Origin: an uncultured Sphingomonadaceae bacterium
GTDB lineage: Bacteria > Pseudomonadota > Alphaproteobacteria > Sphingomonadales > Sphingomonadaceae
Assembly (NCBI GenBank): GCA_964246315.1
Contig: CAXTPT010000011.1
Coordinates: forward strand, 1,228 to 65,227
DNA: 64,000 bases
Direction: 5' to 3'
Shown here: piece by piece, positions 1 through 64,000 of the stretch
How positions within the stretch are numbered: position 1 is the first letter of the stretch
Layout of the letters: the number at the start of each line of letters is the position of its first letter
Notes under the pieces: generated by a model
The model's input: only the letters and a program-made list of their open reading frames with translations
Database searches by the model: none
What the model was told of the DNA's origin: nothing
Translations under genes and position numbers: made by a program

Positions 1-90
1 GGCGGCGCTGGGGGAACTCGACGAGGCCGGCCGCACCGCAGCGCGTGCCGACTATGCGTTCGTGCTCGCGCAATTGGGCGCGTGCGATGC

Positions 91-819
91 CTAGAGATTG
101 CCGAAATCGCGCTCGAAACCGCGCAGGCTGGCGCCGCCATCGACGAACAGGGTTTGCCCAGTGACCGACTTCGCGCCCGCGAAATAAAGCACGGCATCGG
201 CGATGTCGCCGGGGGACGGCAAAAGCTTGAGCGGCATCGATGCGCGGGTCCGCGTCAGGACCGTCTCGTCGTGCGCCGGGGACGGCAGGGTCAGGCCCGG
301 CGCGACGGCATTGACGCGCCATCTCGGCGCCAGTGCCACCGCCAGTGTCCGCGTCGCAGCCGCAAGCGCAGTCTTGCTCAGCGAATAGCTCAGCTGATCG
401 GGCACCGGGTTGCGAATCCGCTGATCGAGGATGTTGATCACGCTCCCCTCCCCGCCACGCCGCGCGAGCGCGAGAGCCAGCGCCTGCGGGGCGAGCGCAT
501 TGACGGCATGATAGCGCTGCAGGCTTTCGGCGTTGGCGGTGGCGGCATCGTCATCAGCGAACAGCGATGCGCAATTGATCAGCAGCGACGGCGCGTGACC
601 GAACGCCGTTTCGACCTGCGGGATCAGCGCTTCGACCGCGGGCGGATCGCCGAGATCGGCGGTGAAGCCGCGCCATTCGACAAGCGCTGCGGTCAGTTCT
701 TGCTCTGGTTCGGCGGTATGATGGCTGTGGAGAGCGAGCGTCCAGCCGTCCCGCGCCAGCGCCGCCGCGATGGCCGCGCCGATGCGCCGGTAGCCCCCGG
801 TGACCAGCGCCAGCTTCAC
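91..819 (-). CDS. SDR family oxidoreductase (pteridine reductase/FolM-like)
   Basis: TGGYRRIG Rossmann motif, YSLSK catalytic YxxxK, VNAVAPG; overlaps folB by 4 nt. Confidence 0.85.
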   Translation of the reverse strand: MKLALVTGGYRRIGAAIAAALARDGWTLALHSHHTAEPEQELTAALVEWRGFTADLGDPPAVEALIPQVETAFGHAPSLLINCASLFADDDAATANAESLQRYHAVNALAPQALALALARRGGEGSVINILDQRIRNPVPDQLSYSLSKTALAAATRTLAVALAPRWRVNAVAPGLTLPSPAHDETVLTRTRASMPLKLLPSPGDIADAVLYFAGAKSVTGQTLFVDGGASLRGFERDFGNL

Positions 820-1184
820 GGGCGATGCCTGACGCGGCGAATGCCGATCGATTCGCCGCCTTCGGCGATCGCCAGCTTGACGATGCGGATATCGACCCGG
901 CGGACGCGCGCATCGGAGTCGAACAGGGCGTCGGCGATGTGGTCCGCAACGGCCTCGACCAAGGTGAAATGCTGCCCCGCGGGCAATCCGGTGACCGCGC
1001 GCTTGAGATCCATATAGTTTTTCGATGCATGCAGCGGCGTGTCGGGTCCGAACCGGCCAGCGACGTCGAGGTCGACAGTGATCGAAATCCGCAGCGGCTG
1101 CGGCAAGTGCGTTTCTTCCGAAAAAATACCGGTCAGGACCGGCACTTCGAGATCGTGCACTTCGAGTTGGAGCAGATCGTTCAT
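816..1184 (-). CDS. folB: Dihydroneopterin aldolase
   Basis: GIFSEE..PQPLRISI, NYMDLK, FTLVEAVADHIA, IVKL; 122 aa. Confidence 0.85.
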   Translation of the reverse strand: MNDLLQLEVHDLEVPVLTGIFSEETHLPQPLRISITVDLDVAGRFGPDTPLHASKNYMDLKRAVTGLPAGQHFTLVEAVADHIADALFDSDARVRRVDIRIVKLAIAEGGESIGIRRVRHRP

Positions 1185-1243
1185 TGCGCGGCGCGCTTAG
1201 ACGCTTCCATTACGCGCGCCAATCGTTATGGGCGCGCGCCCTC

Positions 1244-1738
1244 ATGTCCGTTCGTATCGCCCCATATGCCGACGCCGAGCCGTCCCAGGTCGAAGCGCTG
1301 CTCGATGCCGCCTTCGGCGCGGACCGCCGCCAGCGCACGGCGTACAAATTGCGCGAAGGGTTGACGCCGCTGCCGGCGCTGAGCTTCGCGGCGTTCGACG
1401 AAGGGCAGCCCGTCGGCATCTTGCAGAGCTGGCCCATCGCGCTCGATCACAGGCCGTTGGTACTGGTCGGACCGGTCGCGGTCTTGCCCGATCTCCAGCA
1501 GGGCGGGATTGGCCGCGCGATGATGAGCGCCCTGATCGCGGCGGCGGGCGAGCAGCCGATGGCGATGATCGGCGACCCTGAATATTATGGCCGCTTTTTC
1601 GGCTTTACCGCCGATGCGACGGCTGAGTGGCAATTGCCCGGGCCGGTCGAGCGGCGGCGCTTGCTGGCCAAACATGCCGGCCATCTCGCGCGGCCTGGCC
1701 TGCTGCACGCCTTTACGCCGGAAGCCTTGTCAGCCTAG
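1244..1738 (+). CDS. GNAT family N-acetyltransferase
   Basis: GPVAVLPDLQQGGIGRAMM acetyl-CoA motif, GDPEYYGRFFGF; start moved to ATG 1244. Confidence 0.85.
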   Translation: MSVRIAPYADAEPSQVEALLDAAFGADRRQRTAYKLREGLTPLPALSFAAFDEGQPVGILQSWPIALDHRPLVLVGPVAVLPDLQQGGIGRAMMSALIAAAGEQPMAMIGDPEYYGRFFGFTADATAEWQLPGPVERRRLLAKHAGHLARPGLLHAFTPEALSA

Positions 1739-1747
1739 GCACAGCTC

Positions 1748-2311
1748 ATGCCGATGTCGCCGCCCCCCGATCTCGACACCATGTCGCTGGCAGAGGTCGC
1801 CAAGGCCCTCGCCGAAAAGCGCCTGCCGCCAGTTGAAAAATGGCATCCGGCGCATTGCGGCGACAGCGAGATGCGCATCGCGCGCGATGGTACCTGGTTC
1901 CATCAGGGCACGCCGATCGACCGTGCGGCGATGGTCGCGCTGTTTTCGACCATCCTGCGGCGCGAGGCGGACGGCGGCTATGTGCTCGTCACGCCCGGCG
2001 AGAAGCTCGACATCGAGGTGGAGGATGCCCCCTTTATCGCGGTCGAGGTCAAGAGCGAGAGCGCGGGGCGTGAGCGGCGGCTGGCGTTCCGGCTTAATAC
2101 CGGCGACCTCGTGGTCGCGGATGCCGATCATGCGCTGCGCTTCGAGGAGCATGACGGCGAACCCCGCCCCTATCTTCATGTCCGCGCAGGTCTCGAGGCG
2201 CTGGTCGCGCGGCCGGTGTTTTACGAACTGGCCGACATGGCGCTGGACGATGGCGGCGACCCACCGGGCGTGTGGAGCGCCGGGACCTTCTTTCCGATGG
2301 CGGGCGCGTGA
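1748..2311 (+). CDS. DUF1285 domain protein
   Basis: PPVEKWHPAHCGDSEMRIARDGTWFHQG, LVTPGEKLDIEVEDAPF; usual position before the Nudix gene. Confidence 0.85.
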   Translation: MPMSPPPDLDTMSLAEVAKALAEKRLPPVEKWHPAHCGDSEMRIARDGTWFHQGTPIDRAAMVALFSTILRREADGGYVLVTPGEKLDIEVEDAPFIAVEVKSESAGRERRLAFRLNTGDLVVADADHALRFEEHDGEPRPYLHVRAGLEALVARPVFYELADMALDDGGDPPGVWSAGTFFPMAGA

Positions 2312-2889
2312 CGCTGGCCGAGCGGCTGCGCACGAGGCTGACGGAGACTGACACGGAGGCGCCACCCTTTCCGGGGGACGACAGCGCCCTGTCCCGCGGA
2401 GCCGTCCCGGCAGCGGTGCTCATCGCCATCACCGATAGGACCGAACCGGGCCTAATCCTTACCCAGCGCCCCGAAACCATGCGCCGTCACCCTGGCCAGG
2501 TCGCCTTCCCCGGCGGCCGCATCGATCCGGGCGACGCCGACCCCGTCGCCGCCGCGCTGCGCGAGGCGGAGGAGGAAATTGCGCTCGACCCTGGTAAGGT
2601 TGACGTCGTGAGTTCGCTTTCGCCTTATCTCACGATCACCGGTTTTGCCGTGACGCCCGTCGTCGGCGTAATCCCGCCCGATCTCCCTCTGGTGCCGCAT
2701 GACCGAGAGGTGGCGGCGGTGTTCGAAGTGCCTCTCGCCTTCGTGCTGGCAGCCGACAGCTGGTCCGAACAAGTGGTCATGTTCCAAGGCCGCGAACGCC
2801 GCTATCGCGAGGCGATGTGGCAGGACCGGCTAATCTGGGGCGCGACGGCGGCGATGCTTGCCAACCTTGCGGCGCGGCTGAAATGGTGA
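2308..2889 (+). CDS. CoA pyrophosphatase (Nudix hydrolase)
   Basis: HPGQVAFPGG, Nudix box ALREAEEEIAL, IWGATA; GTG start overlaps upstream stop. Confidence 0.9.
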   Translation: MTLAERLRTRLTETDTEAPPFPGDDSALSRGAVPAAVLIAITDRTEPGLILTQRPETMRRHPGQVAFPGGRIDPGDADPVAAALREAEEEIALDPGKVDVVSSLSPYLTITGFAVTPVVGVIPPDLPLVPHDREVAAVFEVPLAFVLAADSWSEQVVMFQGRERRYREAMWQDRLIWGATAAMLANLAARLKW

Positions 2890-4064
2890 GCTTGTGCGAG
2901 GGCGGCTGGCGAGCCCGGCAAAGCCTGACCGAACTGGTCACGCTGCTCGGCGGCGATGCCGAAACGCGAGCGGTCGGTGGCGCCGTGCGGGACACGCTGC
3001 TGGACTTGCCGGTGGCGGACATCGACCTGGCGACGCGGCTGATGCCCGACGAGGTGATGACACGGGTCAAGGCCAGCCGGTTCAAGGCCGTGCCGACAGG
3101 GCTCAAGCACGGCACCGTGACCGCGGTCACGCCCGACGGTCCGGTCGAAGTTACCACGCTGCGCCGGGACGTCTCGACCGATGGCCGCCATGCCGAGGTC
3201 GCGTTCACCGGCGATTGGCGTGCCGACGCCGCGCGTCGCGATTTCACGATCAACGCGCTGTACGGTGAGATCACCGATGGCGCGGTGAGCGATTATTTCG
3301 GCGGGCTGGACGATCTCCGGGCGCGACGGGTGCGTTTTATCGGTGCACCCCTGGAGCGCATCGCCGAGGATCACCTGCGCATCCTGCGCTTCTTCCGTTT
3401 CCATGCGCGTTTCGGCACGGGCGCGCCCGACGCCGAGGGTCTCGCGGCGTGCGTCGCGCGCGCGAACGACCTGATGGCGTTGTCGCGCGAACGCATTGCC
3501 AACGAGTTGCTTCGGTTGCTGGCCAGCGACGACCCCGCGCCCACTCTCCAGACGATGGTCGAGAACGGCATTTTGCGACCGGTCTTGCCCGAGATCGACA
3601 CGCGTGGGGTCGAACGGCTGGCCGGACTGGTGACGATCGAACCCGAGGCCGCGGCGATCCGCCGGCTGGCGGCACTGCTCGGCCCCGATCCGGCGCTCGC
3701 CGCGGACGTTGCCGGACGGCTGCGCCTGTCCAACACGCAGGCGAAGCGCTTGAGCGTCGCCACTGGCTGGCGCACCGGCGGCAAGCCCGAAGCACTCGCC
3801 TACCGGCTCGGCCCGGAGAGTGCTGCCGACCAGTTGCTGCTGCGCGGCGAACCCGAGGCGGCGGCAGCGCTCGCTCCGCCTCCCGCCTTGCCCTTGCGCG
3901 GTGCCGATCTGCTGGCCCGGGGCCTGTCCGGACCCGATGTCGGCCGAACGCTGAATCGGATCGAGACGGCATGGGTTGAAGCCGGATTTCCGCAGGGCGA
4001 GGATCTCGACATGCTGGTCGAGGCGGCACTGGAGCGGGTGAAGGGAATCGAACCCTCGTCGTAA
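2883..4064 (+). CDS. cca: CCA tRNA nucleotidyltransferase
   Basis: VGGAVRD, DIDLAT, TTLRRD, RRDFTINAL, EDHLRILRFFRF, SRERI; 3' end overlaps tRNA-Gly. Confidence 0.9.
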   Translation: MVSLCEGGWRARQSLTELVTLLGGDAETRAVGGAVRDTLLDLPVADIDLATRLMPDEVMTRVKASRFKAVPTGLKHGTVTAVTPDGPVEVTTLRRDVSTDGRHAEVAFTGDWRADAARRDFTINALYGEITDGAVSDYFGGLDDLRARRVRFIGAPLERIAEDHLRILRFFRFHARFGTGAPDAEGLAACVARANDLMALSRERIANELLRLLASDDPAPTLQTMVENGILRPVLPEIDTRGVERLAGLVTIEPEAAAIRRLAALLGPDPALAADVAGRLRLSNTQAKRLSVATGWRTGGKPEALAYRLGPESAADQLLLRGEPEAAAALAPPPALPLRGADLLARGLSGPDVGRTLNRIETAWVEAGFPQGEDLDMLVEAALERVKGIEPSS

Positions 4065-4103
4065 GCTTGGAAGGCTTCTGCTCTACCATTGAGCTACACC
4101 CGC
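4030..4103 (-). tRNA. tRNA-Gly(TCC)
   Basis: Reverse complement GCGGGTGTAGCTCAATGGTAGAGCAGAAGCCTTCCAAGCTTACGACGAGGGTTCGATTCCCTTCACCCGCTCCA: 74-nt cloverleaf, anticodon TCC, TTCGA T-loop, encoded CCA. Confidence 0.97.
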
Positions 4104-4137
4104 ACGCCTGCTCCGCTAAGGCGCCGGCCGCAAAGAA

Positions 4138-4497
4138 TCAATCCGCCAGCGTTCGGAACTTCGGCGGCTCCCTGCCCGTGGCCGACATGCTGACCCCAGC
4201 CTTGCCGCAACCCGCGAGGATCGCGCCAATCCCGCATTTCAGCGTGGGTGCGCTGGCGAGCCGATTGCGCTCACCCGACACGGTTTCAGCGCGCGGGTCG
4301 CCTGCCTCATAGACGATCAACGGCACACGCCATTTGTCCGCCGCGCGGCGCCCGCAAACGATGATTTCGCTCGAACTCGGCCGTGAACAGCGGTGCACCG
4401 CTACCTGCGTCATCGACTCATATTGCGTCATGGGATCGGCGTGCGCCGGCGATGGAAAGAGCAGCGCAATTCCGAGTCCCATTCTCGACAGCCTCAT
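4138..4497 (-). CDS. Hypothetical secreted protein (Cys-containing, IIVCGRR motif)
   Basis: Signal peptide ending AHA; IIVCGRR/AEGxxR-like pattern typical of sphingomonad small exported proteins. Confidence 0.65.
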   Translation of the reverse strand: MRLSRMGLGIALLFPSPAHADPMTQYESMTQVAVHRCSRPSSSEIIVCGRRAADKWRVPLIVYEAGDPRAETVSGERNRLASAPTLKCGIGAILAGCGKAGVSMSATGREPPKFRTLAD

Positions 4498-4544
4498 TGC
4501 GCTCCCCTATCGGCACGGCCAATTCTGGGGAGCTACCACATATC

Positions 4545-5528
4545 ATGACCAAAGCCAGCGCAGTGCTCGATCGCGTTCTCGTGCTCGAAATGGTCCGGGT
4601 CACTGAGGCGGCGGCAATCGCGGCCTCGACGCTGATCGGGCGGGGCGACGAAAAGGCGGCGGACGCGGCGGCAGTCGAAGCGATGCGCGCGTCGCTCAAC
4701 GAACTGGCGATGGACGGCACCGTGGTCATCGGCGAGGGCGAGCGCGACGAGGCGCCGATGCTCTATATCGGGGAGAAGGTCGGCTCGGCGCAGGGCTCGG
4801 GCCCCCGGATCGACATCGCGCTCGACCCGCTCGAAGGCACGACGATCACCGCCAAGGCGGGGCCGAACGCCCTTGCCGTGCTGGCGGTGGCAGAGGCCGG
4901 CAACCTGCTCAACGCGCCCGATGTGTATATGGACAAGCTGGCCTGCGGCCCGGGCTATCCACCCGGCGTGATCGACCTGGCGAAATCGCCGAGCGAAAAT
5001 GTCCGCGCGCTGGCCATGGCCAAGGGCGTGCAGCCGGACGAGATCATCGTCTGCGTGCTCGACCGCCCGCGCCACGAGGCGCTGATCGCCGAGCTGCGCG
5101 GGCTCGGCTGCGGCATCATGCTGATTCCCGACGGCGACGTCGCGGGCGTGATCGCCACGACCAATCCCGACACGACGATCGACCTGTATATGGGATCGGG
5201 CGGCGCGCCAGAGGGGGTGCTGGCCGCAGCGGCACTGCGCTGCGTCGGCGGGCAGTTCAAGGGGCGCCTGCTGTTCCGCAACGACGACGAACGCAGCCGC
5301 GCGCGCAAATGGGGCATCGAGGACCTCGACCATATTTATGACCTTGATGAACTGGCCAAGGGCGACTGCATTTTCGCTGCGACGGGCGTGACCGATGGCT
5401 CGCTGCTCGACGGCGTCAAGCGGTTGAAGGGCGGTCTGATGACCACGCACACCGTGGTGATGCGGGCGAGTTCGGGAACCGTGCGCTGGGTCAAGGGCGA
5501 GCACCGCAAGAGCGCGGCGCGCGACTAA
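4545..5528 (+). CDS. glpX: Class II fructose-1,6-bisphosphatase
   Basis: RVTEAAA, VVIGEGERDEAPMLYIGE, DPLEGTT, DGDVAG, GGAPEGVLAAAA. Confidence 0.95.
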   Translation: MTKASAVLDRVLVLEMVRVTEAAAIAASTLIGRGDEKAADAAAVEAMRASLNELAMDGTVVIGEGERDEAPMLYIGEKVGSAQGSGPRIDIALDPLEGTTITAKAGPNALAVLAVAEAGNLLNAPDVYMDKLACGPGYPPGVIDLAKSPSENVRALAMAKGVQPDEIIVCVLDRPRHEALIAELRGLGCGIMLIPDGDVAGVIATTNPDTTIDLYMGSGGAPEGVLAAAALRCVGGQFKGRLLFRNDDERSRARKWGIEDLDHIYDLDELAKGDCIFAATGVTDGSLLDGVKRLKGGLMTTHTVVMRASSGTVRWVKGEHRKSAARD

Positions 5529-5962
5529 AGCGCGTCTTTGAGGCGATCCAACAGCTGATGCGCCGGACTTGGCGTAGCGCTGGCCATATCAAGACTTGCA
5601 TCGAGCCGCGCGACCCGGCGGTAAAGCTCGATGCTGCCTTCGGCGAGCGCGCGGGCTTCGTCGGGCAGTCCGGCGATCGCGCCTGCCTCGCTGTCGATCG
5701 GCGTGCGCATGCGGTGCGCCTCGGCCAGCGCCTGTTGCGCCGTGATTTCGCCGGCATCGACCGCGCGCTGAGTCAAAAGCCAGGAGATGATGTGCATCAG
5801 CCGCGTCGTGATCTTGAGCGCTTCGACGCTGAACTGGACGCGGTCGAGGGCAGGCAGCGCGTCGCGCGCTGCGTGGCAGGATTCATCGAAATAGCCGCGC
5901 GCCTCGTCGCCGAGCAGCATTGCCTCGGTATATAGGCTGTCGATCAGGCGGCGTTCGAGCAT
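5525..5962 (-). CDS. rcdA: DUF1465 family protein (RcdA-like regulator of CtrA degradation)
   Basis: LYTEAMLL.DEARGYFD, ALKITTRLMHIISWLL; the upstream part of the 303-aa track ORF is spurious. Confidence 0.7.
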   Translation of the reverse strand: MLERRLIDSLYTEAMLLGDEARGYFDESCHAARDALPALDRVQFSVEALKITTRLMHIISWLLTQRAVDAGEITAQQALAEAHRMRTPIDSEAGAIAGLPDEARALAEGSIELYRRVARLDASLDMASATPSPAHQLLDRLKDAL

Positions 5963-5994
5963 CGCGGGATCGGCTTTAGCGCGAAAAATCTTGC

Positions 5995-6192
5995 CTAGGC
6001 GATAATATCGGGGATTAATTGGTCGCGAACCGCGCTGATCTGGTCCTTCAGCTGCAATTTCCGCTTCTTGAGGCGCGCCAGCGCCAGCTGGTCGGCGCTG
6101 CCCAGGAACACCATCGCATCGATCGCGGCATCGAGATCGCGATGTTCGGTGCTCAACGCCTCCAGCTTCGCGATCAGTTGCGCTTCGTCCAT
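5995..6192 (-). CDS. DUF465/YdcH family protein
   Basis: EHRDLDAAI..LARLKKRKLQLKDQI..LIPDIIA. Confidence 0.9.
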   Translation of the reverse strand: MDEAQLIAKLEALSTEHRDLDAAIDAMVFLGSADQLALARLKKRKLQLKDQISAVRDQLIPDIIA

Positions 6193-6323
6193 CGCGGTCG
6201 CGTAGCCAACGGCCCGTCGCGTGAAAAGCCCGCCTTTCCGATACGCTTACGAAATTTGTGGAGACTTTCGTCGCGGAAAGTGATCCACTCAAGGACTCGA
6301 TACTGAGCGAAGGAGACCATCTG

Positions 6324-6479
6324 ATGGACAGCGCACATGTTTCGGCACTCAACCTGAAGCACGCGGACTTTGACCGGCGGATTGCCGAGGAAGGCCGGCG
6401 GCCGCGCCCGGACAATGCGCTGATCTCAATGCTCAAGAAGCAGAAATTGAAGGTGAAGGAGGCGCTCGCGCGCCTTTGA
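6324..6479 (+). CDS. DUF465/YdcH family protein (second, divergent paralog)
   Basis: AAGGAG SD; KHADFDRRIAEE.RRPRPD...LKKQKLKVKE. Confidence 0.85.
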   Translation: MDSAHVSALNLKHADFDRRIAEEGRRPRPDNALISMLKKQKLKVKEALARL

Positions 6480-6480
6480 C

Positions 6481-6798
6481 CTAGACCGCGTTCAGGCGGG
6501 GGCGGCGCGCCTTGGTCGGGTCAACCGGCGCGGCGAACGCCATCCCCGCCCGGTTGTCCTGCGTCCAAGCAATATAGCCGGAGATTTTGCCGAGGCCGGC
6601 AATGTCCGCGACAACCGCATCATCGACTGCCAGAGGCACATTGCTCTCGACCATCATCCCGACCGCGGAAAGATTGCGCACGGTCACGGCAAAGGCGGCA
6701 TTGCCGGCACGCTTGAGCTTGGCCTCGAGCAGAAGCGTTTCACGCTCAGCCTGACGCGAATCTGCCGAAACGGCGCGGGTTGTCGTCATGCTACGCAT
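6481..6798 (-). CDS. PilZ domain protein
   Basis: RQAER (RxxxR) and NLSAVG (D/NxSxxG) c-di-GMP motifs; start could be 6789. Confidence 0.85.
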   Translation of the reverse strand: MRSMTTTRAVSADSRQAERETLLLEAKLKRAGNAAFAVTVRNLSAVGMMVESNVPLAVDDAVVADIAGLGKISGYIAWTQDNRAGMAFAAPVDPTKARRPRLNAV

Positions 6799-6844
6799 CT
6801 TGGTTGCGCGACGGGTTAGCGCAAGGGCTTATATAAAACCCTAA

Positions 6845-7291
6845 TCACTCATCGCGGGACACTTTTTCTTGTTTTTCATGGCGTTCCTGCGCCTCGACCG
6901 ACATTGTCGCGATCGGGCGGGCTTCAAGGCGACCGAGCGAGATCGGCTCGCCGGTCACCTCGCAATAGCCATATTCGCCCTCGTCGATGCGGCGTAAGGC
7001 GGCGTCGATCTTGGCGATCAGCTTGCGCTGGCGATCGCGCGTGCGCAGCTCGATCGACCAATCGGTCTCGCTCGAGGCGCGATCGGTGGCGTCGGGCTCG
7101 CGCAGCGGCTCGGACTTGAGGGTCGCCAGCGTCCCCGCGCCTTCGCGCAGGATATCGTCTTTCCAGCGCAGCAGCTTGTCACGAAAATAAGCCTGTTGCC
7201 GCGGACCCATGAACTCTTCATCGGCGCCGGGACGATAATCCGCTGGCGTGGGGACCACCGCATTACTCACAGCCGATGCCACGCCCGCCAT
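6845..7291 (-). CDS. dksA: RNA polymerase-binding protein DksA
   Basis: DATDRAS acidic tip, R.R.RKLI.KI, YGYCEVTGEPI..RLEARP.AT. Confidence 0.95.
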   Translation of the reverse strand: MAGVASAVSNAVVPTPADYRPGADEEFMGPRQQAYFRDKLLRWKDDILREGAGTLATLKSEPLREPDATDRASSETDWSIELRTRDRQRKLIAKIDAALRRIDEGEYGYCEVTGEPISLGRLEARPIATMSVEAQERHEKQEKVSRDE

Positions 7292-7414
7292 GTCCGTTCT
7301 CCGCCGGTCGCGGCCCCCGCCCTGACCTGATGCGCGCCTATAGCAGCGCCCAACGCCGAGACAAGCGACCGACTCAATCGCGCGGCGTCTGCAAAAATCG
7401 AGCTAAATGAAGGG

Positions 7415-7891
7415 TTAACGGGGCTGGCTCAGCACATCTTGTCCGGCGCGGGTGCGAATCAGGCAAAGCGCGACAAAGCGCATGACCGGCTGGTCATGCT
7501 GATTGAAGACGATGGTCTGGCTGCGGAACGAGCCCATTTCGGGCCGGCTGCGTGACGACGTCTTGCTCAGCAATTCGGTTTCGCAGCGCAAGATATCGCC
7601 CGGATAAACCGGCTTCAGCCAGCGCAATTCGTCGATCCCCGCGGCGCCGAGGCCCGCTTGCTGCTGCTGGTCCATCGCCGCCACGTTCATCGCCATGGTC
7701 ATCGCGCAAGTGTGCCAGCCCGAGGCCGACAAGCGCCCGAAATGCGTCGCCGCCGCCGCTGCATCGTCGAGATGGAAGGCTTGCGGGTCGAAGCGGGAGG
7801 CGAATTCGACAACCTCCTCGCGCGTCACCTCGTAGCGGCCGAACGACCGCTTCGCCCCGACTTCCAGATCCTCGAAATACTGCATCGGCAT
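7415..7891 (-). CDS. MaoC family dehydratase
   Basis: FEDL.VG, FA..FDPQ.FHLD, ASGWHT, LRW.KPV.PGD. Confidence 0.9.
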
Positions 7892-7895
7892 GCCC

Positions 7896-8993
7896 TCAAA
7901 CGTTGAAGCGGAACAGCATCACGTCGCCGTCCTGCACTATGTACTCCTTGCCCTCCGAACGCAGCTTGCCGGCGTCACGCGCGCCCGCCTCGCCGCCGAG
8001 CCTGGCATAATCATCGAAGGCGATGGTTTCGGCCCGGATGAAGCCGCGTTCGAAATCGGTGTGGATCACGCCGGCGGCCTGCGGGGCCTTGGCACCCTTG
8101 GAAACGGTCCAGGCGCGCGATTCCTTGGGGCCGGCTGTGAAGAAGGTAATCAGGTCGAGCAGCGCATAGCCCGCGCGAACGACGCGATTGAGGCCGGTTT
8201 CGGTGAGACCGAGGTCGGACAGGAAGTCGGCGCGGTCATCGGGCCCGAGCGTAGCGATTTCGGCCTCGATCTCCGCGGAGACGACGACGGCTTGCGCACC
8301 CTCGGCCTTGGTACGTTGGAAGACCCGGGCGGACAAATCATTGCCTTGCGCCGCCGAGCCTTCGTCGACGTTGCAGACATAGAGCACGGGCTTGGCGGTG
8401 AGCAGTTGCGCCTGGGCGAGCGCCTTTTCCTCCTCCTCGCCATTGGCCTCGACGCCGCGCGCGGGCTTGCCGTCGCGCAGCAGGTCAAGCGCACGGCCGA
8501 GCACCGTTGCCGCCGCCTTGGCTTCCTTGTCCCCCGCTTGCCCTTTCTTGGCGAGCGCGGGGACGCGCTTTTCGAGGCTTTCGAGGTCCGCGAGCATCAG
8601 CTCGGTCTCAACCGTTTCGGCATCGGCGATCGGATCGACCTTGCCCTCGACATGCGTCACTTCGCCTTCGAAGCAGCGCAGGACGTGAACGATGGCGTCG
8701 ACTTCGCGGATGTTGCCGAGGAACTGGTTGCCCAGCCCCTCCCCGGTGGAAGCGCCGCGGACCAGCCCGGCGATGTCGACGAACGCCAGCTGGGTCTCGA
8801 CTTTCTTCTGCGACTTGTTGATCTCGGCCAGCGTGTCGAGGCGCGGATCGGGCACCGCGACCTGCCCGACATTGGGCTCGATGGTGCAGAACGGATAATT
8901 CGCCGCCTGCGCCGCCGCGGTCTCGGTCAGCGCATTGAACAGGGTGGACTTGCCGACATTGGGCAGCCCGACGATGCCGCATTTGAAACCCAT
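7896..8993 (-). CDS. ychF: Redox-regulated ATPase YchF
   Basis: [46 protein letters not shown]. Confidence 0.97.
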
Positions 8994-8994
8994 A

Positions 8995-9570
8995 TCAATC
9001 CTGTTCCTGCAATCGCATGGCGACATCGTTCATGAAGCGCACGTCGTCGCCTTTGGCCAGCCACTCCGCTTCGACGGCGATGGCGGCGAGGAGATCGCTG
9101 AGCGGTTCGAGTTCGGCCTTGGCGTAATTGCCGAGGACGTAGCCCGTGACGCGGTCCTTGTGGCCCGGATGGCCGATGCCAAGGCGCACGCGGCGGAAGG
9201 CGTTGCCGATATGCGCCTCGGTCGAACGCAGGCCGTTATGGCCCGCGGTGCCGCCGCCGGTGCGGACCTTGAGCCTCATCGGCGCCAGGTCGAGTTCGTC
9301 GTGGAACACGGTCACGTCGCCGACCTCCGCCTTGTAGAAGCGCATCGCCTCGCCGACGCTCGCGCCGCTGTCGTTCATGAAGGTCTGCGGTTTCAGTAGC
9401 AGGACGGCCTCGCCGCCCACGCGGCCCTGCGCGGCCAGGGCCTTGAATTTCACGCGCCATGGATCGAAGCGGTAGCGGTCGTGGATCACGTCCGCCGCCA
9501 TGAAGCCGACATTGTGCCGCTGCATCGCGTACAGCGGACCGGGATTACCGAGGCCGACCCAGAGCTGCAT
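8995..9570 (-). CDS. pth: Peptidyl-tRNA hydrolase
   Basis: GLGNPG, RHNVGF, KPQTFMN.SG, HDELD, GHNGLRS, RLGIGHPG. Confidence 0.97.
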   Translation of the reverse strand: MQLWVGLGNPGPLYAMQRHNVGFMAADVIHDRYRFDPWRVKFKALAAQGRVGGEAVLLLKPQTFMNDSGASVGEAMRFYKAEVGDVTVFHDELDLAPMRLKVRTGGGTAGHNGLRSTEAHIGNAFRRVRLGIGHPGHKDRVTGYVLGNYAKAELEPLSDLLAAIAVEAEWLAKGDDVRFMNDVAMRLQEQD

Positions 9571-9576
9571 CAACTA

Positions 9577-9705
9577 GCCCTCCCTGCGCAGCGGGGAGGA
9601 AAATGCGAGCCGAGCGAGCGAGGGAGAGGTGAGTCGGGCCATCATCGCGAGACTCACCTCTCCCTGGCGCTGCGCGCCTGTCCCTCCCCGCTTCACAGGG
9701 AGGGC
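9577..9705. repeat. CIR/RIME-like intergenic miniature repeat (copy 1)
   Basis: 10-bp terminal IR GCCCTCCCTG/CAGGGAGGGC, terminal hairpins, perfect 15-bp central IR (9621-9635/9651-9665) with paired GANTC sites. Confidence 0.8.
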
Positions 9706-9709
9706 AAAC

Positions 9710-10354
9710 TTATTCGTCGCCCGAGGGGGCTTCGGGTGCCGCTTCTGCAGCAGCATCTTCCTCATTGTCGCCTTCGCTCGACTTGAGCGCCGACGGGGCG
9801 ACGATCGTGGCGATGGTGAAATCGCGGTCCTCGATCGCCGAGACCACGCCGCCCGGCAGCGTCACCGCCGAGATGTGGATCGAGTCGCCGACTTCATAGC
9901 CGGTCAGGTCGATGCGGATCTCGCCCGGGATTTCCGCCGCGTCGCAGGTCAGTTCGAGCTCGTGGCGGACGATGTTGAGCACGCCGCCACGCTTGAGACC
10001 CGGCGAGGCTTCCTCGTTATCGAAATGCACCGGCACCGCGACGGTGATCTTGGCGTGTTCCGAGATGCGCAGGAAATCCACGTGCAACGGACGGTCCGTG
10101 ACGGGGTGGAAGGCAACGTCCTTGGGCAGCGTGCGGACAGTGCCGCCGCCGACCCCGACCATCACCACCGAATTCATGAAATGGCCCGTGTGCAGCGCCT
10201 TCATCAGCGCCTTTTCCTCGACGTGAATCGACTGCGGGTCTTCGTTATTGCCGTAGATTACGCACGGCACGCGGCCTTCGCGACGCAGGGCACGGGAGGC
10301 TCCCTTGCCTGCCCGTTCGCGCGCCTCGGCCGACAGCGTCAGCTGATCGCTCAT
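9710..10354 (-). CDS. rplY: 50S ribosomal protein L25/general stress protein Ctc
   Basis: [36 protein letters not shown]. Confidence 0.97.
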
Positions 10355-10492
10355 GTTGCTAACTCCAAGTTGCTAACCGCACGCCTCCAGGGATGACCAT
10401 GCGGTGGGCGCGCCTGTAGCGAGGGGGGCGCGAAAAGGCAAATCGGAGCTCTTAAGGTAACAAAGGTAACGGCACGTTTTTTGCGAAACGCG

Positions 10493-10711
10493 CTATTTTC
10501 CGCGGCCGGTTTCCTCCTGCAGGGCGTCGATCCGCTTCGACGCTTCGGCCTTGGTCAGGCCATCGTCAAACTCGGCGTGCGCCTCTTCGGACAGGGTCTT
10601 GAGATAGGACGCCTGGGCGCCGGTCATCGGCTCGTCGCCGGTGGTCCAGTCATCGGGGTCCTTTTCGGCATTGCCGGTCGGGTGATCTTTGGGATTTTCG
10701 GTGGTGCTCAT
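10493..10711 (-). CDS. DUF3072 domain protein
   Basis: KDPDDWTTGDEPMTGAQASYLKTLSEEA..LTKAEASKRIDAL. Confidence 0.9.
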   Translation of the reverse strand: MSTTENPKDHPTGNAEKDPDDWTTGDEPMTGAQASYLKTLSEEAHAEFDDGLTKAEASKRIDALQEETGRGK

Positions 10712-10781
10712 GTGCGGGATAACGCCCATGTTCTCATATTGTTCAATAAAAATTCAGTTCGCATTATTTCCTAGCCGGCCC

Positions 10782-10885
10782 CGTCACCCCGGACTTGATC
10801 CGAGGTCCATCTCGCCGAGTTTGGTCAAGCCACCGCATGGGCGCCGACCGCCGCACGGTGGACCCCGGATCAAGTCCGGGGTGAC
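10782..10885. repeat. CGTC-type REP doublet (GTCACCCCGGACTTGATCCG class)
   Basis: 27-bp inverted arms 10783-10809/10859-10885 with one mismatch. Confidence 0.85.
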
Positions 10886-10908
10886 AACTTCACTTATGAC
10901 AGCTGGTT

Positions 10909-12009
10909 TCAGATCGGCACGTATTGGTGGCCCAGCGCCTCGGCGACGGCCTGGTGGCGGATCGTGCCGCCCATCACGTTGAGGCCGTTGGCGAGGTGCG
11001 GATCGGCGCGCATCGCGGCTTCGGCGCCGAGATTGGCGAGGCGCAGCGCGAAGGGCAAGGTCGCATTGTTGAGCGCAAAAGCCGAAGTCCGCGCCACCGC
11101 GCCGGGCATGTTGGCGACGCAATAATGGATCACGCCGTCGACCTCGAACACCGGGTCCTCGTGCGTCGTCGCATGGCTGGTTTCGAAGCAGCCGCCCTGA
11201 TCGATGGCAATGTCGACCAGCACCGAGCCGCGCTTCATCGTCCGAACCATCTCACGCGTGACCAGCTTGGGCGCCGCCGCGCCGGGGACGAGCACCGCGC
11301 CGATGACCAGATGCGCGTTCCTGACCGCCGCGGCGATCGCCGCGGTCGAGGCATATTGCGTCTTGATCTGGCTGGAAAAGAACATGTCGAGCTCGGCGAG
11401 GCGGTCGTTCGAGATGTCGTAGATCGTCACATCGGCGCGCATGCCGACCGCCATCTGCGCCGCGTTGACCCCCGAGACGCCGCCGCCGAGGATCGCGACC
11501 TTGGCGGGCGCCACGCCGGGGACGCCACCGAGCAGGACGCCGCGGCCGCCCTGTTCCTTTTCGAGATAATGCGCGCCGACCTGCACCGACATGCGGCCGG
11601 CGACTTCGCTCATCGGCTTGAGCAGCGGCAGCGCGCCGGTGCGCGAGGTGACGGTCTCGTAAGCGATGCAGGTCGCGCCTGACGCCATCAGCCCCTTGGC
11701 CTGTTCGGGATCGGGCGCAAGGTGGAGATAGGTGAACAGCAAGTGGCGCGGCTCGAGCAGGGCGATCTCGCTCGCCTGCGGCTCCTTGACCTTCACGATC
11801 ATGTCGCTGTCGCGGAACACCGCGGGCGCATCGGGCAAAATCGTCGCGCCGACCGCACGATAATCGTCATCGGCGAAATCGATGCCGAGACCAGCGCCCG
11901 TCTGAATATTGACGGCATGGCCGGCAGCGGTGAGCTCCGCGACCGATCCGGGCGTCAGGCCGACGCGATATTCGTGATTCTTGATTTCCTTGGGGACCCC
12001 GACGCGCAT
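10909..12009 (-). CDS. ald: Alanine dehydrogenase
   Basis: MRVGVPKEIKNHEYRVGLTP, VKVKEP, PMSEVAGR, GGGVSG, DQGGCFETS, ANMPGAV. Confidence 0.97.
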   Translation of the reverse strand: MRVGVPKEIKNHEYRVGLTPGSVAELTAAGHAVNIQTGAGLGIDFADDDYRAVGATILPDAPAVFRDSDMIVKVKEPQASEIALLEPRHLLFTYLHLAPDPEQAKGLMASGATCIAYETVTSRTGALPLLKPMSEVAGRMSVQVGAHYLEKEQGGRGVLLGGVPGVAPAKVAILGGGVSGVNAAQMAVGMRADVTIYDISNDRLAELDMFFSSQIKTQYASTAAIAAAVRNAHLVIGAVLVPGAAAPKLVTREMVRTMKRGSVLVDIAIDQGGCFETSHATTHEDPVFEVDGVIHYCVANMPGAVARTSAFALNNATLPFALRLANLGAEAAMRADPHLANGLNVMGGTIRHQAVAEALGHQYVPI

Positions 12010-12153
12010 GGCGCTCTCCTGAACGATGAATGCGCGTGCCCAATAGCGAGCCTGCATCCTTCTGTCTCGATTGCGCGTTGCTAGGGGCGGTGCTACCGGC
12101 CCGCGGCTTCGCGCGGAGTCGCGAGCGGAACGAAAGGCCGGGTTCGTACCCAA

Positions 12154-14073
12154 ATGGCAGACGCCGAATCCGTGGCACCACCAGTCCCGCACAGCGAGGA
12201 AGAGTCGCACCCGCACATCCAGGGCAGCCTCGGCAAGCTGGCGCTCGGCGCCGTCGGCGTGTGCTATGGCGATATCGGCACGAGCCCGCTTTACGCGATG
12301 AAGGAGGTGTTCGTCGGGCACCACCCGCTCGACCGTGACCCATTGCATATTTTCGGTGTGCTGAGCCTGATGTTCTGGTCGCTGCTGATCGTCGTCAGCA
12401 TCAAATATATCGGCATCATCCTGCGCGCGGACAATAAGGGCGAAGGCGGCAGCCTGGCGCTGCTGGCACTGATCCAGCGGCGCACCGGCGGCGGCCGCTG
12501 GTCGCACGGGCTGGTGATGCTCGGCGTGCTGGCGACCGCGCTGTTCTTTGGCGATTGCATGATCACGCCGGCGATCTCGGTGCTGTCGGCGGTCGAAGGC
12601 CTGGTCGTCGTCGAAGCGGGATTCGCCCCGTTCGTGTTGCCGGTCGCGGTGGTCATCCTGATCGGCCTATTCATCGTGCAATCGCGCGGTACCGACACGA
12701 TCGGCAAGTTCTTCGGGCCGATCATGACCGTGTATTTCCTGGTGCTCGCGCTGCTGGGGATCATGAGCATCGTTCGCGCGCCGGAAATCCTCGGCGCGGT
12801 CAATCCCGTCTGGGCGGCGCGCTTCGTGATGCACGATCCCAAGCTGGCGTTTCTTGCGCTGGGATCGATCGTGCTGGCGCTGACCGGCGCCGAGGCGCTG
12901 TACGCCGATATGGGCCATTTTGGCCGCCGCCCGATCCAGCAAGCCTGGGTATGGCTGGTGTTCCCCGCGCTGCTGCTCAATTATGCCGGGCAGGCCGCGC
13001 TGCTGATCCACACGCCGAGCGCCGCCGAAAATCCGTTCTTCCTGATGGCCAGCGAGGATTTCCGCCTGCCGCTGGTGATCCTGGCGACGATCGCGACGGT
13101 GATCGCCAGCCAGGCGGTGATCACCGGCGCGTTTTCGGTGATCCAGCAAGGTGTGCAACTGGGGCTGATGCCACGGTTCAAGATCGAGCATACCAGCGCA
13201 TCGGCGCACGGGCAGATTTACGTGCCGACGGTCAACTGGGCGCTGATGGTGATGGTCATGCTGCTGGTGCTGGCGTTCCGCGAGTCCTCGGCGCTGGCCG
13301 CGGCTTACGGCATCGCGGTGACCGGCACGATGTTCATCACCACCTGCATGATGACGGTGCTGGTGTTCCGCGTGTGGAAATGGCCGACCTGGGTGGCGGT
13401 GCCGATGTTCACCGTCTTCTTCACGATCGACGCGCTCTATTTCGCATCGAACCTGACCAAGGTGCCCGATGGCGGCTGGTTTCCGCTGCTGATCGGGGCG
13501 ATCGCTTTCACGCTGCTGACGACCTGGGCCAAGGGCCGCCAGCTGATGATCGCGCGGATGCGCGAGGCGGCGATGCCGCTCAAGGTCTTCGTCAAATCCG
13601 CCGCGCAGTCCGCCAGCCGCGTCCCCGGCACCGCGGTGTTCATGACCTCGACCCCCGACGGGGTGCCGCACGCGCTGCTGCACAATCTCAAGCACAATAA
13701 GGTGCTGCACGAGCGCGTCATCCTGCTAACCGTCAAGATCAAGGACGTGCCGGTGGTGCAGGACGACCAGACGCATGGGTTGGAACCGCTCGGCGAAGGG
13801 TTCTTCAGACTGATCTTGCACTACGGCTTCATGCAGGAACCCGACGTCCCCGCCGCGCTGTCACGCGTCACCGGGTGCGGCGAAAAGTTCAAGATGATGG
13901 ACACCAGCTTCTTCCTCGCGCGGCAGACGCTGCTCGCCTCCAGCCGCCCCGGCATGGCGATCTGGCGCGAGAAGCTGTTCGCGTGGATGCTGCGCAACGC
14001 GGAAAGCGCGATGGAATTCTTCCGCCTGCCGACTAACCGGGTGGTGGAATTGGGCTCGCAGGTCGAGATTTAG
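12154..14073 (+). CDS. kup: Potassium transporter Kup
   Basis: [44 protein letters not shown]. Confidence 0.97.
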
Positions 14074-14104
14074 GCGCGCAGCGGAAAACTGCTATTCCTG
14101 CAGG

Positions 14105-14133
14105 TTGTATTCCATTATGGAATATTCTATAAT
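14105..14133 (+). promoter_or_regulatory. Sigma70 promoter with overlapping palindromic operator
   Basis: TTGTAT-N17-TATAAT; perfect IR TATTCCAT-T-ATGGAATA at 14108-14124. Confidence 0.8.
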
Positions 14134-14236
14134 TGTCGGGCCGGCGGTTCAAGCCGGTCTCAGGAAAGGCACGGGCAATGGAGCAAGGCAACAACATGGT
14201 GATTAATCCGCCACAAAACTTGCGAAGGAAACAAAG

Positions 14237-14533
14237 ATGGGAGCGGAAAATTTTCAGGTTCTGATCGAACTTGGTTTTTTTGGACGGCTTCAAAAATGGG
14301 ACGACGACAGCCGGATCGAAGTTGATGTTTTGCAGTCGCTGCTGCGGGAATATGGCGCCGATTGCCTCAAGGATTTGAGGTCGATCTGCACGATTGCGGC
14401 GGAGATACCGCATCCCGATGGCAAGCCGCATTGGACCGAGTTTTGGTACAAGTTGCGCGGCTCATGGACATTTTTCGTTCTGGAAGAGCGGCTGTCAGGC
14501 GTGTTTATCTTGCATGACCGCGCCCGGCGCTAG
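14237..14533 (+). CDS. Putative RelE/HigB-like toxin (divergent)
   Basis: 98 aa, AAGGA SD, lower GC, directly upstream of an XRE gene; weak resemblance to HigB N-terminus (W....R.E...L..LLREYG). Confidence 0.5.
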   Translation: MGAENFQVLIELGFFGRLQKWDDDSRIEVDVLQSLLREYGADCLKDLRSICTIAAEIPHPDGKPHWTEFWYKLRGSWTFFVLEERLSGVFILHDRARR

Positions 14534-14551
14534 CCAGTTTGGGATTATGGA

Positions 14552-14860
14552 ATGACGGAAGAAATCAACGACGCGGTTGAATGGCGGCCGCAGTGGACAG
14601 GCGAAAAAAAAGAGCAGTTCGATCGGCTTCGTGCCCAGTATGCGCGGGAAATCTCGGTTCTTCGCGATGTGCGCAAGGCATTGGCGCTAACGCAGGTCGA
14701 AGCCGCGGAGATACTGGACATGACGCAGTCCAATGTGTCGAAGCTGGAGCGGGGCGATCCAACGCTGTCGACGATCCAGCGCATGGTTTCGGCAAAGGGG
14801 GGTAAGGTGACACTTCAAGTCACTTCAGCGGACGGAAAAGAGCTGGCGATCGCCTTGTAG
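14552..14860 (+). CDS. XRE/HigA-like HTH antitoxin
   Basis: LRDVRKALALTQVEAAEILDMTQSNVSKLERG..LSTIQRMV.AKGG. Confidence 0.85.
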   Translation: MTEEINDAVEWRPQWTGEKKEQFDRLRAQYAREISVLRDVRKALALTQVEAAEILDMTQSNVSKLERGDPTLSTIQRMVSAKGGKVTLQVTSADGKELAIAL

Positions 14861-14979
14861 TCAATTGCGAGCAGCACGACACGGGCGATCATTACCCGAA
14901 GCTAGCGGACGGTCTTCCAAAGACGATCAGGCGTCGATCAACGCGCCGTGATGATGAGGGCGAGGAGGCTGCGGGCAAT

Positions 14980-16488
14980 CTACCGATCCGCCGCAAGGCC
15001 TTTGGCGCGCTCCCGCGCGGCGCGGCGTTCGGCAACGAGCTGACTGGCGCGCGCCGGGTTCCAGGTCAGCCCCCCGGCAGCTCTGGCGTCGGCCGATATC
15101 AGCACGCCGGCCGGGGCCACGCGCGCGTCGCGGATCGCGGCGGCGATCAGATGTCCGTTGAACACGAACCCTTCGAACGGCTGTTGCTTGAGCCAGGCGT
15201 CGGCCTTGGTCAGACCCGCCTGGTAATCCCGGGCGAAATCGTAGCGGATCGACGCGGTGAGCTGATCGCGCAGGCTGGTCTGATTGACCGCCGCGACGAG
15301 CGCATTGAACACCGCGCTGTCGGTCTGGCCGACCAAGGTCAGGTCGCGCACCGACAGAACGCGGCCGGGAATGTCGAGCACCGGCGTGGCGACGAACCAT
15401 AATTGGCCCGCGGGGGCAACCAAGCCGCCGAACGCACCGAGTTCGACATCGAGGCCCACCGCCAGACGACCGCCGGTCGAGCCATAGATCGTCACCTTGC
15501 GCACCGTCGCATCGACGGTTTGGCCGTTCTTGAGCTTGAGGCGGCGCTTGCCCGGTCTGACCAGCGTATCGTTCGCCGCGCCTTCGAGCACGCCGTACGG
15601 CACGAACACCGGCACGTGCATGTTGATGCCCTGTTCGGCGAGCGGACCTTCCAGGCGCGGCAGCGGCGTGACCGGCGGATCGGCGGGCCGCTCACCGAAG
15701 ATCGTCTCCGTCTTGAGCCGCGCCGAGAGGTTGGCGGTGAGCAACCCGCCCGCGACGCGATAGCCGGCGAAGCCGATCGCCTGCGGGGTGAAGCGCGCCC
15801 AGATCAGCGGTTCGGATTTGACGCGTTCGGAACGAAAGCCCTTGGCCCAGATCGACGCCGCCTTGTCGCGCACCCCGGCCCGAGCCAGCCTGGCGGGGAG
15901 CCGGCGCTCGAGCTGGTTCAGAATCTCGCGGAGCTTGGGATCGACTTTGGACTGGAAAGTGATCCGCTGGCCGAGAAGGTCGATGCCGATCGGGTTGGTC
16001 CAGCGGTAATTGGCGTCGACCTGGGCCACCGGCGTCCAGTCCGGACGCAGGCCGAGGCGCAGGCGCGTGGTGACCATGACCGCGCCGGTCGCGGTCTCGC
16101 GCTTGATCAGCTTGCCGATGTTTTCGGCGCGGACCGTGGCGGACACGGGGATGGTCAGCGTGATCACCTCCCCCGCGCCGCTGAGGCCGATGGGACCGCG
16201 CGTGACTTGCCCCCGCAGACGGCAACTGATGTCGGGCAGCAGCTTCGACCTGGTCTTGATGCAGACGCGCGGCGGCTCATCGATGATCTGCAGCACGCGT
16301 GGCACGTCCTGCTCGATCGCGCGCTTGAGATCGGCGAGCGGCACCGCGATCGGCATCCGCACCGTCGAAGGCTGATCGGGCAAGGTCACTGGCGTGGCGA
16401 GATGCGGGGGCGCAGCCGGCGTGCCGTCGCGCGCGCCCTGGCAACCCGCGATCGGCAGGACAAGCAGGAGCGCTGAGGGCCTCAGCAT
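14980..16488 (-). CDS. DUF4403-like lipoprotein
   Basis: Lipobox IAGC; 502 aa; family recalled from overall pattern only. Confidence 0.6.
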   Translation of the reverse strand: MLRPSALLLVLPIAGCQGARDGTPAAPPHLATPVTLPDQPSTVRMPIAVPLADLKRAIEQDVPRVLQIIDEPPRVCIKTRSKLLPDISCRLRGQVTRGPIGLSGAGEVITLTIPVSATVRAENIGKLIKRETATGAVMVTTRLRLGLRPDWTPVAQVDANYRWTNPIGIDLLGQRITFQSKVDPKLREILNQLERRLPARLARAGVRDKAASIWAKGFRSERVKSEPLIWARFTPQAIGFAGYRVAGGLLTANLSARLKTETIFGERPADPPVTPLPRLEGPLAEQGINMHVPVFVPYGVLEGAANDTLVRPGKRRLKLKNGQTVDATVRKVTIYGSTGGRLAVGLDVELGAFGGLVAPAGQLWFVATPVLDIPGRVLSVRDLTLVGQTDSAVFNALVAAVNQTSLRDQLTASIRYDFARDYQAGLTKADAWLKQQPFEGFVFNGHLIAAAIRDARVAPAGVLISADARAAGGLTWNPARASQLVAERRAARERAKGLAADR

Positions 16489-17111
16489 GCCAGCGGAGCG
16501 AACTGGCCGCTGCGCTCGTCCAGGGTGTGCAGCGAGCCGTCGGCGATGGCGAAGAGCGCGCCCGTGAGGCGCAGCGTTCCGGCTGCCTCCGCGTCGCGGA
16601 CGAAGGGAAAGCTGCGGAGGTTGGCGATGCTGGTCTTGACCGTTTCCCGTTCGAGCGCGCGGATCGCCTCCGGCCCCGTGCCGAAGTCGGCGACGACGCG
16701 GTCGCGCGCCGCATCGAGCATGTCGATCCAGTGCGCGATGAAGCCGCCCTCACCGGCCTTGGCCCCGGCGAAGGTCCTGTTGAGCGCCGCCGTGACACCC
16801 CCGCAGGCGCCGTGACCGAGCACGACGATTTCGGACACCTTGAGCTGCGTCACCGCGAATTCGAGCGCGGCCGAGACCCCATGCCGGCCGCCGCCGGTTT
16901 CGAACGGCGGCACCAGATTGGCGACATTGCGGACGACGAAGATTTCGCCGGGCGAGGTGCCGAAGATCGTCGCCGGATCGACGCGGCTGTCCGAACAGGC
17001 GATGATCATCGTCTGCGGCGCCTGGCCCTGCGCCAGACGATCCCAGCGCGCCCGCTCGCTGACCCAGCCGACTTCGCGCCAGCGGCGATAGCCTTCGATG
17101 AGCTTGTCCAT
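16482..17111 (-). CDS. Beta-class carbonic anhydrase
   Basis: IACSDSRV, FVVRNVANLVP, LEFAV, LGHGACGG zinc ligands. Confidence 0.95.
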   Translation of the reverse strand: MDKLIEGYRRWREVGWVSERARWDRLAQGQAPQTMIIACSDSRVDPATIFGTSPGEIFVVRNVANLVPPFETGGGRHGVSAALEFAVTQLKVSEIVVLGHGACGGVTAALNRTFAGAKAGEGGFIAHWIDMLDAARDRVVADFGTGPEAIRALERETVKTSIANLRSFPFVRDAEAAGTLRLTGALFAIADGSLHTLDERSGQFAPLAC

Positions 17112-17177
17112 GCCGCCTTCCGCTAAAGTCGCCCATGCAGGGTGGCAAGCGCGCCCATGGATCGCTATCTGGCGGGC

Positions 17178-18104
17178 ATGGCCACGATCCTGACCGCCGA
17201 TCCCGTTTCCCCCCAGCGCGCGCGCAAGCCGGACTGGATCCGCGTCAAGGCGCCGATCGGTCAGGCGTTCAGCGAGACCAAGGCGCTGATGCGCCGGCTC
17301 AACCTGGCCACGGTGTGCGAGGAAGCCGCCTGCCCGAACATCGGCGAGTGCTGGACCAAGAAGCACGCGACGGTGATGATCCTGGGCGACACCTGCACGC
17401 GCGCCTGCGCCTTCTGCAATGTGAAGACCGGCATGCCGCGCGCGGTCGACCCGCTGGAGCCGGAGCATGTCGCGGTGGCGGCGGCCGAGCTGGGGCTGGA
17501 GCATATCGTCATTACCAGTGTCGACCGCGACGACCTGGCCGATGGCGGCGCGTCGCAGTTCGTCAAGGTGATCGAGGCGCTGCGCCGCAACACGCCGTCG
17601 ACGACGATCGAGATCCTCACCCCCGATTTCCGCAACAAGCACGAGGCGGCGGTCGAGGCGATCGTCGCCGCGCGGCCCGATGTGTACAATCACAATCTCG
17701 AGACCGTCCCGCGGCTCTACCCGACAATCCGCCCGGGTGCGCGATATTATGCGTCGCTGCGGCTGCTCGAACAGGTCAAGCGGCTCGACCCGTCGATCTT
17801 CACCAAATCCGGGATGATGATGGGGCTGGGCGAGGACCGGCTCGAAGTGCATCAGGTGATGGACGACATGCGCTCGGCGGGGGTCGATTTCTTGACCCTC
17901 GGCCAATATCTCCAGCCGACGCCGCGCCATGCCAAGGTGCAGGATTTCGTCACCCCCGCGACGTTCAACGCCTATGCCGCGATCGCGCGCGCCAAGGGGT
18001 TCCTGCTCGTCGCCAGTTCGCCCCTGACGCGGTCGAGCTACCATGCGGGGGACGACTTCGCGAAGATGAAGGCGGCGCGCGAGGCGCAGCTGGCGCGGGC
18101 GTGA
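17178..18104 (+). CDS. lipA: Lipoyl synthase
   Basis: [20 protein letters not shown] radical-SAM motif, RSSYHA. Confidence 0.97.
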
Positions 18105-18165
18105 AGACGATGCTCGCTGTCGACATCTGCATGAACCGGATCGTTGTCGTGAAGCTTTCGGCCTG

Positions 18166-18624
18166 ATGCCCCGCCACCACGAGCACCGCATCCTGCCGTA
18201 CACGCCCGAGCAGATGTTCGACCTGGTCGCCGATGTCGGTCGCTACGCCGAATTCCTGCCCTGGGTCAGCGCGGTGCGCGTGCGCGAGGATGCGCCGGCG
18301 CTGGCGGTCGCGGACCTGATCGTCGGGTTCAAGGGCTTGTCCGAGCGTTTCACCAGCCGGGTGAAGAAGGACCGGCCGCGCGCGATCGATGTCGAATATA
18401 TCGAAGGGCCGCTGAGCCGGCTGAGCAATAGCTGGCGCTTCGCGCCGCATCCCCAAGGCTGCGAAGTCGATTTCTCGGTCGATTTCGCGTTCAAGAACCG
18501 GCTGTTCGAAACGATCGCCGGCCAAATGTTCAACGTCGCGCTGGGCCGGATGGTGGGCGCGTTCGAAACGCGTGCCGCGCAGCTTTACGGCAGCAGCAGT
18601 TCGAGCGCGTTGAGCGCCGCCTGA
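18166..18624 (+). CDS. RatA/PasT (Coq10-like START domain) protein
   Basis: LVADV.RY.EFLPW, GP..RL.N.W.F, VDF.F; conserved position after lipA. Confidence 0.9.
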   Translation: MPRHHEHRILPYTPEQMFDLVADVGRYAEFLPWVSAVRVREDAPALAVADLIVGFKGLSERFTSRVKKDRPRAIDVEYIEGPLSRLSNSWRFAPHPQGCEVDFSVDFAFKNRLFETIAGQMFNVALGRMVGAFETRAAQLYGSSSSSALSAA

Positions 18625-19094
18625 AACCGCACGCCGCCGCGGCCGAGATCGCCGAACTGATGCTTGTCGGCATGCATCTCGTCCGGGTCCTGCCCCTTTA
18701 GCGCGCGGGCAATGACGACGGTGCCAACGGGCTTCTTCTCGCTGCCCCCGCCCGGGCCGGCGACGCCGGTCACCGCCACGGCGATGTCGGCACCGCTCTG
18801 CTTGAGCGCCGCTTGCGCCATCGCCCAGCCGGTGGCGATCGAGACGGCGCCGAACGTTTCGACAATGTCCCTGCCGACGCCGATATTCGTCTTGGCGTCA
18901 TCGGCGTAAGTCACGAAGCCCGCGACGAACACGTCGGACGATCCGGGCAGTTCGGTGAGTGCGGCAGAGATCAGCCCGCCGGTGCAGCTTTCGGCCACCG
19001 CCACCGTCCGCCCCGCTGCGCGATTGGCGTCGATGGCGCGCCGGCCGGCCTCGATCAGCTCGGGCGGAAGCAGTGTGTCGGCGGGTTCGGTCAC
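18585..19094 (-). CDS. CinA family protein (NMN deamidase domain)
   Basis: VAESCTGG, SSDVF..GFVTY, GAVS, AVTGVAGPGGG. Confidence 0.92.
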   Translation of the reverse strand: MTEPADTLLPPELIEAGRRAIDANRAAGRTVAVAESCTGGLISAALTELPGSSDVFVAGFVTYADDAKTNIGVGRDIVETFGAVSIATGWAMAQAALKQSGADIAVAVTGVAGPGGGSEKKPVGTVVIARALKGQDPDEMHADKHQFGDLGRGGVRFQAALNALELLLP

Positions 19095-19636
19095 TTGACC
19101 GCCGGACAGAAGATCGAGGGTTTGGCGGCCTGCTTGTCGGCGCGCGGCTTGGCACTCGCGGATTCGCCGAGCTTGCCCAGCGCGACGAGGAAGCTGGCCA
19201 TGTTTTCCGGCGGCAACGGGTCGAGCGGCGCCAGCATCTCGTTGAACAGCGCACAGTCTTTCGGGCTGATCTTGCCCAGCCCCTTGTCCTCCACCATGGC
19301 TGCGATCATCCCCCGCGCGCCTTCCTCGTTGAGACCGCGGAATATCTTGGTTTCGGGAATGCGGCCGATCAGCGCCTGCACGCCGGGCCAGGCCGCGGTC
19401 GAAGCCGTGCGGTAACGGGCCGCCAAGGCGTCGCTCGACCGGGTCAGATAGGCATTGGCGGGCAGCGAGGCGCGGCAGGTGGTCGACAGCGCGCGCAGCA
19501 AATCGGGCGCGAAGAACAACGCCACCGATTTGGCTTCCGGATCGGTGATGCAGACCGCGCCGGCCGCGCTGGTCTGAAACGCCAGGGCCGCGGCCAGCAC
19601 CGCGCCGCCAAATTTACGAAATCCCTTCACTGCCAT
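19091..19636 (-). CDS. Hypothetical secreted protein
   Basis: Signal peptide, four Cys, coupled to ispDF and cinA. Confidence 0.75.
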   Translation of the reverse strand: MAVKGFRKFGGAVLAAALAFQTSAAGAVCITDPEAKSVALFFAPDLLRALSTTCRASLPANAYLTRSSDALAARYRTASTAAWPGVQALIGRIPETKIFRGLNEEGARGMIAAMVEDKGLGKISPKDCALFNEMLAPLDPLPPENMASFLVALGKLGESASAKPRADKQAAKPSIFCPAVK

Positions 19637-20769
19637 TGCCAGAACTCCACGGTCGCCGCGGCTTGTGCCGCAATCCCTTCGCTACGCCCGGTGAAGCCGA
19701 GCCGCTCGGTGGTCGTCGCCTTGACGCTGACGCGGGCGATGTCGAGTCCCAAAAGCGCGGCGATGCCGCTCCGCATCGCCGCGCGGTGCGGACCGATCCT
19801 GGGCGCCTCGCAGATCAGGGTCAGGTCGACATGGACGATCCGCCCGCCCTGCGCCGCGATCAGGCCACAGGCATGCGTGACGAACTGGCTCGACCGCGCG
19901 CCGCGCCATTGCGCATCGCCGGGCGGAAAATGACTGCCGATGTCACCCGCCGCGATCGTGCCGAGCAAGGCATCGGTGATCGCGTGCAGCGCGACATCGG
20001 CATCGGAATGCCCGCTCAGGCCGTGGGTGTGCGCGATCTCGACACCGCCGAGCCAGAGCGACTCGCCGGCTTCGAGACGGTGGACGTCGAAGCCGGTGGC
20101 AGTGCGCGATTGCCAGCGGCCGAGAGTGGCCTCGGCGCGGGCGAAGTCGGCCGAACGAGTGAGCTTTTCCAGGGCCGGATCGCCCGCGACGATTGCAACG
20201 TCGATGCCGTGAGCGCGCGCGACCTGCGCGTCGTCGGTTGGCGTGTCGCCCGCCCAGGCGTCGTGCGCCGCGATAATCGCCTCAAGGCGAAAGGCTTGCG
20301 GCGTTTGGACGTGGTAGAGGTTGCTACGGTCGGTTGTCGCTCCCAGCAACGTATCGCCGTGAGCCAGCGTATCGACAACCGGCAGCACCGGGACGGCACC
20401 ATCACAGCCGCCGAGCGCGCTCAACAGCCGATCAACAACCGCGCGCGGCAATAGCGGGCGGGCGGCATCGTGGATCAGCACATGAGTTGCTTCCGACGCC
20501 GCAACCGCCGCCAGGCCGGCGCGCACCGAGTCCCGCCGTTCGGCACCGCCGATCGTCACATTGGCAATTTCGCGGCCAGCCAAAGCGTCGGCCAATTCAG
20601 CTTCCTGTCCCGCACCGATCACGACGTGAACCGACATCCCGCCAAACGCATCGACCGCGCGGGCGATGACGGGCAGGCCGCCCAGATCGCGAAACTGCTT
20701 GGGCACATCGCCGCCGATGCGCGTGCCCTTTCCGGCGGCAACGATCAGGGCGGCGGGGCGGACGGTCAT
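19627..20769 (-). CDS. ispDF: Bifunctional IspD/IspF
   Basis: AAGKGTR..G..PKQF, HDAARP, QTPQAF; GFDVH, GHSDADVALHAITDALLG, KATTTERLGFTGR. Confidence 0.96.
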   Translation of the reverse strand: MTVRPAALIVAAGKGTRIGGDVPKQFRDLGGLPVIARAVDAFGGMSVHVVIGAGQEAELADALAGREIANVTIGGAERRDSVRAGLAAVAASEATHVLIHDAARPLLPRAVVDRLLSALGGCDGAVPVLPVVDTLAHGDTLLGATTDRSNLYHVQTPQAFRLEAIIAAHDAWAGDTPTDDAQVARAHGIDVAIVAGDPALEKLTRSADFARAEATLGRWQSRTATGFDVHRLEAGESLWLGGVEIAHTHGLSGHSDADVALHAITDALLGTIAAGDIGSHFPPGDAQWRGARSSQFVTHACGLIAAQGGRIVHVDLTLICEAPRIGPHRAAMRSGIAALLGLDIARVSVKATTTERLGFTGRSEGIAAQAAATVEFWQWQ

Positions 20770-20788
20770 GCGTTCTTCCCTACTCATT

Positions 20789-20878
20789 CGTCATTTCCGC
20801 GAAAGCGGGAATCCATCGGCGGGCCTCGCCTCCTATTGAGACGACAGCAGATGGACCCCCGCCTGCGCGGGGGTGACG
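20789..20878. repeat. CGTC-type REP doublet (GTCAYYCCCGCG.A.GCGGG class)
   Basis: CGTCATTTCCGCGAAAGCGGGAATCCAT ... ATGGACCCCCGCCTGCGCGGGGGTGACG. Confidence 0.85.
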
Positions 20879-20912
20879 ATGTTCGGTGTACGGTACGGTG
20901 GACTTCACCATC

Positions 20913-20929
20913 TGCCTAAATTATGGGCA
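20913..20929. promoter_or_regulatory. NtrC-type binding palindrome over the dusB-ntrBC promoter
   Basis: TGCCTAAATTATGGGCA (17 bp, TGC-N11-GCA, AT-rich centre) overlapping the putative -10 TATGGG. Confidence 0.65.
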
Positions 20930-20933
20930 ATCC

Positions 20934-21932
20934 GTGCCCCGAATTGAGCCTATCCAGATCGGCCCGGTCCGCATCGCCGCGCCGGTGATCCTCGCGCCGA
21001 TGACCGGCGTGACCGACATGCCGTTCCGCACGCTGGTCCGCCGCTTCGGATCGGGCCTCAACGTGACCGAGATGATCGCCAGCCCGGCAATGATCCGGCA
21101 GACGCGCCAGTCGCTGCAAAAGGCGGCTTGGGCGCCGAGCGAAGAGCCGGTGTCGATGCAGCTCGCCGGGTGCGATCCGTCCGAGATGGCCGAAGCGGCC
21201 AAGCTCAATGCAGATCGCGGCGCGGCGATCATCGACATCAACATGGGCTGCCCGGTGAAGAAGGTGGTCAATGGCGACGCCGGATCGGCGCTCATGCGCG
21301 ACCTGCCGCTGGCTGCTTCGCTGATCAAGGCGACGGTCGAAGCGGTCGATGTGCCGGTGACGGTCAAGATGCGGATGGGCTGGGACCATGCCAGCCTCAA
21401 CGCGCCCGAACTGGCGCGCATCGCCGAGGATCTGGGAGCCAAGCTGATCACCGTCCATGGCCGCACGCGCTGCCAGATGTACCGTGACAGCGCCGATTGG
21501 GCGTTCGTCCGCCGGGTCAAGGATGCGGTCAGGCTGCCGGTCATCGTCAATGGCGACATCCTTTCGCCCGAGGATGCGGTGACCGCGCTCGACCAGTCGG
21601 GCGCGGACGGGGTGATGATCGGGCGCGGCGCTTACGGCAAGCCGTGGCTGCTGGCGCAGACCATCGCCCATCTGACCGGCGGCACCCCCCTGCCCGCGCC
21701 GTCGATCGAAGCTCAATACCATCTGATCGCCGAACATTACCGCGCGATGCTCGATCATTATGGCGAGCAGGTCGGCGTCAACATGGCGCGCAAGCATATC
21801 GGCTGGTACACCAAGGGGCTGCCCGGATCGGCCGAGTTCCGCAACGCGGTGAACCAGATCCCCGATGCGCGCGTGGTGCTCGATATGCTGGCGCGCTTCT
21901 ACGAGCCCTGGCTGAGCCGCGCGGCGGCGTGA
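20934..21932 (+). CDS. dusB: tRNA dihydrouridine synthase DusB
   Basis: LAPMTGVTD, IDINMGCP.KKV, VTVKMR.GW, VHGRTR, NGDI, MIGRG. Confidence 0.96.
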   Translation: MPRIEPIQIGPVRIAAPVILAPMTGVTDMPFRTLVRRFGSGLNVTEMIASPAMIRQTRQSLQKAAWAPSEEPVSMQLAGCDPSEMAEAAKLNADRGAAIIDINMGCPVKKVVNGDAGSALMRDLPLAASLIKATVEAVDVPVTVKMRMGWDHASLNAPELARIAEDLGAKLITVHGRTRCQMYRDSADWAFVRRVKDAVRLPVIVNGDILSPEDAVTALDQSGADGVMIGRGAYGKPWLLAQTIAHLTGGTPLPAPSIEAQYHLIAEHYRAMLDHYGEQVGVNMARKHIGWYTKGLPGSAEFRNAVNQIPDARVVLDMLARFYEPWLSRAAA

Positions 21933-22953
21933 GCCTTGCTCCGCCGGCGGCGCTGATCGAGGCGAGCCCGGTCGGGATGCTGCTGACCGACGATGAGGGG
22001 TTTATCAGCTTCGCCAATCCGGCGGCGCAGGCGATCGTCAATCTGAGCGCACGGGCGCTGCTCGATGAGCCCTGTGCCCAGCTTCTCGGCCTGCCCCCCT
22101 CGTTCAGCCGGGCGGTGATGTCGGGGGAGGCGTTGTCGCTGTTCGACATGTCGATCGGCGGGACGCCGGTCGACGTGCATCTGACGCCGCTGGGCGAAGC
22201 GGGCGGCGGGCGGCTGGTATCGCTTTATGGGTCGGGCAGCGCGCGGCCGATCGCCGAGGGGCACGATACCGGGCGGTCGGTGGTCGGGGTCGCGGCGATG
22301 CTGGCGCACGAGATCAAGAACCCGCTGGCGGGCATTCGCGGCGCGGCGCAATTGCTGGAGGGCGGGACCGACGATCCTGGCCGTTTCACGCGGCTGATCA
22401 GGGCCGAGGTCGACCGCATTACGCGGCTGATCGACCGCATGGAGAGCTTTACCGACGACCGCCCGCTCGACCGTGGGCCGCACAATGTTCATGCTATCGT
22501 CGATCACGCGCTCGCCCTGGCCGAGGCGGCGCGGCAGCGCGGCGTGACAGTCGAGCGGCTGTTCGACCCGTCTCTGCCGCCTGTGCTGGTCGATCCCGAC
22601 AGCATGGCGCAGGCATTGCTCAACCTGATCATAAACGCGGTCGAGGCTTCGCCCGAGAACGGCGTGGTTAGTGTCGAGACGCGTTACCGCCACGGCGTCA
22701 GCGCGCTTGGCACGGACGGGCAGCGGCGCAACCTGGGCGTGGAGGTGCGCGTGATCGACGAGGGCACGGGCCCGCCGGCCGAGCTGGTCGATCACCTGTT
22801 CCAACCCTTTGTCTCGTCCAAGGCGACGGGGCGCGGCATCGGCCTGGCGCTGGTCGACAAGCTGACCAGCGACAATGGCGGCCGCATCCAGTTTTCGCGC
22901 GAAGGCCTGCCGCCGCGCACCGTGTTCCGCCTGCTGCTCGAGGTCGCGCCGCA

Positions 22954-22957
<4 letters not shown>
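21929..22957 (+). CDS. ntrB: Nitrogen regulation histidine kinase NtrB
   Basis: PAS-like N-terminus, LAHEIKNPLAGIRGAAQLL, N-box, GRGIGL; dusB-ntrB-ntrC synteny. Confidence 0.9.
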
Positions 22958-24354
<1,397 letters not shown>

Positions 24355-24427
24355 CGTCGGGCATCGGCGCGAACGAGGGCATCCCGGCGTCCCGGAATGC
24401 CTTCGCCGGATCGTTCGCGAACCCGGC

Positions 24428-25345
24428 CTAGTGCGCCGGATTCTCCTGGAGGTTTTCGCCCGGACCGGTCTTTACGCCATGCTGGCCGCCGGCCGACTTC
24501 TTCTTGCCCTTCTTGTCTGCCCAGATGCCCTGGTACGAGAAATAGGCAAAGCCAGTGCCAATCAGCAGGAAGATCAGTGCCGCCCAGCCGGTGCGGTGAC
24601 GCTGTTCCAGCTTGGGTTCGGCCGCCCACATCAGAAACGCCGCCACATCCTTGGCCATCTGGTCAACCGTCGCCTTGGGATTGCCCGGGGCGTAGGTTAC
24701 CTGCCCGTCGGTCAGCGGCGGAGCCATCGCCAGGTTTAGGTTCGGGAAGTACGGGTTGTAGTGCAGCCCCTCGGGCGTCTTCGCGTCGGGGAAACGCTTG
24801 AGCAGTTCCGCCGGCTGATCCTGATAGCTGGTCAGCAATTCATAGATGTAATGCGGGCCGCCTTCGCGCGCCTTGGCCAGCAGCGACTGATCCGGCGGCA
24901 GCGCATTGTTGTTGCCGGCGCGCGCGGCGATTTCGTTGGGATAGGGCGACGGGAAATAATCCGAGGGCAATCCCTTGCGCGTCGCCGGCTCGCCGGTCTC
25001 CGGGTTCAGCGACGGCACGTCCTTCGACTTGGCCAGCGCCTTTACCTGCGCCGGCGAGAAACCGATGCCTTCGAGATCGCGGAACGCCACCAGCTTCATC
25101 GAGTGGCAGGCCGAGCAAACCTCGGCATAGACCTGATACCCGCGCTGCAGCTGCTGGCGGTCATATTTGCCCAGCGGCCCGTCGAACGAGAAGCTGACAG
25201 GCTTTTCGGGGCGATGATGTTCGACCCACTCGACCGCGGTTTCGGGCGCCGGCTCGCTCACCGCGCCGATGATCGTACCGATCAGCGAGAAGATGAGAGC
25301 CGCGACGAACCCCAGGCCGACGAGAGCGCCGATCGGACGAACCAT
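24428..25345 (-). CDS. petC: Cytochrome c1
   Basis: QRG.QVY.EVCSACH, PPD.S, M.PPL, FL.WAAEP. Confidence 0.96.
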   Translation of the reverse strand: MVRPIGALVGLGFVAALIFSLIGTIIGAVSEPAPETAVEWVEHHRPEKPVSFSFDGPLGKYDRQQLQRGYQVYAEVCSACHSMKLVAFRDLEGIGFSPAQVKALAKSKDVPSLNPETGEPATRKGLPSDYFPSPYPNEIAARAGNNNALPPDQSLLAKAREGGPHYIYELLTSYQDQPAELLKRFPDAKTPEGLHYNPYFPNLNLAMAPPLTDGQVTYAPGNPKATVDQMAKDVAAFLMWAAEPKLEQRHRTGWAALIFLLIGTGFAYFSYQGIWADKKGKKKSAGGQHGVKTGPGENLQENPAH

Positions 25346-25359
25346 TGTCTTCTACCCTC

Positions 25360-26667
25360 TTATTCGGCCGGGACCGCGACGGGAGCCGCAATGCCGTAAG
25401 GCGCCGATTCTGCGGCTTCGCCATGCAACACGCTGTCGCTGATCGAGCTGGGCAGCGGCAACGGACGTTCGATCATCGACACCAGCGGCAGGATCAGCAG
25501 GAAGTGCGCGAAATAATACATCGTGCTGATCTGGGAAACGATCACCACGGTGTTCGACGGGTGCGCGCCGCCGCAATAGCCGAGCACGATCACATCGACG
25601 ACCAGCACCCAGAAGAACTTCTTGTACAGCGGGCGATAGTTCGACGAGCGCACCGGCGAGCGGTCGAGCCAGGGCAGAAAGAACATCAGCAGGATCGAGC
25701 CGAACATTGCCAGCACGCCCCACAGCTTCGCCGGAACCCACAGGAAGTTCGCGGTGAACGACTTGAGGATCGCGTAGAACGGCAGGAAATACCATTCGGG
25801 CACGATATGCGCCGGAGTCGAAAGCGGATTGGCGGCGATGTAATTGTCCGGATGGCCCAGATAATTGGGCGCGAAGAACAGGAGCGCGGCGAACACGATC
25901 AGGAAGACGCCGAGGCCGAAGCCGTCCTTCGCGGTGTAATAGGGATGAAACGGCACGGTGTCCTGCGGCCCCTTCACTTCCACGCCGGTCGGGTTCGACG
26001 AGCCCGGAATATGCAGCGCCCAGATGTGCAGGATGATCACCCCCATGATCACGAACGGCAGCAGATAGTGCAGCGAGAAGAAGCGGTTGAGCGCCGCGGC
26101 ATCGGGTGCGAAACCGCCGAGCAGCCACACGCGGATACCCTCGCCGACGACCGGCAGCGCCGAGAAGAAGCCGGTGATGACCTGCGCGCCCCAGAAGCTC
26201 ATCTGACCCCAGGGCAGCACATAGCCCATGAACGCGGTCGCCATCGTCAGCAGGAAGATCACCACGCCAAGCAGCCAAACGACTTCACGCGGCGGCTTGT
26301 ACGAACCGTAATAAAGCCCGCGGAAAATATGCGTGTAGAGCACGATGAAGAACATCGAGGCGCCGGTGGCGTGCGTGTACCGCAGGAACCAGCCGGCGTT
26401 CACGTCGCGCATGATGTGCTCGACCGAGTTGAACGCCACGCCGGCATCGGCGCGGTAATGCATCGCCAGCACGACGCCGGTGATGATCTGGATCACCAGC
26501 GCCACGCCCGACAGGACGCCAAAGTTCCAGAAATAATTGAGATTGCGCGGCACCGGATAGCCCGCGCCGATCGCATTGTAGACGAGGCGCGGCAGCGGCA
26601 GCTTCTCGTCCAGATAGCGCATCAGGGGATGCTTCGGCGCGTAATTCTCGGCCCAGGGAAAGCTCAT
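25360..26667 (-). CDS. petB: Cytochrome b
   Basis: [49 protein letters not shown]. Confidence 0.97.
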
Positions 26668-27239
26668 GCCTTCGCTCCGACTTCGATGGTGGTATCGGTG
26701 CGGAAGACATAGTCCGGCACCTGAAGGTTCTTTGGCGCGGGGCCTTTGCGGATGCGCGCGGCGGTGTCGTAGGCCGAGCCGTGGCACGGGCAGAAATAGC
26801 CGCCGAACTCGCCCTTGTTCTCGCCCTCGCCCGCGCCCAGCGGCACGCAGCCGAGATGGGTGCACACGCCCATCGTGATCAGCCACTGGCTCTTGCCCGG
26901 CTTGGTGCGCTCGGCCAGCGTCTGCGGATCGCGCAGATCGCCAACCGGCACGGCGTTGGCCTTGGTGATCTCGTCGGGCGTCAGGTGACGCACGAACAGG
27001 GGCGACTTGCGATAGACCGCCTTGATCGCCTGGCCGGGCAGGATCTTGGACAGATCGACCTCGGTAGTGGCTTCGGCCAGCACGTCTGCCGACGGCGCCA
27101 TTTGCAGCACCAGCGGCGCCACCACCGCGACCGCGCCGACGCCTGCAAAGGCGACCGCGCCGATATTGATGAAGTCACGACGGCGGACCTCTGCCTCCGG
27201 GGCCATCGCCTCCACCGCTTCGACCGGCGCTTGCGCCAT
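26664..27239 (-). CDS. petA: Rieske iron-sulfur subunit
   Basis: Tat-like RRRDF, CTHLGC, CPCHGS. Confidence 0.97.
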
Positions 27240-27370
27240 AGATGCCTGTCCCTGAATACGAAAGCGCCCCTTGGCGGGGCTCACGGCCTGATAGCGTTTG
27301 CCGCCGTTCATGCAAACGTCATTTTGGCGCCCGGGTTGCGGCGTGGCCCCGCCCCCGCCACAAAGTCGCG

Positions 27371-27820
27371 GTGCGCATCGCCTTGTATCAACCCGAAATT
27401 GCCGGAAATGTTGGTGCGGTGTTACGCATTGCCGCCTGCTTCGGCGTGGCGGTCGATGTGATCGAGCCGACCGGCTTTGTTTTCTCCGACGCCAAGCTGA
27501 AGCGTGCGGGGATGGACTACATCGACCGCGTGGATATGACCCGCCACCGCAGCTGGGATGCGTTTCGCGAGACTTCGCCCCGGCCGCCGGTGCTGCTGAC
27601 CACGCATGGGAGTGAGGATTTGTACGCCCATCATTTCGACAAGGACGATATCTTGCTGTTCGGACGGGAAAGCGGGGGAGTGCCGCGGGGCGTGGATGAA
27701 CTTTGTGCGGCCCGGGTGCGCATTCCGATCGCCGCGGGCAGCCGCTCGCTCAACCTGTCGGTCGCTTGCGGCATCGCCCTGACAGAGGCGCTGCGGCAGA
27801 CGGGCGGGCTGCCATGCTGA
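27371..27820 (+). CDS. trmL: tRNA (cytidine(34)-2'-O)-methyltransferase
   Basis: [30 protein letters not shown]. Confidence 0.92.
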
Positions 27821-28656
27821 CGCTTGACCGCGAACAGCAACAGGCGCGCCACTGGTTCGAAACTCTGCGCGACCGGATCTGCGCTGAATTCGAAGCGATC
27901 GAAGTCGAGGCCGGCAGCGATTCGCGCTTCGCCTATACCCCCTGGTTCCGCGACGACGACACCAGCGGCGCGTCGGGCGGCGGGGTGATGGGCACCATGA
28001 AGGGTCGCGTGTTCGAAAAGGTCGGCGTCAACGTGTCGACCGTCGGCGGGGAATTCGCGCCCGACTTCGCCAAGACGGTGAACGGCGCGGGCGAGGATCC
28101 GCGCTTCTTCGCGACGGGCATCAGCCTAGTCGCGCACATGGCCAATCCGCACGTCCCCGCCGTCCACATGAACTGCCGGTTCCTGCGGACAACCAAGCAA
28201 TGGTTCGGCGGCGGGGCGGACCTTAACCCGCCGATCCCCTATCAGCAGGATACGGCCGATTTTCACGCGCGGTTCAAGGCGGCGTGCGATGCGCACGACC
28301 CGGACTATTACCCGCGCTTCAAGGCATGGGCGGACGAGTATTTCTACCTGCCGCACCGCAAGGTGCACCGCGGTGTCGGCGGCATCTTCTTCGACCATCT
28401 GGAGAGCGGCTTTGCCAGCGATCTGGCATTCGTCCGCGATGTCGGCGAGGCGTTCCTCGATATCTACCCAGCGCTGGTGCGGCGGCGAATGGCGGCGGCG
28501 TTCGACGATGCGGATCGCGCGCGGCAGCTCGAATGGCGCGGGCGCTATGCCGAATTCAACCTCGTGTACGACCGGGGGACCTTGTTCGGGCTGAAGACCG
28601 GCGGCAACATCGATGCGATCCTGATGAGCCTGCCGCCGCTGGCCACGTGGAGCTAG
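27814..28656 (+). CDS. hemF: Oxygen-dependent coproporphyrinogen III oxidase
   Basis: FEKVGVNVS, HMANPHVP.VHMN.R, WFGGG.DL.P, RGVGGIFFD, RGRYAEFNLVYDRGT.FGL. Confidence 0.97.
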   Translation: MLTLDREQQQARHWFETLRDRICAEFEAIEVEAGSDSRFAYTPWFRDDDTSGASGGGVMGTMKGRVFEKVGVNVSTVGGEFAPDFAKTVNGAGEDPRFFATGISLVAHMANPHVPAVHMNCRFLRTTKQWFGGGADLNPPIPYQQDTADFHARFKAACDAHDPDYYPRFKAWADEYFYLPHRKVHRGVGGIFFDHLESGFASDLAFVRDVGEAFLDIYPALVRRRMAAAFDDADRARQLEWRGRYAEFNLVYDRGTLFGLKTGGNIDAILMSLPPLATWS

Positions 28657-28657
28657 G

Positions 28658-29458
28658 CTAGGCGGCGGCGCGACGGTAAAAGATCGCCAGGAACAGCGTC
28701 ACGACGGTCTGGAACGCCGCCGAGACCAGCGCGACGAGCAGCGCCGGCACCAATTGCGCGACCGCCGGCGAGCCCAGGCTGCGCCCGATGATGAGGAACA
28801 GCGAGCCAAGCCCCGTGGCAAGCGCCCAATCGACCAATTGGATCACGATCAGCGCGAGGAGGACCAGCCCGAATATTGCCCAGAATTTGCCGCGCGTCGC
28901 GTGCCAGCTTGCCTTGAACGCGGTCACCGGCCGGCCCAGATCGACCAGCGCCGCTTTCCACAGCAGCAGGCGGACGAACAGGAACAGGCACGCAAGCGCC
29001 AGCGCGGTCATGTACAGCCCGGCCCAGGCCGGCAGGGTGGCGCTGAGGGCTTGCATCTTGGTCTGATCGGCAAGCAGCACCGATAGCTGGTCAAGCGAAT
29101 AGCCGGTCTTCATCAGCGCGAGCAGGATCGGCGCGGCCAGCAGCGTGAATAGGAGGCCGACGAGGAAATAGACCAAAACCGCCCAGGGCAGCCGCCGCAG
29201 GCCGATCGCCAAGGCGTCACGCACCGATCGTCCCGCGCCGCGGGTCAGGTCGATCAGCGCAAGCTGACCGGCGACGCTCCACGATCCGGCCAGCAGCAGC
29301 AGCAGCCCGCGCACGCCCTGCGGCAGGAAAAAGGCCGCCGCGAGCAGCACCACCGCCGCGAGATAGATCGTCCCCAGCGCCAAAGGCACTACCAACGCCC
29401 GCTCTGCCCGGATGAAGGCAAGCGTTTCGTCCCACACGGCGTTGACGCTGACCTTCAT
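28658..29458 (-). CDS. Hypothetical integral membrane protein
   Basis: About six hydrophobic segments, SW.ATRG.FW motif. Confidence 0.75.
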
Positions 29459-29521
29459 AACATCTCCCATGACGGCACCGGTCTAGCCGCCGCCCGGCGC
29501 GGGTGGCAAGGAACGCGCGTG

Positions 29522-30172
29522 ATGGCAGACGACATCGAATGGCGCGTCAGCGACGGGCAGGTCGACTATGCCGAGGCGCTCGCCTGGATGGAGGCGCGCG
29601 CCTCGGCCATCGCGGCGGGCGAAGCGCGCGAGTGCATCTGGCTGCTCGAACATCCGCCGGTCTATACCGCCGGAACCAGCGCCGCGGCGGACGAGCTGCT
29701 CGATCCGCGCTTTCCGGTGGTCAGCGCGGGACGCGGCGGGCGCTATACCTATCACGGCCCCGGCCAGCGGATCGGCTATGTCATGCTCGACCTCGGTCGG
29801 CGCGGGCGCGATGTCCGCTGCTACGTCCACGCGCTGGAAGGCTGGGTGATTCAGGCGCTGCGAACCTTCGGCATCGCCGCGCACCGCGCCGTAGGACGCA
29901 TCGGCATCTGGACCGTCACGCCCGCCGGGGAGGCGAAGATCGGCGCCATCGGCGTACGCGTGCGGCGCTGGGTCACGCTGCATGGCTTTTCGGTCAATCT
30001 CGACCCCGACCTGTCACATTTCGGCGGCATCGTGCCGTGCGGAATTGCCGATCACGGGGTAACGAGCGCCGCGGCACTCGGCGTCGCGATCACACCGGCG
30101 CAGTTCGATGCCGCGCTGGCGGCCGCAATGCCGGAGTTTCTGGCTGCAACCGCGCTGCAACAATGTGCTTGA
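29522..30172 (+). CDS. lipB: Lipoyl(octanoyl) transferase
   Basis: [42 protein letters not shown]. Confidence 0.96.
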
Positions 30173-30262
30173 GCGGGGCGCAAAGAAAAGCTAATGCCCA
30201 CCTCGATTTGGGTATTAAGGCCAGAAGCCGCCCCGGATCCTTTATTCCTCAGGGAGCTTATA

Positions 30263-30529
30263 ATGCGCAAGATTGTCACTCTTTCGATGGTTGCCGCGGC
30301 GGCGCTGGCGGTTTCGGCCTGCAGCAAGACCGAGAACACCAACACGACCGAAGTCAATGTCACGGACGTCAATGCCACCGACGCGATGGCCGGCACGACC
30401 AACGACACGATGACCAACACCGACGCGTCGATGGGCGCCATGGACAACAGCTCGACCACCATGAATACGATGGCGGACAATGGTGCCATGACCTCGACCA
30501 CGACGATGAACAGCTCGAACGCGATGTAA
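30263..30529 (+). CDS. Small Asn/Thr/Met-rich lipoprotein
   Basis: AGGGAG SD, lipobox LAVSAC, low-complexity mature part. Confidence 0.8.
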   Translation: MRKIVTLSMVAAAALAVSACSKTENTNTTEVNVTDVNATDAMAGTTNDTMTNTDASMGAMDNSSTTMNTMADNGAMTSTTTMNSSNAM

Positions 30530-30560
30530 TCTCGCGTTCAGCTTCATTGCTGAACATGGA

Positions 30561-30594
30561 AAGGGCCGTCCGGGCGACCGGGCGGCCCTTTCTT
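30561..30594 (+). terminator. Intrinsic terminator
   Basis: AAGGGCCGTCCGG-GCGA-CCGGGCGGCCCTT followed by TCTT. Confidence 0.8.
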
Positions 30595-30687
30595 GTTGCG
30601 CCGAACCGTGGCGCGCGCGAGTCCGGCCGTGCTGGCCGGACCGGGTCAAAGCGCGTACGGTCCACGCAAGTTATTGGGGATGCTTCG

Positions 30688-31335
30688 TTGGTTCGTTTCC
30701 TTGCTGCCGTGATCATGCTTTCCGCCACCACCCCGGCATCGGCCCAGATCTTCTGGAAATCGCCCGATTATAGCGGCGCGCCGGTAACGTTGGAGGAACA
30801 AGGTATCGGTGTCGCGCTGCCTGGCGCCACCCCCGCCGAGCAGCGCGCCAATCTGGTGTGGCAACTGCGCGCCGGGCTGAACGTCGCCGCCTTGCAGTGC
30901 CAGCGTTTCCCGACGCTCCTGTCGAGGGAGGTGTATGCCGGTATCCTGACCAACCACAAGGACGAGCTGGCCAAGACCTACGCGACCCTCGCCAATTATT
31001 TCAAACGGGTCGAAAAGACGCCCAAGGCCGGCCAGCAGGCGCTCGATCGCTACGGCACCAAGACGTATATCGGCATGTCGACCGTGCAGGGCATTCTCGG
31101 GTTCTGCCAGACCTCGGCCTATGTCGGGCGTTCGGCGTTGTATGCGCCGCGCGGCAGCCTCAACATCGTGGCGATGGAGCGGCTGCGCGAGCTGCGCAAC
31201 AGCCTGTTGCCGGGGCGCGAACAGCAGTTCAATGTCGGTCACAACCCCCCGGTGCCGACATTTCCGAGCCTGGCCAAGCAGTGCTGGAACAAGGCCGACA
31301 ATTACGACCGGCGCTGCGGTCTTTACCCCTATTAA
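30688..31335 (+). CDS. Hypothetical secreted protein
   Basis: TTG start after GGGGA, signal peptide ending ASA, RAGLNVAALQC motif; start uncertain. Confidence 0.7.
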   Translation: MVRFLAAVIMLSATTPASAQIFWKSPDYSGAPVTLEEQGIGVALPGATPAEQRANLVWQLRAGLNVAALQCQRFPTLLSREVYAGILTNHKDELAKTYATLANYFKRVEKTPKAGQQALDRYGTKTYIGMSTVQGILGFCQTSAYVGRSALYAPRGSLNIVAMERLRELRNSLLPGREQQFNVGHNPPVPTFPSLAKQCWNKADNYDRRCGLYPY

Positions 31336-31964
31336 CGCAGCCCCAGCGCCTTGTGCGCTTGCAGCGTCAGGCGCCATTTGGGCCGGTTCATCGCCAGCGC
31401 GATCGCCGCGGCCCTTGCCGCCTCGACCTCCGCGCAGTCCATCGGCTGGACGAGGAAATGGCGGAAGTCGAGCCGTTCGAGCGCGTCGAGATCGATCCCG
31501 TCCTGCGGCCAGACGAGCTTGAGTTCGTCGCCAGCGGTTTGCGCGAGCGGATTGGCGCCTTTGGGACTGATGCACAGCCAGTCGATGCCCGGAGGCGCCA
31601 CGATCGTGCCGTTGCTTTCAACCCCGATCGAAAAGCCACGGGCATGGAGCGCATCGATCAGCGGCCCGTCGAGCTGGAGCATCGGCTCGCCGCCGGTGAT
31701 GACGGTGTAGCGGCCTTCTATCCCCCCACCCCATTCGCGCCCAACCGCATCGGCCAGCGCTTCGGCATCGGCGAACTTGCCACCGCCGCCGCCGTCGGTG
31801 CCGACGAAATCGGTGTCGCAGAACCGGCAGGCGGCCGTGACGCGGTCCTGTTCACGGCCGCTCCACAGATTGCAGCCGGCAAAGCGCATGAATACGGCCC
31901 GCCGGCCGGCTTGCACCCCTTCGCCCTGAAGCGTCAGGAACAGTTCCTTGACCGCGTAGGTCAC
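31332..31964 (-). CDS. queE: 7-carboxy-7-deazaguanine synthase
   Basis: [38 protein letters not shown]. Confidence 0.95.
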
Positions 31965-32638
31965 GCGAGCGCGGGGTCGCTCAGGCCCGCCTCGGCATAG
32001 CCCTTCGCGCGCAGCCGGCAGCTGTCGCAGACGCCGCAGGAGCGGCCATCCCGAGGATCGTAGCACGACCAGGTCTGGCCCGCATCGAGCCCGAGGCGCG
32101 CGGCTTCGCGAGCGATATCGGCCTTGGACATGTCGATCAACGGGGTGAGAACCTCGAACCCGCCCTCTTTCGTCGCGACGTCCGCCATGGCCTCGAACGC
32201 CGCGATGAATTCGGGACGGCAATCGGGATAGCCCGAATAATCGAGCGCATTCACCCCGATCGCCAGCCGGGTCGCGCCGACCGCCTCGGCCCAGCCGAGC
32301 GCGAGGCTGAGGAAGATGGTGTTGCGCGCGGGAACATAGGTCACCGGAATGCCGGGCATGACGCCACCATCCGGAACGGCGATCGCATCGTCGGTCAGCG
32401 CCGAACCGCCGAAGCGCGTCAGATCGAGCGGCATGACGACATGACGTTCGGCGCCAAGCATTGCTGCAACCCGCGCCGCGGCTTCGAGTTCGATACGGTG
32501 CCGCTGATTATAATCGATCGTCAGGGCGAAAATGCGGTAGCCCGCCGCACGCGCCAGGCCCCCCACAACCATCGAATCAAGGCCGCCGGAGACGAGCACG
32601 ACGGCGGCAGCGCCGGGATTTGCCTGCTTGAGTTTCAT
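31961..32638 (-). CDS. queC: 7-cyano-7-deazaguanine synthase
   Basis: [44 protein letters not shown]. Confidence 0.96.
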
Positions 32639-32652
32639 AGGTTCGATCAAAT

Positions 32653-32739
32653 CCGTCTTTGCCCGGCCTGTCGAAGCCTGCCCTGCTTCGAACCGGAGCT
32701 AAGAAAACGGCGGCGCTTCGACAAGCTCAAGGCAAACGG
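32653..32739. repeat. REP-like doublet (CCTGTCGAAG/CTTCGACAAGCTC class)
   Basis: CCGTCTTTGCCCGGCCTGTCGAAGC ... GCTTCGACAAGCTCAAGGCAAACGG imperfect inverted arms. Confidence 0.65.
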
Positions 32740-32749
32740 AATTTACCGG

Positions 32750-32832
32750 AAAAACAATGGGCCGCCCCGAAGGACGGCCCAGTTTCGACCTTTCGGTCAT
32801 CTAGGGAGGAAGCGCACGAAAGCTCGTTCGCT
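32750..32832 (-). ncRNA. Candidate trans-acting sRNA (SuhB/alpha-r8-like architecture)
   Basis: Three hairpins (incl. GAAA and UUCG loops), single-stranded UUCCUCCCUAGA, U-rich tail; -10 TAGACG exactly 6 nt upstream of +1. Confidence 0.7.
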
Positions 32833-32856
32833 GAAAACCGTCTACGCGCGATAGGG

Positions 32857-32871
32857 TTAACGCGAGGTTAG
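32857..32871. promoter_or_regulatory. CtrA-binding site
   Basis: TTAA-CGCGAGG-TTAG (TTAA-N7-TTAA, 1 mismatch; CTAA-N7-TTAAC on minus) at the -35 position of the sRNA promoter. Confidence 0.6.
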
Positions 32872-33780
32872 CGGGGTGAGATCTTCGGACGAGAATTCGA
32901 ACGCGTGACTGCAAAATGCGCAGTCTACGCTGACGATGCCGCGTTCATCGGCCATCTCCGCGCGCTCGTCCTCGGGAAAGCGGGACAGCACGCCGCGAAC
33001 ATAATCGCGGTCGCAACGGCAGCCGCGCGCGAGCCGGATGCCAGGCAAGGTGCGGACTTCCTCTTCCTCGTGGAACAGCCGCCAGACGATCGTCTCGAGC
33101 GAAAGATCCCGGTCGAGCAGTTCGCCGGCGCGAATCGAGCCGCCCATGATGGCGATATGTTCCCATTCGGGATGGTCGAGCCGCGTATGCAGGCGCTCGC
33201 GCCCCTCCTCGCCTTCGGGCAGATGTTGGACCAGCAGCCCGCCCGCGACGAGGCCAGTGCCGTCATCAGCGGTCGCGATGCGAATCAGGCTGGGGATCTG
33301 CTCGGACTGGGCGAAATAGCTTTCGGCGGCCGCGCCGAGCGAATCACCCTCCAGCGGAACGATCCCCTGATAGCGCTCGCCTGACGTCGCCTGATCGAAG
33401 GTGATGGCAAGATAGCCCTTGCCGAACAACGCTTCGAGCCCGGGATTTTCGCCGAGCTCGTCAAGGCGCTGGGCGTCGAATTTGACATAGCCACGCAGCT
33501 TGCCGTCCTGAAAGTCACAGACCAGCAGGCTGACAACGCCCGCCTCGGTTTGCGCCTGCAGGGTCATCTGACCGGCGGAATCCTTGAGCGTGCTGCCGAG
33601 CAACGCCGTCAGCGCGAGGGCCTCGGCCAGGAGGCGCTCGATCACCGGCGGATAGGCATGGGCAGCGGCAATCGCATCGACCGTCGCGGCCAGGCGGACG
33701 ACGCGGCCGCGCGCATGGCGCGACGGAATCATGAAGCCGAGACCCTCGTCGACGGCCGATCCAAAGTTCAATGCTGTCAT
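32857..33780 (-). CDS. hslO: Hsp33 chaperone
   Basis: YQGIV.L, YFAQSEQIPS, C-terminal CRC and CAFC zinc motif. Confidence 0.93.
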   Translation of the reverse strand: MTALNFGSAVDEGLGFMIPSRHARGRVVRLAATVDAIAAAHAYPPVIERLLAEALALTALLGSTLKDSAGQMTLQAQTEAGVVSLLVCDFQDGKLRGYVKFDAQRLDELGENPGLEALFGKGYLAITFDQATSGERYQGIVPLEGDSLGAAAESYFAQSEQIPSLIRIATADDGTGLVAGGLLVQHLPEGEEGRERLHTRLDHPEWEHIAIMGGSIRAGELLDRDLSLETIVWRLFHEEEEVRTLPGIRLARGCRCDRDYVRGVLSRFPEDERAEMADERGIVSVDCAFCSHAFEFSSEDLTPLTSR

Positions 33781-33814
33781 AGCAGCGCGAAGATGGGATT
33801 TCGGCCGCGCAATC

Positions 33815-34753
33815 TCAACCGATCAGGCCGAAGCACCACAGCAGGATCGATTTCTGCGCGTGCAGCCGGTTCTCCGCTTCGTCCCAAACCGCCGATTGCG
33901 GGCCGTCGATGACATCGGCGGTCATTTCCTCGCCGCGGTGGGCGGGGAGGCAATGCATGAAGGTGGCGCCGGGCTTGGCCTTGCTCAGCAGGCCCTTGTC
34001 GATCTGGAACGGCGCCAGCGCGGCGACGCGGGCCGCGGCATCGGCCTGGCCCATCGACACCCAGCAATCGGTGACCACGACGTCGGCGTCACCGGCGGCG
34101 CGCGCGGGATCGCGTTCGATGGTGATGCGGGCGTTGCTGTCGGCGAGGCGCTGATTGGCTTGCGTCACGAACGCCGGATCGGGGTCATAGCCTTCAGGGC
34201 AGGCCACCGAGACCGAGAAGCGCATCAGCCCCGCCGCCTCGATTAGCGAATTGACGACGTTGTTGCCATCGCCCGACCAGGCCCATTTGCTGCCCGGCAG
34301 CGCGATGCCGCGGTCGAGCGCGGTGAGCAGGTCGGCCATGATCTGGCAGGGATGCGAGCGGTCGCTGAGCCCGTTGATCACGGGCACGCTAGCATGATGC
34401 GCCATCTCCTCCAGCTTGGCCGGATCGTCGGTACGCAGCATGATCGCGTCGACATAGCGGCTGAGCACGCGCGCGGTGTCCGCGACCGTCTCGCCGCGGC
34501 CGAGCTGGGTCGAGCCGGCATCGAGGATCAGCGACGAGCCGCCCAGCTGCCGGATCGCCGCGTCGAAACTGGCGCGGGTGCGCGTCGAATTCTTTTCGAA
34601 CACCATCGCCAGCGTGTGCCCGGCGAGCGGCGCGTCGGCATCGGCCTTGCCTTTGGGCCAGCCCTGGCGCGCCGTCTTGCGGTCGAGCGCGTCGGCGAGG
34701 ATCGCCGCGACGCCATCGCCACCCGCGTCGGACAGGTCGAGGAAGTGTCTCAT
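33815..34753 (-). CDS. argF: Ornithine carbamoyltransferase
   Basis: [42 protein letters not shown]. Confidence 0.96.
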
Positions 34754-34757
34754 TCAG

Positions 34758-34881
34758 TTCCTCCCCGGAACGGGGAGAGGGACCAAGAAGTGGTGGAGAG
34801 GGCTCTCCGCATTTGGTGCGTTGCGCGCGGAAGACCCCCTGCGTCACGCTTCGCGTGCCACCTCCCCGTGCCGGGGAGGAA
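34758..34881. repeat. CIR/RIME-like intergenic miniature repeat (copy 2)
   Basis: Perfect 11-bp terminal IR TTCCTCCCCGG/CCGGGGAGGAA; fills the argD-argF gap. Confidence 0.8.
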
Positions 34882-34883
34882 TG

Positions 34884-36074
34884 TCATCGCGCCACCTCAA
34901 AACTCGCCGCCCCCGCGCTCAGCCGTTCGAGGCATTCGCCGATGTGCCGCTCCTCAATGATGAGCGGAGGCAGGACGCGGAACACGTTCTCCCCCGCCGC
35001 AACCGTCAGCAGCCCGTGATGGTCGCGCAAATGCGCCACGAAATCGCGCGACACCGCCGGTTCCTTCAGCTTGATGCCGAGCATCAGCCCTTTGCCGCGG
35101 ATTTCCTCGAACAAATGATCGTGGTTCGGGATCAGCTGTTCAAAGGCCTGCCGCAGCCGCTGCCCCATCCGTTCGACATGCAGCAGGAAATCGGGTTCGA
35201 GCATCACGTCGAGGACCGCCTGCCCCGCCGCCATCGCCAGCGGGTTGCCGCCATAGGTCGAGCCGTGCGTGCCGATGACCATGCCCTTGGCCGCTTCCTC
35301 GGTGGCGAGGCAGGCGCCAAGCGGGAAGCCGCCGCCTATGCCCTTGGCGACGGTCATGATGTCCGGCGTGATCCCGTAATGCTCATACGCCCACATCTTG
35401 CCGGTGCGGCCATAGCCGCACTGTATTTCGTCGAGGATCAGCAGCAGGCCACGCTCATCGCACGCCTGGCGCAGGCCGGTGATGAACTCGGGCGTGCCGG
35501 CAGTCATGCCGCCTTCGCCCTGCACCGTTTCGACAAGAAACCCCGCGGTTTCATCGTCGATCAGCGCCAGCGCGCCTTCAAGGTCGTTGAACCGCGCGTA
35601 ATCGAACCCGGGCAATAGCGGCTCGAACCCATCGCGCATCTTTACCTGGTCGGTCGCCGAAATCGCACCGAGCGAACGCCCGTGAAACGCGTTCTTGAAG
35701 GTGATCAGCTTGTAGCGTTCGGCATTGCCGTTGACGTCGTGATAGCGGCGCGCGGTCTTGATCGCGCATTCAATCGCCTCGACGCCCGAATTGGTGAAGA
35801 ACACCGTGTCGGCAAAGCTATTGTCGACGATCCGCTGCGCCAGCGCCTCCCCCTGCGGCGAGCCGTAGAGGTTGGAGACGTGCATCAGCGTCGCCGCCTG
35901 GTCGGCGATCGCCCTGGTCAGATGTGGGTGGCCGTGGCCGAGCGCGTTGACGGCGATCCCCGCAGCGAAATCAAGGTAGCGCTCGCCGCGCTCGCCATAA
36001 AGGTACACGCCCTCGCCTCGCACCGGCCGCACCCCGCACCGGGGATAGACGGGCATCAGCGGCGTGATCGTCAT
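34884..36074 (-). CDS. argD: Acetylornithine aminotransferase
   Basis: DFAAGIAVNALGH, FFTNSG.EA, FHGR, DEIQCG.GRTG, AKG.GGGFP, HGSTYGGNP; upstream of argF. Confidence 0.93.
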   Translation of the reverse strand: MTITPLMPVYPRCGVRPVRGEGVYLYGERGERYLDFAAGIAVNALGHGHPHLTRAIADQAATLMHVSNLYGSPQGEALAQRIVDNSFADTVFFTNSGVEAIECAIKTARRYHDVNGNAERYKLITFKNAFHGRSLGAISATDQVKMRDGFEPLLPGFDYARFNDLEGALALIDDETAGFLVETVQGEGGMTAGTPEFITGLRQACDERGLLLILDEIQCGYGRTGKMWAYEHYGITPDIMTVAKGIGGGFPLGACLATEEAAKGMVIGTHGSTYGGNPLAMAAGQAVLDVMLEPDFLLHVERMGQRLRQAFEQLIPNHDHLFEEIRGKGLMLGIKLKEPAVSRDFVAHLRDHHGLLTVAAGENVFRVLPPLIIEERHIGECLERLSAGAASFEVAR

Positions 36075-36094
36075 GGCAAAGCTCCCAAAGCAAA

Positions 36095-36119
36095 GAGGCG
36101 ACCCGTTGCGGGCCGCCTC
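36095..36119 (-). terminator. Intrinsic terminator
   Basis: Minus: GAGGCGGCCCG-CAA-CGGGTCGCCTC then TTTGCTTT. Confidence 0.7.
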
Positions 36120-36159
36120 GATGCGCCTTCCTTAATGGACCGGCGGGCGTCAGGTCAAT

Positions 36160-36600
36160 TTAACGACGGTAGGGATTATTGTCGTATCGGTCGTAGCGGT
36201 TGGGCACACCGTCGCGGTCGCGGTCATTATAGCTGTAACGGCGATCGCCATCACGGGCTTCATAGCGGACGCGCTGCTCGAGCCGCGCCAAGCGGTTCCA
36301 CAGGTCGCGCTGCTCGCCACGGTCATAGCCACGGCGGTCATCGTCCCAGCGGTAGCGCTGCGCCCGCCCGGCAACCCAGCCAAGCTCTCGACGCAGCGAG
36401 CGCGTTTCTGCATTGGTCAGGGCACCGCGCTGCGACAGCCGGTCGATCTGGAACGACACCGCGCGGATGCGCTGCTGAATGCCATTGCCCTGCCGCTGAT
36501 GAACGCCCTGCCCCTGATTGCCGCCCCAATATTGGGCAGTGGCCGGAGCTGCGGCGGCAATACTCGCCAACGCGATGATCGGAACAATAAACTTACGCAT
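36160..36600 (-). CDS. Hypothetical secreted Arg/Asp/Tyr-rich protein
   Basis: GGAGG SD, signal peptide ending ATA, DRDRDGVPNRYD motif. Confidence 0.75.
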   Translation of the reverse strand: MRKFIVPIIALASIAAAAPATAQYWGGNQGQGVHQRQGNGIQQRIRAVSFQIDRLSQRGALTNAETRSLRRELGWVAGRAQRYRWDDDRRGYDRGEQRDLWNRLARLEQRVRYEARDGDRRYSYNDRDRDGVPNRYDRYDNNPYRR

Positions 36601-36680
36601 CGTCACCTCCATCTGGTTCGATGCCTGGATTATAGGTGATCCGACTTGCGTGCAGGCTGAACGCGCCTGTTATCGCGCGT

Positions 36681-37511
36681 TCAGTTCTTCAGCTTCCACC
36701 CGCTTTCGAGCAGCGCGTAACAGAGCGCCGCGAGCGCGATATCGATGCCGAGAATCACCAGGCCGCCGATCATTACCGGCGAGTCCGCCACGCCGATAAA
36801 GCCAAAGCGGAAGCCTGCGATGACATAGTGAAACGGATTCAGCCGGCTGAACATCTGGAACGCCGGGTGCAGGCGGTCGATGGCGTAGAACGTCCCGGAG
36901 AGCAGCGAGGCGGGCGCGATGACGAAATTGCTGATCGTGGCCGCATGATCGAATTTCTCGGCCCAGATCGAGGTCAGTACGCCCATCAGCGCGAGCATCA
37001 CCGAGCCGAGCAGCCCGAACCACAAAACCGCGCCGAGATGCGCGATGGTTACGTGGACGCCGGGCCAGAACAGCATTGCGAGATAGATTGCCGCTCCGAC
37101 GAAGATCGCGCGGGTGACGGCGCCGCCGACCATGGCCCCCAGCAACTCGCCGCTGGACAGCGGCGGCATCAGGTAATCGACGATCGTCCCCTGGATCTTG
37201 CCCACGAGCAGCGAAAAGCTCGAATTGGCAAATGCGTTCTGCATCATCCCCATGACGATCAGGCCGGGGGCGATGAAATCGGCAAACGCGACCTGCTGCC
37301 CGCCGACCGAAACCGGCGTGCGCCCGCCGGTCGCCACGGTGAAGATGACCAGGAACAGCAGCGTGGTGACCGCGGGTGCCCAGACGGTCTGGAGCTGAAC
37401 CTTGAAAAAGCGGCGCACTTCCTTCACATAAAGCGTCTTCAACCCGCCCCAATTGATGTTGCGGATGATCGGCTCGCCCGGCTCATGCCGGATCGCGGTG
37501 CTGTCATTCAT
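36681..37511 (-). CDS. ABC-2 type transporter permease (YadH-like)
   Basis: KEVRRF..V..QTV.AP, FIAPGL..M, P...LSG.FY, NPF.Y.I.GFR. Confidence 0.9.
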   Translation of the reverse strand: MNDSTAIRHEPGEPIIRNINWGGLKTLYVKEVRRFFKVQLQTVWAPAVTTLLFLVIFTVATGGRTPVSVGGQQVAFADFIAPGLIVMGMMQNAFANSSFSLLVGKIQGTIVDYLMPPLSSGELLGAMVGGAVTRAIFVGAAIYLAMLFWPGVHVTIAHLGAVLWFGLLGSVMLALMGVLTSIWAEKFDHAATISNFVIAPASLLSGTFYAIDRLHPAFQMFSRLNPFHYVIAGFRFGFIGVADSPVMIGGLVILGIDIALAALCYALLESGWKLKN

Positions 37512-37554
37512 GCCCGTGCGTTAGGAGCGGCGACACGACCGAGCAAGGATTACG

Positions 37555-38238
37555 ATGGCCTGGACCGACGAGCGGATCGATAAGCTCAAGACCATGTGGG
37601 AAAGCGGCAAGACCGCGAGCGTCATCGCCGAGGAACTTGGCGGGGTCAGCCGCAATGCGGTGATCGGCAAGGCGCACCGTCTGGGCCTGCAATCGCGCCC
37701 GTCGCCGGTGACCGCGAAGGACGAAGCTCCCGGCAAGCCGGCATCCGCGCCCAAGGCCGTGGTGGCCGAACCTGCCACACCGCCTGCCACGACCAAGACT
37801 ACGCCGGCGGCTCCCGCTGCAGCCCCCACCCCGGTGGTTGAGCGCATGGCGCCGCCGCCGCCCAACCCCTTTCCGCCGCACGTACCGAGCGGCCCGACCG
37901 GCGCGCAATTACGTTCGATCGGCCCGGGCGGCTTCCTGCGCCAGGGTCCGGGGGACCAAGCCCCGCCATCGCAACCCGCACCGCCGCGCCGCCTCGTTCC
38001 CGCACGTCCTTCACCCGAGATCGCCGGCAAGACGACCCTGCTGGAACTGAGCGACAAGGTCTGCAAATGGCCGATGGGACATCCGGGCGAGCCCGACTTT
38101 CACTTCTGCGGCGACACGGTGAACCCGGGATTTCCCTATTGCGTACAGCATTGCGGCCAGGCTTATCAGGCGCAAATGCCACGCCGCGACCGCCGCATGC
38201 CCCCGCCACTGCCGTTCGGCGGGCCGCGGGTCCGATAA
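37555..38238 (+). CDS. gcrA: GcrA cell-cycle regulator
   Basis: MAWTDERI..LK.MW..G.TAS.IA..LGGVSRNAVIGKAHRLGL, CKWPMG.PG, FCG, PYC..H. Confidence 0.95.
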   Translation: MAWTDERIDKLKTMWESGKTASVIAEELGGVSRNAVIGKAHRLGLQSRPSPVTAKDEAPGKPASAPKAVVAEPATPPATTKTTPAAPAAAPTPVVERMAPPPPNPFPPHVPSGPTGAQLRSIGPGGFLRQGPGDQAPPSQPAPPRRLVPARPSPEIAGKTTLLELSDKVCKWPMGHPGEPDFHFCGDTVNPGFPYCVQHCGQAYQAQMPRRDRRMPPPLPFGGPRVR

Positions 38239-38261
38239 AGAACCGCGGCCTTGCAAATAAA

Positions 38262-38293
38262 AAAGGGGAGGCTGCTCGCGCGGCCTCCCCTTT
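38262..38293. terminator. Bidirectional intrinsic terminator
   Basis: AAAGGGGAGGC..GCCTCCCCTTT between convergent genes, A-tract before and T-tract after. Confidence 0.8.
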
Positions 38294-38307
38294 CGTATAT
38301 CGGCTGT

Positions 38308-39132
38308 TTAGAAGCGGAACGCCGCCGTGACGCGCATCGTGTTCCAACGGAAGTTGGAGTCACTGCGGGCGATGGTCGTTCCACCGCCACCGAGAATGAA
38401 CGGGTTTGTCGCTGGTGCGGTACCGGCACCAACGGCTACACGCGACTTGTCATCACGCAAGCTCGTGTAAAGGTATTCGAGGCCGATCGAGAATGCGCCG
38501 ATACGCTGCTCGACACCGCCGCCGGCGCTGTAACCCCAGGCATCGTGATCGCCATTGGTCGTAAACGAGTTGGCGGTGTTCGAGGTCACGAAACGATTGC
38601 GCAGCTTGCCGTAGGCCACGCCCCCGGTACCGTAGAACAGGGTCGTGCCCTGTGGCGTGAAACCGATGCGGCCACGCGCGCCCGCATCATATCTCAGGCT
38701 TCGGGTCAGCGTATAGCTCGCCGGGGTGGTGCTGAAGCTTGATGTTGAGTCGTTGATGCGGGTCTTGCCGAAATCACCGACGAAACCGAAGACCAGGTGT
38801 TCGCCGACCATGCTGTCGCCGCCGATGCGCACCTTGTACTCGATGCCATCCTTGTCGTTCCGGCAACTGTTGTTCGCGCTGCTGGTTGCCGACCCGTTAC
38901 AGGAGCCAGGCGAAAAAGCATTGGCGCCCGCTGCGGTCGGCAGCGATGTACCGAAATTCCTGCCGTTGCGGCTGAACAATAGCGTCGATCCCTGGTCATT
39001 GGGCTGAACGGCGCCGCCGAAAGAGCCGCCAACGTAAAAGCCATCATAGCCAGCAGGCACATCGCCATCCTGGGCAAGAGCCGGCGAAGCAATGGCAAGC
39101 GCTGCCGCGCCAGCAAATAGCAAATTCCTCAT
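38308..39132 (-). CDS. Outer membrane beta-barrel protein (Omp25/RopB-like)
   Basis: Signal peptide, GFYVGGSFG, YGTGG.AYG, G...GGG.E, LEYLYT, C-terminal Phe. Confidence 0.88.
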   Translation of the reverse strand: MRNLLFAGAAALAIASPALAQDGDVPAGYDGFYVGGSFGGAVQPNDQGSTLLFSRNGRNFGTSLPTAAGANAFSPGSCNGSATSSANNSCRNDKDGIEYKVRIGGDSMVGEHLVFGFVGDFGKTRINDSTSSFSTTPASYTLTRSLRYDAGARGRIGFTPQGTTLFYGTGGVAYGKLRNRFVTSNTANSFTTNGDHDAWGYSAGGGVEQRIGAFSIGLEYLYTSLRDDKSRVAVGAGTAPATNPFILGGGGTTIARSDSNFRWNTMRVTAAFRF

Positions 39133-39270
39133 TATAGTCCTCCGTGTTTGGTCGGTCTGAGAAACGAAATGCCGACTGCTTCGGATGCATAGCCGCGAAA
39201 TAACGGCATCAGCTGTGGCATTTATATCACGCGCTTGCCGAGCGGACCCGTGCCTTCCAAAAGGGCGGGC

Positions 39271-41253
39271 ATGAGCGACTTATTTGACGCCGCGCCGGGG
39301 GCTGCGAGCGGTGGTGATTATGATGCCTCCTCAATTGAGGTGCTCGAGGGGCTCGAACCCGTCCGGCGGCGGCCGGGCATGTATATCGGCGGCACCGACG
39401 AGCGCGCGCTGCACCATCTTGCCGCCGAAGTGCTCGACAATGCAATGGACGAAGCGGTGGCGGGCCATGCGACGCGGATCGAAGTGTCGCTGGAGGCGGG
39501 CAACCGCCTGACGGTAATCGACAATGGCCGCGGCATCCCGGTCGATCCGCATCCCAAATTTCCCGGCAAATCGGCACTGGAGGTGATCCTGTCGACGCTC
39601 CATTCGGGCGGCAAGTTCGACGGCAAGGCCTATGCCACGAGCGGAGGGCTGCACGGCGTTGGCGTTAGCGTGGTCAATGCACTGTCGTCCAAGACCATCG
39701 TCGAAGTGGCGCGCAACAAGGAGGTGTCTCGCCAGCGTTTCTCGCGCGGCGTGACGCTGGGGCCGCTCGAAAAATTGGGGCCGACGCAGAACCGGCGAGG
39801 CACCAGCGTCGCGTTCACGCCCGACGAGGAGATTTTCGGCGAGCTGAGTTTCAAGCCCGCGCGGCTGTACCGTCTGGCCCGGTCGAAAGCCTACCTCTTC
39901 GCCGGCGTCGAAATCCGCTGGAAGTGCGATCCGGCGTTGATCGCTGACGACACCCCGGCCGAGGCAATCTTCCAGTTTCCCGGCGGCCTTGCCGATCATC
40001 TCCGCGAGCAGGTCGGCGCGCGCGAGTGCGCGACCGCCGAATTCTTCACGGGGCGGCAGGATTTTCCCGGCGAGCAGCAAGGCCGCGTCGAATGGGCGGT
40101 GGCCTGGCCGCTATGGAGCGACGGCAGCTTCAGCTGGTATTGCAACACCATCCCGACGCCCGATGGCGGCACGCACGAGGCGGGGCTGCGCGCCGCTTTG
40201 GTCAAAGGCTTGCGCGCCTTCGGCCAATTGGTCGGCGCGAAGAAATCGAACGATTTACAGCCCGAGGACGTCATGGCGCCCGCCGAGCTGATGCTCAGCG
40301 TGTTCATCCGCGATCCGCAATTCCAGTCGCAGACCAAGGACCGCCTCACCTCGCCCGAGGCGGCGCGGCTGGTCGAGAACGCGGTGCGCGACCATTTCGA
40401 CCATTTTCTCACCGACAATATGGACCGCGGTCGCGCGCTGCTGGCCTATGCCACCGACCGGATGGACGAGCGCCTCGCCCGTCGCGCCGAGCGCGAGGTC
40501 AAGCGCAAGACCGCGACTAGCGCGCGCAAGCTGCGCCTGCCCGGCAAGCTGACCGATTGCTCGGCGGACGACCCCAAGGGCACCGAATTGTTCATCGTCG
40601 AAGGCGATTCCGCAGGCGGTAGCGCCAAGCAGGCGCGCGACCGCAAGACGCAGGCGATCCTGCCGATCCGCGGCAAGATCCTCAACGTCGCCAGCGCAAC
40701 TTCTGAAAAAATCCGGGCGAACAGCGAGATCGCCGACCTGATCCTGGCGCTCGGCTGCGGCGTGCGCGACAAATGTGATGCCGATGCGCTGCGCTACGAA
40801 CGCGTCATTATCATGACCGACGCGGACGTCGATGGCGCTCATATCGCGACGCTGCTGATGACCCTGTTCTTCCAGGAGATGCCCGAGATCGTCCGGCGCG
40901 GGCACGTCTATCTCGCCCAGCCGCCGCTCTACCGCATCACCGCCGGTGCTAAGTCGCTTTACGCGCGCGACGATGCGCAGCTGGAGGAGATCAAGGCTGG
41001 CGCATTCAAAGGCCGCAACGTCGAAGTGTCGCGCTTCAAGGGACTGGGCGAAATGAACCCGTCACAGCTGCGCGAAACGACGATGGACCCGAAGACCCGC
41101 ACGATGATCCGCGTCACGCTGCCCCAGGAATATGAAGACCGCGCCGTCGTCCGCGACCTGGTCGAGCGCCTGATGGGCAAGCACCCCGAGCACCGCTTCA
41201 ACTTCATTCAGGAAAATGCGGCGCGGGTGGACGAGGAGGCGATTGACGCTTGA
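39271..41253 (+). CDS. parE: DNA topoisomerase IV subunit B
   Basis: EGLEPVRRRPGMYIG, SGGLHGVG.SVVNALS, EGDSAGGS, RGKILNV, DADVDG.HI, RFKGLGEM; 660 aa, lacks the GyrB insert. Confidence 0.93.
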   Translation: MSDLFDAAPGAASGGDYDASSIEVLEGLEPVRRRPGMYIGGTDERALHHLAAEVLDNAMDEAVAGHATRIEVSLEAGNRLTVIDNGRGIPVDPHPKFPGKSALEVILSTLHSGGKFDGKAYATSGGLHGVGVSVVNALSSKTIVEVARNKEVSRQRFSRGVTLGPLEKLGPTQNRRGTSVAFTPDEEIFGELSFKPARLYRLARSKAYLFAGVEIRWKCDPALIADDTPAEAIFQFPGGLADHLREQVGARECATAEFFTGRQDFPGEQQGRVEWAVAWPLWSDGSFSWYCNTIPTPDGGTHEAGLRAALVKGLRAFGQLVGAKKSNDLQPEDVMAPAELMLSVFIRDPQFQSQTKDRLTSPEAARLVENAVRDHFDHFLTDNMDRGRALLAYATDRMDERLARRAEREVKRKTATSARKLRLPGKLTDCSADDPKGTELFIVEGDSAGGSAKQARDRKTQAILPIRGKILNVASATSEKIRANSEIADLILALGCGVRDKCDADALRYERVIIMTDADVDGAHIATLLMTLFFQEMPEIVRRGHVYLAQPPLYRITAGAKSLYARDDAQLEEIKAGAFKGRNVEVSRFKGLGEMNPSQLRETTMDPKTRTMIRVTLPQEYEDRAVVRDLVERLMGKHPEHRFNFIQENAARVDEEAIDA

Positions 41254-41350
41254 TGGTACGCCGATTGCCGAGCAATCGCCAAGACGGCGAATACCGGACG
41301 GCCTAGCGCAGCACAGATTTGACGAAGCGGGGTTAAACCCCGCCCCGGCA

Positions 41351-42094
41351 TCAGTCCGAGAGAGCCGCAACCAACGCTCTGACCTTTTTCTGCCGCCACT
41401 GCGGTAGCGGGGCAACGAGCCAGTAGCCGCGCGGGTCTTCGACGGTGGCGCCGGCATCCGCGATCAAGGCTGGGACGAGCGCTTGGCCAAGGCCCGCCTG
41501 CGCCGCCTCTAACGCCAGTCCGGCATCGGCCACCGTGAGCGTCGCGCCGTCCATCTCCGGGCCGCCGCGCCAGGCAATTGGGGCCCCTTCACCGACGCTG
41601 GCGAAGCCGCGCGGACCGATGGGAACACCTTCGTGCGCGCCCGGCGAGCTGTCGAAGCAGATGGCGAGATCGAGATTGGCTTCGGTGAAGTCGAGGCCGT
41701 CTTCGCCGGCGATCAACTGCAGGCGCAGTTCGGGGTCGCTGCGGCGGTACTGGGCAAGCCTGGGCGTCAGCCAGCGCGCGGTGAGGTCGCGCGGCGCGGC
41801 GATGGTCAGCGACTGGCTCGATTGGCCGACCTGCATCGCGCGAACGGCTTCCTCGAAATTGAGGAAGCCCTTGCGCAGCTCGGCCAGCCCCGCCTCGCCT
41901 TCGGGGGTGAGTTCGAGGCCCTTGGGCGTGCGGCGAAACAGGACGAGGCCGAGCGTATCTTCGAGCGCGCGGATCTGTTGCCCAACCGCGGCGGGGGTCA
42001 CTGCCAGCTCGTCCGCGGCGCGGGTGAACGACAGATGCCGCGCGGCGGCGTCGAATACGCGCAGGCCGTTGAGGGGGAGATGGGTGCGCTTCAC
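41351..42094 (-). CDS. LysR family regulator (GcvA-like, short effector domain)
   Basis: LPLNGLRVFDAAARHLSFT.AA.EL.VT..AV..QIR.LE; 247 aa. Confidence 0.88.
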   Translation of the reverse strand: MKRTHLPLNGLRVFDAAARHLSFTRAADELAVTPAAVGQQIRALEDTLGLVLFRRTPKGLELTPEGEAGLAELRKGFLNFEEAVRAMQVGQSSQSLTIAAPRDLTARWLTPRLAQYRRSDPELRLQLIAGEDGLDFTEANLDLAICFDSSPGAHEGVPIGPRGFASVGEGAPIAWRGGPEMDGATLTVADAGLALEAAQAGLGQALVPALIADAGATVEDPRGYWLVAPLPQWRQKKVRALVAALSD

Positions 42095-42112
42095 TGCTGC
42101 CCCCTAAGCCGA

Positions 42113-42208
42113 TTTCGTCATTCCCGCGAAGGCGGGAATCCATCTGCGCTCCTGCCCGCACTTGGTGAAGACGAGAGATGAATTCCCGCCTTCGCGGGAA
42201 TGACGAAA
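42113..42208. repeat. CGTC-type REP doublet
   Basis: TTTCGTCATTCCCGCGAAGGCGGGAAT ... ATTCCCGCCTTCGCGGGAATGACGAAA. Confidence 0.88.
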
Positions 42209-42231
42209 CTTGGTTTTGGAAATGGACACGA

Positions 42232-42630
42232 TCACTGAGCCGTCACCGGGGCGGTCAAGGCGAATTTGGGAATGGCGATCTCGAAGCTCGATCCATCCTC
42301 GCCGACCATGATGTAAGCGCCCTGCATCGAGCCCGATGGCGTGTTCAACGGGCAGCCCGAGACATAGTCATAGCTTTCGCCAGGCGCGATGACTGGCTGT
42401 TCGCCGATCACGCCTTCGCCCTCGACGACGTGCCGCTGACCGCGACCGTCGGCGATGATCCAGCGGCGGCTCATCAGCTGCACCGCCATGTCCGAGCCAT
42501 TTTCGATGCGGATATGATAGGCCCAGAACCACTGGCCTTTGTCGCGTGTGGACTGTTCGGGGAGAAAGCTGACCGACACGCGCACGGTGATATTCTGCGT
42601 CGTTTCCGCATAAGGGAACAATGCGTTCAT
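42232..42630 (-). CDS. apaG: ApaG protein
   Basis: WAY.IRIEN, VQL.SRRW.I.D, V.GEGV.GEQP, Y.SG.PL.TPSG.M.G. Confidence 0.95.
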   Translation of the reverse strand: MNALFPYAETTQNITVRVSVSFLPEQSTRDKGQWFWAYHIRIENGSDMAVQLMSRRWIIADGRGQRHVVEGEGVIGEQPVIAPGESYDYVSGCPLNTPSGSMQGAYIMVGEDGSSFEIAIPKFALTAPVTAQ

Positions 42631-42633
42631 CAT

Positions 42634-42742
42634 ATCCTCCCCGGGACGGGGAGGTGGCGCGCAGCGCCGGAGGGGATTTGCCCCTTACACATGCCCCCTC
42701 CGTCAGCGCTTCGCGCCGCCACCTCCCCGTACCGGGGAGGAT
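42634..42742. repeat. CIR/RIME-like intergenic miniature repeat (copy 3)
   Basis: Perfect 11-bp terminal IR ATCCTCCCCGG/CCGGGGAGGAT. Confidence 0.8.
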
Positions 42743-42754
42743 TTTGAGATCGCA

Positions 42755-43963
42755 TCACAATCCGGCACTCCGCAACGCCTGATCGAGATCGTCGATCACG
42801 TCCTGCGGATCTTCGAGGCCGATATTGATGCGCAGCATGCCTTCGTTCACGCCCATTTCCAGCCGCACCTCTTCGCTGAGCCCGCTATGCGTGGTCGAGG
42901 CCGGGTGCGTCATCAGGCTGCGCGAGTCGCCGATATTGTTGCTGATGTCGACCAGCTGGAGCGCGTCGAGGATCGCATGGGCCTGTTTGCGCCCGCCATC
43001 GACGTGCAGCGCGAAGATGCAGCCGGCCATGTCCATCTGGCTCATCGCCAGATTGTGCTGCGGATGGCTCGGCAGCCCCGGGAACAGCACGCGCGGCACG
43101 CGGCTCTCGAGGAAGCGCGCCACCTTGAGCGCATTTTCCGATTGACGGCGAATGCGCAGGTCGAGCGTCTCGAGCCCCTTCATCACCACCCAGGCGTTGA
43201 AGGGAGAAAGGTTTGGCCCCGTATTGCGCTGGAACGGCAGCAGCACCTCATCAATGTACTGGCGGCTGCCGCACACCGCGCCCGCGAGCACGCGCCCCTG
43301 CCCGTCCATCATTTTGGTGGCCGAATAAGCGACCACATCCGCGCCGAATTCGAGCGGCCGCTGCAGGGCGGCGGTGGCAAAGGCATTATCGACAACCGAA
43401 ATTATGCCACGCTCCCGCGCCAGGCCGCAAACGTGGCGCAGGTCGACCACGTCCATCGTCGGATTGGCGGGCGTTTCGAAAAAGAAGGCCTTGGTCTCCG
43501 GCCGGATCGCATCGACCCACGCCTGATTATCACGCGCATCGATGATCGTCGTGGCGATGCCGAATTTGGGCAGCAAAGTATCTGTCAGCCAGCGGCACGA
43601 ACCGAACGCCGCCCGTCCCGCGACGACATGGTCGCCGGTCTGCAGCTGGCACAGCAAAGCGGTGGTCATCGCCGCCATGCCGCTTGCCTGGACGCGGCAC
43701 GCCTCGGCCCCTTCCATCAGCGCGATACGCTCTTCGAGCATCTCGACCGTTGGATTTTGTAGCCGCGAATAGGTCATGCCCGCCTGCTCGCCGGCAAAGC
43801 GTGCGGCGGCATCGGCTGCCTTGTCGTAAGTAAAGCCCGAGCTGAGGATCAGCGGTTCGGAGGTCTCGCCCCATTCGCTGCGCGCGGTGCCGCCGCGCAC
43901 CGCGAGCGTCGCGGGACGCCAATGCTGGGTGATCGACCGGTCCTGTCCGCTGCGGCGCTTCAT
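42755..43963 (-). CDS. metZ: O-succinylhomoserine sulfhydrylase
   Basis: YSRLQNPT, ASGMAA, FFETPANP, DNAFAT, YSATKMMDGQGRVLAG, NNIGDSRSL.THP..TTH. Confidence 0.92.
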   Translation of the reverse strand: MKRRSGQDRSITQHWRPATLAVRGGTARSEWGETSEPLILSSGFTYDKAADAAARFAGEQAGMTYSRLQNPTVEMLEERIALMEGAEACRVQASGMAAMTTALLCQLQTGDHVVAGRAAFGSCRWLTDTLLPKFGIATTIIDARDNQAWVDAIRPETKAFFFETPANPTMDVVDLRHVCGLARERGIISVVDNAFATAALQRPLEFGADVVAYSATKMMDGQGRVLAGAVCGSRQYIDEVLLPFQRNTGPNLSPFNAWVVMKGLETLDLRIRRQSENALKVARFLESRVPRVLFPGLPSHPQHNLAMSQMDMAGCIFALHVDGGRKQAHAILDALQLVDISNNIGDSRSLMTHPASTTHSGLSEEVRLEMGVNEGMLRINIGLEDPQDVIDDLDQALRSAGL

Positions 43964-44086
43964 GCCGTCGCTTTGGAGTGCGGGGGGTGGAGGCGTCAAC
44001 CGTCCCGCAATGAAACGGAGCCGTGAAACGAGGCTTCACTTTCGGCGGTATGTGGCCTAATGGGCCTTAACTTTATGGGGGTACAT

Positions 44087-44746
44087 ATGCGCAATCTCGT
44101 GATTCTGGCCGCAGCGGCGCTCGCGGTCCCTGCCTCGGCGGCCAATTTGATCGTCAACGGCGGCTTCGAAGCGCCCGGCGCGCCGGCCGGCGGTTACAAT
44201 CAGTATTTCGGCGGTAGCAGCTTTACCGGCTGGAACGTCACCGGCGCCGATGTCCTGGTGCTTCACACCACCTATGCCGAATCGAACCTGACGTTCAACG
44301 CGTCGAGCGGCAGCAACGCGCTCGACATCACCGGGGCGGGCAACACCAGCCCGGCGGACGGCGTGTTCCAGACCGTCGCGACGACCGCGGGCAAGGTGTA
44401 CCGCCTGCGCTTCGATCTCGGCAACGCCGACGGCAGCGGCAATGGCAGCTACGTCCTGCCCAGCTCGATCGGCGTGTCGATCAACGGTGGGGCGGTGCAG
44501 AATTTCACCAATGCCGCGACGACCACCTTCGGCGTGAATTGGGCCGCCCAGCAGCTGACCTTCGTCGGCACGGGTTCGGACACCATCGCCTTCACCAACA
44601 CGACGCCTTTGGGCGATAATTATGCCGGCCTCGACAATGTGTCGCTGTCGGTGCCCGAACCGGCCCAGTGGGCGCTGCTGCTCGGGGGCTTCGGCCTAAT
44701 CGGCGGCGCGATGCGTCGCCGCCGTTCGAACGTCGTTTACGCTTAA
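44087..44746 (+). CDS. PEPxxWA-CTERM sorting-domain protein (DUF642-like beta-sandwich)
   Basis: Signal peptide, NLIVNGGFE, LDNVS, VPEPAQWALLLGGFGLIGGAMRRRR. Confidence 0.92.
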   Translation: MRNLVILAAAALAVPASAANLIVNGGFEAPGAPAGGYNQYFGGSSFTGWNVTGADVLVLHTTYAESNLTFNASSGSNALDITGAGNTSPADGVFQTVATTAGKVYRLRFDLGNADGSGNGSYVLPSSIGVSINGGAVQNFTNAATTTFGVNWAAQQLTFVGTGSDTIAFTNTTPLGDNYAGLDNVSLSVPEPAQWALLLGGFGLIGGAMRRRRSNVVYA

Positions 44747-45396
44747 GCTTCAGGCTTAACATTTCTGGCGCCCGGTTCCGCTTCGGCGGGGCCGGGTGCC
44801 GTCGTATCTGGCACCAGCGCGCGCTTCAGCCGCGCGACCAGACGCTCCCGCGCATCCAGCACTTGCGCGGCGCGGCCCGTAAGCAGATCCGCCTCGAGCC
44901 TTGCGCGGTTGCTGTTCAATGCCGCGAACAGGCCGGTCCCGTCATCCTCCGCACCATAGCCCAGCGCCATGAGCAGGCCGCGTTCGAAGAGCACCAGCGG
45001 CCCGGCCCAGGCCCGCGCCGAGGGCGACAGCGTCACCGCGGCAATCATCCCCTCCAGCGCGTCGTGCACCGCCGGATAGGGCTGGCCTTCGGGCAGCACC
45101 GTCGCGGCAAGCGCGGTGACCCATTCGATCGCTGCGGCGGGCAGCGGTTCGGCAAAAAGCTGCGCGCGACTCTCGGCCAATTCGACGGTCAGCGCGGGCA
45201 ATTGCGTTTCGACCCGCGCGCGCAGTTCGGCGACCACGCGATTGCCGGGCATCAGCACCGGCCGCAGCCGCCGCGACCGCCCGCCGCGAACATAACCTGC
45301 CAGCAAGCCGTAATCGTGCGTCAATATCCGGACGACCGCCCCGGCCTCGCCATGCGTGCGAACGGCGCAGACGATCGCCTCGGCGCGGATGTGCAC
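44743..45396 (-). CDS. recO: DNA repair protein RecO
   Basis: A.V..VR.HGE...VVRILT..YGL.AGYVRGGRSRR.RPVL.PGN. Confidence 0.9.
   Translation of the reverse strand: MHIRAEAIVCAVRTHGEAGAVVRILTHDYGLLAGYVRGGRSRRLRPVLMPGNRVVAELRARVETQLPALTVELAESRAQLFAEPLPAAAIEWVTALAATVLPEGQPYPAVHDALEGMIAAVTLSPSARAWAGPLVLFERGLLMALGYGAEDDGTGLFAALNSNRARLEADLLTGRAAQVLDARERLVARLKRALVPDTTAPGPAEAEPGARNVKPEA
44767..44800 (+). terminator. Strong 3' hairpin after the PEP-CTERM gene
   Basis: 15-bp stem with UUCG loop; its G-U pairs work only on the + strand RNA; no clear U-tract. Confidence 0.55.
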
Positions 45397-47358
45397 CTAC
45401 TGCGCCGTCACGGCGGCATCGGCGTGAAAATGGTCGTACACCGTCCGCGCCACGGCATCGCTGACGCCCGGCGCCGTCCGCAAATCCTCAAGGCTCGCCG
45501 CCTTGACCGCGCGCGCGGTGCCGAAGTGCATCAGCAGCGCCCGCTTGCGCGCCGGGCCGATCCCCGGCACTTCGTCCAGGCTCGAGGTAATCAGCGCCTT
45601 GGCGCGCTTGGCGCGGTGCGTGCCGATGGCGAAACGATGCGCCTCGTCGCGCAGCCGCTGCAGATAGAAAAGCACCGGGTGATTGATTGGCAGCGTGATT
45701 TCGCGCCCATCGGGCAAATGAAACACCTCGCGCCCGGCATTGCGGTCCGGCCCCTTAGCGACGCCGACGATAGCGACTTCCTCGACGCCCATCGATTCGA
45801 GCGTCTGGCGCACCGCCGACACCTGCCCCTTGCCGCCGTCGATCAGCAGCAAATCGGGCCACACCCCCCGCTCGCGGTCGGGGTCTTCCTCGATCGCACG
45901 CGCGAAGCGGCGTTCGAGCATCTCGCGCATCATCCCGAAATCGTCGCCGGCGATGGTTTCGGGGCGCTTGATGTTGAACTTGCGGTATTGGCCCTTCACG
46001 AAGCCTTCGGGCCCGCCGACGATCATCGCGCCGACCATGTTGGTGCCCATGATATGGCTGTTGTCGTACACCTCGATGCGCTGCGGCGGGGCGTCGAGTT
46101 CGAACAGCTCGGCGACGTCGCGCAGCAATTTCGCCTGGGTCGAGCTTTCGGCGGCACGGCGGTCGAGCGCTTCCTCGGCATTTCGTTTCGCCTGCTGAAC
46201 CAGCCGGACACGGTCGCCGCGCGATGGCTGGGCAACGGCTACCTTGCGGCCGGCCTTGTCCGACAGCGCCTCTTCGATCAGCGCCTGTTCGGGCAACTCA
46301 CGGTCGGTGAGGATGTTGCGCGGCGGCGGCACTTCCTCGTAGAATTGCAGCATCGTCGCGGCGAGCACATCGGCTTCCGGAATATCGCCCGTATGGGCCG
46401 GGAACACCGCGCGGTGCCCCCAATTCTGCCCGCCGCGGATGAAGAAGGCCTGGACGCACATCACCCCCGATTTGCAGGCGAGCGCGAAGATGTCCGCGTC
46501 CCCCACCCCTTCGGCATTGATGAACTGGCTGCCCTGAATGAAGGTCAGCGCGCGCAGCCGGTCGCGCAGCATCGCCGCGCGCTCGAAGTCCATCGCCTCG
46601 GCCGCTTCGGTCATCGCATCCTGGATCTTGGTCTGGACGCTGGTCGCCTTCCCCGCGAGGAACGATTTCGCGTCGCCGACCAGCTCGGCATAGCCCGGCT
46701 GATCGATCCGTTCGACGCACGGCGCGGAGCAGCGCTTGATCTGGTAGAGCAGGCACGGCCGGTCGCGATTGGCGAAAAAGCCGTCGGTGCAGCTTCTTAG
46801 CAGGAACAGCTTCTGCAACGCGTTAAGCGTGGTGTTGACCGATCCGGCGCTGGCGAACGGTCCGTAATAGTCGCCCTTGGCCCGCCGCGCGCCGCGGTGC
46901 TTCTGGATGCGCGGATATTTGTGATCGGCGCGGATCAGGATGAACGGAAACGATTTATCGTCGCGCAGCAGCACGTTGTAGGCCGGGCGATAGCGCTTGA
47001 TCAGCTGCGCCTCGAGCAGCAGCGCCTCGGCCTCGTTATTGGTCGTCACCACGGTCATGCCGCGCGTCTGCGCGACCATCCGCTGGAGGCGCTTGGAAAG
47101 GCGCGCGACCTGACAATAATTGGCGACGCGGTTCTTCAGCGTGCGCGCCTTGCCGACATAGAGCACGTCGCCACGCGCGTCGATCATGCGATAGACGCCG
47201 GGCTTGGCCGGCAGGGTGCGCAGCACATTGCGGATCGCCGCCACGCCCGCATCAAGATCGGGCTGATCCGATCCGCGCACGGCGAAGGTCGCCTGGTCCT
47301 CCAGGAAGCGCGCCGGGCCGCGCGGGGTGTCGGGTCGTCCGGCCGGGGTTCGCGCCAT
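45397..47358 (-). CDS. uvrC: Excinuclease ABC subunit C
   Basis: PGVYRM..A.G.VLYVGKA..LK.RV..Y, RIEVYDNSH, DGGKGQ, RDEAHRFA, C-terminal HhH. Confidence 0.97.
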   Translation of the reverse strand: MARTPAGRPDTPRGPARFLEDQATFAVRGSDQPDLDAGVAAIRNVLRTLPAKPGVYRMIDARGDVLYVGKARTLKNRVANYCQVARLSKRLQRMVAQTRGMTVVTTNNEAEALLLEAQLIKRYRPAYNVLLRDDKSFPFILIRADHKYPRIQKHRGARRAKGDYYGPFASAGSVNTTLNALQKLFLLRSCTDGFFANRDRPCLLYQIKRCSAPCVERIDQPGYAELVGDAKSFLAGKATSVQTKIQDAMTEAAEAMDFERAAMLRDRLRALTFIQGSQFINAEGVGDADIFALACKSGVMCVQAFFIRGGQNWGHRAVFPAHTGDIPEADVLAATMLQFYEEVPPPRNILTDRELPEQALIEEALSDKAGRKVAVAQPSRGDRVRLVQQAKRNAEEALDRRAAESSTQAKLLRDVAELFELDAPPQRIEVYDNSHIMGTNMVGAMIVGGPEGFVKGQYRKFNIKRPETIAGDDFGMMREMLERRFARAIEEDPDRERGVWPDLLLIDGGKGQVSAVRQTLESMGVEEVAIVGVAKGPDRNAGREVFHLPDGREITLPINHPVLFYLQRLRDEAHRFAIGTHRAKRAKALITSSLDEVPGIGPARKRALLMHFGTARAVKAASLEDLRTAPGVSDAVARTVYDHFHADAAVTAQ

Positions 47359-47413
47359 GGGAATGATTTAGTATGTTCTTATGATTACGCCAACGGGCCA
47401 GGCAGATGTAATG

Positions 47414-47442
47414 AGGGGCCAGCCCCTGACTTGCTGGCCCCT
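47414..47442 (-). terminator. Hairpin immediately after the small ORF
   Basis: AGGGGCCAGC-N9-GCTGGCCCCT perfect 10-bp stem, 4 nt after the stop. Confidence 0.6.
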
Positions 47443-47446
47443 TACT

Positions 47447-47593
47447 TCACTGCGTTAGCAATTTAGCGACCCGCTCAGCATCGTCGCGACATTTAAAATC
47501 GCGAAGCACTGATACTTGCATCATGAAGCATGTAAAAAACACGCAACTCCATGACCCATTTTCAGGCCAAATATGGTATAAAAGTTTTCGCAT
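47447..47593 (-). CDS. Small hypothetical protein (48 aa)
   Basis: AGGAG SD 7 nt before ATG, downstream hairpin, AT-rich context; MRKLLYHIWPENGSWSCVFF... Confidence 0.5.
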   Translation of the reverse strand: MRKLLYHIWPENGSWSCVFFTCFMMQVSVLRDFKCRDDAERVAKLLTQ

Positions 47594-47730
47594 GATCGAT
47601 CTCCTGAAGAGATTCGAATTGCGATGCTGCAACCATAGTGCCTGATACGAATCGACAACCTAAAGGCGCCAGGGCTTTTAGGTTCAATCAAGAACGAGAC
47701 ACTCTTAAGCAGTCATCGGGCTAATGCGAT

Positions 47731-49101
47731 CTACGACAATGATGGGTCGATAGGCGCCTCCTCTTGCCCTGCAAGTTTGATCAGGGGCCGAACGGGCTGC
47801 TCCGATCCTTTGAGTGTGTCAATCTGACGATTGCCGATATCCACATTTAAATCTTCGAAGCGTCGAGCTTGAGTTAAGACTTGGGTTTCCAGGCTCCCAA
47901 CCAAGCTGTTGTATGACGATATCGCCAAGTCGAGATTACGCCCCACTTTACCCACGTGCCCGCCCATTACAGCAAGGCGCGAATAAAGCTCTTTGCCTAA
48001 AATCGCAATTTCACGTGCTTGACCCGCCAGCTTCTCCTGACGCCACACCGCCGCAATCGTACGGGCAATGGCGACGAGATTAGTTGAGGTTGCGAGTAAT
48101 ACGCGCCGTTCGAAAGCGAAATCCCACAGGCCCGGATCGTGCTCAAGCGCAGCCGACAGAAAGTGTTCGCCGGGAACGAACATTATGACATAATCGGGCG
48201 CGTCGTTGAATTGGCTCCAATAGGCCTTATTACCGAGCGCATTGACATGGTTGCGCATCGAGGTGGCATGAGCAGCGAGGCCTAGCCGGCGCCCCTCGTC
48301 GTCCACCGCATTGAACGCATCCTGATAGGCGTTGAGCGACACCTTGGCGTCGATCACCAGCGCCTTGCCGCCCGGAATCTTCACTACCGCATCGGGGCGC
48401 AGGCGACCGCCGTCATGCTCGACGCTGACTTCGGTACGGAAATCGGTATGCTCGGCCAGGCCGCAGCTTTCGAGGACGTTCCTGAGCTGCTGCTCGCCCC
48501 AACGCCCGCGCGCCTTGGGGGCGTTGCGCAGCGCGTTGACGAGGTTCGCGGCCTCGGCCGAGACGCGCTCGGTGCCCGTGCGCATCGCCTCGATCTGCCC
48601 TTGCAGCACGCCGAACGCATCGCGCCGCTCGGCCTCGACCTTGGTCACCGACTCCTCGTAGCGCTTCAGCGTATCCTGCACCGGGCGGATCAGCGCAGTG
48701 ACGCCCAGCTTGGTGGTTTCCTCCGATTGCCGGAACCGTTCATCAGCGCGTTCGAGGAATTTGGTCTGCGCCGCGTCGAGCGTGGTCTGGGCGATCGCCT
48801 TGAACTGGATGGGGAGCGATTCGCGCACGTCTTTCAATTCGGTGAGCAGCCGGGCCTGCGCCGCAGCCTGCTCTTCACTACGCGCGGTGAGATCGGCGAT
48901 CCTGATCCGCAGCGATCCACACTCGCCCACTGCGCTATCCCGCTCGGCTTCGATCGTTTCGCGCAAGCTTCGCAGCATCTCGCCCTGCGCGACGCTGGCC
49001 GCATGATCGGCCCTGACCGCTGCCGCGCCGCGTCCACCGATCAGCCAGCCGAGCACGAGGCCGACCATCAAAGCGACGATGCCGATTACGATCAATTCCA
49101 C
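47731..49101 (-). CDS. rmuC: DNA recombination protein RmuC
   Basis: N-terminal TM and coiled coil, K.RG.WGE.QL, RPD.VV..PG, IDAKVSL.AY, MFVPGE. Confidence 0.94.
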   Translation of the reverse strand: MELIVIGIVALMVGLVLGWLIGGRGAAAVRADHAASVAQGEMLRSLRETIEAERDSAVGECGSLRIRIADLTARSEEQAAAQARLLTELKDVRESLPIQFKAIAQTTLDAAQTKFLERADERFRQSEETTKLGVTALIRPVQDTLKRYEESVTKVEAERRDAFGVLQGQIEAMRTGTERVSAEAANLVNALRNAPKARGRWGEQQLRNVLESCGLAEHTDFRTEVSVEHDGGRLRPDAVVKIPGGKALVIDAKVSLNAYQDAFNAVDDEGRRLGLAAHATSMRNHVNALGNKAYWSQFNDAPDYVIMFVPGEHFLSAALEHDPGLWDFAFERRVLLATSTNLVAIARTIAAVWRQEKLAGQAREIAILGKELYSRLAVMGGHVGKVGRNLDLAISSYNSLVGSLETQVLTQARRFEDLNVDIGNRQIDTLKGSEQPVRPLIKLAGQEEAPIDPSLS

Positions 49102-49206
49102 GCGTTCAATCCCGTCCGATTCACACGATTCACAGGTGGCAATGGGTCACGCAAATCGTGCCTCAGCCAAGGGGGAACATGCCATGAACTTCGCGGTGCG
49201 GCAAAG

Positions 49207-49581
49207 CTAAATCTGCGGACGCTCCCGCAAGCCCGACAGCTTGACGACGGCCAGCACGGCGACGATCGCCAGGGTATCGGCAACCCAATCCTTCGGTTCG
49301 CAATCGCGATGCAGCGCGGGAATCGACTGGAACACCTCGATCAGCGCGCCGAGAAACGAAAGCCGCTCACCGATGGGGAGCAGCGGTGAGTCGCGCCAAC
49401 CAAAGGCCGCCAAGCCGGCGAGCACACCAAACGTAATCGCGTGCTTCAGCTTGTCCCACAGTGTGGCGAACGGATCGTCAACCGCCGGCAACAGCGCCAA
49501 AATCACGGCGCCGATCATCGCCGCCACGAACAGCACGCGAAACAGGCGCTGGATGCGCATGTCGGCCAGCAAGGCGATCAT
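49207..49581 (-). CDS. VanZ-like membrane protein
   Basis: WDKLKH..TF..L, GALIE..Q, RD....DW.AD. Confidence 0.7.
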   Translation of the reverse strand: MIALLADMRIQRLFRVLFVAAMIGAVILALLPAVDDPFATLWDKLKHAITFGVLAGLAAFGWRDSPLLPIGERLSFLGALIEVFQSIPALHRDCEPKDWVADTLAIVAVLAVVKLSGLRERPQI

Positions 49582-49587
49582 CTTGAA

Positions 49588-50112
49588 TTAGGCCGCGCGG
49601 CGCAGCTTGTTGAGTTTTTTCAGGATCATCTCGCGCTTCAAACGGCTGAGGCGATCGATGAACAGCACGCCTTCGAGGTGATCCAGCTCGTGCTGCAAGC
49701 ACGTGGCGAGCATGCCTTCGATGCGCTCGTCATGCTGCGTGCCATCGAGGTCGAGCCAGCGCGCGCGGCACGACGCCGGGCGATCGACCTCGGCATATTG
49801 ATCGGGCACCGACAGGCAGCCTTCATTATAGGTGTTCTGCTCATCCGCCGGCTCGAGGATCTCCGGGTTGATGAACACGCGCGGATCGCGGACCGGCTTG
49901 CCTTCCGCGTCATCTTGTTCCTGCAGGTCGATGACCAGGATACGCTGGGGCACGCCGATTTGGATCGCCGCGAGGCCGATCCCCGGTGCATCGTACATCG
50001 TCTCGAACATGTCGCCGACAAGCGTGCGGACGCCATCGTCGATCGTGTCGACCGGCTTGGAAATCACGCGCAGCCGCGGGTCGGGCGCTTCGAGGATTGG
50101 CAGGATGGCCAT
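49588..50112 (-). CDS. def: Peptide deformylase
   Basis: [26 protein letters not shown]. Confidence 0.97.
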
Positions 50113-50121
50113 CGCGACCAA

Positions 50122-50499
50122 TTAGGCCGCGGGGGCTTCGCTTTCAACCGCTGGCGCCTCCCACAATTCGATCGGATTGCCCTCGGGATCGTGGATGCGC
50201 GCGAAACTGCCGATAGCGGGGTCGTTCCATTCGGGCTTGGTGATCACATCCACGCCGTTCGCGCGAAGCTTGTCGAGCAGCGCGTCGAGACCCTCCACCC
50301 GGTAATTGAGCATGATCTGGCGATCGGCCGGGAAATAATCCGAATCGCGCGCAAAGGGCGAAAAGAAGGTGGTGCCCGCCTGCTGCTGCCAGGCGCCCCA
50401 ATCGTTACCGCCGATACCGAGATTGTCCGCATACCATTGGCTCAATGCCTTGGTGTCGTCCGCCCGCAGGAAGATGCCCCCTATCCCCGTCACGCCCAT
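50122..50499 (-). CDS. VOC/glyoxalase family protein
   Basis: VTGIGGIFLR, M.NYRV..LD.L, F..I.DPEGNPIELWE. Confidence 0.88.
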   Translation of the reverse strand: MGVTGIGGIFLRADDTKALSQWYADNLGIGGNDWGAWQQQAGTTFFSPFARDSDYFPADRQIMLNYRVEGLDALLDKLRANGVDVITKPEWNDPAIGSFARIHDPEGNPIELWEAPAVESEAPAA

Positions 50500-50510
50500 G
50501 ATCGCCTCCG

Positions 50511-51107
50511 CTAAGAAACCGGCCTGCGTGCCCTCAATGCCTGGGCGAGCGTGCCGTCGTCCAGCCAGTCGAGCTCGCCACCTACCGGCAGGCCATGCGC
50601 CAACTGGGTCAGCCGCACCGGCAGGCCTTCGAGCCGATCGGCGATGTAATGCGCGGTGGTCTGACCTTCCAGCGTCGCGTTCATCGCCAGCACGACCTCG
50701 TCCACCCCGCCCTCGCCGACGCGGGCGACGAGGCGGTCGATGGTCAGATCCTCGGGCCGCACGCCGTCCAGCGCCGACAATCGCCCGCCCAGCACGTGAA
50801 ACCGCCCGGGGAACAGCCGCGAGCGTTCGAGCGCCCATAAATCGCTGACTTCTTCGACCACGGCGATGGCACGCTGGTCACGCCGCGGATCGGCGCAGAT
50901 GCCGCAGGGATCGCTGGTATCGATATTGCCGCAGGCGGCGCATTCGGTCAGCCGGCGGTCGATCGCCTCCAGCGCCGCGAGCAGCGGCACCAGCGCCGCC
51001 TCGCGCCGCTTCATCAGATGGAGCACCGCCCGCCGCGCCGAGCGTGGTCCAAGCCCGGGAAGCCGGGCCAGGGCTTGCGTCAGCGCATCGAGCTCGGGGG
51101 ACGCCAT
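50511..51107 (-). CDS. recR: Recombination protein RecR
   Basis: [15 protein letters not shown].....PC.IC zinc finger, VVE...DL, HVLGG.LS, T.EGQTT, LA.G.P.GGEL. Confidence 0.96.
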
Positions 51108-51136
51108 GCGTGCGATGTAATCCTCTGTTCCCGTTT

Positions 51137-51227
51137 CGTCATCCTGAACTTGTTTTAGGGTCCACCTCCCCGTCTCGATCAGGCCCAAGCGCTATCGGAC
51201 GGATGCCGAAACAGGTTCAGCATAACG
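51137..51227. repeat. CGTC-type REP doublet (GTCATCCTGAACTTG class, degenerate)
   Basis: CGTCATCCTGAACTTGTTTTAGGGTCC ... GGATGCCGAAACAGGTTCAGCATAACG. Confidence 0.7.
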
Positions 51228-51249
51228 AATGCGGCAGTATAGGGACCCT

Positions 51250-52155
51250 ATGAGAGTGGTTTTCATGGGCACGCCCGATTTCGCGGTCCCGAGCCTCGAT
51301 GCGCTGGTGCATGCGGAGCACGAACTGGTGTGTGTCTACACCCAGCCGCCCCGACCGGCGGGACGCGGCAAGCGGCTGCAACCTTCGCCAGTGCAATTGC
51401 GTGCGGAAAGCTTGGGGATCGCGGTGCGCGCGCCGGAGCGCCTGCGCGGGGCGGAGGAACACGCCGAATTTGCCGCGTTGGGCGCTGATGTCGCGATCGT
51501 CGCGGCCTATGGCCTGATCCTGCCGCAAGCGGTGCTCGATGCGCCCAGGCATGGCTGCATCAACGTCCATGCCTCACTATTGCCGCGCTGGCGGGGCGCG
51601 GCGCCGATCCACCGCGCGATCCTCGCCGGCGATGATGTGACCGGCGTGACCATCATGCAGATGGAGGCGGGCCTCGACACCGGGCCGATGCTGGCCAGCG
51701 GAGAATTGCCGATCGGCGGACAAAACACGGCGCAACTCACTGAACAATTGGCACAAATTGGGGCAAAGCTGCTTGTGGAGGTCCTTGCCGGCCGCGGTGC
51801 GTACCCGCCGCAGACCCAGCCCGCAAACGGCGTCACCTACGCCGCGAAGATCGACAAGACCGAAACCCGCCTCGATTTTTCGCGATCCGCCGAGCAGGTC
51901 ACGCGGCAAGTACGCGCCTTCGCTCCCGCTCCTGGTGCATGGTTCGAATTCAGCGGCGAACGCATCCGCATTCTCGAAGCCGTGACGCAGGCGCAAGGCG
52001 GCGCGCCGGGCGAGGTCCTCGACGACGGGCTGACGATCGCCTGCGGCTCTGGGTCGATCCGGCCGATCCGGGTTCAGCGCGCCGGACGTGGCATGATGTC
52101 ACCCGACGAAATGTTGCGCGGTTTCGCCATCCCCGCCGGCACGCGCTTCGCATGA
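51250..52155 (+). CDS. fmt: Methionyl-tRNA formyltransferase
   Basis: [49 protein letters not shown]. Confidence 0.97.
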
Positions 52156-52889
52156 CGCGCTTCCGGCTGACCATCGAATATGACGGGCGCCCGTTCATGG
52201 GCTGGCAGCGGCAGGATCACGGTCCGAGCGTGCAGGCCAGCCTCGAGCGCGCGATCCTGAGCACGCTCAGTGAGGAAGCCACGGTCCACGCCGCGGGCCG
52301 CACCGACGCCGGCGTCCACGCCCGTGCGATGGTCGCGCATGTCGATATACAGCGGACGATTACCGCCGAACGCCTGACGGGCGCGCTCAACGCCGGGGTG
52401 CGGCCCGATCCGGTCAGCGTGATCGCTTGCAGCGAGATCGATCACGAATTTCACGCGCGTTTTTCGTGTGTTGCGCGGCACTATGAATATATCATGGTCA
52501 ATCGCCGCAGCCCGCTGGCACTCGATATAGGGCTGGCGTGGCGCGTCTGGCCCGAACTCGATGCCGCCGCGATGCACGAGGCGGCCCAGCGCCTCGTCGG
52601 CCTTCACGACTTCACGACCTTCCGCTCGGCCCACTGCCAGGCTGAATCGCCCGTCCGGACGCTCGACCGGCTCGAGGTCACGCGCGATGGAGAGCGCATC
52701 CTGATTCACGCTTCGGCGCGCAGCTTCCTTCATCATCAGGTACGCTCGATGACCGGCTGCCTGGCGCTGGTCGGCGAAGGCAAATGGACCGCCGACGACC
52801 TCGGGGCCGCGCTGATGGCGAAAGAACGCGCGGCGCTCGGCTTCAACGCCCCGCCCGACGGGCTCTACTTCATCGGCGCGGACTACTGA
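52152..52889 (+). CDS. truA: tRNA pseudouridine(38-40) synthase
   Basis: [35 protein letters not shown]. Confidence 0.96.
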
Positions 52890-54070
52890 CCGATCAGGAT
52901 TTCGCGCGCGGGGCCGTGGCCGAGGAACGCTGCCGGGCTGGCGGAGGCGCCATAGGCTCCGGCCATAAAGATGGCGATGACGTCGCCCACCTCGGCGCGC
53001 GGCAAGTCCACCTGATTGGCGAGCAGATCGAGCGGAGTGCACAGGCAGCCGACGACACTGACGATCTCGCGCGGCCCCTGCCCGCCGACCACCGCTACCG
53101 GATAGTTCCGCCGCACCACCGTCCCGAAATTGCCGCTGGCGGCCAGTTGGTGATGCAGGCCCCCATCGACGACGAGAAAGGTTTCGCCGCGGCTTTGCTT
53201 CCGGTCGATGACCTGCGTGAGGTAGACCCCCGCCTCGCTGACCAGCCAGCGGCCGAGTTCGATGGCGAAGCGGCTTTCGCGCACGATCGGCGCCCGTCCG
53301 GCAAGGGATCGAGCAAGGCGCGCGCCGATCAGCGGAACATCGAGTTCGCGGTCGCCCGCGAAATAAGGCACGCCGAAGCCGCCGCCGAGGTTGACCAGCG
53401 GCGGCGGCGCGCCCGCCGCCTCGCCGATCTCCGCCGCAAGCGCGAGCGTGGCGGCCTGGGTGTCGGCGATCGCCTCGGCGTCGAGGCTTTGACTGCCGGT
53501 GAAGATATGCAGCCCCTGCCAGTCGGCGCCCGCGTCGATCAGCCGCCGCACCAACGCCGGCACGCGCTCGGCATCGACACCGAAGGGCGACGCGAAGCCA
53601 CCCATCTTCATCCCCGAGCCCTTGAGCGCGAAGCTCGGGTTCACCCGCACTGCCAATCTTGGCGCGGCGCCAAGACGTGCGGCGATCGCCAGCGCGCGAT
53701 CGGCCTCGCTTTCGCTTTCGAGGTTGAGCGTGACGCCGGCCTCAATCGCCTGTTCCAGTTCGGCGTCGGTCTTGCCCGGTCCAGCAAAGCTGATGTGCGT
53801 CGCTCCCGCCGTCACGGCCATCGCCAATTCGCCGCCCGATGCTACATCGATCCCGTCGACCATCGGCACTATTGCGGCCAGCAAAGGCGCGAACGGATTG
53901 GCCTTCATCGCATAATGAATGGAAACACCGTCGGGCAACGCATTGCGAAGCCTGGCGATCTTCTCGGCCACCAGGCGCAGATCGTAAACGAACGCCGGTG
54001 TCTGTCCGGGCGACAGGTCATTCAACCGTTCGGCCGTCCACCATGCGGGAATGGCGCCATGCGGCTTCAC
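52883..54070 (-). CDS. PLP-dependent decarboxylase, exosortase A system-associated type (DAP-decarboxylase fold)
   Basis: HYAMKANP (PLP Lys), [35 protein letters not shown]. Confidence 0.88.
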
Positions 54071-55542
54071 GCCCCCGCCCTCACCGCAACGCGATCGAGC
54101 TTGCCATTGGCATTGCGCGGCAGGGTCTGGCGGCGGTCGATCATGCCAGGCACCATATAGGACGGCAACTCGCGCCTGAGATGGGCAAGCAGCGCCGCGT
54201 CGTCGCCCGCGCCGCTCACCGCCAGGCGGATCAGCGCCCCAGCCGCGTCATCGGGCACGCCCCAGGCCACGGCCTCGTCCGCCGCGCCGCTGGCAAGGGC
54301 GGCCGCTTCGACCTCGAAAGGGCTGACGCGCTGTCCCATCGTCTTGATCATCTCGTCGTCGCGGCCCACGAAGAAGAAGCGGCCTTCGCTGTCACGGCGG
54401 ACGGTGTCGCCCGACCACGCCGCCATGCCGCCAAGTCTGGACCAGGGCGGCGCCGGACGGAAGCGCGCTGCGGTGCGCTCCGCGTCTTGCCAATAGCCCT
54501 GGGCGACGAGCGGACCCGCGTGAACCAGTTCGCCGGGCTCGCCCGGCGCGGCCTCGCTGCCATCAGGGCGGACGGCCATCACCTCGGCAAAGGGAATTTG
54601 CCGGCCCATCGAGGTTGGATAGGCCGTGACTTCTGCCGGATCGAGATAGGTTGAGCGGAACGCCTCGGTCAGGCCGTACATCGGAACGATGCCGGCGTTG
54701 GGAAAGCATGTCCGCATCCGCTCGATCAGCGCGGGCGTCAGCGCACCTCCCGTATTGGCGACGCGGCGGAGGCTCGCCCCGGCTTCTCCCCAATCAAGCG
54801 CGAGGAGTTGCGTCCATAGCGGCGGAACGGCGGTGAGCGAGGTGATTTTAAGGCGTTGCACCGCCTTCATGACGTCACGCGGCAGCAAATAGTCGAGCGG
54901 CACCGCGGTCGCCCCCGCGCGCCAGGTCGAAAACAGCTGGCTTTGTCCCGCATCAAAGCCGAGCGGCAGCACCGCCAGAACGCGCTCTTCGGGCGCGACC
55001 TGGAGATAATGCGCGACGCTGACCGCGCCGAGCCACAAATTGGCGTGGCTGAGCATCACCCCCTTCGGCCGCCCGGTGGAACCCGAGGTATACATCAGCG
55101 CCACGAGCCCGTCTGGATCGGCAGCGGATGGCGGCAATGGTTCGCCCTGCCCCGCTTTGGCCACGACCCGACAGTCGGCAGGCACATCGCCACGGTCGAA
55201 CGTCGCCGCACGGCTTTCGGCAGTGAGCAGCAGCCCCGCTCCACTATCCGCCAGGATATGCGCCACCTGTGCCCGCTTAAGCATCGGATTGACCGGCACA
55301 TGCACCAAGCCCGCACGCGCCGCGGCAAGCGGCATCAGGCAGGCCTCGACCGTCTTGGGCAGCCAGGTCGCGACGCGCGAACCAGCTGCGAATCCGAACG
55401 ATGCGAGCCATCCGGCCAGCTCGGCCACGCGCTGCTCCGCCTCGGCATAGTGGATCGCCCCGTCCGCGGTGAGCAGCGCGTCGCCGGTACCAAAGCTGAG
55501 CAGATGGTCGAGCGGACGCGGCACGGGATCGAGCGGGACCAT
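54067..55542 (-). CDS. AMP-forming acyl-CoA ligase, exosortase A system-associated type
   Basis: YTSGSTGRPKGV, MYGLTEAFRSTYL, GELVH.GPLVA.GYW, FVGR.D; overlaps the decarboxylase. Confidence 0.88.
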   Translation of the reverse strand: MVPLDPVPRPLDHLLSFGTGDALLTADGAIHYAEAEQRVAELAGWLASFGFAAGSRVATWLPKTVEACLMPLAAARAGLVHVPVNPMLKRAQVAHILADSGAGLLLTAESRAATFDRGDVPADCRVVAKAGQGEPLPPSAADPDGLVALMYTSGSTGRPKGVMLSHANLWLGAVSVAHYLQVAPEERVLAVLPLGFDAGQSQLFSTWRAGATAVPLDYLLPRDVMKAVQRLKITSLTAVPPLWTQLLALDWGEAGASLRRVANTGGALTPALIERMRTCFPNAGIVPMYGLTEAFRSTYLDPAEVTAYPTSMGRQIPFAEVMAVRPDGSEAAPGEPGELVHAGPLVAQGYWQDAERTAARFRPAPPWSRLGGMAAWSGDTVRRDSEGRFFFVGRDDEMIKTMGQRVSPFEVEAAALASGAADEAVAWGVPDDAAGALIRLAVSGAGDDAALLAHLRRELPSYMVPGMIDRRQTLPRNANGKLDRVAVRAGA

Positions 55543-55610
55543 GCGCGCTCCCCTAGCGGCTCCCCTCTCCGCTTGCGACCCCGCACCCTCGCGGCTAGTC
55601 GCATTACCGC

Positions 55611-55865
55611 ATGGGGGCCGCTGACCAGATCGTTCGCGAAACGCTTCGCGATAGCCTGTCGCTCGATCAGGCGCGCGTCGACGCGATGGGCCGGGACACC
55701 CCGTTGTTCGGCGCGCTGCCCGAGCTGGATTCGATGGCGGTAGCGACGCTGCTGACCGAACTCGAGGATCGCCTCGGCACGATTATCGACGATGACGAGG
55801 TCGATGCCGAGATGCTCGAGACATTTGGGGCGTTGGTGGCGTTCGCCGAGAAGAAGCTGGCCTAG
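55611..55865 (+). CDS. Acyl/peptidyl carrier protein
   Basis: 84 aa, acidic, LPELDSMAV phosphopantetheine Ser motif; divergent from the ligase. Confidence 0.9.
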   Translation: MGAADQIVRETLRDSLSLDQARVDAMGRDTPLFGALPELDSMAVATLLTELEDRLGTIIDDDEVDAEMLETFGALVAFAEKKLA

Positions 55866-56863
55866 TCGCCGGTTATTTTCGGCGAGCCGAGATCGCCTTG
55901 CCCAACGCTCGCACCAGCCATTTCCAGCATGCGGTCCAAACTCTTCTTCGCCCGGACGCGCAGACCTTCCTCGATCTCGATCCGCGGTTCCAGGTCGCGT
56001 AGCGCGATGTAGAGTTTCTCCATCGTGTTGAGCGCCATATAGGGACAGATATTGCAGTTGCAGTTGCCGTCAGCCCCCGGCGCGCCGATGAAGTTTTTGT
56101 GCGGCAGCGCCTTGGTCATCTGATGGATGATGTGCGGTTCGGTGGCGACGATCAGCGTGTCACCGGGCAGCGCCTTGGCGTAGTCGAGGATGCCGCTGGT
56201 CGAACCGACATAATCGGCATGATCGAGGATGTGCGCCGGGCATTCGGGATGCGCCGCGACGGGCGCGCCGGGATGTTGCGCCTTGAGCTTGATCAGTTCG
56301 GTTTCCGAAAACGCTTCGTGGACGATGCACACGCCCGGCCACAGCAGCATGTCGCGCCCGGTCTTGCGCTTGAGATAGCCGCCGAGATGCTTGTCGGGGC
56401 CGAAGATAATTTTTTGGCTTGGCGAGATTTGGGACAGGATTTTCTCGGCGGACGAGCTGGTGACGATGATATCGCTCAGCCCTTTCACCTCCGCCGAACA
56501 ATTGATGTAGGTCAGTGCGATGTGATCGGGATGTTCGGCGCGGAACTTGGCGAAGACCTCGGGCGGGCAGGAATCCTCGAGGCTGCAACCGGCATCCATA
56601 TCCGGCAGTACGACGATCTTGTCGGGCGACAGGATTTTTGCCGTCTCCGCCATGAAACGCACGCCACAGAACGCTATGACGTCCGCGTCGGTCGCCTGCG
56701 CCTTGCGGCTCAAGTCGAGCGAGTCGCCGACGAAATCGGCAATGTCCTGCAATTCGGGCCGCTGGTAATAATGCGCGAGGATCACCGCGTTGCGCTCCTT
56801 GCGGAGGCGATCGATCTCGGCGCGAAGGTCAAGGCCCTGCAGGCTGCCCGGCTGATAGCTCAT
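55862..56863 (-). CDS. nadA: Quinolinate synthase
   Basis: ILAHYYQ, GDSL.L, FCGV.FMAETAK, AGCSL, TY.N.SA, C.VH, AHPEC, C.CN.CPYM. Confidence 0.96.
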   Translation of the reverse strand: MSYQPGSLQGLDLRAEIDRLRKERNAVILAHYYQRPELQDIADFVGDSLDLSRKAQATDADVIAFCGVRFMAETAKILSPDKIVVLPDMDAGCSLEDSCPPEVFAKFRAEHPDHIALTYINCSAEVKGLSDIIVTSSSAEKILSQISPSQKIIFGPDKHLGGYLKRKTGRDMLLWPGVCIVHEAFSETELIKLKAQHPGAPVAAHPECPAHILDHADYVGSTSGILDYAKALPGDTLIVATEPHIIHQMTKALPHKNFIGAPGADGNCNCNICPYMALNTMEKLYIALRDLEPRIEIEEGLRVRAKKSLDRMLEMAGASVGQGDLGSPKITGD

Positions 56864-56987
56864 ACGCGTTCAGATGGTCGCTGTGGCCAGTCGAGGCAAG
56901 GTGTTATGGGGCGGCGTACCGAACGCGCCGTGATCTTCCCCCGGAAGCGAAGCTTGTTGCTTACTGGCTCTGGCCAACGGCTCAAGG

Positions 56988-57683
56988 TCAGCCAGGGCGG
57001 CGGAGGATTACTTCGAGCGGGGTCGATTCATCCCACAATTCGGTGCTGCGGCCGCTACCTTCAGGGGCGTAGCGCACCGCCACCCGAACATCGCCCAAGC
57101 CCGTTGCCGCCAGCGGCGCGCGAACCAGGCGGGTCATCGCCTCCCGTCCGCTCTCGCGCGCTTTGGCGATCCAGACAGGATCGTTGGCGGTCTCGGCGAC
57201 GATGCCGCCCGCACGCGAAGACACTTGCTGCTGCAGCCGCTGCATGCTGCCGCGCGGCACGATCAGGCCCTTGGGCAGCTCGGCAGTGCCGCGTGCCTCG
57301 TCGATGTTGGGCGCCGCCGGCACGACGTCGGGCACCGTCACGACCATCGTCCGGTTTTGCGCATTCCAGCGCATGTTAGCGGATCCGAAGCGGCGCAGAT
57401 CGACGAAATAGTCGACGCTGTAGGGGAAGCTGCGCGACTGGGTATTGACGATCCGGCCGAACAGAACTGCGTCGCTCGCGCTGCTGCGCACCTGGCCAGA
57501 CAGCGTCGCGACCTTGAGGCTGACCGTCTTGTCGAAGGTCGCGTCGATGATCTTCGCTGATTCGTACGGCACATTGGTTTCGGCGGTCTGGCGCTTGCCA
57601 TGTTCGCGCCACAACAGGATGGCGAGGAGCGCCACAAGGCCGACCCCCACTGCAGCCCAGCGAGACGGCGGGATGGGGGTCAT
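56988..57683 (-). CDS. DUF4230-like membrane-anchored protein
   Basis: N-terminal TM, YSVDYFVDL, V.VP; the 522-aa track ORF is over-extended. Confidence 0.65.
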   Translation of the reverse strand: MTPIPPSRWAAVGVGLVALLAILLWREHGKRQTAETNVPYESAKIIDATFDKTVSLKVATLSGQVRSSASDAVLFGRIVNTQSRSFPYSVDYFVDLRRFGSANMRWNAQNRTMVVTVPDVVPAAPNIDEARGTAELPKGLIVPRGSMQRLQQQVSSRAGGIVAETANDPVWIAKARESGREAMTRLVRAPLAATGLGDVRVAVRYAPEGSGRSTELWDESTPLEVILRRPG

Positions 57684-58528
57684 GCCGCGCGGCGCCAATC
57701 GTCCCCCGACCGCGCCACGACGCCCCGCTGTTCGAGGTCGATCAGATGCGCCAGCACCGACCGGCCTGCCGCTCCGTAAAGCCGCTGGTCGAGCCCCGCA
57801 TACATTTTTGGCACCATCGCCTCGACCAGCCCGATGCCGCCGTCGATCAGGCGGAGGATTTGACCCTCGCGCTGCTTGCGGTGACCGGCCAGCGAGCGGA
57901 CGAAGCGTTGCGGCTGTTCCACGGGATCGCCATGCGCGGGATAATAGATGACGTCCCGGCGGGTCTCGAGCTTGGCGAGGCTGGCCATGTAATCGGCCAT
58001 GTCGCCATCGGGCGGGCTGATCACCGTGGTCGACCAGCCCATGACATGATCGCCGGTGAACAGCGCCCCCTCCTCCATCAGGTCGAAGCAGAGGTGGTTC
58101 GAGGTGTGGCCGGGCGTCGCGACGGCGGCGAGGGTCCAGCCGGAGCCGCTGACCGTTTCGCCGTCGGCCATCACCCGCGCCGGAGCATAGGTGTCGTCGA
58201 AAGCGGCGTCGGCACGCGGCCCCAGATCTTCCAGGACCAATGGCGCACAACCCATCACCGGCGCGGCGGTCCGTGCGGCGAGCGGCTTGGCCGCTGGCGA
58301 ATGGTCCCTGTGCGTGTGCGTGCACAATATGGCGACGATCCGTTCCCCGGCGGTCGCCTCGACGATCGCGTCGAGATGCTCGGCATCGTCGGGGCCGGGG
58401 TCGATCACTGCCACGTCGCCCTGCCCGATCACATAGGTCTGCGTGCCGGTGAAGGTAAAGGGCGACGGATTGCCGGCCGTAATGCGCCGCACCAGCGGAG
58501 ACAATTGCACCGAGCGTTCGCAGGTCAT
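57680..58528 (-). CDS. MBL-fold metallo-hydrolase (LACTB2-like)
   Basis: NPSPFTFTGT.TY, IDPGP, THTHRDHS, TPGHTSNH, FTGDH.M, PAHG. Confidence 0.92.
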   Translation of the reverse strand: MTCERSVQLSPLVRRITAGNPSPFTFTGTQTYVIGQGDVAVIDPGPDDAEHLDAIVEATAGERIVAILCTHTHRDHSPAAKPLAARTAAPVMGCAPLVLEDLGPRADAAFDDTYAPARVMADGETVSGSGWTLAAVATPGHTSNHLCFDLMEEGALFTGDHVMGWSTTVISPPDGDMADYMASLAKLETRRDVIYYPAHGDPVEQPQRFVRSLAGHRKQREGQILRLIDGGIGLVEAMVPKMYAGLDQRLYGAAGRSVLAHLIDLEQRGVVARSGDDWRRAA

Positions 58529-58553
58529 GCGCGCGATGTAGCATCGCGCGCAT
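58527..58553. promoter_or_regulatory. Perfect 12-bp inverted repeat over the MBL start codon
   Basis: ATGCGCGCGATG-TAG-CATCGCGCGCAT. Confidence 0.5.
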
Positions 58554-58565
58554 CACTTACTAGGC

Positions 58566-59090
58566 TCAGTGGACGTTGATCGTTCCCGCCCTGGCAAGCG
58601 CATCGCGCACCTGTTGGCCGATACGGGCATCTGCCAGCGCCTTGCTCACGTGCGCGGCGGTGTTACGCGCCATCTCGGCACGCGCCATGGCGTCCGCAAC
58701 GCGCGCATCAATATTGGCGTCGGCCATTGCCGCGCGAACATTCTCGCGGGTCGCCAGCGCCATCGCACGCTGCACGTCGGCCTGCTTCAGGATGGTGCCG
58801 GTATAGTCGTTGACGCGGCGCGAAATGTCATCGCTCATCGCCTTCACTTGCGGGTCGTCGATCGTGCGGCCGTCAGGACAAGTCATCACCGAGCCGTTGA
58901 TGTTCAGGTTGCGCTGATGGCTGTCGACGTCGACGCCGCATTTGGCCTGGATGAAGGCCTTCTGCGCGGGCGTGAACCAGCTTGCGGGCATGTGCCGCGG
59001 GACGGCGGCGCCGATCGTGTCGTGCGCGGTAAGGGGGGCGGCAGTCGCCGCAAAGGCGAGGCCGAACGGCAGAAGAAAGGCGTGCTTCAT
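58566..59090 (-). CDS. Hypothetical secreted protein (Cys pair plus Ala-rich helical tail)
   Basis: Signal peptide, two Cys 20 aa apart, no SD (apparently leaderless). Confidence 0.75.
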   Translation of the reverse strand: MKHAFLLPFGLAFAATAAPLTAHDTIGAAVPRHMPASWFTPAQKAFIQAKCGVDVDSHQRNLNINGSVMTCPDGRTIDDPQVKAMSDDISRRVNDYTGTILKQADVQRAMALATRENVRAAMADANIDARVADAMARAEMARNTAAHVSKALADARIGQQVRDALARAGTINVH

Positions 59091-59096
59091 GCCGCC

Positions 59097-59138
59097 GCAA
59101 TATGCGAAGCTACATTTGTAGTCAACTACAATTGTAGC
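59097..59138 (-). promoter_or_regulatory. Sigma70 promoter with tandem TACA-NN-TGTA operators (BlaI/MecI/CopY-type)
   Basis: CTACATTTGTAG (59110-59121) and CTACAATTGTAG (59126-59137) flank TTGACT (59125-59120); N17; TATTGC; 6 nt; ATG. Confidence 0.75.
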
Positions 59139-59143
59139 GTGAC

Positions 59144-59479
59144 CTAGCTTGCGGCGTTTTCCGCGCCGAACAGCTCGTGCAGCTCACCCGCTTCGTACAT
59201 CTCCATCATGATGTCCGATCCGCCGACGAATTCGCCGTTGACATAGAGCTGAGGAATGGTCGGCCAGTCGCTATAGGCCTTGATGCCCTGACGGATGCCC
59301 TGATCCTGCAACACGTCCACCGTTTCGAATTCGACGCCGAGATGTTCGAGAATGGAGATCGCGCGGCTCGAAAAACCGCATTGCGGAAAAAGCGGCGTGC
59401 CCTTCATGAACAACACTACCGGGTTCGCCTTGACGATCCCTTCGATCCGGGCGGTCGCGTCGTCGGTCATATCACTCAT
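59144..59479 (-). CDS. grxD: Monothiol glutaredoxin Grx4
   Basis: LFMKGTP.FPQCGFS, SDWPTIPQLYV.GEFVGGSDI. Confidence 0.97.
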   Translation of the reverse strand: MSDMTDDATARIEGIVKANPVVLFMKGTPLFPQCGFSSRAISILEHLGVEFETVDVLQDQGIRQGIKAYSDWPTIPQLYVNGEFVGGSDIMMEMYEAGELHELFGAENAAS

Positions 59480-59485
59480 TCCCCA

Positions 59486-59731
59486 TCAATCTCGTGCCGA
59501 GGTGGGCACCGCGGTGGTCAGTTGCAAGGCATGAAGTTCGCCGCCCATCCGTCCGCCGAGCGCGGTATAGACCGCCTTTTGCTGCGAGATACGGCTCTGC
59601 CCCCGAAAACTCTCCGCCACGACGCGCGCGGCCCAATGGTCGTTGTCGCCCGCCAGGTCGGTCAGTTCGACTTCGGCATCGGGTATGCCCGCCTTGATCA
59701 GCGCTTCGATGTCGGCGGCGGCCATCGGCAT
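59486..59731 (-). CDS. BolA family protein
   Basis: GD.DHW...VV...F.G.SR..Q...VY.ALG..MG.ELHAL.L; grxD-linked. Confidence 0.93.
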   Translation of the reverse strand: MPMAAADIEALIKAGIPDAEVELTDLAGDNDHWAARVVAESFRGQSRISQQKAVYTALGGRMGGELHALQLTTAVPTSARD

Positions 59732-59736
59732 CGCGG

Positions 59737-60060
59737 TTACTGCGATTCCATCAGCTGGCGGCGCGCCTCGACGGTCTTGTCATCAAGGACTTTGCGGATT
59801 TCGCCATCGTCCGTGTCGACCTTCGCCGCGGTCAGATCGCCGAGCAGCTTGCGCACCACATCCTCGTCGCCCATTTCCTCGAAATCCGCCTGCACCACCG
59901 CCTTGGCATAGGCATCGGCCTCTTCGGGCGTCAGTCCCATTTTCTCGGCGGCCCACATGCCGGCAAGCTTGTTGCGCCGCGCGGTGACGCGGAACATCAT
60001 CTCTTCGTCGCGCGCGAATTTGGTTTCGAAGGCGCGCTCGCGATCGTCGAAAGTGCTCAT
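59737..60060 (-). CDS. DUF1476 protein (F1Fo ATPase inhibitor zeta-like)
   Basis: MSTFDDRERAFETKFARDEE..FR..ARRNKL.G.WAAE. Confidence 0.9.
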   Translation of the reverse strand: MSTFDDRERAFETKFARDEEMMFRVTARRNKLAGMWAAEKMGLTPEEADAYAKAVVQADFEEMGDEDVVRKLLGDLTAAKVDTDDGEIRKVLDDKTVEARRQLMESQ

Positions 60061-60094
60061 GCCGTTCCTCTGGTTTCCCCCCTAATCTAGGCAA

Positions 60095-61096
60095 TCAGTC
60101 CGTGACCGTCACCACCAATTTGCCCACCGCCTTGCGCGCGGCCATGTCGGCGATCGCCTGACCGGCCTGTTCGAACCGATAGGTTATCGTCACGCGCGGC
60201 GAAATCTTGCCCTCGTCCCACAGCCTGAACAGCGTTTGCACGTGCGCCTGATGCGCCTGCGGATCGCGCGCGGTGAACGCCCCCCAGAACACGCCGCACA
60301 CGTCGCAGCTCTTGAGCAGCGTCAGGTTGAGCGGCAATTTCGGAATGCCCGCGGGAAAGCCGACGACGAGGTAGCGCCCTTCCCAGGCGATCGAACGCAG
60401 CGCCGGTTCGGCATAGTCACCGCCGACGCCGTCATAAATCACATCGAAACCCACCTTGCCGCCCGCCGCCTTGAACTGCTCGGCCAGCGCCTTGGACTGG
60501 TCCTTGTCGAAAGGCGCCCGGCCATAGATCACGACATCGTCGCAGCCCGCCTCGCGCGCCGCCTGCGCCTTGTCCTCGCTCGACACCGCCCCGACGACGC
60601 GCGCGCCATAGGCCTTGCCCAGTTCGACCGCCGCCAGGCCGACCCCGCCCGCCGCGCCGAGCACCAACAGGCTGTCGCCCGCCTTGATGCGCCCGCGGTC
60701 GACCAGCGCGTGGATCGACGTGCCGTACGTCATCATGAACGCCGCCCCTTCGGCGAACGAGCGGCCCTGCGGCAGCTTCATCGCGCGACTGGCATCGACC
60801 GCGATCTGCTCGACCAGCCCGCCATGGCCGGTCACGGCGAAGACATGGTCCCCGACCGCGAACCCATTGACGCCATCGCCGAGCGCGCTGACCACGCCCG
60901 CGATCTCGCTGCCCGGCGCGAACGGCCGCGGCGGCTTGAACTGGTATTTGTCCTCGATGATCAGCACGTCGGGATAATTGATCGCGCAGGCCTTCACGTC
61001 GATCAGCAGCTGCCCCGGTCCCGCCGGCGGCACGGCGATATCCTGCAATTCGAGCGTGTCGGGGCCGCCCGGGGCGGTCGAGAGCAAGGCCTTCAT
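60095..61096 (-). CDS. NADPH:quinone oxidoreductase family protein
   Basis: INYPD.L...[30 protein letters not shown]. Confidence 0.92.
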
Positions 61097-61683
61097 GCGA
61101 TCTCCTTGGGTGTCAGCCAATCGGGCTGGCGCGCTTCATGCGCGGCGATGTGGTCCCGGCTGGCGAGCGTCAAGGCGATCTCGTCCGTCCCCGACAACAG
61201 GCAAGATTTGCGGAACGGATCGATCTCGAAACGGAAGCGGTCCTGGAATTGCGTGGTGACGCTCTGGGCCTCGAGGTCGATATGGATCGGCTCGCCCTGT
61301 TCGGCGACCGCCATCAGCCGGTCGACCGCCTCCTGCGGCAGCGCGACGGTAAGCAAGCCGTTCTTGAACGCGTTGCCCGAAAAAATGTCCGAAAAACTCG
61401 GTGCGATCACCGCCTTGATGCCGAGGTCGTTGATCGCCCAGGCGGCATGCTCGCGGCTCGACCCGCAGCCGAAATTGTCCCCGGCGATGAGCACCGGCGC
61501 GCCGGCATGGCGCTCATCGTCGAACACATTGCCCTCTTCCGCCCGCACCGTCTCGAACGCCCCGCGGCCCAACCCCTTGCGCTCGATCGTCTTGAGCCAC
61601 TTCGCCGGAATGATCACGTCGGTATCGACGTTCTTGCGCCCGAACGGATAGGCGCGGCCTTCAATGGTCGAAACGGGCTCCAT
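61093..61683 (-). CDS. leuD: 3-isopropylmalate dehydratase small subunit
   Basis: [40 protein letters not shown]. Confidence 0.95.
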
Positions 61684-61723
61684 CTCTCTCCCCTGCCCTT
61701 CGACAAGCGCGGGCGCAATCGCT

Positions 61724-62401
61724 ATGGCGCACCAAATGACCGAGCGCCCCGTCCTCACGCCCCCTGATGGCCACAAGCGCGTGCTGCTGCACAGCTGCTG
61801 CGCGCCCTGTTCGGGCGAGGTGATGGAGGCGATGACCGCGTCGGGGATCGATTACACGATCTTCTTCTACAATCCGAACATCCATCCCAAGGCCGAATAT
61901 GAGCTGCGCAAGGAGGAGAATATCCGCTTCGCGCAAGCGCATGACATTTCCTTCGTCGACGCCGATTACGACACGCAGAACTGGTTCCGGCGCGCCAAGG
62001 GCATGGAGCACGAGCCCGAGCGCGGCATCCGCTGCACCATGTGCTTCGACATGCGTTTCGAGCGCACCGCTTTGTACGCGCACGAGCACGGCTTCCCGGT
62101 GATCACCTCGTCGCTCGGCATCTCGCGCTGGAAGAACATGGCGCAGATCAACGATTGCGGCGAGCGCGCCGCGTCGCATTATGACGGCTTGAGCTATTGG
62201 ACGTTCAACTGGCGCAAGGGCGGCGGCGCGGCGCGGATGATCGAGATTTCGAAGCGCGAGCAATTCTACCAGCAGGAATATTGCGGCTGCGTCTATTCGC
62301 TGCGCGACACCAATGCGCATCGCATGAGCCAGGGACGGCCGGAGATCGATCCGGGCAAATTGTTCTACGGCATGGACGAACCCGTCGAAGCTCAATCCTA
62401 A
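61724..62401 (+). CDS. queH: Epoxyqueuosine reductase QueH
   Basis: [35 protein letters not shown]. Confidence 0.93.
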
Positions 62402-62409
62402 CCCGACTT

Positions 62410-62594
62410 CGTCACCCCCGCGAAAGCGGGGGTCCATCTCCCGAACGCCAAAACCTGCGCGCAGGATAGAGAACGAACCCGGCGAGGCCCAATCTACCTC
62501 AATCTCGTCACCCCCGCGCAGGCGGGGGTCCATCTCCCGAATGCCAACACTTGCGCGCAGGACAACAGACGGATTCCGCTTTCGCGCGAATGAC
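62410..62594. repeat. Composite REP cluster (two direct copies plus one inverted REP)
   Basis: 57-bp units at 62410 and 62506 (96-bp period), inverted REP ending TGACG at 62595. Confidence 0.85.
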
Positions 62595-62791
62595 GAAAAG
62601 GCTGCGTTAGACGCCGCATCTCATCGCCGCGAAACCGGTCCTGCCCAGCCGCCCCGACAAATATTCACACGGCCATCCACCACGCGCCGTCGCCAGCCAC
62701 GCAGCCTGTCAACCCAAAGCCTCGCGGCAATGGGGTTAGGCCGTTGTTCAAAGAAAGCGGCGTGACGGTCGCCCGCCGCGCCACTCACTTC

Positions 62792-62820
62792 CATATGAAC
62801 GTAACGGGAACGGAAGTCAA
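62792..62820 (-). promoter_or_regulatory. Orphan sigma70 promoter
   Basis: TTGACT-N17-CATATG just after the holB stop; no SD-led ORF downstream. Confidence 0.6.
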
Positions 62821-62826
62821 GCGAAA

Positions 62827-63810
62827 TCAGCGCCGCGAGAGCGCCGCGACATGGCCCAGCATCTCGAACGCCACCGTCTCCGCCGACAAGGATTGGGGCA
62901 AGGCGATCGCCGCCAGATGCCGCGCCGCCGACCAATGCTCGATCGCATCGTTGAGCGCCTCGCCCTGCCGCGCCTTGGCCTCGTCGGCGATGAAGGCGGG
63001 CACGCGTGCCAGGAACGCTTCGTAGCGCGCCGCCTGCGCCTTGCCGAACAGGCTGCGCGCCAGCGTCGAGCGCAGCCGGTTGTCGCGGTCCCCGTCACGC
63101 GCGATCTTCCGCAGCGTGTCGTCGATCTCGCCCATCCGATTGCCGATCGCCGCCAGCGCGCGGCCGGGCGATCCCTCGGCGGCCAAAATCGCGGCATTTT
63201 TCTCCGCTTCGGTCCCCGGCACCCCGGTCAGCACCTCGCGCATCGCCGCCTGACCGAGCGGGTTGAAGCGCAGCACGCGGCAACGCGAGCGGATCGTCGG
63301 CAGCAGCCGCCCCGCCACGTGGCTGACGAGCATGAACGTCGTGCTCGCCGGCGGCTCTTCGAGCATCTTGAGCAACGCGTTCGCCGCGGGCCGCTCGAGA
63401 TCGTCCGCCGCATCGATGATGATCACCCGCCGCGCGGCGAGCGACGGCGGCATCGACAGGATCGGCTCGAGCGCGCGGATCTGCGCGATGCGGATGCTGC
63501 GCGCGACCGGATCGTCGGCCTTGCGCCGGTCATAGGGCACGATGCGCGGCGGCGAGCCGTCCCACACCTCGCGCTCGACCAGCCGGAAATCGGGATGGCT
63601 GCGCGCGGCGATCAGCTGCCCGGTCTTGCTCTCGGGATCGGGCGGGAAGGCGTAAGGCGGCCCCTCGATGATCGCCTGCGCCGCTTGTCGGGCAAAGCCC
63701 GCCTTGCCGAAGCCCTTGGGCCCGCTGAGCAGCCAGCCATGGTGCAGCCGCCCGCTCGCCAGCCCCGCCGCCATTTCCGCCCATTGCCGCTCGACGCCGA
63801 TCAGGGTCAT
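62827..63810 (-). CDS. holB: DNA polymerase III subunit delta'
   Basis: LHHGWLLSGPKG.GK, HPD, IAQIR, A.NALLK.LEEPP, LLPTIRSRC; follows tmk. Confidence 0.92.
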   Translation of the reverse strand: MTLIGVERQWAEMAAGLASGRLHHGWLLSGPKGFGKAGFARQAAQAIIEGPPYAFPPDPESKTGQLIAARSHPDFRLVEREVWDGSPPRIVPYDRRKADDPVARSIRIAQIRALEPILSMPPSLAARRVIIIDAADDLERPAANALLKMLEEPPASTTFMLVSHVAGRLLPTIRSRCRVLRFNPLGQAAMREVLTGVPGTEAEKNAAILAAEGSPGRALAAIGNRMGEIDDTLRKIARDGDRDNRLRSTLARSLFGKAQAARYEAFLARVPAFIADEAKARQGEALNDAIEHWSAARHLAAIALPQSLSAETVAFEMLGHVAALSRR

Positions 63811-64000
63811 AGCAGATCGTCGAGTGCCGCGAGCAGCCGCTCACCCACCTCTTCGGGCGATCCCGACGCATCGACATGACGAAAGCGCTCGGGCTCGGCC
63901 GCCGCGATCTGGCGAAAACCCGCATCGACCCGCTCGTAAAACGCGTTGTCGCGCGACCCCATCCGGTCGCTCGCCCCGCGCTCGCCCGCGCGCGCGCGTC
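63807..64000 (-). CDS. tmk: Thymidylate kinase (3' fragment, cut by window edge)
   Basis: DRM......FY.RV..GF..IA..EPERF..VDA.GS.EEV C-terminus; overlaps the holB start. Confidence 0.8.
   Translation of the reverse strand, partial: RARAGERGASDRMGSRDNAFYERVDAGFRQIAAAEPERFRHVDASGSPEEVGERLLAALDDLL

Follow-up and report, generated by a model that had tools for sequence, protein, structure and literature searches.

Judged by analogy, the closest precedent for the repeats described here is likely to be the mycobacterial MIRUs (Supply et al. 1997). According to passages in PMC12548453 and PMC3184786, these are short repeats between operon genes, with an internal open reading frame (ORF) that overlaps the flanking genes with -4 nt coupling, and this overlap is thought to permit insertion with minimal effect on expression. 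In the alphaproteobacteria, RPEs, the Rickettsia palindromic elements (Ogata et al. 2000), are described as palindromes of ~105 to 146 bp that lie in frame in protein-coding genes and are translated (passages in PMC10969869, PMC2229807, and PMC3184786), and CIRs, the CcrM-associated intergenic repeats of Caulobacter (Chen and Shapiro 2003), as highly structured, GANTC-containing intergenic elements of ~110 bp, laid out, in the account excerpted from PMC2229807, as two arms and a linker, with no ORF. Finally, the Neisseria REP2 and Borrelia inverted-repeat sequences are reported, in a passage of PMC3184786, to lie immediately upstream of genes at the 5' ends of transcription units and to bring not only a ribosome-binding site but also a promoter and a start codon.

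Three palindromic repeats between co-oriented genes

The window, i.e., the whole stretch of DNA that was analyzed, comprises 64,000 nucleotides from an uncultured Sphingomonadaceae bacterium. An initial annotation had placed three CIR-like repeats in this window, each in the gap of a co-oriented gene pair, and this arrangement was borne out: all genes concerned lie on the minus strand and their identities were confirmed with Pfam.

8995..9570, minus strand: pth, peptidyl-tRNA hydrolase (Pfam; start compared with orthologues in relatives)
9579..9704, minus strand: repeat 1, subfamily B, CIR-like, between the rplY stop and the pth start; near-perfect palindrome
9710..10354, minus strand: rplY, ribosomal protein L25/TL5 (Pfam)
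33815..34753, minus strand: argF, ornithine carbamoyltransferase (OTCase) (Pfam; start compared with relatives)
34760..34879, minus strand: repeat 2, subfamily A, in the argD-argF gap; palindrome with termini CCTCCCCGG and CGGGGAGG
34884..36074, minus strand: argD-like class III aminotransferase (Pfam)
42232..42633, minus strand: apaG (DUF525) (Pfam; the start codon of the closest relative is the equivalent of ATG 42630)
42636..42740, minus strand: repeat 3, subfamily A, between the metZ-like gene and apaG; palindrome
42755..43999, minus strand: metZ-like Cys/Met-metabolism PLP enzyme (Pfam)

The start codons of pth, argF, and apaG are consistent with those of their orthologues in relatives. 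For repeat 1, nhmmer reported a locus (C11:10801-10938) that corresponds to window positions 9574 to 9711. While all three are indeed palindromic junction repeats, they do not belong to one family: GANTC occurs in the rplY-pth copy only, and the argD-argF and metZ-apaG copies differ from it in their termini. The two GANTC sites of the rplY-pth copy lie in its central stem (9631-9635 and 9651-9655), even though this motif is four-fold depleted across the window, and their presence varies among the other subfamily-B copies.

Across the genome, nhmmer, with matches on both strands, detected ~45 repeat loci, 33 of which are ≥100 bp; the full-length copies are near-perfect palindromes of 104 to 157 bp and fall into at least three subfamilies. 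With gene calls beyond the window taken from our own crude caller, 23 of the 33 full-length copies were located in co-directional gaps, 6 in convergent gaps, and 4 within genes, and none in divergent gaps, which make up 71,343 of the 253,011 intergenic bases. One of the four within-gene copies lies in frame in ileS, where query residues 494 to 539 remained unmatched and the solved IleRS chain passes from 415 to 418; two more are found in glyS and one in a Suv3-like helicase gene. Such in-frame copies in conserved genes recall RPEs, but the excerpted RPE descriptions make no mention of stop-start bridging, Shine-Dalgarno (SD)-like ends, or an associated nuclease. Compared by description, the repeats share with CIRs the alphaproteobacterial host, the size, the intergenic position (29/33), and, in the rplY-pth copy, GANTC; unlike CIRs, they fold into one long hairpin each, and the argD-argF and metZ-apaG copies are devoid of GANTC and spanned by ORFs. 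They are also palindromic, transcribed, and situated after gene ends, with none in divergent gaps of this genome, as are REP/BIME and ERIC elements. However, REPs are ~35 bp long and depend on RAYT (Y1) transposases, for which our genome yielded no match.

The minimum-energy folds of the whole elements were -80 and -100 kcal/mol for the argD-argF and metZ-apaG copies (z-scores, -4.3 and -8.6) and -106.5 kcal/mol for the rplY-pth copy (z-score, -8.1). The initial annotation had the terminal GGAGG of each repeat paired in the element's own end hairpin. Such local hairpins can form (-13.4, -15.8, and -14.8 kcal/mol for the three window repeats), but in the whole-element optimum, GGAGG pairs with CCUCC of the opposite end instead; in either predicted fold, the motif is sequestered. 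The mRNA sense strand was the more stable one in only 11 of 28 copies (P = 0.13), and G-U pair counts were not biased between sense and antisense, so the hairpin was not taken as evidence for a regulatory RNA or for selection at the RNA level. In addition, Rfam reported only a tRNA at gathering thresholds and, at permissive E-values, only microRNA-precursor hairpins far below threshold, and hence no known RNA family.

Outward-facing GGAGG as a candidate Shine-Dalgarno sequence

The palindrome presents an outward GGAGG at each end, so that a gene starting past either end gains a candidate SD sequence 1 to 10 nucleotides upstream. In the window, three such motifs face a start codon:

9579..9583, minus strand: outward-facing GGAGG in repeat 1; the pth ATG (9570) follows after 8 nt
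34760..34764, minus strand: outward-facing GGAGG in repeat 2; the argF ATG (34753) follows after 6 nt
42636..42640, minus strand: outward-facing GGAGG in repeat 3; ATG 42630 follows after 5 nt and the alternative ATG 42633 after 2 nt

The distances of 8, 6, and 5 nucleotides given in the initial annotation could thus be reproduced, as could its observation that the repeat end is the sole SD before each start; the stretch between repeat and start contains no other fitting purine motif. Past the GGAGG of repeat 1, a TAG (9576..9574) is followed by TTG-ATG in the pth frame. The positional bias extends beyond the window: among the repeat ends with a recognizable terminal motif in the same genome, 15 of the 21 facing a start are followed by a called start within 1 to 10 nucleotides, against a background in which only 4 to 8% of called starts have GGAGG within 20 nucleotides upstream. 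Similarly, an SD core is present at 13 of 15 filled rplY-pth junctions, representing ~13 insert types, but at only 2 of 10 empty ones, with mean anti-SD duplex energies of -10.5 and -4.9 kcal/mol, respectively. Unlike the Neisseria REP2 and Borrelia sequences, the repeats reported here lie inside operons, after a stop codon. Exact GGAGG was equally common at both kinds of tight ends: 28 of the 33 that face a start have it, as do 39 of the 49 that face a stop (P = 0.77).

Orthologous loci lacking the element reveal what the insertions displaced. The repeat was absent from all 26 argD-argF and all 24 metZ-apaG loci of relatives; argD and argF overlap (NTGA or TGATG) in 18 of 20 same-genus loci, as judged from junctions read by eye, and the metZ and apaG genes overlap in 17 of 24 relatives, while the rplY-pth spacer measures just 3 to 6 nucleotides in 10 of 24. 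Because the downstream start in these relatives overlaps the upstream stop or follows it within 3 to 6 nucleotides, the old ribosome-binding context must have been displaced by the insert. ATGA or TGA(TG), which matches the ancestral junction, flanks the argD-argF and metZ-apaG repeats on both sides. Many unrelated insert families occupy the same junctions (rplY-pth and pdxJ-acpS).

Candidate relay ORFs across the repeats

The initial annotation had missed a further feature of the argD-argF and metZ-apaG copies: both are spanned by an ORF that leads from the upstream stop codon to the downstream start codon and will be referred to as a relay ORF.

34750..34887, minus strand: argD-argF relay ORF of 45 codons; ATG on the argD stop (ATGA), TGA on the argF ATG (ATGA)
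42630..42755, minus strand: metZ-apaG relay ORF of 41 codons; ATG on the metZ-like stop (TGATG), TGA on the first apaG ATG (ATGATGA)
9574..9861, minus strand: stop-to-stop open frame of 95 codons across repeat 1, in the pth frame; ends with TAG 3 nt before TTG ATG

In both relay ORFs the frame is open across the entire repeat, and a ribosome on either of these candidate ORFs would melt the repeat hairpin. In the rplY-pth copy, a start codon is lacking in the vicinity of the rplY stop, and there is hence no canonical relay ORF. A mini-ORF that would begin at the apical-loop ATG ATG of this copy is speculative, the feature being missing in the other subfamily-B copies examined.

When 28 tight co-directional loci were considered (16 from this genome and 12 from five relatives, related species being nonindependent samples), a full relay ORF was found at 16 and not at the other 12. 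Under a frameshift null, with 1 or 2 nucleotides deleted inside the repeat, 3.6 would be expected, and none of 200,000 simulations reached 16; under a more conservative null that concerns phase only, 12.0 of 21 would be expected in frame, whereas 18 were observed (P = 0.0023), and 16 of those 18 were open. At an independent junction, pdxJ-acpS, a relay ORF spans the insert in six of seven filled junctions, from at least five insert families (0.96 expected; none of 500,000 simulations reached 6). Four of these six inserts carry no SD core, and to make the survival of an insertion conditional on a recreated SD, as proposed earlier, is therefore too strong. Not all copies conform. Full relay ORFs were found in none of five subfamily-B copies, the pth copy included, with termini assigned by the analyst; several relay ORFs begin with GTG or TTG and lack an SD altogether; and at filled rplY-pth junctions only 2 of 15 have a relay ORF (0.68 expected under the null), for which reason we do not claim the relay model for pth. 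Stop codons in the repeats are modestly depleted (161, against 186.7 in dinucleotide shuffles; z = -2.4), with 3.89 of six frames open compared with 3.64 in the shuffles, so that the open frames are largely compositional; this depletion is not strong evidence for a stop-free sequence by "design."

The similarity to MIRUs is most evident here: at argD-argF and metZ-apaG, as at 16 of the 28 tight loci but not at rplY-pth, start and stop of the ORF in the repeat overlap the flanking genes. The repeats differ from MIRUs in phylum and, as far as a comparison by description allows, seemingly in sequence, and they are long near-perfect palindromes with GGAGG ends, linked to DUF559, that also lie in frame within genes and of which no tandem arrays were seen.

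Taken together, we consider it probable, if by no means certain, that the three elements are copies of selfish near-perfect palindromes of 105 to 145 bp, miniatures of the DUF559 elements described below, that are tolerated at stop-start junctions because they are "translation-transparent" by virtue of their GGAGG ends and, in subfamily A, their relay ORFs. Such repeats would settle directly after stop codons, mostly in operon junctions in which stop and start overlap or lie a few nucleotides apart and in which the downstream gene would normally have no SD of its own and rely on the ribosome finishing the upstream gene; being translation-transparent, copies would then persist at these tight junctions. 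In subfamily A, a ribosome finishing argD or metZ would reinitiate on the relay ORF, which runs from the upstream stop (ATGA, TGATG) through the open repeat to the downstream start (ATGA), and its translation would unwind the -80 to -100 kcal/mol hairpin. This ribosome would terminate at the start of the next gene, with GGAGG in its mRNA channel, and reinitiate there. For the rplY-pth copy, a member of subfamily B without a relay ORF, only the supply of an SD can be argued.

Another explanation, though in our judgment an unlikely one, is that SD supply alone accounts for the pattern: incidental GGAGG ends of selfish palindromes would allow ordinary de novo initiation whenever the hairpin breathes or is processed, relay ORFs would simply result from the duplication of NTGA junctions and from a GC-rich sequence with few stops, and insertions at tight junctions would survive because the repeat end stands in for the ribosome-binding context that was displaced. 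The rplY-pth junctions, with their SD enrichment and scarcity of relay ORFs, fit this explanation well, as do the lack of canonical relay starts in subfamily B and the weak stop codon depletion. However, the excess of relay ORFs holds under both null models and recurs at pdxJ-acpS, largely on inserts without an SD core, and an SD buried in a local hairpin of -13 to -16 kcal/mol or a full one of -80 to -106 kcal/mol would be expected to initiate poorly on its own.

Still less probable is the absence of any translational role, with the repeats acting in RNA stability or processing, or as DNA-level structures, as REP and ERIC elements might, and proximity to starts merely following from insertion after stop codons in a gene-dense genome. 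The REP/BIME-like distribution (always after a gene end, never divergent in this genome), the strand symmetry of the palindrome, and the equal tightness of ends that face a stop and ends that face a start all agree with this; it leaves unexplained, however, both the in-frame relay excess and why an SD is enriched where rplY-pth junctions are filled, and argF and pth, deprived of their coupled context, would still need to be translated. A search of public RNA runs for this stretch gave a best run with ≤0.08 of the sampled words.

DUF559 nuclease genes between palindromic arms

All five DUF559 endonuclease genes of the genome are nested between palindromic arms, which belong to three repeat subfamilies at C36, C66, and C80 and to a fourth family at C14 and C25. 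It is on the basis of this nesting that the repeats look like miniature derivatives of such elements, which measure ~470 bp and encode a Vsr-like PD-(D/E)XK endonuclease. Three of the nuclease ORFs have the relay layout themselves or are fused in frame, and they end on the start of the next gene. DUF559 is a nuclease fold and, to our knowledge, no known transposase. Since the family also includes a chromosomal Vsr-like protein in Caulobacter (a passage in PMC12907096), its role in mobility is that of a candidate only. A RAYT or IS200-type transposase was rejected as the mobilizer: PF01797 (RAYT, Y1) had no match in this 99.95% complete genome, and the same search was positive in 6 of 14 control genomes. 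Among the full-text matches listed, as judged by title and start of abstract, none linked DUF559 to repeats, and a literature search combining MITEs, translational coupling, and Shine-Dalgarno sequences found no such system.

It is conceivable, although we would not put it at even odds, that DUF559 genes in palindromic arms represent a class of parasites of operon junctions that has so far gone undescribed. With neither a promoter nor an SD of its own, the nuclease would be expressed through coupling or in-frame fusion and would return the ribosome to the next host start; nuclease-less miniatures would keep the relay layout, on which unrelated hairpin families in the genus would have converged at "landing-pad" junctions.

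The suggestion in the initial annotation that the repeats were domesticated, with the host retaining them as switches whose hairpin gates translation initiation of pth, argF, and apaG, is very improbable: although the structure that sequesters the SD is stable and statistically unusual and the placement before starts is nonrandom, GGAGG is equally conserved at ends facing no start, neither folding nor G-U pairing favors the sense strand, same-genus relatives have argD-argF and metZ-apaG without an insert, further copies lie between convergent genes and within genes, many unrelated insert families target the same junctions, and the DUF559 parent elements indicate selfish spread. The interpretation given in that annotation is partly supported.

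If the translation-transparent reading is correct, it would show how selfish DNA can settle where a compact genome is most sensitive, in overlapping stop-start junctions and even in essential genes (ileS), and leave expression intact. The MIRU idea, so far one of mycobacteria, would then apply to alphaproteobacteria and to more than one repeat family, and DUF559, a nuclease that is very common yet classed as a "domain of unknown function," would be tied to a mobile lifestyle. Annotation pipelines would read these junctions as long untranslated hairpin spacers, whereas their translation may in fact be continuous. In its layout, the relay also resembles the short delivery ORFs that, according to a passage in PMC12548453, are used in biotechnology against repressive RNA structure.

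A candidate target-site duplication of the kind made by IS families did not hold up consistently: its length varies across loci, and none is visible at pdxJ-acpS. Terminal inverted repeats, a MITE trait, are present, the entire element being palindromic.

Repeats at the rplY-pth, argD-argF and metZ-apaG junctions

The identities of the six genes flanking the three window repeats (rplY and pth, an argD-like aminotransferase gene and argF, and a gene for a metZ-like PLP enzyme and apaG) were confirmed with Pfam; all six lie on the minus strand, and at each junction the stop-to-start gap consists almost entirely of repeat. The initial annotation had placed a repeat-borne GGAGG just upstream of pth, argF and apaG, an observation confirmed from the window sequence:

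rplY-pth, minus strand: last GGAGG of the repeat 8 nt before the pth ATG at 9570
argD-argF, minus strand: last GGAGG of the repeat 6 nt before the argF ATG at 34753
metZ-apaG, minus strand: last GGAGG of the repeat 5 nt before the apaG ATG at 42630

An alternative apaG ATG at 42633 lies just 2 nt from the GGAGG, and the apaG start in the closest relative aligns with 42630. The accompanying claim, that each GGAGG is sequestered in a hairpin at the repeat's own end, was examined by folding: short end hairpins pairing the GGAGG do fold (-13.4, -15.8 and -14.8 kcal/mol), but each entire repeat folds as one long hairpin (-80, -100 and -106 kcal/mol, the last for rplY-pth; z of -4.3, -8.6 and -8.1), in which the terminal GGAGG pairs with a CCUCC at the opposite end. 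The GGAGG is sequestered in both folds.

A family of palindromes with three subfamilies

An iterated nhmmer search of the genome (2.56 Mb, 107 contigs, 66% G+C), seeded with the three window copies, gave 81 hits that merge into 45 loci, of which 33 reach 100 bp or more. Nearly all matched on both strands, and the repeats are therefore palindromes. Three subfamilies were told apart by their termini:

Subfamily A: termini CCTCCCCGG and CGGGGAGG; includes the argD-argF and metZ-apaG copies
Subfamily B: termini CCCTCCCTGCG and AGCGGGGAGGG; includes the rplY-pth copy
Subfamily C: termini CCCTCTCCC and GGGAGAGGG

The copy number is a minimum, since several copies sit at contig ends (C17:1-44, C35:26145-26307, C91:2-57 and C93:3-100), which indicates that the repeats break the assembly. 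Two copies stand in tandem on C35, and on C91 a second pdxJ-like stretch (69-686), 77% identical to the copy on contig C66, adjoins the repeat end at the contig edge. No Rfam family matched the repeats; the sole match in the window at the gathering threshold was a tRNA gene (4033-4103, minus strand).

The rplY-pth copy contains two GANTC sites and the other two window copies none. Across the window GANTC occurs 78 times, a four-fold depletion relative to the 297 sites predicted by shuffling (100 of 100 shuffles were higher), as expected for a CcrM-bearing alphaproteobacterium. In the table of a 2008 review, CIR is entered as a repeat of about 110 bp that has GANTC and lacks an ORF (PMC2229807).

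Placement relative to genes

Outside the window, genes were called with a simple, crude codon-usage caller (2378 genes, 89.6% of bases), and copies were classed by their gene context.

Gene context of the repeats (33 full-length copies in this genome; 29 distinct copies in five relatives)
Co-directional genes: 23/33; 18/29
Convergent genes: 6/33; 3/29
Inside gene calls: 4/33; 5/29
Divergent genes: 0/33; 1/29
Locus edge: no figure; 2/29

Divergent gaps make up 71,343 of the 253,011 intergenic bases and 363 of the 2271 junctions in this genome, so that the chance of finding zero divergent copies is about 7e-5 when reckoned by bases and 0.006 when reckoned by junctions. In all intergenic copies, one end or both lie within a few nucleotides of a stop codon. 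The initial annotation had proposed testing for a genome-wide bias in GGAGG-to-start spacing, and such a bias is present: a called start follows 1 to 10 nt past the terminal motif at 15 of the 21 start-facing ends with a recognizable motif here (11 of 22 start-facing ends in the relatives), against a background of 4 to 8% of called starts with GGAGG within 20 nt; about 31% have any 4-mer Shine-Dalgarno (SD) core.

Empty junctions in relatives

The argD-argF repeat was found in none of the 26 relatives' loci carrying both genes, and in 18 of 20 same-genus loci, by reading of the junction sequences, the argD stop codon overlaps the argF start codon (as NTGA or TGATG). Likewise, none of 24 relatives has the metZ-apaG repeat; the two genes overlap in 17 and are 14 nt apart in 5, and 2 cases are ambiguous. 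In this genome, an NTGA-type junction is found on both flanks of each of these two inserts.

Inserts recur at the rplY-pth junction, which serves as a landing pad: a spacer of 3 to 6 nt separates the two genes in 10 of 24 relatives, and inserts of 38 to 284 nt, falling into about 13 kinds, fill the junction in the other 14 and in this genome. In different species of the genus this junction is occupied by hairpin or palindromic inserts that are unrelated to one another (loci L086-L110), as is pdxJ-acpS (L116-L135; at least 5 kinds), where the relatives otherwise have NTGA overlaps or short spacers. Some pdxJ-acpS inserts end in a hairpin and T-run immediately 5' of the start codon. At the closest empty rplY-pth junction (L091), rplY ends with the codons CGCGGGAGGGGCC, a sequence that resembles the 3' half of a 38-nt hairpin at the same junction in L089; rplY may here have taken the remains of a repeat into its coding end.

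Relay ORFs across the repeats

A 45-codon ORF, with its ATG overlapping the argD TGA and its TGA overlapping the argF ATG, runs across the argD-argF repeat; the metZ-apaG repeat is crossed by a 41-codon ORF from TGATG to ATGATGA. We called such a frame a full relay ORF if it starts at -10 to +6 of the upstream stop, stays open through the repeat and stops at -6 to +8 of the downstream start. Full relay ORFs occur at 16 of 28 tight co-directional loci (7/16 in this genome, 9/12 in relatives); a null in which 1 or 2 nt are deleted at any point of the central region gave 3.6 expected, and 16 was reached in 0 of 200,000 simulations. Under a more conservative, phase-only null, restricted to loci where a start and a stop are both close by, 18 of 21 were in frame when 12.0 would be expected (P = 0.0023); of these 18, 16 were open. 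By terminus-based subfamily, relay ORFs in this genome number 6/8 in A, 0/5 in B and 1/3 in C. There is no conserved relay peptide, because copies differ in the frame used, all three being represented.

The pdxJ-acpS junction provided an independent test. Its 7 filled examples hold at least five insert families, and in 6 of them a full relay ORF connects the stop of pdxJ with the start of acpS (0.96 expected; 6 reached in 0 of 500,000 simulations); 4 of these 6 relay-bearing inserts have no SD core. MIRU ORFs, too, are described as overlapping adjacent genes in a 2011 review (PMC3184786).

The rplY-pth junction is distinguished by the SD. A relay ORF was found in just 2 of its 15 filled junctions (null, 0.68), and the window copy has merely an open frame, in the pth frame, that ends at a TAG just before TTG ATG. 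An SD core lies within -20 to -3 in 13 of the 15 filled junctions, always supplied by the insert end (mean anti-SD duplex, -10.5 kcal/mol), versus 2 of 10 empty ones (mean, -4.9 kcal/mol). SD supply by the repeat, as originally proposed, is therefore the best available account for pth. For argF and apaG, SD and relay ORF are both present.

DUF559 genes and the persistence of the repeats

This genome contains five genes of the Vsr-like endonuclease family DUF559, all nested between palindromic repeat arms, which on C36, C66 and C80 belong to subfamilies A, B and C (Pfam E values of the enclosed DUF559 ORFs, 7e-22 to 4e-41). The nuclease ORFs on these three contigs are themselves relay ORFs or, on C80, an in-frame fusion; the other two genes, on C14 and C25, lie within a different family of arms:

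C36:10519-10988, from an ATGA overlapping the upstream stop to TAA-GTG where the next gene starts
C66:3481-4031, from an ATG 11 nt before a pdxJ-like stop to a TGA on an acpS-like ATG
C80:936-1402, fused in frame with a murB-like ORF (896 codons open), with its stop on a ddl-like ATG
C14:44119-44421, flanked by arms of a fourth family of palindromes
C25:3495-3797, between arms of the same fourth family

No Y1 or RAYT transposase was found in this genome. The table of a PD-(D/E)XK survey places DUF559 in one group with Vsr and with the structure of a homing endonuclease from a group I intron (PMC3424549), and a Caulobacter DUF559 protein is described as behaving as a Vsr-like enzyme (PMC12907096); among the DUF559 papers listed by a full-text search, none tied the family to repeats in its title or abstract opening.

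The initial annotation had inferred that the repeats either were domesticated as translation-initiation modules or survive only where they recreate an SD. Exact GGAGG is kept equally at start-facing (28/33) and stop-facing (39/49) tight ends (P = 0.77). Folding is not favored in the mRNA sense: the sense strand had the lower energy in 11 of 28 copies (P = 0.13), and G-U pairs numbered 59 in sense and 74 in antisense. Stop trinucleotides are only modestly depleted, at 161 versus 186.7 for shuffled sequence (z = -2.4). Both the palindrome and the GGAGG at its ends thus belong to the element itself and do not represent adaptations at individual genes. Of the earlier interpretation, SD supply stands, but the interpretation as a whole missed the relay ORFs and was too adaptive. 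Our best reading is that these are selfish, DUF559-derived palindromes that would persist in operon junctions because translation is preserved: at argD-argF and metZ-apaG a relay ORF and an SD would act together, and at rplY-pth the SD would presumably act alone. That the relay ORFs are translated and that ribosomes use the GGAGG is inferred from sequence, as is the way the elements move.

Copies within genes

Four copies in this genome lie in frame within long ORFs:

C9:56205-56336 (locus L111), ileS (isoleucyl-tRNA synthetase): one subfamily-B repeat, a 44-codon insertion
C63:7130-8539 (L112), glyS (glycyl-tRNA synthetase beta subunit): two repeats, amino acids 283-320 and 407-450
C15:15809-15918 (L113), Suv3-like helicase gene: one repeat

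RPEs are likewise described as inserting in frame into genes (PMC10969869). About 46 residues of the ileS product (494-539) have no counterpart in solved IleRS structures, where the chain goes from 415 to 418. The glyS gene on C63 also has a half repeat at its start.

Follow-up and report, generated by a model that had tools for sequence, protein, structure and literature searches.

A conserved small RNA of the alpha-R8 (SuhB) type with a predicted CtrA-type promoter between hslO and queC in Sphingomonadaceae

Analysis of the window (the whole 64-kb stretch of DNA under study) located a predicted small RNA (sRNA) element on the minus strand, between hslO and queC. The element is probably a stand-alone gene for a trans-acting sRNA of about 83 nt, a divergent representative of the alpha-R8 superfamily (SuhB/MmgR/Sis), which would be transcribed from a CtrA-activated promoter and would act as a repressor by pairing with Shine-Dalgarno sequences. 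Comparison with related loci established its gene structure, conservation, covariation and the architecture of its predicted promoter.

The genes around the sRNA form a minus-strand set of argD, argF and hslO, followed by queC. The window derives from a Sphingomonas, and the HslO protein most similar to that of the window was found in S. antarctica (CIP 111604; 89% amino-acid identity). The features of the locus are the following:

33780..32857, minus strand: hslO (Pfam HSP33, E = 4e-67)
32871..32856, minus strand: CtrA-type full site CTAA-N7-TTAAC (CTAACCTCGCGTTAAC), with half-sites at 32871-32868 and 32860-32856, predicted to occupy -39 to -24
32857..32859, minus strand: stop codon TAA of hslO, inside the second half-site (TTAAC) of the CtrA-type box
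32839..32844, minus strand: predicted -10 hexamer TAGACG, in which the A at 32843 would be -11
32750..32832, minus strand: predicted 83-nt sRNA, with A 32832 as putative +1 and the last base of the U-tract as its end, supported by the R1 covariance model match and the fold
32811..32832, minus strand: hairpin 1, AGCGAACGAGCUUUCGUGCGCU (AGCG.ACGA-GCUU-UCGU.CGCU), from the minimum free energy (MFE) fold and covariation
32800..32810, minus strand: single-stranded pyrimidine core UCCUCCCUAGA (anti-Shine-Dalgarno, alpha-R8 core), from the MFE fold
32787..32798, minus strand: hairpin 2, GACC-GAAA-GGUC, from the MFE fold; an insertion relative to canonical alpha-R8
32781..32758, minus strand: intrinsic terminator, a 10-bp GC-rich stem UGGGCCGUCC-UUCG-GGGCGGCCCA, from the terminator scan
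to 32750, minus strand: U-tail UUGUUUUU after the terminator stem, from the terminator scan
32696..32724, minus strand: candidate separate queC promoter, TTGTCG, 17-nt spacer, TAGCTC, a pattern shared with relatives
31961..32638, minus strand: queC (Pfam QueC, E = 2e-71), the downstream neighbour, outside the sRNA

The MFE of the sRNA was -38.3 kcal/mol (z = -3.6), and an equally good fold was obtained in 1 of 200 shuffles. The terminator scan found the same stem as the MFE fold. Covariance model R1, described below, matched the window at 32748..32833 with 88 bits; a second R1 match, at 30517-30599, turned out to be an ordinary terminator and not another copy of the sRNA. The core of the window sRNA, CUUCCUCCCU, is identical to the alpha-R8 10-mer at 9 of 10 positions and is unpaired in the MFE fold except for its first U. 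All the structures listed in a preliminary description of this DNA, together with the box, were present on the minus strand where it had placed them.

For the comparative analysis, 80 Sphingomonadaceae loci were fetched using HslO as a handle. The element was found by nhmmer in about 20 of the 80, and these were used to seed the covariance models A1 and R1. R1 detected it in 59 of the 80 loci and in the window (E < 3e-4), invariably on the hslO strand. The resulting 60 sequences were aligned by fitting them to the covariance model: 93% of the cells were paired, and changes on both sides were observed at 18 of the 19 pairs. These values were reached by none of 500 shuffles, and slid-partner controls were about 42% paired.

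Each of the three helices contributed to this result. Compensatory changes were found at all 6 modelled pairs of hairpin 1 (91% of cells paired), at all 4 pairs of hairpin 2 (85%) and at 8 of the 9 pairs of the terminator (97%). RNAalifold, applied to a plain MAFFT alignment and to A3, independently recovered hairpin 1 and the terminator, again with compensatory changes. Hairpin 2 is free in sequence while its pairing is kept, its variants including GACC/GGUC, GGCC/GGCC, CAGGCU/AGCCUG, AGCCC/GGGCU and CGAG/CUCG. The stretch between the hairpins is near-invariant among the homologs. The exact 10-mer UUUCCUCCCU occurs in 19 of the 60, and a 9/10 match in 28 more, the window included. The exposed anti-Shine-Dalgarno tract that had been proposed was confirmed in the fold, where CCUCCC is unpaired, and this tract is present in 49 of the 60 homologs. 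The earlier proposal of an unannotated structured sRNA of about 83 nt thus has comparative support from the covariation and from a conserved promoter of its own, the transcript being a prediction.

In a clade that includes S. hankookensis, S. panni and Leaf isolates, a TTAA-N7-TTTA promoter and the terminator are kept while the core is changed, to UUUCCCCUA(A/G) or UUAUCCCUAAG, and is shown in the loop of a CAUG...CAUG hairpin. The changed-core loci are L009, L013, L016 and L024, which are below the model cut-off, and L014, L017, L023, L030 and L037.

The window and 20 homologous loci were searched against Rfam at gathering thresholds, and nothing was found at the sRNA locus. The recurrent sub-threshold match was RF00519 (suhB), which scored 14.0 bits in the window and 21.7-24.7 bits in the homologs, with a cut-off of 41. 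The expectation that cmscan might place the RNA in a known Rfam family was therefore not borne out; kinship with SuhB/alpha-R8, also suggested earlier, is upheld by the same architecture, the same core and reciprocal weak model matches. In the RF00519 consensus a hairpin is followed by GUUUcCUCCCUAgACUU and then a terminator; the window family repeats this order and shares the 12-mer, UUUCCUCCCUAG. A hairpin of 12-20 nt is inserted between core and terminator (before ACU) in the window family; it is absent from L022 and from canonical SuhB. It is because of this one inserted hairpin that some 60 clear homologs stay below the RF00519 threshold.

Alpha-R8 RNAs have been defined by a terminator and a single-stranded UUUCCUCCCU after a hairpin; they usually adjoin the N-formylglutamate amidohydrolase (FGase) gene, and paralogous copies at other loci are known (PMC12559287). 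The window sRNA has no N-formylglutamate amidohydrolase neighbour and lies next to argD-argF-hslO and queC instead. Since paralogous copies exist at other loci, this synteny is not strictly defining.

S. granuli TFA SuhB is the one sphingomonad member of the family that has been characterised. Its 5' end, taken from published primers, was found in 66 metagenome contigs (L081-L146). This canonical, Sphingopyxis-type SuhB was the positive control for RF00519, which it passed with 51-62 bits; its match to R1 was weak (20-35 bits). It adjoins riboflavin-synthase and Xaa-Pro aminopeptidase (aminopeptidase-P) genes, and neither hslO nor queC is in the vicinity. Its promoter contains TTGCAA-N17-TGCAATAT as well as the LysR T-N11-A site known from the literature, and lacks a TTAA box. 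TFA SuhB, the 5' end of which resembles those of L019 and L020, was considered as an ortholog of the sRNA; the other locus and the other promoter identify it as a paralog. By sequence comparison, then, the element is a distinct paralogous alpha-R8 subfamily, neither a SuhB ortholog nor, by threshold, a member of RF00519.

Among the 66 contigs the canonical SuhB is very uniform, reading CAC-UUGCCUUUUAGGCA-UCCUCUCCCAAAACUUUCAC-terminator, and its upstream region is conserved as GATTGCAAAAAATGCAA ... GCAGTTGCAACATTCATTGTGCAGTGCAATATCACAC.

Other Rfam families were rejected. SorY (RF02651) gave the best single E-value in the window, with 23 bits, far below its cut-off of 111, and only the terminator and the outer stem aligned. 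The matches to sbrA, RcsR1 and BjrC68 were, like that to SorY, driven by the terminator and far below the cut-offs. GC-rich alphaproteobacteria often have CCUCCC tracts and terminators of the GGGCCGCCC type, and a plain terminator at 30553-30592 of the window has the same arms as the sRNA terminator, so part of the likeness to alpha-R8 could be convergent.

The preliminary description had placed a CtrA box over the -35 position of the promoter. Within the window alone the box is not significant: 3 matches with at most 1 mismatch were found where 0.69 were expected, and 2 of the 3 are one site read on both strands. It agrees with TTAA-N7-TTAAC at 8 of 9 positions, its first half-site being CTAA. 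What makes the RNA and the box significant is that both recur together in about 60 related genomes. The promoters of 55 homologs, aligned on the RNA, gave the consensus C.TTAAggc..cGTTTA(A/C)CCat...g.g.TA, with high information content in both half-sites and a fixed 11-bp register. The second half-site is TTTA in most relatives; with this, and with CTAA in the window, matches are 7 of 8 and not perfect, and some homologs read better as N8; L045, L046, L058 and L071 have a perfect 9/9 box, and many homologs read exactly TTAACCAT.

A scan for TTAA-N7-TT[AT]A[ACG] over both strands of 298 kb of relatives' loci yielded 51 matches: 42 at the sRNA promoter position, 4 at the promoter of the diverged variant, 4 opposite-strand duplicates and 1 elsewhere. 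In nearly all homologs the motif keeps a fixed distance from the RNA, not from hslO, and it persists in loci with an altered RNA core.

The geometry of this promoter was compared with that of mapped CtrA promoters. In R. sphaeroides, 5'RACE mapping of CtrA-activated promoters put the box end 23-24 nt away from a start at a purine, with an A at -11 that is invariant, and by the account of the same study those of Caulobacter have the same geometry (PMC6180460). In the 55 aligned promoters, 13 nt separate the end of the box from a near-invariant A in the TA of the -10 element. Counting this A as -11 would put the box end at -24 and make the purine at the opening of hairpin 1 (in the window, A at 32832) the +1, which agrees with the start that had been proposed at the first base of that hairpin. 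The reported CtrA motifs are TTAA-N7-TTAA and an ungapped TTAACCAT (PMC6180460). Geometry and conservation thus agree with the CtrA-type promoter first suggested, and the conserved site on the sRNA gene is a prediction from motif and geometry.

The ctrA gene was not seen within the 64-kb window. An RcdA-family protein (DUF1465) is encoded there at 5962..5525, minus strand (NCBIfam RcdA, 87 bits, below the cut-off of 170), and CtrA is present in Sphingomonadales, being dispensable for growth in Sphingomonas melonis (PMC8116508); the CtrA pathway therefore exists in the lineage.

Apart from this site, the window contains a single near-match to the CtrA box, GTTAACCCTTCATTTA (TTAA-N7-TTTA) at 7404-7419, minus strand, about 110 nt upstream of dksA (7291..6845). 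On the 3' side of dksA are a PilZ-like ORF (6798..6481), a 65-aa ORF (6192..5995) and the RcdA-family DUF1465 gene.

In the window the predicted start of the sRNA is 25 nt past the hslO stop codon. In most relatives hslO and the element are separated by an ORF of about 140 codons and about 480 nt, so the overlap of the sRNA promoter with the hslO stop is a trait of the clade of the window. The earlier statement that the promoter is embedded in the 3' end of hslO holds for the window and does not hold in general. queC is located 3' of the sRNA in every locus long enough to show it.

The intervening ORF of about 140 aa (e.g. L011:2400-2940 and L028:2430-2855) has the conserved C-terminus ...TPR..V.I.TQGI...PF....RR.G.C and gave no match in Pfam or NCBIfam. 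It was lost in the clade of the window and in L015, L018, L022 and L068. The records of L011 and L028 are labelled 'Enterovirga sp.' and 'Bacillota bacterium', yet both are typical Sphingomonadaceae hslO-sRNA-queC loci and were probably mislabelled or mis-binned. The flank of another hslO locus (L038:1025-1128) carries a near-perfect long hairpin of about 100 nt, and each of its strands matched a plant miRNA model with 38 bits; it is presumably a palindromic repeat, not an miRNA.

An insertion of about 85 nt with a 12-nt inverted repeat (32660-32745; arms 32666-32677 and 32715-32726) lies between the sRNA terminator and queC in the window. The closest relatives, L001-L003, do not have it, and their queC ATG is 26 nt after the model match, compared with 109 in the window. 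The insertion is present in a single copy in the window, and its short 31-mers were found at high depth in contaminated RNA runs; it may be a REP- or MITE-like element with many copies elsewhere in the genome.

The public runs containing the sequence, which yielded no usable support for the transcript, were eukaryote libraries (single-cell, polyA) contaminated by a Sphingomonas about 90% identical to the window. Their contigs are 200-400 nt long with a depth of 3-16, and the type of molecule had to be guessed; some end just past the terminator and others cross into queC. The idea that read coverage is limited to the sRNA part did not hold.

Several alternatives to the proposed gene were weighed. 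The same alpha-R8-like sRNA might be transcribed independently of CtrA, with the TTAA repeat being the site of another regulator or an unusual extended promoter element. The CtrA site was predicted from its motif and geometry, the second half-site is mostly TTTA with N8 spacing in some homologs, and other alpha-R8 genes have unrelated regulators, such as LysR in S. granuli; in addition, sisA-D have no promoter motif in common (PMC12559287). We regard this as doubtful, though the most credible of the alternatives, since the 11-bp register, the TTAACCAT variant, the box end at -24 and the A at -11 are jointly close to published CtrA-activated promoters and the motif is virtually absent elsewhere in the 298 kb. 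It is extremely improbable, on the other hand, that there is no separate gene and that the structures are simply the hslO 3' UTR with its terminator, or a fragment derived from it. The closeness of the RNA to the hslO stop in the window would suit such an origin, and so would the contigs of contaminated runs, shallow and of uncertain molecule type, that continue from hslO to the terminator; in most relatives, however, the intervening ORF and about 480 nt separate the two, and the distance of the promoter motif is fixed to the RNA.

The linkage to queC raised the question of a riboswitch-like leader or attenuator acting in cis on queC-queE, in which the terminator would decide between stop and read-through and the core would sense a ligand or mask the queC ribosome binding site. 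The element is on the same strand as queC and, in relatives, 10-236 nt upstream of its ATG, a distance that does not exceed 50 nt in about 30 of 38 and is 109 nt in the window; contigs from some runs span from the middle of the sRNA through the terminator to queC. Against this reading, neither preQ1 nor any other riboswitch family of Rfam was matched by the window or the homologs, even at E <= 10, and no conserved pairing was seen as an alternative to the terminator, a strong stem of 9-10 bp. Moreover, 21 of 39 loci (e.g. L002, L007, L011 and L056) have a TTGNNN-N17-TAGNNN pattern, always with a 17-nt spacer, that ends 7-11 nt before the queC ATG (5% of shuffles), which suggests that queC has its own promoter, giving a leaderless or very short-leader mRNA. 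A role as cis-leader is unlikely because queC appears to have this promoter of its own. Sphingobium, Pontixanthobacter and others lack the element although their queC is in the same position. The core is shared with alpha-R8 RNAs that act in trans and come from unrelated loci, and in the window the insertion of about 85 nt parts the sRNA from queC. With the promoter-like motif of queC and the absence of the element before queC in several genera, the preQ1-riboswitch or leader was rejected as the main explanation, and we give it very little credence. A slightly better, still small, chance is given to the sRNA and queC being one coupled unit, in which CtrA-driven transcription of the sRNA would occlude the queC promoter or read into queC-queE: in many species the queC -35 element is in or right after the U-tract of the sRNA terminator, with the queC ATG coming within the next 16-55 nt. 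Such coupling, if true, would make synthesis of the tRNA modification queuosine depend on the CtrA state (motility, replication), in addition to the role in trans.

Two further observations were made on the queC side of the locus. In several species the -35 element of queC overlaps the sRNA U-tract, and L006 and L012 contain remnants of the sRNA element.

The preferred reading, a CtrA-driven sRNA acting in trans, can be set out as a sequence of steps. Phosphorylated CtrA would bind the TTAA-N7-TTAAC direct repeat, roughly between -39 and -24, as the promoter motif suggests, and from there would activate RNA polymerase carrying the housekeeping sigma factor, the first transcribed base being the purine at the opening of hairpin 1. 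The exposed UUCCUCCCUAG tract, together with Hfq, would then pair with Shine-Dalgarno regions of the GGGAGGAA type in several mRNAs, as the relatives do. In S. granuli, the sites to which SuhB binds with Hfq are the Shine-Dalgarno regions of thnR, phbB and SGRAN_4018, through which it represses translation (bioRxiv 10.64898/2025.12.09.693200), and the pairing site of SisA is the alpha-R8 10-mer (PMC12559287). Judging from S. granuli SuhB and from Caulobacter SisA-D, pairing would block translation of the target mRNAs. By analogy with SuhB and SisA, the only two for which they are known, we infer Hfq binding and base-pairing through the 10-mer for the window sRNA; its CtrA dependence and translational repression are likewise presumed. 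The cell-cycle-regulated repressor of the preliminary description is a more specific reading than the comparative evidence supports. CtrA activity, reflecting motility, surface attachment and the state of replication, would in this way be passed to a post-transcriptional regulon, plausibly of carbon, storage and envelope genes.

The search for sites complementary to the sRNA core within the window gave 7 against 6.9 expected, equal to chance. The Shine-Dalgarno region of argF (CCGGGGAGGAA, 34758-34768, minus strand) contains GGGAGGAA, the exact complement of the core.

In Alphaproteobacteria there is growing evidence that alpha-R8 RNAs such as MmgR, SuhB and SisA-D regulate carbon storage, the transition from feast to famine and stress tolerance. 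To our knowledge, the transcriptional inputs of these RNAs reported so far are nutritional (LysR-type, NtrC, AniA). In the present case a paralogous alpha-R8 subfamily keeps a predicted CtrA-type promoter in Sphingomonas, Sphingomicrobium, Sphingosinicella and their relatives. If the prediction is true, it would provide a post-transcriptional arm of the CtrA regulon in an order whose CtrA is non-essential and controls motility and biofilm, and the translational control of metabolism would be coupled to changes of lifestyle. In the literature searched, no alpha-R8 RNA was connected with CtrA, and these copies may have been listed earlier. The prediction is readily testable, because promoter, predicted start site and seed are defined to the nucleotide. 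The analysis also revealed a gap in RF00519, the threshold of which leaves out about 60 clear homologs.

The sRNA resembles the alpha-R8 RNAs (SuhB, S. meliloti MmgR, Caulobacter SisA-D) in its 5' hairpin, its single-stranded UUUCCUCCCU(AG), its intrinsic terminator and its U-tail. It differs from them in the extra hairpin of 12-20 nt between core and terminator and in its locus, which is that of hslO/queC and not the FGase gene or the riboflavin-synthase neighbourhood. Its promoter has the TTAA-N7-TTAAC box, whereas that of canonical SuhB has the LysR T-N11-A site with TTGCAA-N17-TGCAATAT.

Compared with the CtrA-activated promoters of Caulobacter class II flagellar genes and ccrM and of R. 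sphaeroides fla2, the sRNA promoter is alike in having a full site, predicted to lie near -35; counted from its predicted start, it would share with CtrA promoters of both species a box ending about 24 nt away, the A at -11 and the purine start. Those promoters serve flagellar or cell-cycle protein genes, whereas this one would serve a small RNA, and its box is degenerate (CTAA in the window, TTTA in most relatives). Among sRNAs, Caulobacter CcnA and a set from R. capsulatus have CtrA-dependent levels, with no mention of an alpha-R8 link in the text that was searched (PMC8959179, PMC5546546). No relationship in sequence or structure was found between these RNAs and the window sRNA. CtrA-affected sRNAs were thus already known, and what is new here is best described as the predicted CtrA-type promoter of an alpha-R8 RNA. 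The element is a precise extension of two known systems and not a novel kind of element.

Follow-up and report, generated by a model that had tools for sequence, protein, structure and literature searches.

A ligase, carrier and decarboxylase gene trio as a candidate beta-alanine source in PanD-less Sphingomonadaceae

Three clustered genes of an uncultured Sphingomonadaceae bacterium encode a stand-alone adenylating ligase, a dedicated carrier protein and a PLP decarboxylase. We consider it somewhat probable (roughly 0.55) that they constitute a self-sufficient module making beta-alanine on the carrier and supplying it for pantothenate and CoA in place of the aspartate decarboxylase PanD. We are evenly divided on a wider proposal, namely that the combination of a TIGR03098 ligase, a carrier and a TIGR03099 decarboxylase is a hitherto unrecognised way of making beta-alanine in primary metabolism. 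It would stand in for PanD in pantothenate and CoA synthesis across most of the Sphingomonadaceae and in further Pseudomonadota without PanD, and its place in exosortase A loci would reflect a second use of the beta-alanyl-carrier. The new observations reported here are the anticorrelation between PanD and the decarboxylase, the loss of PanC together with the decarboxylase, and the lack of both decarboxylase and PanD in Zymomonas. The distribution across genomes suggests that the module supplies beta-alanine for vitamin B5 and CoA, rather than serving an exosortase surface system.

In the proposed pathway, the ligase would adenylate L-aspartate at its beta-carboxyl group and attach it as a thioester to the carrier's phosphopantetheine arm. 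The BtrK-like PLP decarboxylase would then take off the free alpha-carboxyl group to give beta-alanyl-S-carrier. In most relatives the beta-alanyl unit would be handed on by enzymes of an exosortase A polysaccharide locus, namely hydrolases and a transferase of the GNAT type (FemAB/CelD-like). In the present genome, which has lost these partners and the XrtA locus, the module may have been retained as the source of beta-alanine for pantothenate and CoA, replacing the missing PanD. An unlinked thioesterase, or hydrolysis, would set free the beta-alanine, which PanC would then use.

The locus

The window analysed is a DNA stretch of 64,000 nucleotides, and the features of interest are listed in Table 1. 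All the parts named in the initial annotation were found where it had placed them, including the PEP-CTERM gene about 8 kb away. The coupling it had described between ligase and decarboxylase is borne out by a 4-bp overlap (GTGA at 54067-54070) in which the ligase gene ends and the decarboxylase gene begins. The carrier gene is divergent from the ligase gene. The module is flanked by the housekeeping genes fmt, truA and nadA, and no transferase or hydrolase was found among the flanking genes, again as first described. The module has no linked gene for releasing free beta-alanine. Neither panB nor panC stands beside it in any fetched locus, and none of the loci examined has a pan or coa gene next to the trio. 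A promoter and terminator scan of positions 52600-56100 gave no useful result, with no sigma-70-like promoter detected.

Table 1. Features of the three-gene module and the nearby PEP-CTERM gene (window coordinates)
Feature	Position	Strand	Description
PLP decarboxylase, fold-type III	52883..54070	-	395 aa; TIGR03099, PF02784, PF00278
Adenylating ligase, stand-alone	54067..55542	-	491 aa; TIGR03098, PF00501, PF13193
Divergent intergenic region between ligase and carrier genes	55543..55610		68 bp; site of the GNAT transferase gene in relatives
Carrier protein, dedicated	55611..55865	+	84 aa; PF00550; phosphopantetheine-attachment serine Ser41
PEP-CTERM protein	44060-44746	+	8.1 kb from the three-gene module

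Genomic context and occurrence

In most genomes the module resides within XrtA polysaccharide loci, with genes for a GNAT transferase and for hydrolases as neighbours. Genomes of the same genus exhibit the order ACP-GNAT, ligase-decarboxylase-XrtA locus-truA, the GNAT gene lying between the ligase and carrier genes. Here the three genes stand alone between nadA and truA. An identical arrangement is found in S. antarctica, and the GNAT gene is missing in both. The initial annotation had proposed locating xrtA and its associated hydrolases. The genome-wide search returned a single exosortase, XrtV (NF035943, 330 bits); the XrtA model reached 131 bits, below its cut-off of 208. Hydrolase 1 (TIGR03100), hydrolase 2 (TIGR03101) and the GNAT/FemAB-like transferase have no above-cut-off matches in the genome, a tblastn search of the genome with the GNAT and hydrolase sequences of relatives gave no matches, and the XrtA-locus genes of two relatives (G019 and G156) have no homologue anywhere in it. 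The XrtA locus has been deleted together with the GNAT transferase and hydrolase genes, and the three genes are still under purifying selection: dN/dS values against S. antarctica are 0.058 for the carrier, 0.14 for the ligase and 0.21 for the decarboxylase, similar to those of the flanking housekeeping genes. Genes of 491, 80 and 421 aa beside XrtV on contig C14 were considered as a second module and rejected, being WcaJ, an ACP and a serine palmitoyltransferase (sphingolipid synthesis).

Three-gene-only arrangements recur across many genera, and the carrier exhibits 55-71% identity in other genomes keeping only the three genes. XrtA is absent from 44 of the 178 decarboxylase-positive Sphingomonadaceae (the present genome and 43 others). 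Ten related genomes possess XrtV without the module genes. Conversely, five complete related genomes that have neither an exosortase nor PEP-CTERM proteins keep the decarboxylase, and all three genes were present in each of the 3 loci fetched from them. The association with exosortase A embodied in the family names is therefore not a requirement, and the exosortase surface role initially assigned to the genes does not agree with these observations. In one genome (G046), the neighbours of the module are the unrelated housekeeping genes thiE, trxB, zapE and sdhB.

The occurrence of the decarboxylase is nearly exclusive of that of PanD. PanD was found in 1 of 205 decarboxylase-carrying genomes, the exception (G541) having both. 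Within the Sphingomonadaceae, none of the 178 decarboxylase-positive genomes has PanD, vs 7 of the 23 decarboxylase-negative ones. The same pattern is seen in a second, non-alphaproteobacterial family (0/8 vs 4/5), and PanD is missing from all 14 other decarboxylase-bearing alphaproteobacteria; these genomes are related rather than independent samples, so that the raw counts overstate the association. PanC, counted in the Sphingomonadaceae only, is present in 193 of 201 genomes. The PanC-less genomes of at least 95% completeness (4/4) also have no decarboxylase. Zymomonas mobilis, a documented beta-alanine auxotroph (bioRxiv 10.1101/144709), has neither decarboxylase nor PanD. In a published survey, PanD is absent from the approximately 20 Sphingomonadales listed and beta-ureidopropionase from most of them (PMC7142369, Table A2). 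It should also be noted that seven Sphingomonadaceae (G028, G132, G078, G172, G146, G177 and G182) encode PanC while lacking both PanD and the decarboxylase; therefore at least one other route to, or source of, beta-alanine must exist. Our literature search found nothing relevant linking exosortase-associated genes to beta-alanine or pantothenate. The preprint of Price et al., which deals with Sphingomonas koreensis, goes no further than to state that vitamin pathways seem essential.

These observations bear on an alternative that we regard as unlikely, in which the beta-alanyl-carrier, or a related aminoacyl-carrier, is solely a donor for decorating a surface polymer, a lipid or a PEP-CTERM protein. 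The transferase would be unlinked here, for example with the XrtV polysaccharide locus, and the beta-alanine of CoA would come by another route. Such a role fits the usual residence of the module in XrtA loci, the presence of the decarboxylase in 134 of 136 XrtA-positive Sphingomonadaceae, and the XrtV gene and 23 PEP-CTERM matches of the present genome; moreover, PanD-less organisms could need a carrier-bound route merely for want of a free beta-alanine pool. However, it is difficult to reconcile with the XrtV-bearing genomes that do without the decarboxylase, with the three genes being kept in genomes free of exosortases and PEP-CTERM proteins, and with purifying selection persisting after the loss of the GNAT gene, the hydrolases and the XrtA locus. 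It would also leave the joint loss of PanC and the decarboxylase unexplained.

Predicted chemistry of the three proteins

The carrier matches PF00550 with 26.2 bits (gathering cut-off 20.8) and presents its attachment serine in the segment LPELDSMAVA, in keeping with the divergent ACP with an intact DSM serine described earlier.

The decarboxylase passes the curated cut-off of TIGR03099 (529.5 bits vs 478.45), with its PLP lysine in the motif HYAMKANP. Its best match among solved structures is BtrK (2J66/7RU7; 227 bits, E-value = 3 × 10-66, residues 23-392 aligned), followed by an SbnH-like entry (6knh) with at most 141 bits and by diaminopimelate (DAP) decarboxylases with about 130 bits or less. 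A GGxHH segment is common to the decarboxylase and BtrK. The RPxxY motif with which LysA binds DAP is missing: the segment NDLARPALY of the organism's own LysA is replaced by HH and a 5-residue gap. We predict from these features a BtrK/AfcP-like enzyme removing the alpha-carboxyl group of carrier-bound aspartate.

The ligase narrowly passes the TIGR03098 cut-off (594.9 bits in two stretches vs 592.35), because its N-terminus falls about 20 residues short of that of the model. Its core motifs are intact. The amino-group-binding aspartate (VinN D230/GrsA D235) is kept in GFDAGQS and the catalytic A10 lysine (GrsA K517) in NGKLDR. D235, M322, F330, R331 and K517 are invariant across 157 relatives. 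[quoted passage not shown] A short loop at this place is typical of beta-amino-acid enzymes (PMC11253843; PMC12186527). The match to VinN is partial, in that K330, F231 and S299 of VinN correspond to Phe, Ala and Thr here and to Phe, Tyr and Ser in most family members. The residue beside the conserved aspartate is Ala in this clade vs a bulky Tyr or Phe in most relatives and VinN, which counts against the proposed pathway. Fused ligase-decarboxylase proteins occur elsewhere; a search for fused forms gave these only and no fusion with pantothenate enzymes.

With BtrK as the nearest relative of the decarboxylase and a VinN/AfcQ-like pocket in the ligase, aspartate is probably loaded through its side chain and decarboxylated to beta-alanyl-carrier. 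The initial annotation had a dicarboxylic amino acid loaded and decarboxylated on the carrier, a scheme that the BtrK match, the missing DAP-binding segment and the VinN/AfcQ pocket support at the level of sequence. Between the two conversions it had left open, the pocket would favour aspartate to beta-alanine, and glutamate to GABA appears disfavoured. Its remark that the chemistry is uncharacterised holds for the TIGR03098/TIGR03099 family and not for the reaction type, which has been described for VinN/L/O, FlvN/L/O and AfcQ/K/P.

We regard as improbable a reaction like that of butirosin synthesis, in which the ligase would load glutamate by its gamma-carboxyl group and the decarboxylase would yield GABA-S-carrier. 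BtrK does act on gamma-glutamyl-BtrI (PMC7857480), and the pocket code of this clade has smaller residues (DASAATMFRK vs the majority DYNATSMFRK). Against this, an ANL ligase with the VinN/AfcQ loop length and Arg331 fits the beta-amino-acid mode, i.e. aspartate. A free GABA thioester would probably cyclise, and PanD, the partner in the anticorrelation, is specific for beta-alanine. Moreover, BtrJ belongs to the ATP-grasp ligases rather than to the ANL enzymes.

In another reading, which is very improbable, the decarboxylase would be a paralogue of LysA or of ornithine decarboxylase with a free amino acid as substrate, the ligase an ordinary acyl-CoA synthetase, and the carrier gene unrelated to both. 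The database names (acyl-CoA ligase, DAP-decarboxylase-like) would suggest so, as would a match of the decarboxylase to the LysA model TIGR01048; this match (206 bits) is nevertheless below the cut-off of 297.9, a true LysA gene is located elsewhere (contig C12), and the DAP-binding segment is deleted. As for the ligase, amino-acid adenylation domains score higher (260.0 bits) than fatty-acyl-CoA ligases (236.6 bits), NRPS A domains lead the solved-structure search by a wide margin, and Asp235 is kept. The carrier gene adjoins the ligase-decarboxylase pair in every genome examined, and its low dN/dS likewise speaks against an unrelated gene.

That the three genes are a functionless remnant of XrtA-locus decay is least credible of all: three neighbouring deletions did remove the usual partners, and such decay does occur, but no reading frame or catalytic residue has been lost, S. 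antarctica shares the arrangement with dN/dS values of 0.06-0.21, equal to those of housekeeping neighbours, and three-gene-only loci are found in many genera. In one genome (G039) the GNAT gene beside the module exhibits an in-frame stop.

Implications and related systems

How the many Proteobacteria without PanD obtain beta-alanine has long been a gap in the understanding of CoA biosynthesis. If the beta-alanine reading is correct, it would give a function to two widespread protein families named solely by genomic association, improve metabolic reconstructions and auxotrophy predictions, and provide an evolutionary explanation of the beta-alanine auxotrophy of Zymomonas. Pantothenate auxotrophy would be predicted for genomes without the module, PanD and PanC, such as those of sponge-associated Croceibacterium. 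Thiotemplate chemistry of the kind characteristic of antibiotic pathways would then be at work in core metabolism, with an unusual circularity, since the prosthetic group of the carrier is itself made from CoA.

PanD (pyruvoyl-dependent aspartate 1-decarboxylase, TIGR00223) catalyses the same net reaction as the one proposed, L-aspartate to beta-alanine and CO2. It has an unrelated fold and cofactor and acts on the free substrate with neither ATP nor carrier, so that we infer a functional analogy only. TIGR03098 and TIGR03099 are hypothetical equivalogs of NCBIfam; both proteins score above the curated cut-offs, and their relatives belong to XrtA loci, whereas no XrtA is present here.

In the VinN/VinL/VinO (vicenistatin) and FlvN/FlvL/FlvO (fluvirucin) systems, an ANL enzyme loads 3-methylaspartate or aspartate as a beta-amino acid on a free-standing carrier, and the PLP decarboxylases VinO and FlvO, respectively, act on the substrate while it is tethered. 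Among solved structures VinN matches the ligase pocket segment best, with D230, R331 and the short loop in common. Unlike the module described here, these are actinomycete polyketide pathways with extra protecting and transfer enzymes. In the BtrI/BtrJ/BtrK system (butirosin, Bacillus circulans), BtrK acts on glutamyl-S-BtrI and, like the present decarboxylase, has no DAP-binding motif; there glutamate is converted to GABA, followed by extension and transfer to an aminoglycoside.

AfcQ/AfcK/AfcP, from AFC-BC11 lipopeptide synthesis in the Burkholderia cepacia complex, have been reconstituted in vitro; there, iteration of the unit gives (beta-Ala)3, which many further cluster enzymes acylate and incorporate into the antifungal (PMC12186527). 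In contrast to the Afc cluster, the present module has no linked downstream enzyme, lies among housekeeping neighbours and is nearly universal in one bacterial family.

Gene content and predicted chemistry of the module

The source genome, a small Sphingomonas genome (2.56 Mb, 65% GC), carries genes for an adenylating enzyme (the ligase), a carrier protein and a decarboxylase, lying between fmt-truA and nadA. Among named relatives S. antarctica is the closest, and its ligase is 82% identical. The initial annotation had described a coupled ligase and decarboxylase, a divergent carrier with an intact serine and a PEP-CTERM gene about 8 kb away, and all of these are borne out: the ligase and decarboxylase genes share a GTGA overlap, both products score above their family cut-offs, and a 68-bp divergent gap separates the ligase from the carrier gene. 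The carrier gene and nadA (minus strand) are convergent, their stop codons overlapping by 4 bp (55862-55865), and this junction is identical in S. antarctica.

Module genes and the PEP-CTERM gene, in window coordinates
Feature	Position	Strand	Remarks
Fold-type III PLP decarboxylase, 395 aa	52883-54070	-	TIGR03099, 529.5 bits (cut-off 478.45)
Adenylating enzyme (ligase), 491 aa	54067-55542	-	TIGR03098, 594.9 bits (cut-off 592.35)
Carrier protein, 84 aa	55611-55865	+	PF00550; serine in ELDSMA
PEP-CTERM protein	44060-44746		8.1 kb from module

The best solved relative of the decarboxylase is, by a wide margin, BtrK (227 bits, full-length alignment), which decarboxylates glutamate tethered on the carrier BtrI (PMC7857480). 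The runner-up, the SbnH-like entry 6knh, scores 141 bits, and DAP decarboxylases about 130 or less. Identity with the lysine-pathway enzyme LysA was rejected, the score being under the LysA cut-off; where LysA has its substrate-binding segment NDLARPALY, the decarboxylase has HH and a five-residue gap, and a separate LysA-like gene is encoded elsewhere in the genome. Some large genomes hold two TIGR03099 copies (G070 and G165 of genus g70, 6.4-6.6 Mb; G821, G847 and G868).

The ligase is closer to NRPS adenylation domains than to fatty-acyl-CoA ligases. VinN, the best solved match to its pocket segment, aligns without gaps, with the same loop length and Arg331 common to both, whereas a canonical alpha-amino-acid adenylation domain requires a one-residue insertion after TEA. 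The gap pattern of the ligase pocket is that of the shortened beta13-beta14 loop, the defining feature of beta-amino-acid enzymes (PMC11253843). All 157 relatives compared keep the amino-group-binding Asp, the catalytic Lys and the Arg corresponding to VinN position 331. A known route to a beta-alanyl-S-carrier is provided in vitro by AfcQ, its carrier AfcK and the PLP decarboxylase AfcP (PMC12186527). Because of this precedent, the BtrK-like decarboxylase, the VinN-type pocket and the existence of fused ligase-decarboxylase proteins, the reaction predicted from sequence is most likely the conversion of L-aspartate, via beta-aspartyl-S-carrier, to beta-alanyl-S-carrier. The BtrIJK-like carrier-bound chemistry first proposed is thus supported and sharpened to aspartate and beta-alanine.

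The ligase pocket (window 54067-55542; relatives P0005-P0123, L027-L073) occurs in two co-varying forms, in which the changes Y236A, T299A and S301T go together. Most relatives have DYNATSMFRK; the other form, DASAATMFRK, is found in the S. antarctica-like clade of the window and, independently, in other alphaproteobacterial families. These forms may reflect pocket repacking or a substrate shift.

Relation to the exosortase system

The initial annotation had tentatively assigned the product to an exosortase surface system and proposed locating xrtA and its associated hydrolases. For the source genome this destination is unsupported: the search found no XrtA and neither hydrolase (TIGR03100, TIGR03101), and the module is kept alone. 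The sole exosortase, XrtV, sits in an EpsL/E/F/G-type locus on a different contig. This locus (C14:11633-20405; L006:3634-12406) comprises EpsL/E/F/G-like genes, XrtV, EpsI type V and WcaJ, and continues directly into genes for an ACP and a serine palmitoyltransferase, with which the sphingolipid synthesis genes begin; two PEP-CTERM genes lie 10-18 kb beyond it.

Both same-genus genomes compared show the order hydrolase-ACP-GNAT, then ligase-decarboxylase-export-chain length-OMP-ATPase-deacetylase-...-XrtA-AsnB-like, then truA-fmt. At the equivalent site the source genome has only ACP, ligase-decarboxylase and truA-fmt; three segments are gone and the three module genes left. S. antarctica has the same reduced arrangement, and the dN/dS values between the two (carrier 0.058, ligase 0.138, decarboxylase 0.206) fall within the range of housekeeping genes (nadA, truA, fmt, rmuC; 0.055-0.217). 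In one XrtA-less genome (G039:C43:7881-8783) an in-frame TAG interrupts the GNAT gene beside the module and the decarboxylase remains intact, which looks like a snapshot of partner genes decaying first. An asparagine-synthase-like gene (607-625 aa) lies between the decarboxylase or XrtA and truA (L044:5980-7803 in G133; 30157-32034 in G019, L049+L050), and is kept in G133 despite the lack of any exosortase there.

Among 201 Sphingomonadaceae genomes, the decarboxylase is present in 178, XrtA in 136, GNAT in 116 and XrtV in 64. The decarboxylase accompanies XrtA in 134 of 136 genomes, and occurs without it in 44, 40 of which also lack GNAT; reduced arrangements include those of Sphingomonas aurea, S. 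metalli, Croceicoccus and Pontixanthobacter. Ten genomes have XrtV with neither decarboxylase nor XrtA. Five complete decarboxylase-positive genomes encode neither an exosortase, whatever the type, nor a PEP-CTERM domain; the three loci fetched from such genomes all hold the full module, mostly beside truA-fmt or amid other housekeeping genes. On these distributions the module shows no dependence on the exosortase system. In XrtA loci, the beta-alanyl-carrier is probably also passed to polysaccharide machinery via GNAT and the hydrolases.

Complementarity with PanD

PanD, the usual aspartate-to-beta-alanine enzyme, was found in none of the 178 decarboxylase-positive Sphingomonadaceae. It occurs in seven of the 201 genomes, which span four genera and include Sphingomonas naphthae, all seven among the 23 decarboxylase-negative ones. 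A published survey of about 20 Sphingomonadales likewise reported no PanD in any and no beta-ureidopropionase in most (PMC7142369). The beta-alanine-consuming enzyme PanC is encoded by 193 of the 201 genomes, the source genome included. None of the four PanC-less genomes with a completeness of at least 95% has the decarboxylase or PanD; one of these four is a sponge-associated Croceibacterium. Zymomonas mobilis ATCC 10988 has PanC with decarboxylase and PanD both missing, and the pantothenate requirement of Z. mobilis is due solely to inability to make beta-alanine, being rescued by beta-alanine or E. coli PanD (bioRxiv 10.1101/144709). Loss of the module is accompanied by PanD, by loss of PanC or, in Zymomonas, by auxotrophy; the exceptions are seven Sphingomonadaceae with PanC but neither decarboxylase nor PanD.

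PanD is also absent from all 14 other decarboxylase-positive alphaproteobacteria. It is present in 1 of 9 other Pseudomonadota with an above-cut-off decarboxylase match, versus 6 of 8 non-alpha genomes with sub-threshold relatives only. For one non-alpha family, sampling went genus by genus: 0 of 8 decarboxylase-positive genomes have PanD, versus 4 of 5 decarboxylase-negative ones (Fisher p = 0.007, calculated by hand and uncorrected for kinship). Overall, a single one of 205 decarboxylase-positive genomes carries module and PanD together, kinship among genomes inflating such counts. In the fetched loci the module has no pan gene beside it, nor is a gene for releasing free beta-alanine linked to it. 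In lineages without PanD, the most likely role of the module is to supply beta-alanine for CoA.

The chemistry of the cassette rests on known precedents; its stand-alone state and the PanD complementarity appear new, and both are open to direct testing. We found no paper linking the module to beta-alanine or pantothenate supply, within an incomplete coverage of the literature.

Three of the four PanD-positive genera carry panD within about 1-2 kb of panC (L056, L057 and L058, from G020, which is S. naphthae, G037 and G058). G037 also has a panB-like gene next to panC, and the PanC scores of these three genomes are among the highest in Sphingomonadaceae, hinting at acquisition of a pan gene block. 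The panD of the fourth genus (G003) has a different neighbourhood.

Follow-up and report, generated by a model that had tools for sequence, protein, structure and literature searches.

Upstream of the gene for a 174-aa secreted protein, within a 64,000-nucleotide stretch of DNA from an uncultured Sphingomonadaceae bacterium (the whole of which we call the window), lies a palindrome that resembles a pair of repressor binding sites. The locus raises the questions of which regulator reads this palindrome, how many of the genes that follow are controlled from it, and what the secreted product does. A sequence-only reading of the window had proposed that BlaI/MecI/CopY-type operators place these genes in a trans-regulated envelope-stress, beta-lactam or metal regulon. 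We followed this proposal through the rest of the genome and through its relatives (the features of the locus are collected in Table 1).

Table 1. Features of the locus, in window coordinates
Feature	Coordinates	Strand	Description	Basis
grxD	59144..59479	-	Monothiol glutaredoxin, upstream neighbour	Open reading frame and domain match
30-bp operator	59109..59138	-	Two BlaI-type boxes; GCTACAATTGTAG-TTGA-CTACAAATGTAGC on the gene strand	Sequence, footprint
Distal box	59126..59137	-	CTACAATTGTAG, perfect 12-bp palindrome	Sequence
Proximal box	59110..59121	-	CTACAAATGTAG, overlaps the -35; 12-mer identical to both blaI-promoter boxes on contig C55
Putative -35 hexamer	59120..59125	-	TTGACT, overlaps the proximal box	Read from sequence
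Putative -10 element	59097..59102	-	TATTGC (TAnnnC in orthologues)	Sequence and orthologues
174-aa secreted protein	58566..59090	-	Signal peptide MKHAFLLPFGLAFAATAAPLTA/HD, conserved domain, variable tail
GC-rich hairpin	58527..58553	-	12-bp stem, ATGCGCGCGATG-cta-CATCGCGCGCAT, between the secreted-protein and MBL genes
-10 element of the MBL gene	58535..58542	-	GCTACATC, 6 nt before the ATG, predicted leaderless	Conserved in relatives
MBL-fold hydrolase	57680..58528	-	LACTB2-like, with C-terminal winged helix	PF00753, PF17778
DUF4230-like protein	56988..57683	-	Membrane-anchored	PF14014, weak

Probable operator and putative promoter of the secreted-protein gene

The plus strand at 59109-59138 reads GCTACATTTGTAGTCAACTACAATTGTAGC, a palindrome with arms of 14 nt (93% complementary) and 2 nt between them. 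It is made up of two CTACAnnTGTAG boxes 16 bp apart, and three genes follow on the minus strand, both as the sequence-only reading had described. Matches to TACANNTGTA occur exactly twice in the 64-kb window (59111-59120 and 59127-59136); the expectation from shuffling is 0.03 per window, and none of 100 shuffled sequences contained two or more. The putative -35 hexamer is kept as TTGACT or TTGGCT across seven orthologous loci, and the TAnnnC element stands 17 nt after it and ends 6 nt before the ATG of the 174-aa gene. Because the -10 element stands this close to the ATG and no Shine-Dalgarno sequence precedes it, the mRNA of this gene is probably leaderless. A scan for promoters of the Escherichia coli consensus called none here, and no terminator was called either. 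In the seven orthologous loci, whose encoded proteins are 58-71% identical, the 30-bp operator is identical in six and has one altered spacer base in the seventh, and the sequences flanking it have diverged.

The palindrome is separated from the stop codon of grxD by 5 nt and has a predicted folding energy of -18.2 kcal/mol (z -3.4), and it might be mainly an RNA or DNA structure, for example a terminator or stabiliser of grxD, with its likeness to a BlaI operator arising by chance. We consider this barely credible. The element has no U-tract, and a hairpin follows by construction from any two palindromic boxes; its sequence is invariant across the footprint rather than covarying; the proximal-box 12-mer recurs on the blaI promoter in four genomes; and the palindrome is not kept after grxD in members of the genus that lack the secreted-protein gene.

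The BlaI/M56 pair and the distribution of its boxes

The sequence-only reading would have been refuted by a genome with no BlaI-family gene, but exactly one BlaI/M56 pair was found. The 2.56-Mb genome contains one PF03965 (BlaI) gene, one PF05569 (M56) gene and one gene for the two-cysteine domain of the 174-aa protein. The sole PF03965 gene lies on contig C55 and none is present in the window, in agreement with what had been noted from its letters. This blaI gene (PF03965 match E 2.5e-22, product of 125 aa) has two CTACAAATGTAG boxes directly upstream, 19 bp apart, and its stop codon is overlapped by the start of the M56 gene (PF05569 match E 1.8e-27; intact HExxH motif, AHELAH); the operon continues with genes for a 280-aa secreted protein and a TonB-dependent receptor. 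The C-terminus of the M56 protein consists of repeats of about 35 aa, which are common to it and the product of the neighbouring 280-aa protein gene.

A scan of the whole genome found four perfect CTACANNTGTAG sites, two at the locus described here and the sole other two at the blaI-M56 promoter, and these two promoters carry the only tandem box pairs in the genome. The two further genomes of the genus that have the secreted-protein gene likewise carry four boxes, at the same two loci. Four one-mismatch boxes were considered as marking extra regulon members and were rejected (they have no partner box, and the one inspected, C4:37349, lies inside an open reading frame), and single TACANNTGTA sites in relatives G004, G018, G106, G593 and G552 pointed to no consistent target. 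The spacing between paired boxes varies by promoter (16, 19 or 22 bp), and therefore a fixed cooperative geometry is not evident.

The association between gene and boxes extends well beyond close relatives. A BlaI-type box lies just upstream of the start codon in all five distant homologues inspected (about 30% identity; G106 and L058-L061), two of these boxes having one base altered in the TACA/TGTA core, and such an upstream box was found at 12 of the 12 homologue loci inspected. In a survey of 25 genomes of the genus, the secreted-protein gene occurred in three, all of which have BlaI; BlaI itself occurred in five. Taken together, the single BlaI/M56 pair, the exclusiveness of the boxes, the kept operator and the occurrence of the gene only alongside BlaI lead us to conclude that the boxes are very probably operators of this genome's single BlaI, and they lend strong comparative support both to the proposed identity of the TACA-NN-TGTA boxes and to the placing of the gene in a trans-regulated BlaI regulon.

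We also weighed whether a transcription factor other than BlaI reads CTACAnnTGTAG at this promoter. The 10-bp core by itself predicts binding poorly, which leaves some room for another factor, and CopY is known to need more than TACANNTGTA in order to bind (PMC7253601). The flanking bases, however, match the extended CopY/BlaI consensus RNYKACANNTGTMRNY, at 16/16 positions in the proximal box and 15/16 in the distal box (PMC7253601; the consensus was derived for CopY of Gram-positive bacteria). Furthermore, boxes accompany the blaI promoters in all genomes examined, and the gene is absent from genus members without BlaI. We regard another factor as very improbable.

As to the signal, the sequence-only reading had left a choice between envelope stress, beta-lactams and metals. 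A Pfam scan of the C55 M56 protein gives PF05569 alone, with PF00905 (transpeptidase/penicillin-binding) absent, and a beta-lactam signal is not indicated for this switch because the protease lacks a transpeptidase domain; the system belongs to the BlaIR family but does not appear to be a beta-lactam sensor. The 125-aa BlaI contains no cysteines, and hence no CopY-type C-terminal CxC...CxC metal site. For this reason nothing points to copper sensing by BlaI itself, and neither a beta-lactam regulon nor a metal regulon of that kind is suggested by the two proteins.

The downstream MBL-fold and DUF4230-like genes

The MBL gene matches PF00753 (E 8e-21) and PF17778 (BLACT_WH; E 9e-13), and among solved structures it comes closest to human LACTB2 (4AD9; E 2.6e-31 over residues 4-276, the full length), which confirms the earlier description of it as LACTB2-like. 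All beta-lactamase NCBIfam models scored far under their cut-offs on this protein, and the tempting view of the adjacent MBL-fold gene as a regulated lactamase is to be corrected. The DUF4230-like gene is translationally coupled to the MBL gene via an ATGA overlap. Its product matches PF14014 below the cut-off (E 6e-4; 20.4 bits, cut-off 27), and its orthologues have precomputed PF14014 matches, unmarked in L059 and weak in L009.

The sequence-only reading had implied that both genes belong to the BlaI-controlled unit, and several features would fit a single operon of secreted-protein, MBL and DUF4230-like genes: they are co-oriented, a 37-bp gap with no U-tract terminator separates the first from the second, and in three lineages this MBL gene is immediately preceded by a BlaI/M56 module. 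Against this, the MBL gene is present in 25/25 relatives, and the order MBL-DUF4230-nadA is kept in the genus independently of the secreted-protein gene or BlaI. No BlaI-type box precedes the MBL gene. Its own -10 is conserved as GC(C/T)ACAT(C/G)-N6-ATG in all relatives, in every arrangement, with or without an upstream BlaI module. Any read-through transcript would, moreover, carry the hairpin at 58527..58553 (-27.4 kcal/mol, z -4.0), which encloses the MBL -10, ends in the MBL start codon and would bury that codon. A hairpin stands before the MBL gene in 5/7 orthologous loci, with differing stem sequences; that of the window is followed by no U-tract, and it probably serves as an insulator or as a 3'-end structure for the upstream transcript. 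Because the synteny is genus-wide without the secreted-protein gene, and the promoter is their own and conserved, the MBL and DUF4230-like genes are probably a conserved housekeeping pair rather than regulon members, and a single operon appears unlikely.

The secreted family and its relation to BlaR-type sensors

The 174-aa protein has a conserved alpha/beta domain of about 100 aa, in which C51, C71 and R92 are invariant, followed by a variable tail of Ala/Arg-rich helical repeats. The description of the effector as an uncharacterised two-cysteine secreted protein held up: the protein has no match in Pfam or NCBIfam, and its predicted structure (AF2 model, pLDDT 84.7) found no fold match in the PDB by Foldseek (best E 1.4). 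Across 40 relatives, matches to Pfam were limited to isolated, single-member ones to unrelated families. The family comprises at least 90 clusters. Profile searches covered 301 genomes from the bacterial order and 401 from the bacterial family; with few first-look candidates scored, the domain turned up in only four genomes.

What is new is a homology, seen by profile and pairwise comparison, between this unnamed secreted family and a periplasmic domain of M56 proteases. In Sphingosinicella this domain makes up the C-terminal, periplasmic part of M56 proteins of 567 aa (profile match E 9e-40; BLASTP E 1e-10, 30% identity over 140 aa). In locus L059, in the same chromosomal slot, the gene order is grxD-homologue-blaI-M56-MBL, and the M56 protein there has the domain, in degenerate form, as its periplasmic domain. 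The slot of the 174-aa gene may once have held an adjacent blaI-M56 pair, arranged as in L059, that was later lost. The homology of the target to BlaR-type sensor domains lay beyond what the sequence-only reading could see. In a tree of the family, the 174-aa protein falls in a starred clade of free-standing members, and the fused sensor domains form one clade; an origin of the gene as a recently liberated sensor domain from a Sphingosinicella-type fusion was rejected, because the tree separates the fused clade. The argument from fusion is therefore of the Rosetta-stone kind, made across lineages. The M56 sensor domain of this genome (the 35-aa repeats) is unrelated to the 174-aa protein, so that a ligand shared with the sensor is not directly implied.

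We propose the following model, which as a whole we hold with good confidence. In the resting state two BlaI dimers on the -35 region would silence the 174-aa gene. An envelope signal would switch on the M56 membrane metalloprotease, BlaI would be cleaved, and repression would be lifted from the blaI operon as well as from the 174-aa gene. The 174-aa product would be exported via Sec, probably with a C51-C71 disulfide, and its most probable role is a periplasmic one, together with or upon the BlaR-type sensor, since it is homologous to the Sphingosinicella M56 sensor domain and a homologue lies beside blaI-M56 in another genome. In this view it would duplicate a sensor module in soluble form, bind the same cue, or the protease, and thereby feed back on signalling. 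Downstream, a conserved promoter of their own would serve the MBL and DUF4230-like genes, which would be mere neighbours.

Envelope stress systems often have small helical stress proteins of the periplasm among their outputs. It is a serious possibility, even if we lean away from it, that the BlaI operators are real and the secreted protein acts simply as a stress effector (perhaps a periplasmic chaperone, or a binder of a toxic compound or metal) with no contact with, or feedback on, the M56 sensor. The unrelated M56 sensor domain of this genome and the nesting of the protein among free-standing homologues would both fit. On the other hand, M56 proteins of Sphingosinicella have this very domain on their periplasmic side, as does that of L059 in degenerate form, and BlaI boxes accompany the gene in all lineages sampled, a tie whose tightness fits a signalling component better than a general effector. 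A more specific form of the sensor-partner role, speculative and rather doubtful, is that the two-cysteine family is a detachable sensor module of BlaR-type proteases, fused to the protease in Sphingosinicella and free in most other carriers, and the free protein a self-regulated soluble co-receptor, always controlled by BlaI, that docks on the protease. Docking could then proceed via the Ala/Arg-rich helical tails present on both partners, and the free protein would deliver the signal or shut the protease off. The same logic would extend to a second pair in this genome, the repeats of the M56 protein and the 280-aa secreted protein that shares them; if so, non-canonical BlaIR systems may as a rule be built with an exported paralogue of the sensor.

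The locus offers a clean, minimal alphaproteobacterial regulon, a regulator operon plus one unlinked gene, with an operator defined by phylogenetic footprinting. It links an unnamed secreted family to BlaR sensor domains via homology, gene neighbourhood and common operators, and makes the 174-aa protein a concrete candidate, open to test, for feeding or damping atypical BlaR sensors.

CpxP, Spy and ZraP of E. coli are small, largely helical periplasmic proteins that are induced by an envelope-sensing pathway and feed back on its sensor. The likeness to them is one of logic only: the feedback proposed here is hypothetical, no sequence or fold similarity was found, and repressor proteolysis is proposed here in place of their two-component pathway. 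BlaI/BlaR1 and MecI/MecR1 (Staphylococcus aureus, Bacillus licheniformis) likewise have a PF03965 winged-helix repressor beside an M56 zinc protease (HExxH), paired TACA/TGTA dyads over the promoter (a putative one here), an autoregulated regulator operon (again putative here) and presumed proteolytic release. The present system departs from them in that its sensor has no transpeptidase/penicillin-binding domain and its target is neither a beta-lactamase nor a PBP; moreover, the target is on a different contig from the regulators, and its host is a Gram-negative alphaproteobacterium with a TonB-dependent receptor in the operon. The cop box of CopY/CopR in Gram-positive bacteria shares the TACAnnTGTA core, flanks that match RNYKACANNTGTMRNY and two operators over the promoter (here a putative one); CopY, however, senses Cu(I) via C-terminal CxC motifs (PMC7253601), whereas the BlaI described here is cysteine-free and paired with a protease, which speaks against metal sensing by this repressor. 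CenIR of Clostridioides difficile is likewise a BlaIR pair without a beta-lactam-binding domain; it controls few genes, chief among them the one for a small exported protein whose function is unknown (PMC13492132). That target, CDR_0474, adjoins cenIR and is unique to C. difficile (PMC13492132), whereas the target here is unlinked to its regulators, is one member of a family with 90 or more clusters and is homologous to the M56 sensor domains of other genomes.

The predicted operator and its probable repressor, encoded elsewhere in the genome

The 30-bp palindrome with two BlaI-type boxes that the sequence-only reading had placed before the gene for a 174-aa secreted protein is confirmed: its arms, of 14 nt each, are 93% complementary, its boxes are the only two matches to TACANNTGTA in the 64-kb window (0.03 expected from shuffles), and its core and flanks agree with the BlaI-family consensus (PMC7253601). 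The promoter that it overlaps is predicted, and an E. coli-consensus promoter scan does not call it; because no Shine-Dalgarno sequence precedes the ATG and the TATTGC element lies so close to it (see the table), a leaderless mRNA is plausible.

Predicted and observed features of the locus, of the loci of distant homologues and of the blaI operon
Feature	Position	Strand	Details
zeta (ATPase inhibitor subunit)-bolA-grxD	window 59144-60060		conserved upstream row
Operator GCTACAATTGTAG-TTGA-CTACAAATGTAGC	window 59138-59109	minus	5 nt 3' of grxD stop, 18 nt 5' of ATG
-35-like TTGACT	window 59125-59120	minus	overlaps the proximal box (nearer the ATG)
TATTGC element		minus	17 nt past TTGACT; ends 6 nt before ATG
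174-aa secreted-protein gene	window 59090-58566	minus
MBL leaderless promoter TTGCGC-N17-GC(C/T)ACAT(C/G)-N6-ATG	window 58527-58553; L030-L044, L054, L057, L059		conserved across loci examined
GC-rich hairpin	window 58553-58527		-27.4 kcal/mol, z -4.0; ends in MBL start codon
MBL stop/DUF4230-like start overlap, ATGA	window 57680-57683
blaI operon	C55:2398-7404		outside window, L001 covers part; blaI, M56, 280-aa secreted protein, TonB-dependent receptor (Plug domain)
Box GACTACATTTGTAGTC	G106, another genus of the family		upstream of homologue start
Box GACTACATACGTAATC	L058		upstream of homologue start
Box GACTACATTTGTAATC	L059		upstream of homologue start
Box GCTACAAGTGTAGC	L060		upstream of homologue start
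Box GCTACACTTGTAGC	L061		upstream of homologue start
P0021, 257 aa	L058 5001-5774		two 2-Cys domains in tandem

The regulator had been expected to act in trans, and the genome (2.56 Mb, 66% GC, 107 contigs, 99.95% complete) indeed holds exactly one PF03965 (BlaI/MecI/CopY) gene and exactly one PF05569 (M56) gene, paired on another contig, C55, with the M56 start overlapping the blaI stop codon. Only four TACANNTGTA sites occur genome-wide, all of them CTACAnnTGTAG: two at the 174-aa gene and two directly upstream of blaI, 19 bp apart, between TTGCAT and the GGAGGA-ATG of blaI. Tandem pairs at up to two mismatches per box are the same two only; none of the four one-mismatch sites has a partner box, and the one that we examined as a further target sits within an open reading frame. 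In five genomes of relatives (G004, G018, G106, G552 and G593) TACANNTGTA is several-fold rarer than the reversed pattern (3-6 versus 13-23 sites per genome), and the dyad seems to be avoided there outside operators.

Comparison of seven orthologous loci (three genus genomes and four metagenome contigs) shows the 174-aa gene between grxD and the metallo-beta-lactamase-fold (MBL) gene in all seven, with the operator identical in six and altered in the seventh at one position of the 4-bp spacer, while protein identity is no more than 58-71% and the intergenic flanks diverge. The other two genus genomes with the gene each contain exactly four boxes, again arranged as two tandem pairs, one at the 174-aa gene and one at blaI. 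Of 25 genus genomes, five have BlaI and three have the 174-aa gene, each of the three being a BlaI carrier (hypergeometric count approximately 0.004, for genomes that are close relatives and not independent). Taking together the genome-wide exclusivity, the footprinting, the phyletic pattern and what is known of the family, we consider it very probable that BlaI keeps both the 174-aa promoter and its own operon repressed, and that the M56 protease would release it upon an envelope signal.

As to that signal, BlaI contains no cysteine and is therefore not a CopY-type copper sensor, so that the metal response proposed from sequence finds no backing in the repressor. The M56 protein carries AHELAH; beyond its protease domain come a transmembrane segment and C-terminal repeats of ~35 aa, and it has no transpeptidase domain. 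The remaining junctions of its operon are also tight (33 nt, with GGAGAG, separate the M56 gene from the third gene, and the 280-aa gene and the receptor gene overlap at TGATG). The repeats (…IHGVTPxWxRxLxxAGY…) are common to the periplasmic C-terminus of the M56 protein and the 280-aa secreted protein; we take these two, as a lead, for another pair of a sensor and its exported paralogue, the second in this genome.

A rare exported family that recurs as a sensor domain

The 174-aa protein has no Pfam or NCBIfam match. It is rare: among 5.8 billion clusters it has 10 close relatives, which include a hypothetical protein from Sphingomonas antarctica. When 1.8 billion representatives were scanned in full with phmmer, 41 relatives reached E ≤ 1e-3; we set aside a 1016-aa repeat protein that seems to be a spurious match, and all the others are small (111-257 aa). 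A profile search gave 54 clusters at E ≤ 1e-5, and scanning 40 aligned relatives singly against Pfam yielded just isolated single-member matches to unrelated families. The relatives have in common a signal peptide and a ~100-aa domain with invariant C51, C71 and R92 (the 2-Cys domain; consensus …GPxxTxAExAxIxxKCGY…GVLxCxNGRRVDDPEVRAM…), followed by a helical tail that is rich in Ala, Arg and Glu and varies in length. AlphaFold2, run on the relatives' alignment, gave a confident model (pLDDT 84.7) in which a helix leads into a three-stranded sheet, followed by a long helix and then further long helices, and for which a PDB fold search found no match (best E-value 1.4). Among close orthologues (161-193 aa; alignment A1) the tail differs by whole blocks of ~17-30 residues, which suggests gain and loss of repeats beside a constant 2-Cys domain.

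Counting only distant homologues with a readable locus (G106, L058, L059, L060 and L061), we found a BlaI-type box within ~45 bp upstream of every start codon, so that orthologues and distant homologues together have one in 12 of 12 loci. At the corresponding chromosomal slot the metagenome contig L059 has all parts of the module, in the order zeta-bolA-grxD-[box]-homologue-[box]-blaI-M56-MBL-DUF4230-nadA, and two genomes of Sphingosinicella, G593 and G552, have [two boxes]-blaI-M56 there. In the 567-aa Sphingosinicella M56 protein the periplasmic C-terminal part is the 2-Cys domain, helical tail included (profile E-value 9e-40; BLASTP 1e-10 against the window's protein, 30% identity over 140 residues); P0052 bears the annotation M56 family metallopeptidase, from Sphingosinicella humi. 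The L059 M56 protein has a shortened copy (hhalign probability 95%). L058, L060 and L061, with one box each, share a second neighbourhood, in which the homologue is convergent with a T2SSE-type ATPase gene; EamA and DUF6265 genes lie further on in L058 and L060, and L061 ends at the ATPase gene.

In a tree of the domain the fused copies form one group, and the window's protein falls in a well-supported clade of free-standing proteins, which rules out that the gene broke off recently from a protease of the Sphingosinicella type. Most simply, an ancient free-standing BlaI target would have undergone a single fusion to the protease; in the window's clade it would have stayed, or come, under control in trans by the sole BlaI left. 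The C55 BlaI goes with a different type of M56 sensor, found too in two genus members without the 174-aa gene. Between grxD and the MBL gene, at least three lineages carry an inserted BlaI module or a remnant of it.

The MBL and DUF4230-like genes downstream

The MBL protein (Lactamase_B plus BLACT_WH) is LACTB2-like, and the caution that lactamase activity is not implied holds: its best solved relative is 4AD9 (2.6e-31), and it falls far below the cut-offs of all beta-lactamase models. The gene is present in 25 of 25 relatives tested. In those relatives whose retrieved flank extended far enough, the DUF4230-like gene follows it within the genus, and nadA follows both in the genus and in several further families of the order, with or without the secreted-protein gene or BlaI. 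The motif GC(C/T)ACAT(C/G) is conserved 6 nt before the MBL ATG in every arrangement, with TTGCGC 17 nt upstream of it in genus members that lack the insert, and on this pattern we assign to the MBL gene its own conserved promoter, of the leaderless type. In the window's clade this -10 element lies within a hairpin, in its loop and 3' arm. The hairpin, found with differing stem sequences in five of the seven orthologous loci, would bury the start codon on a transcript reading through from the secreted-protein gene and would be absent from the MBL gene's own leaderless transcript. Some read-through may occur, though we consider it unlikely; given the synteny, the separate promoter and the hairpin, we read the MBL gene and the DUF4230-like membrane-protein gene, whose overlap predicts translational coupling, as neighbours of the secreted-protein gene.

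The exported protein and known BlaIR systems

The Sphingosinicella fusion, the gene's position next to blaI-M56 in L059 and the constancy of the operator point, tentatively, to an exported protein that acts with or on a BlaR-type sensor as a soluble paralogue of its sensor module, possibly by ligand sequestration, as a co-receptor or as a feedback inhibitor; we give about the same weight to a plain effector. The kind of regulation is already known from the BlaIR family, notably from its recently described non-beta-lactam members. What is new is a target unlinked to its regulators with an operator delimited by comparison, a so far unnamed protein family that is a constant BlaI target and is also found as a BlaR sensor domain, and a chromosomal slot that displays several evolutionary states of the module. 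The locus resembles CenIR, a BlaIR pair from C. difficile that likewise has as its main target a functionally uncharacterised small exported protein (PMC13492132).
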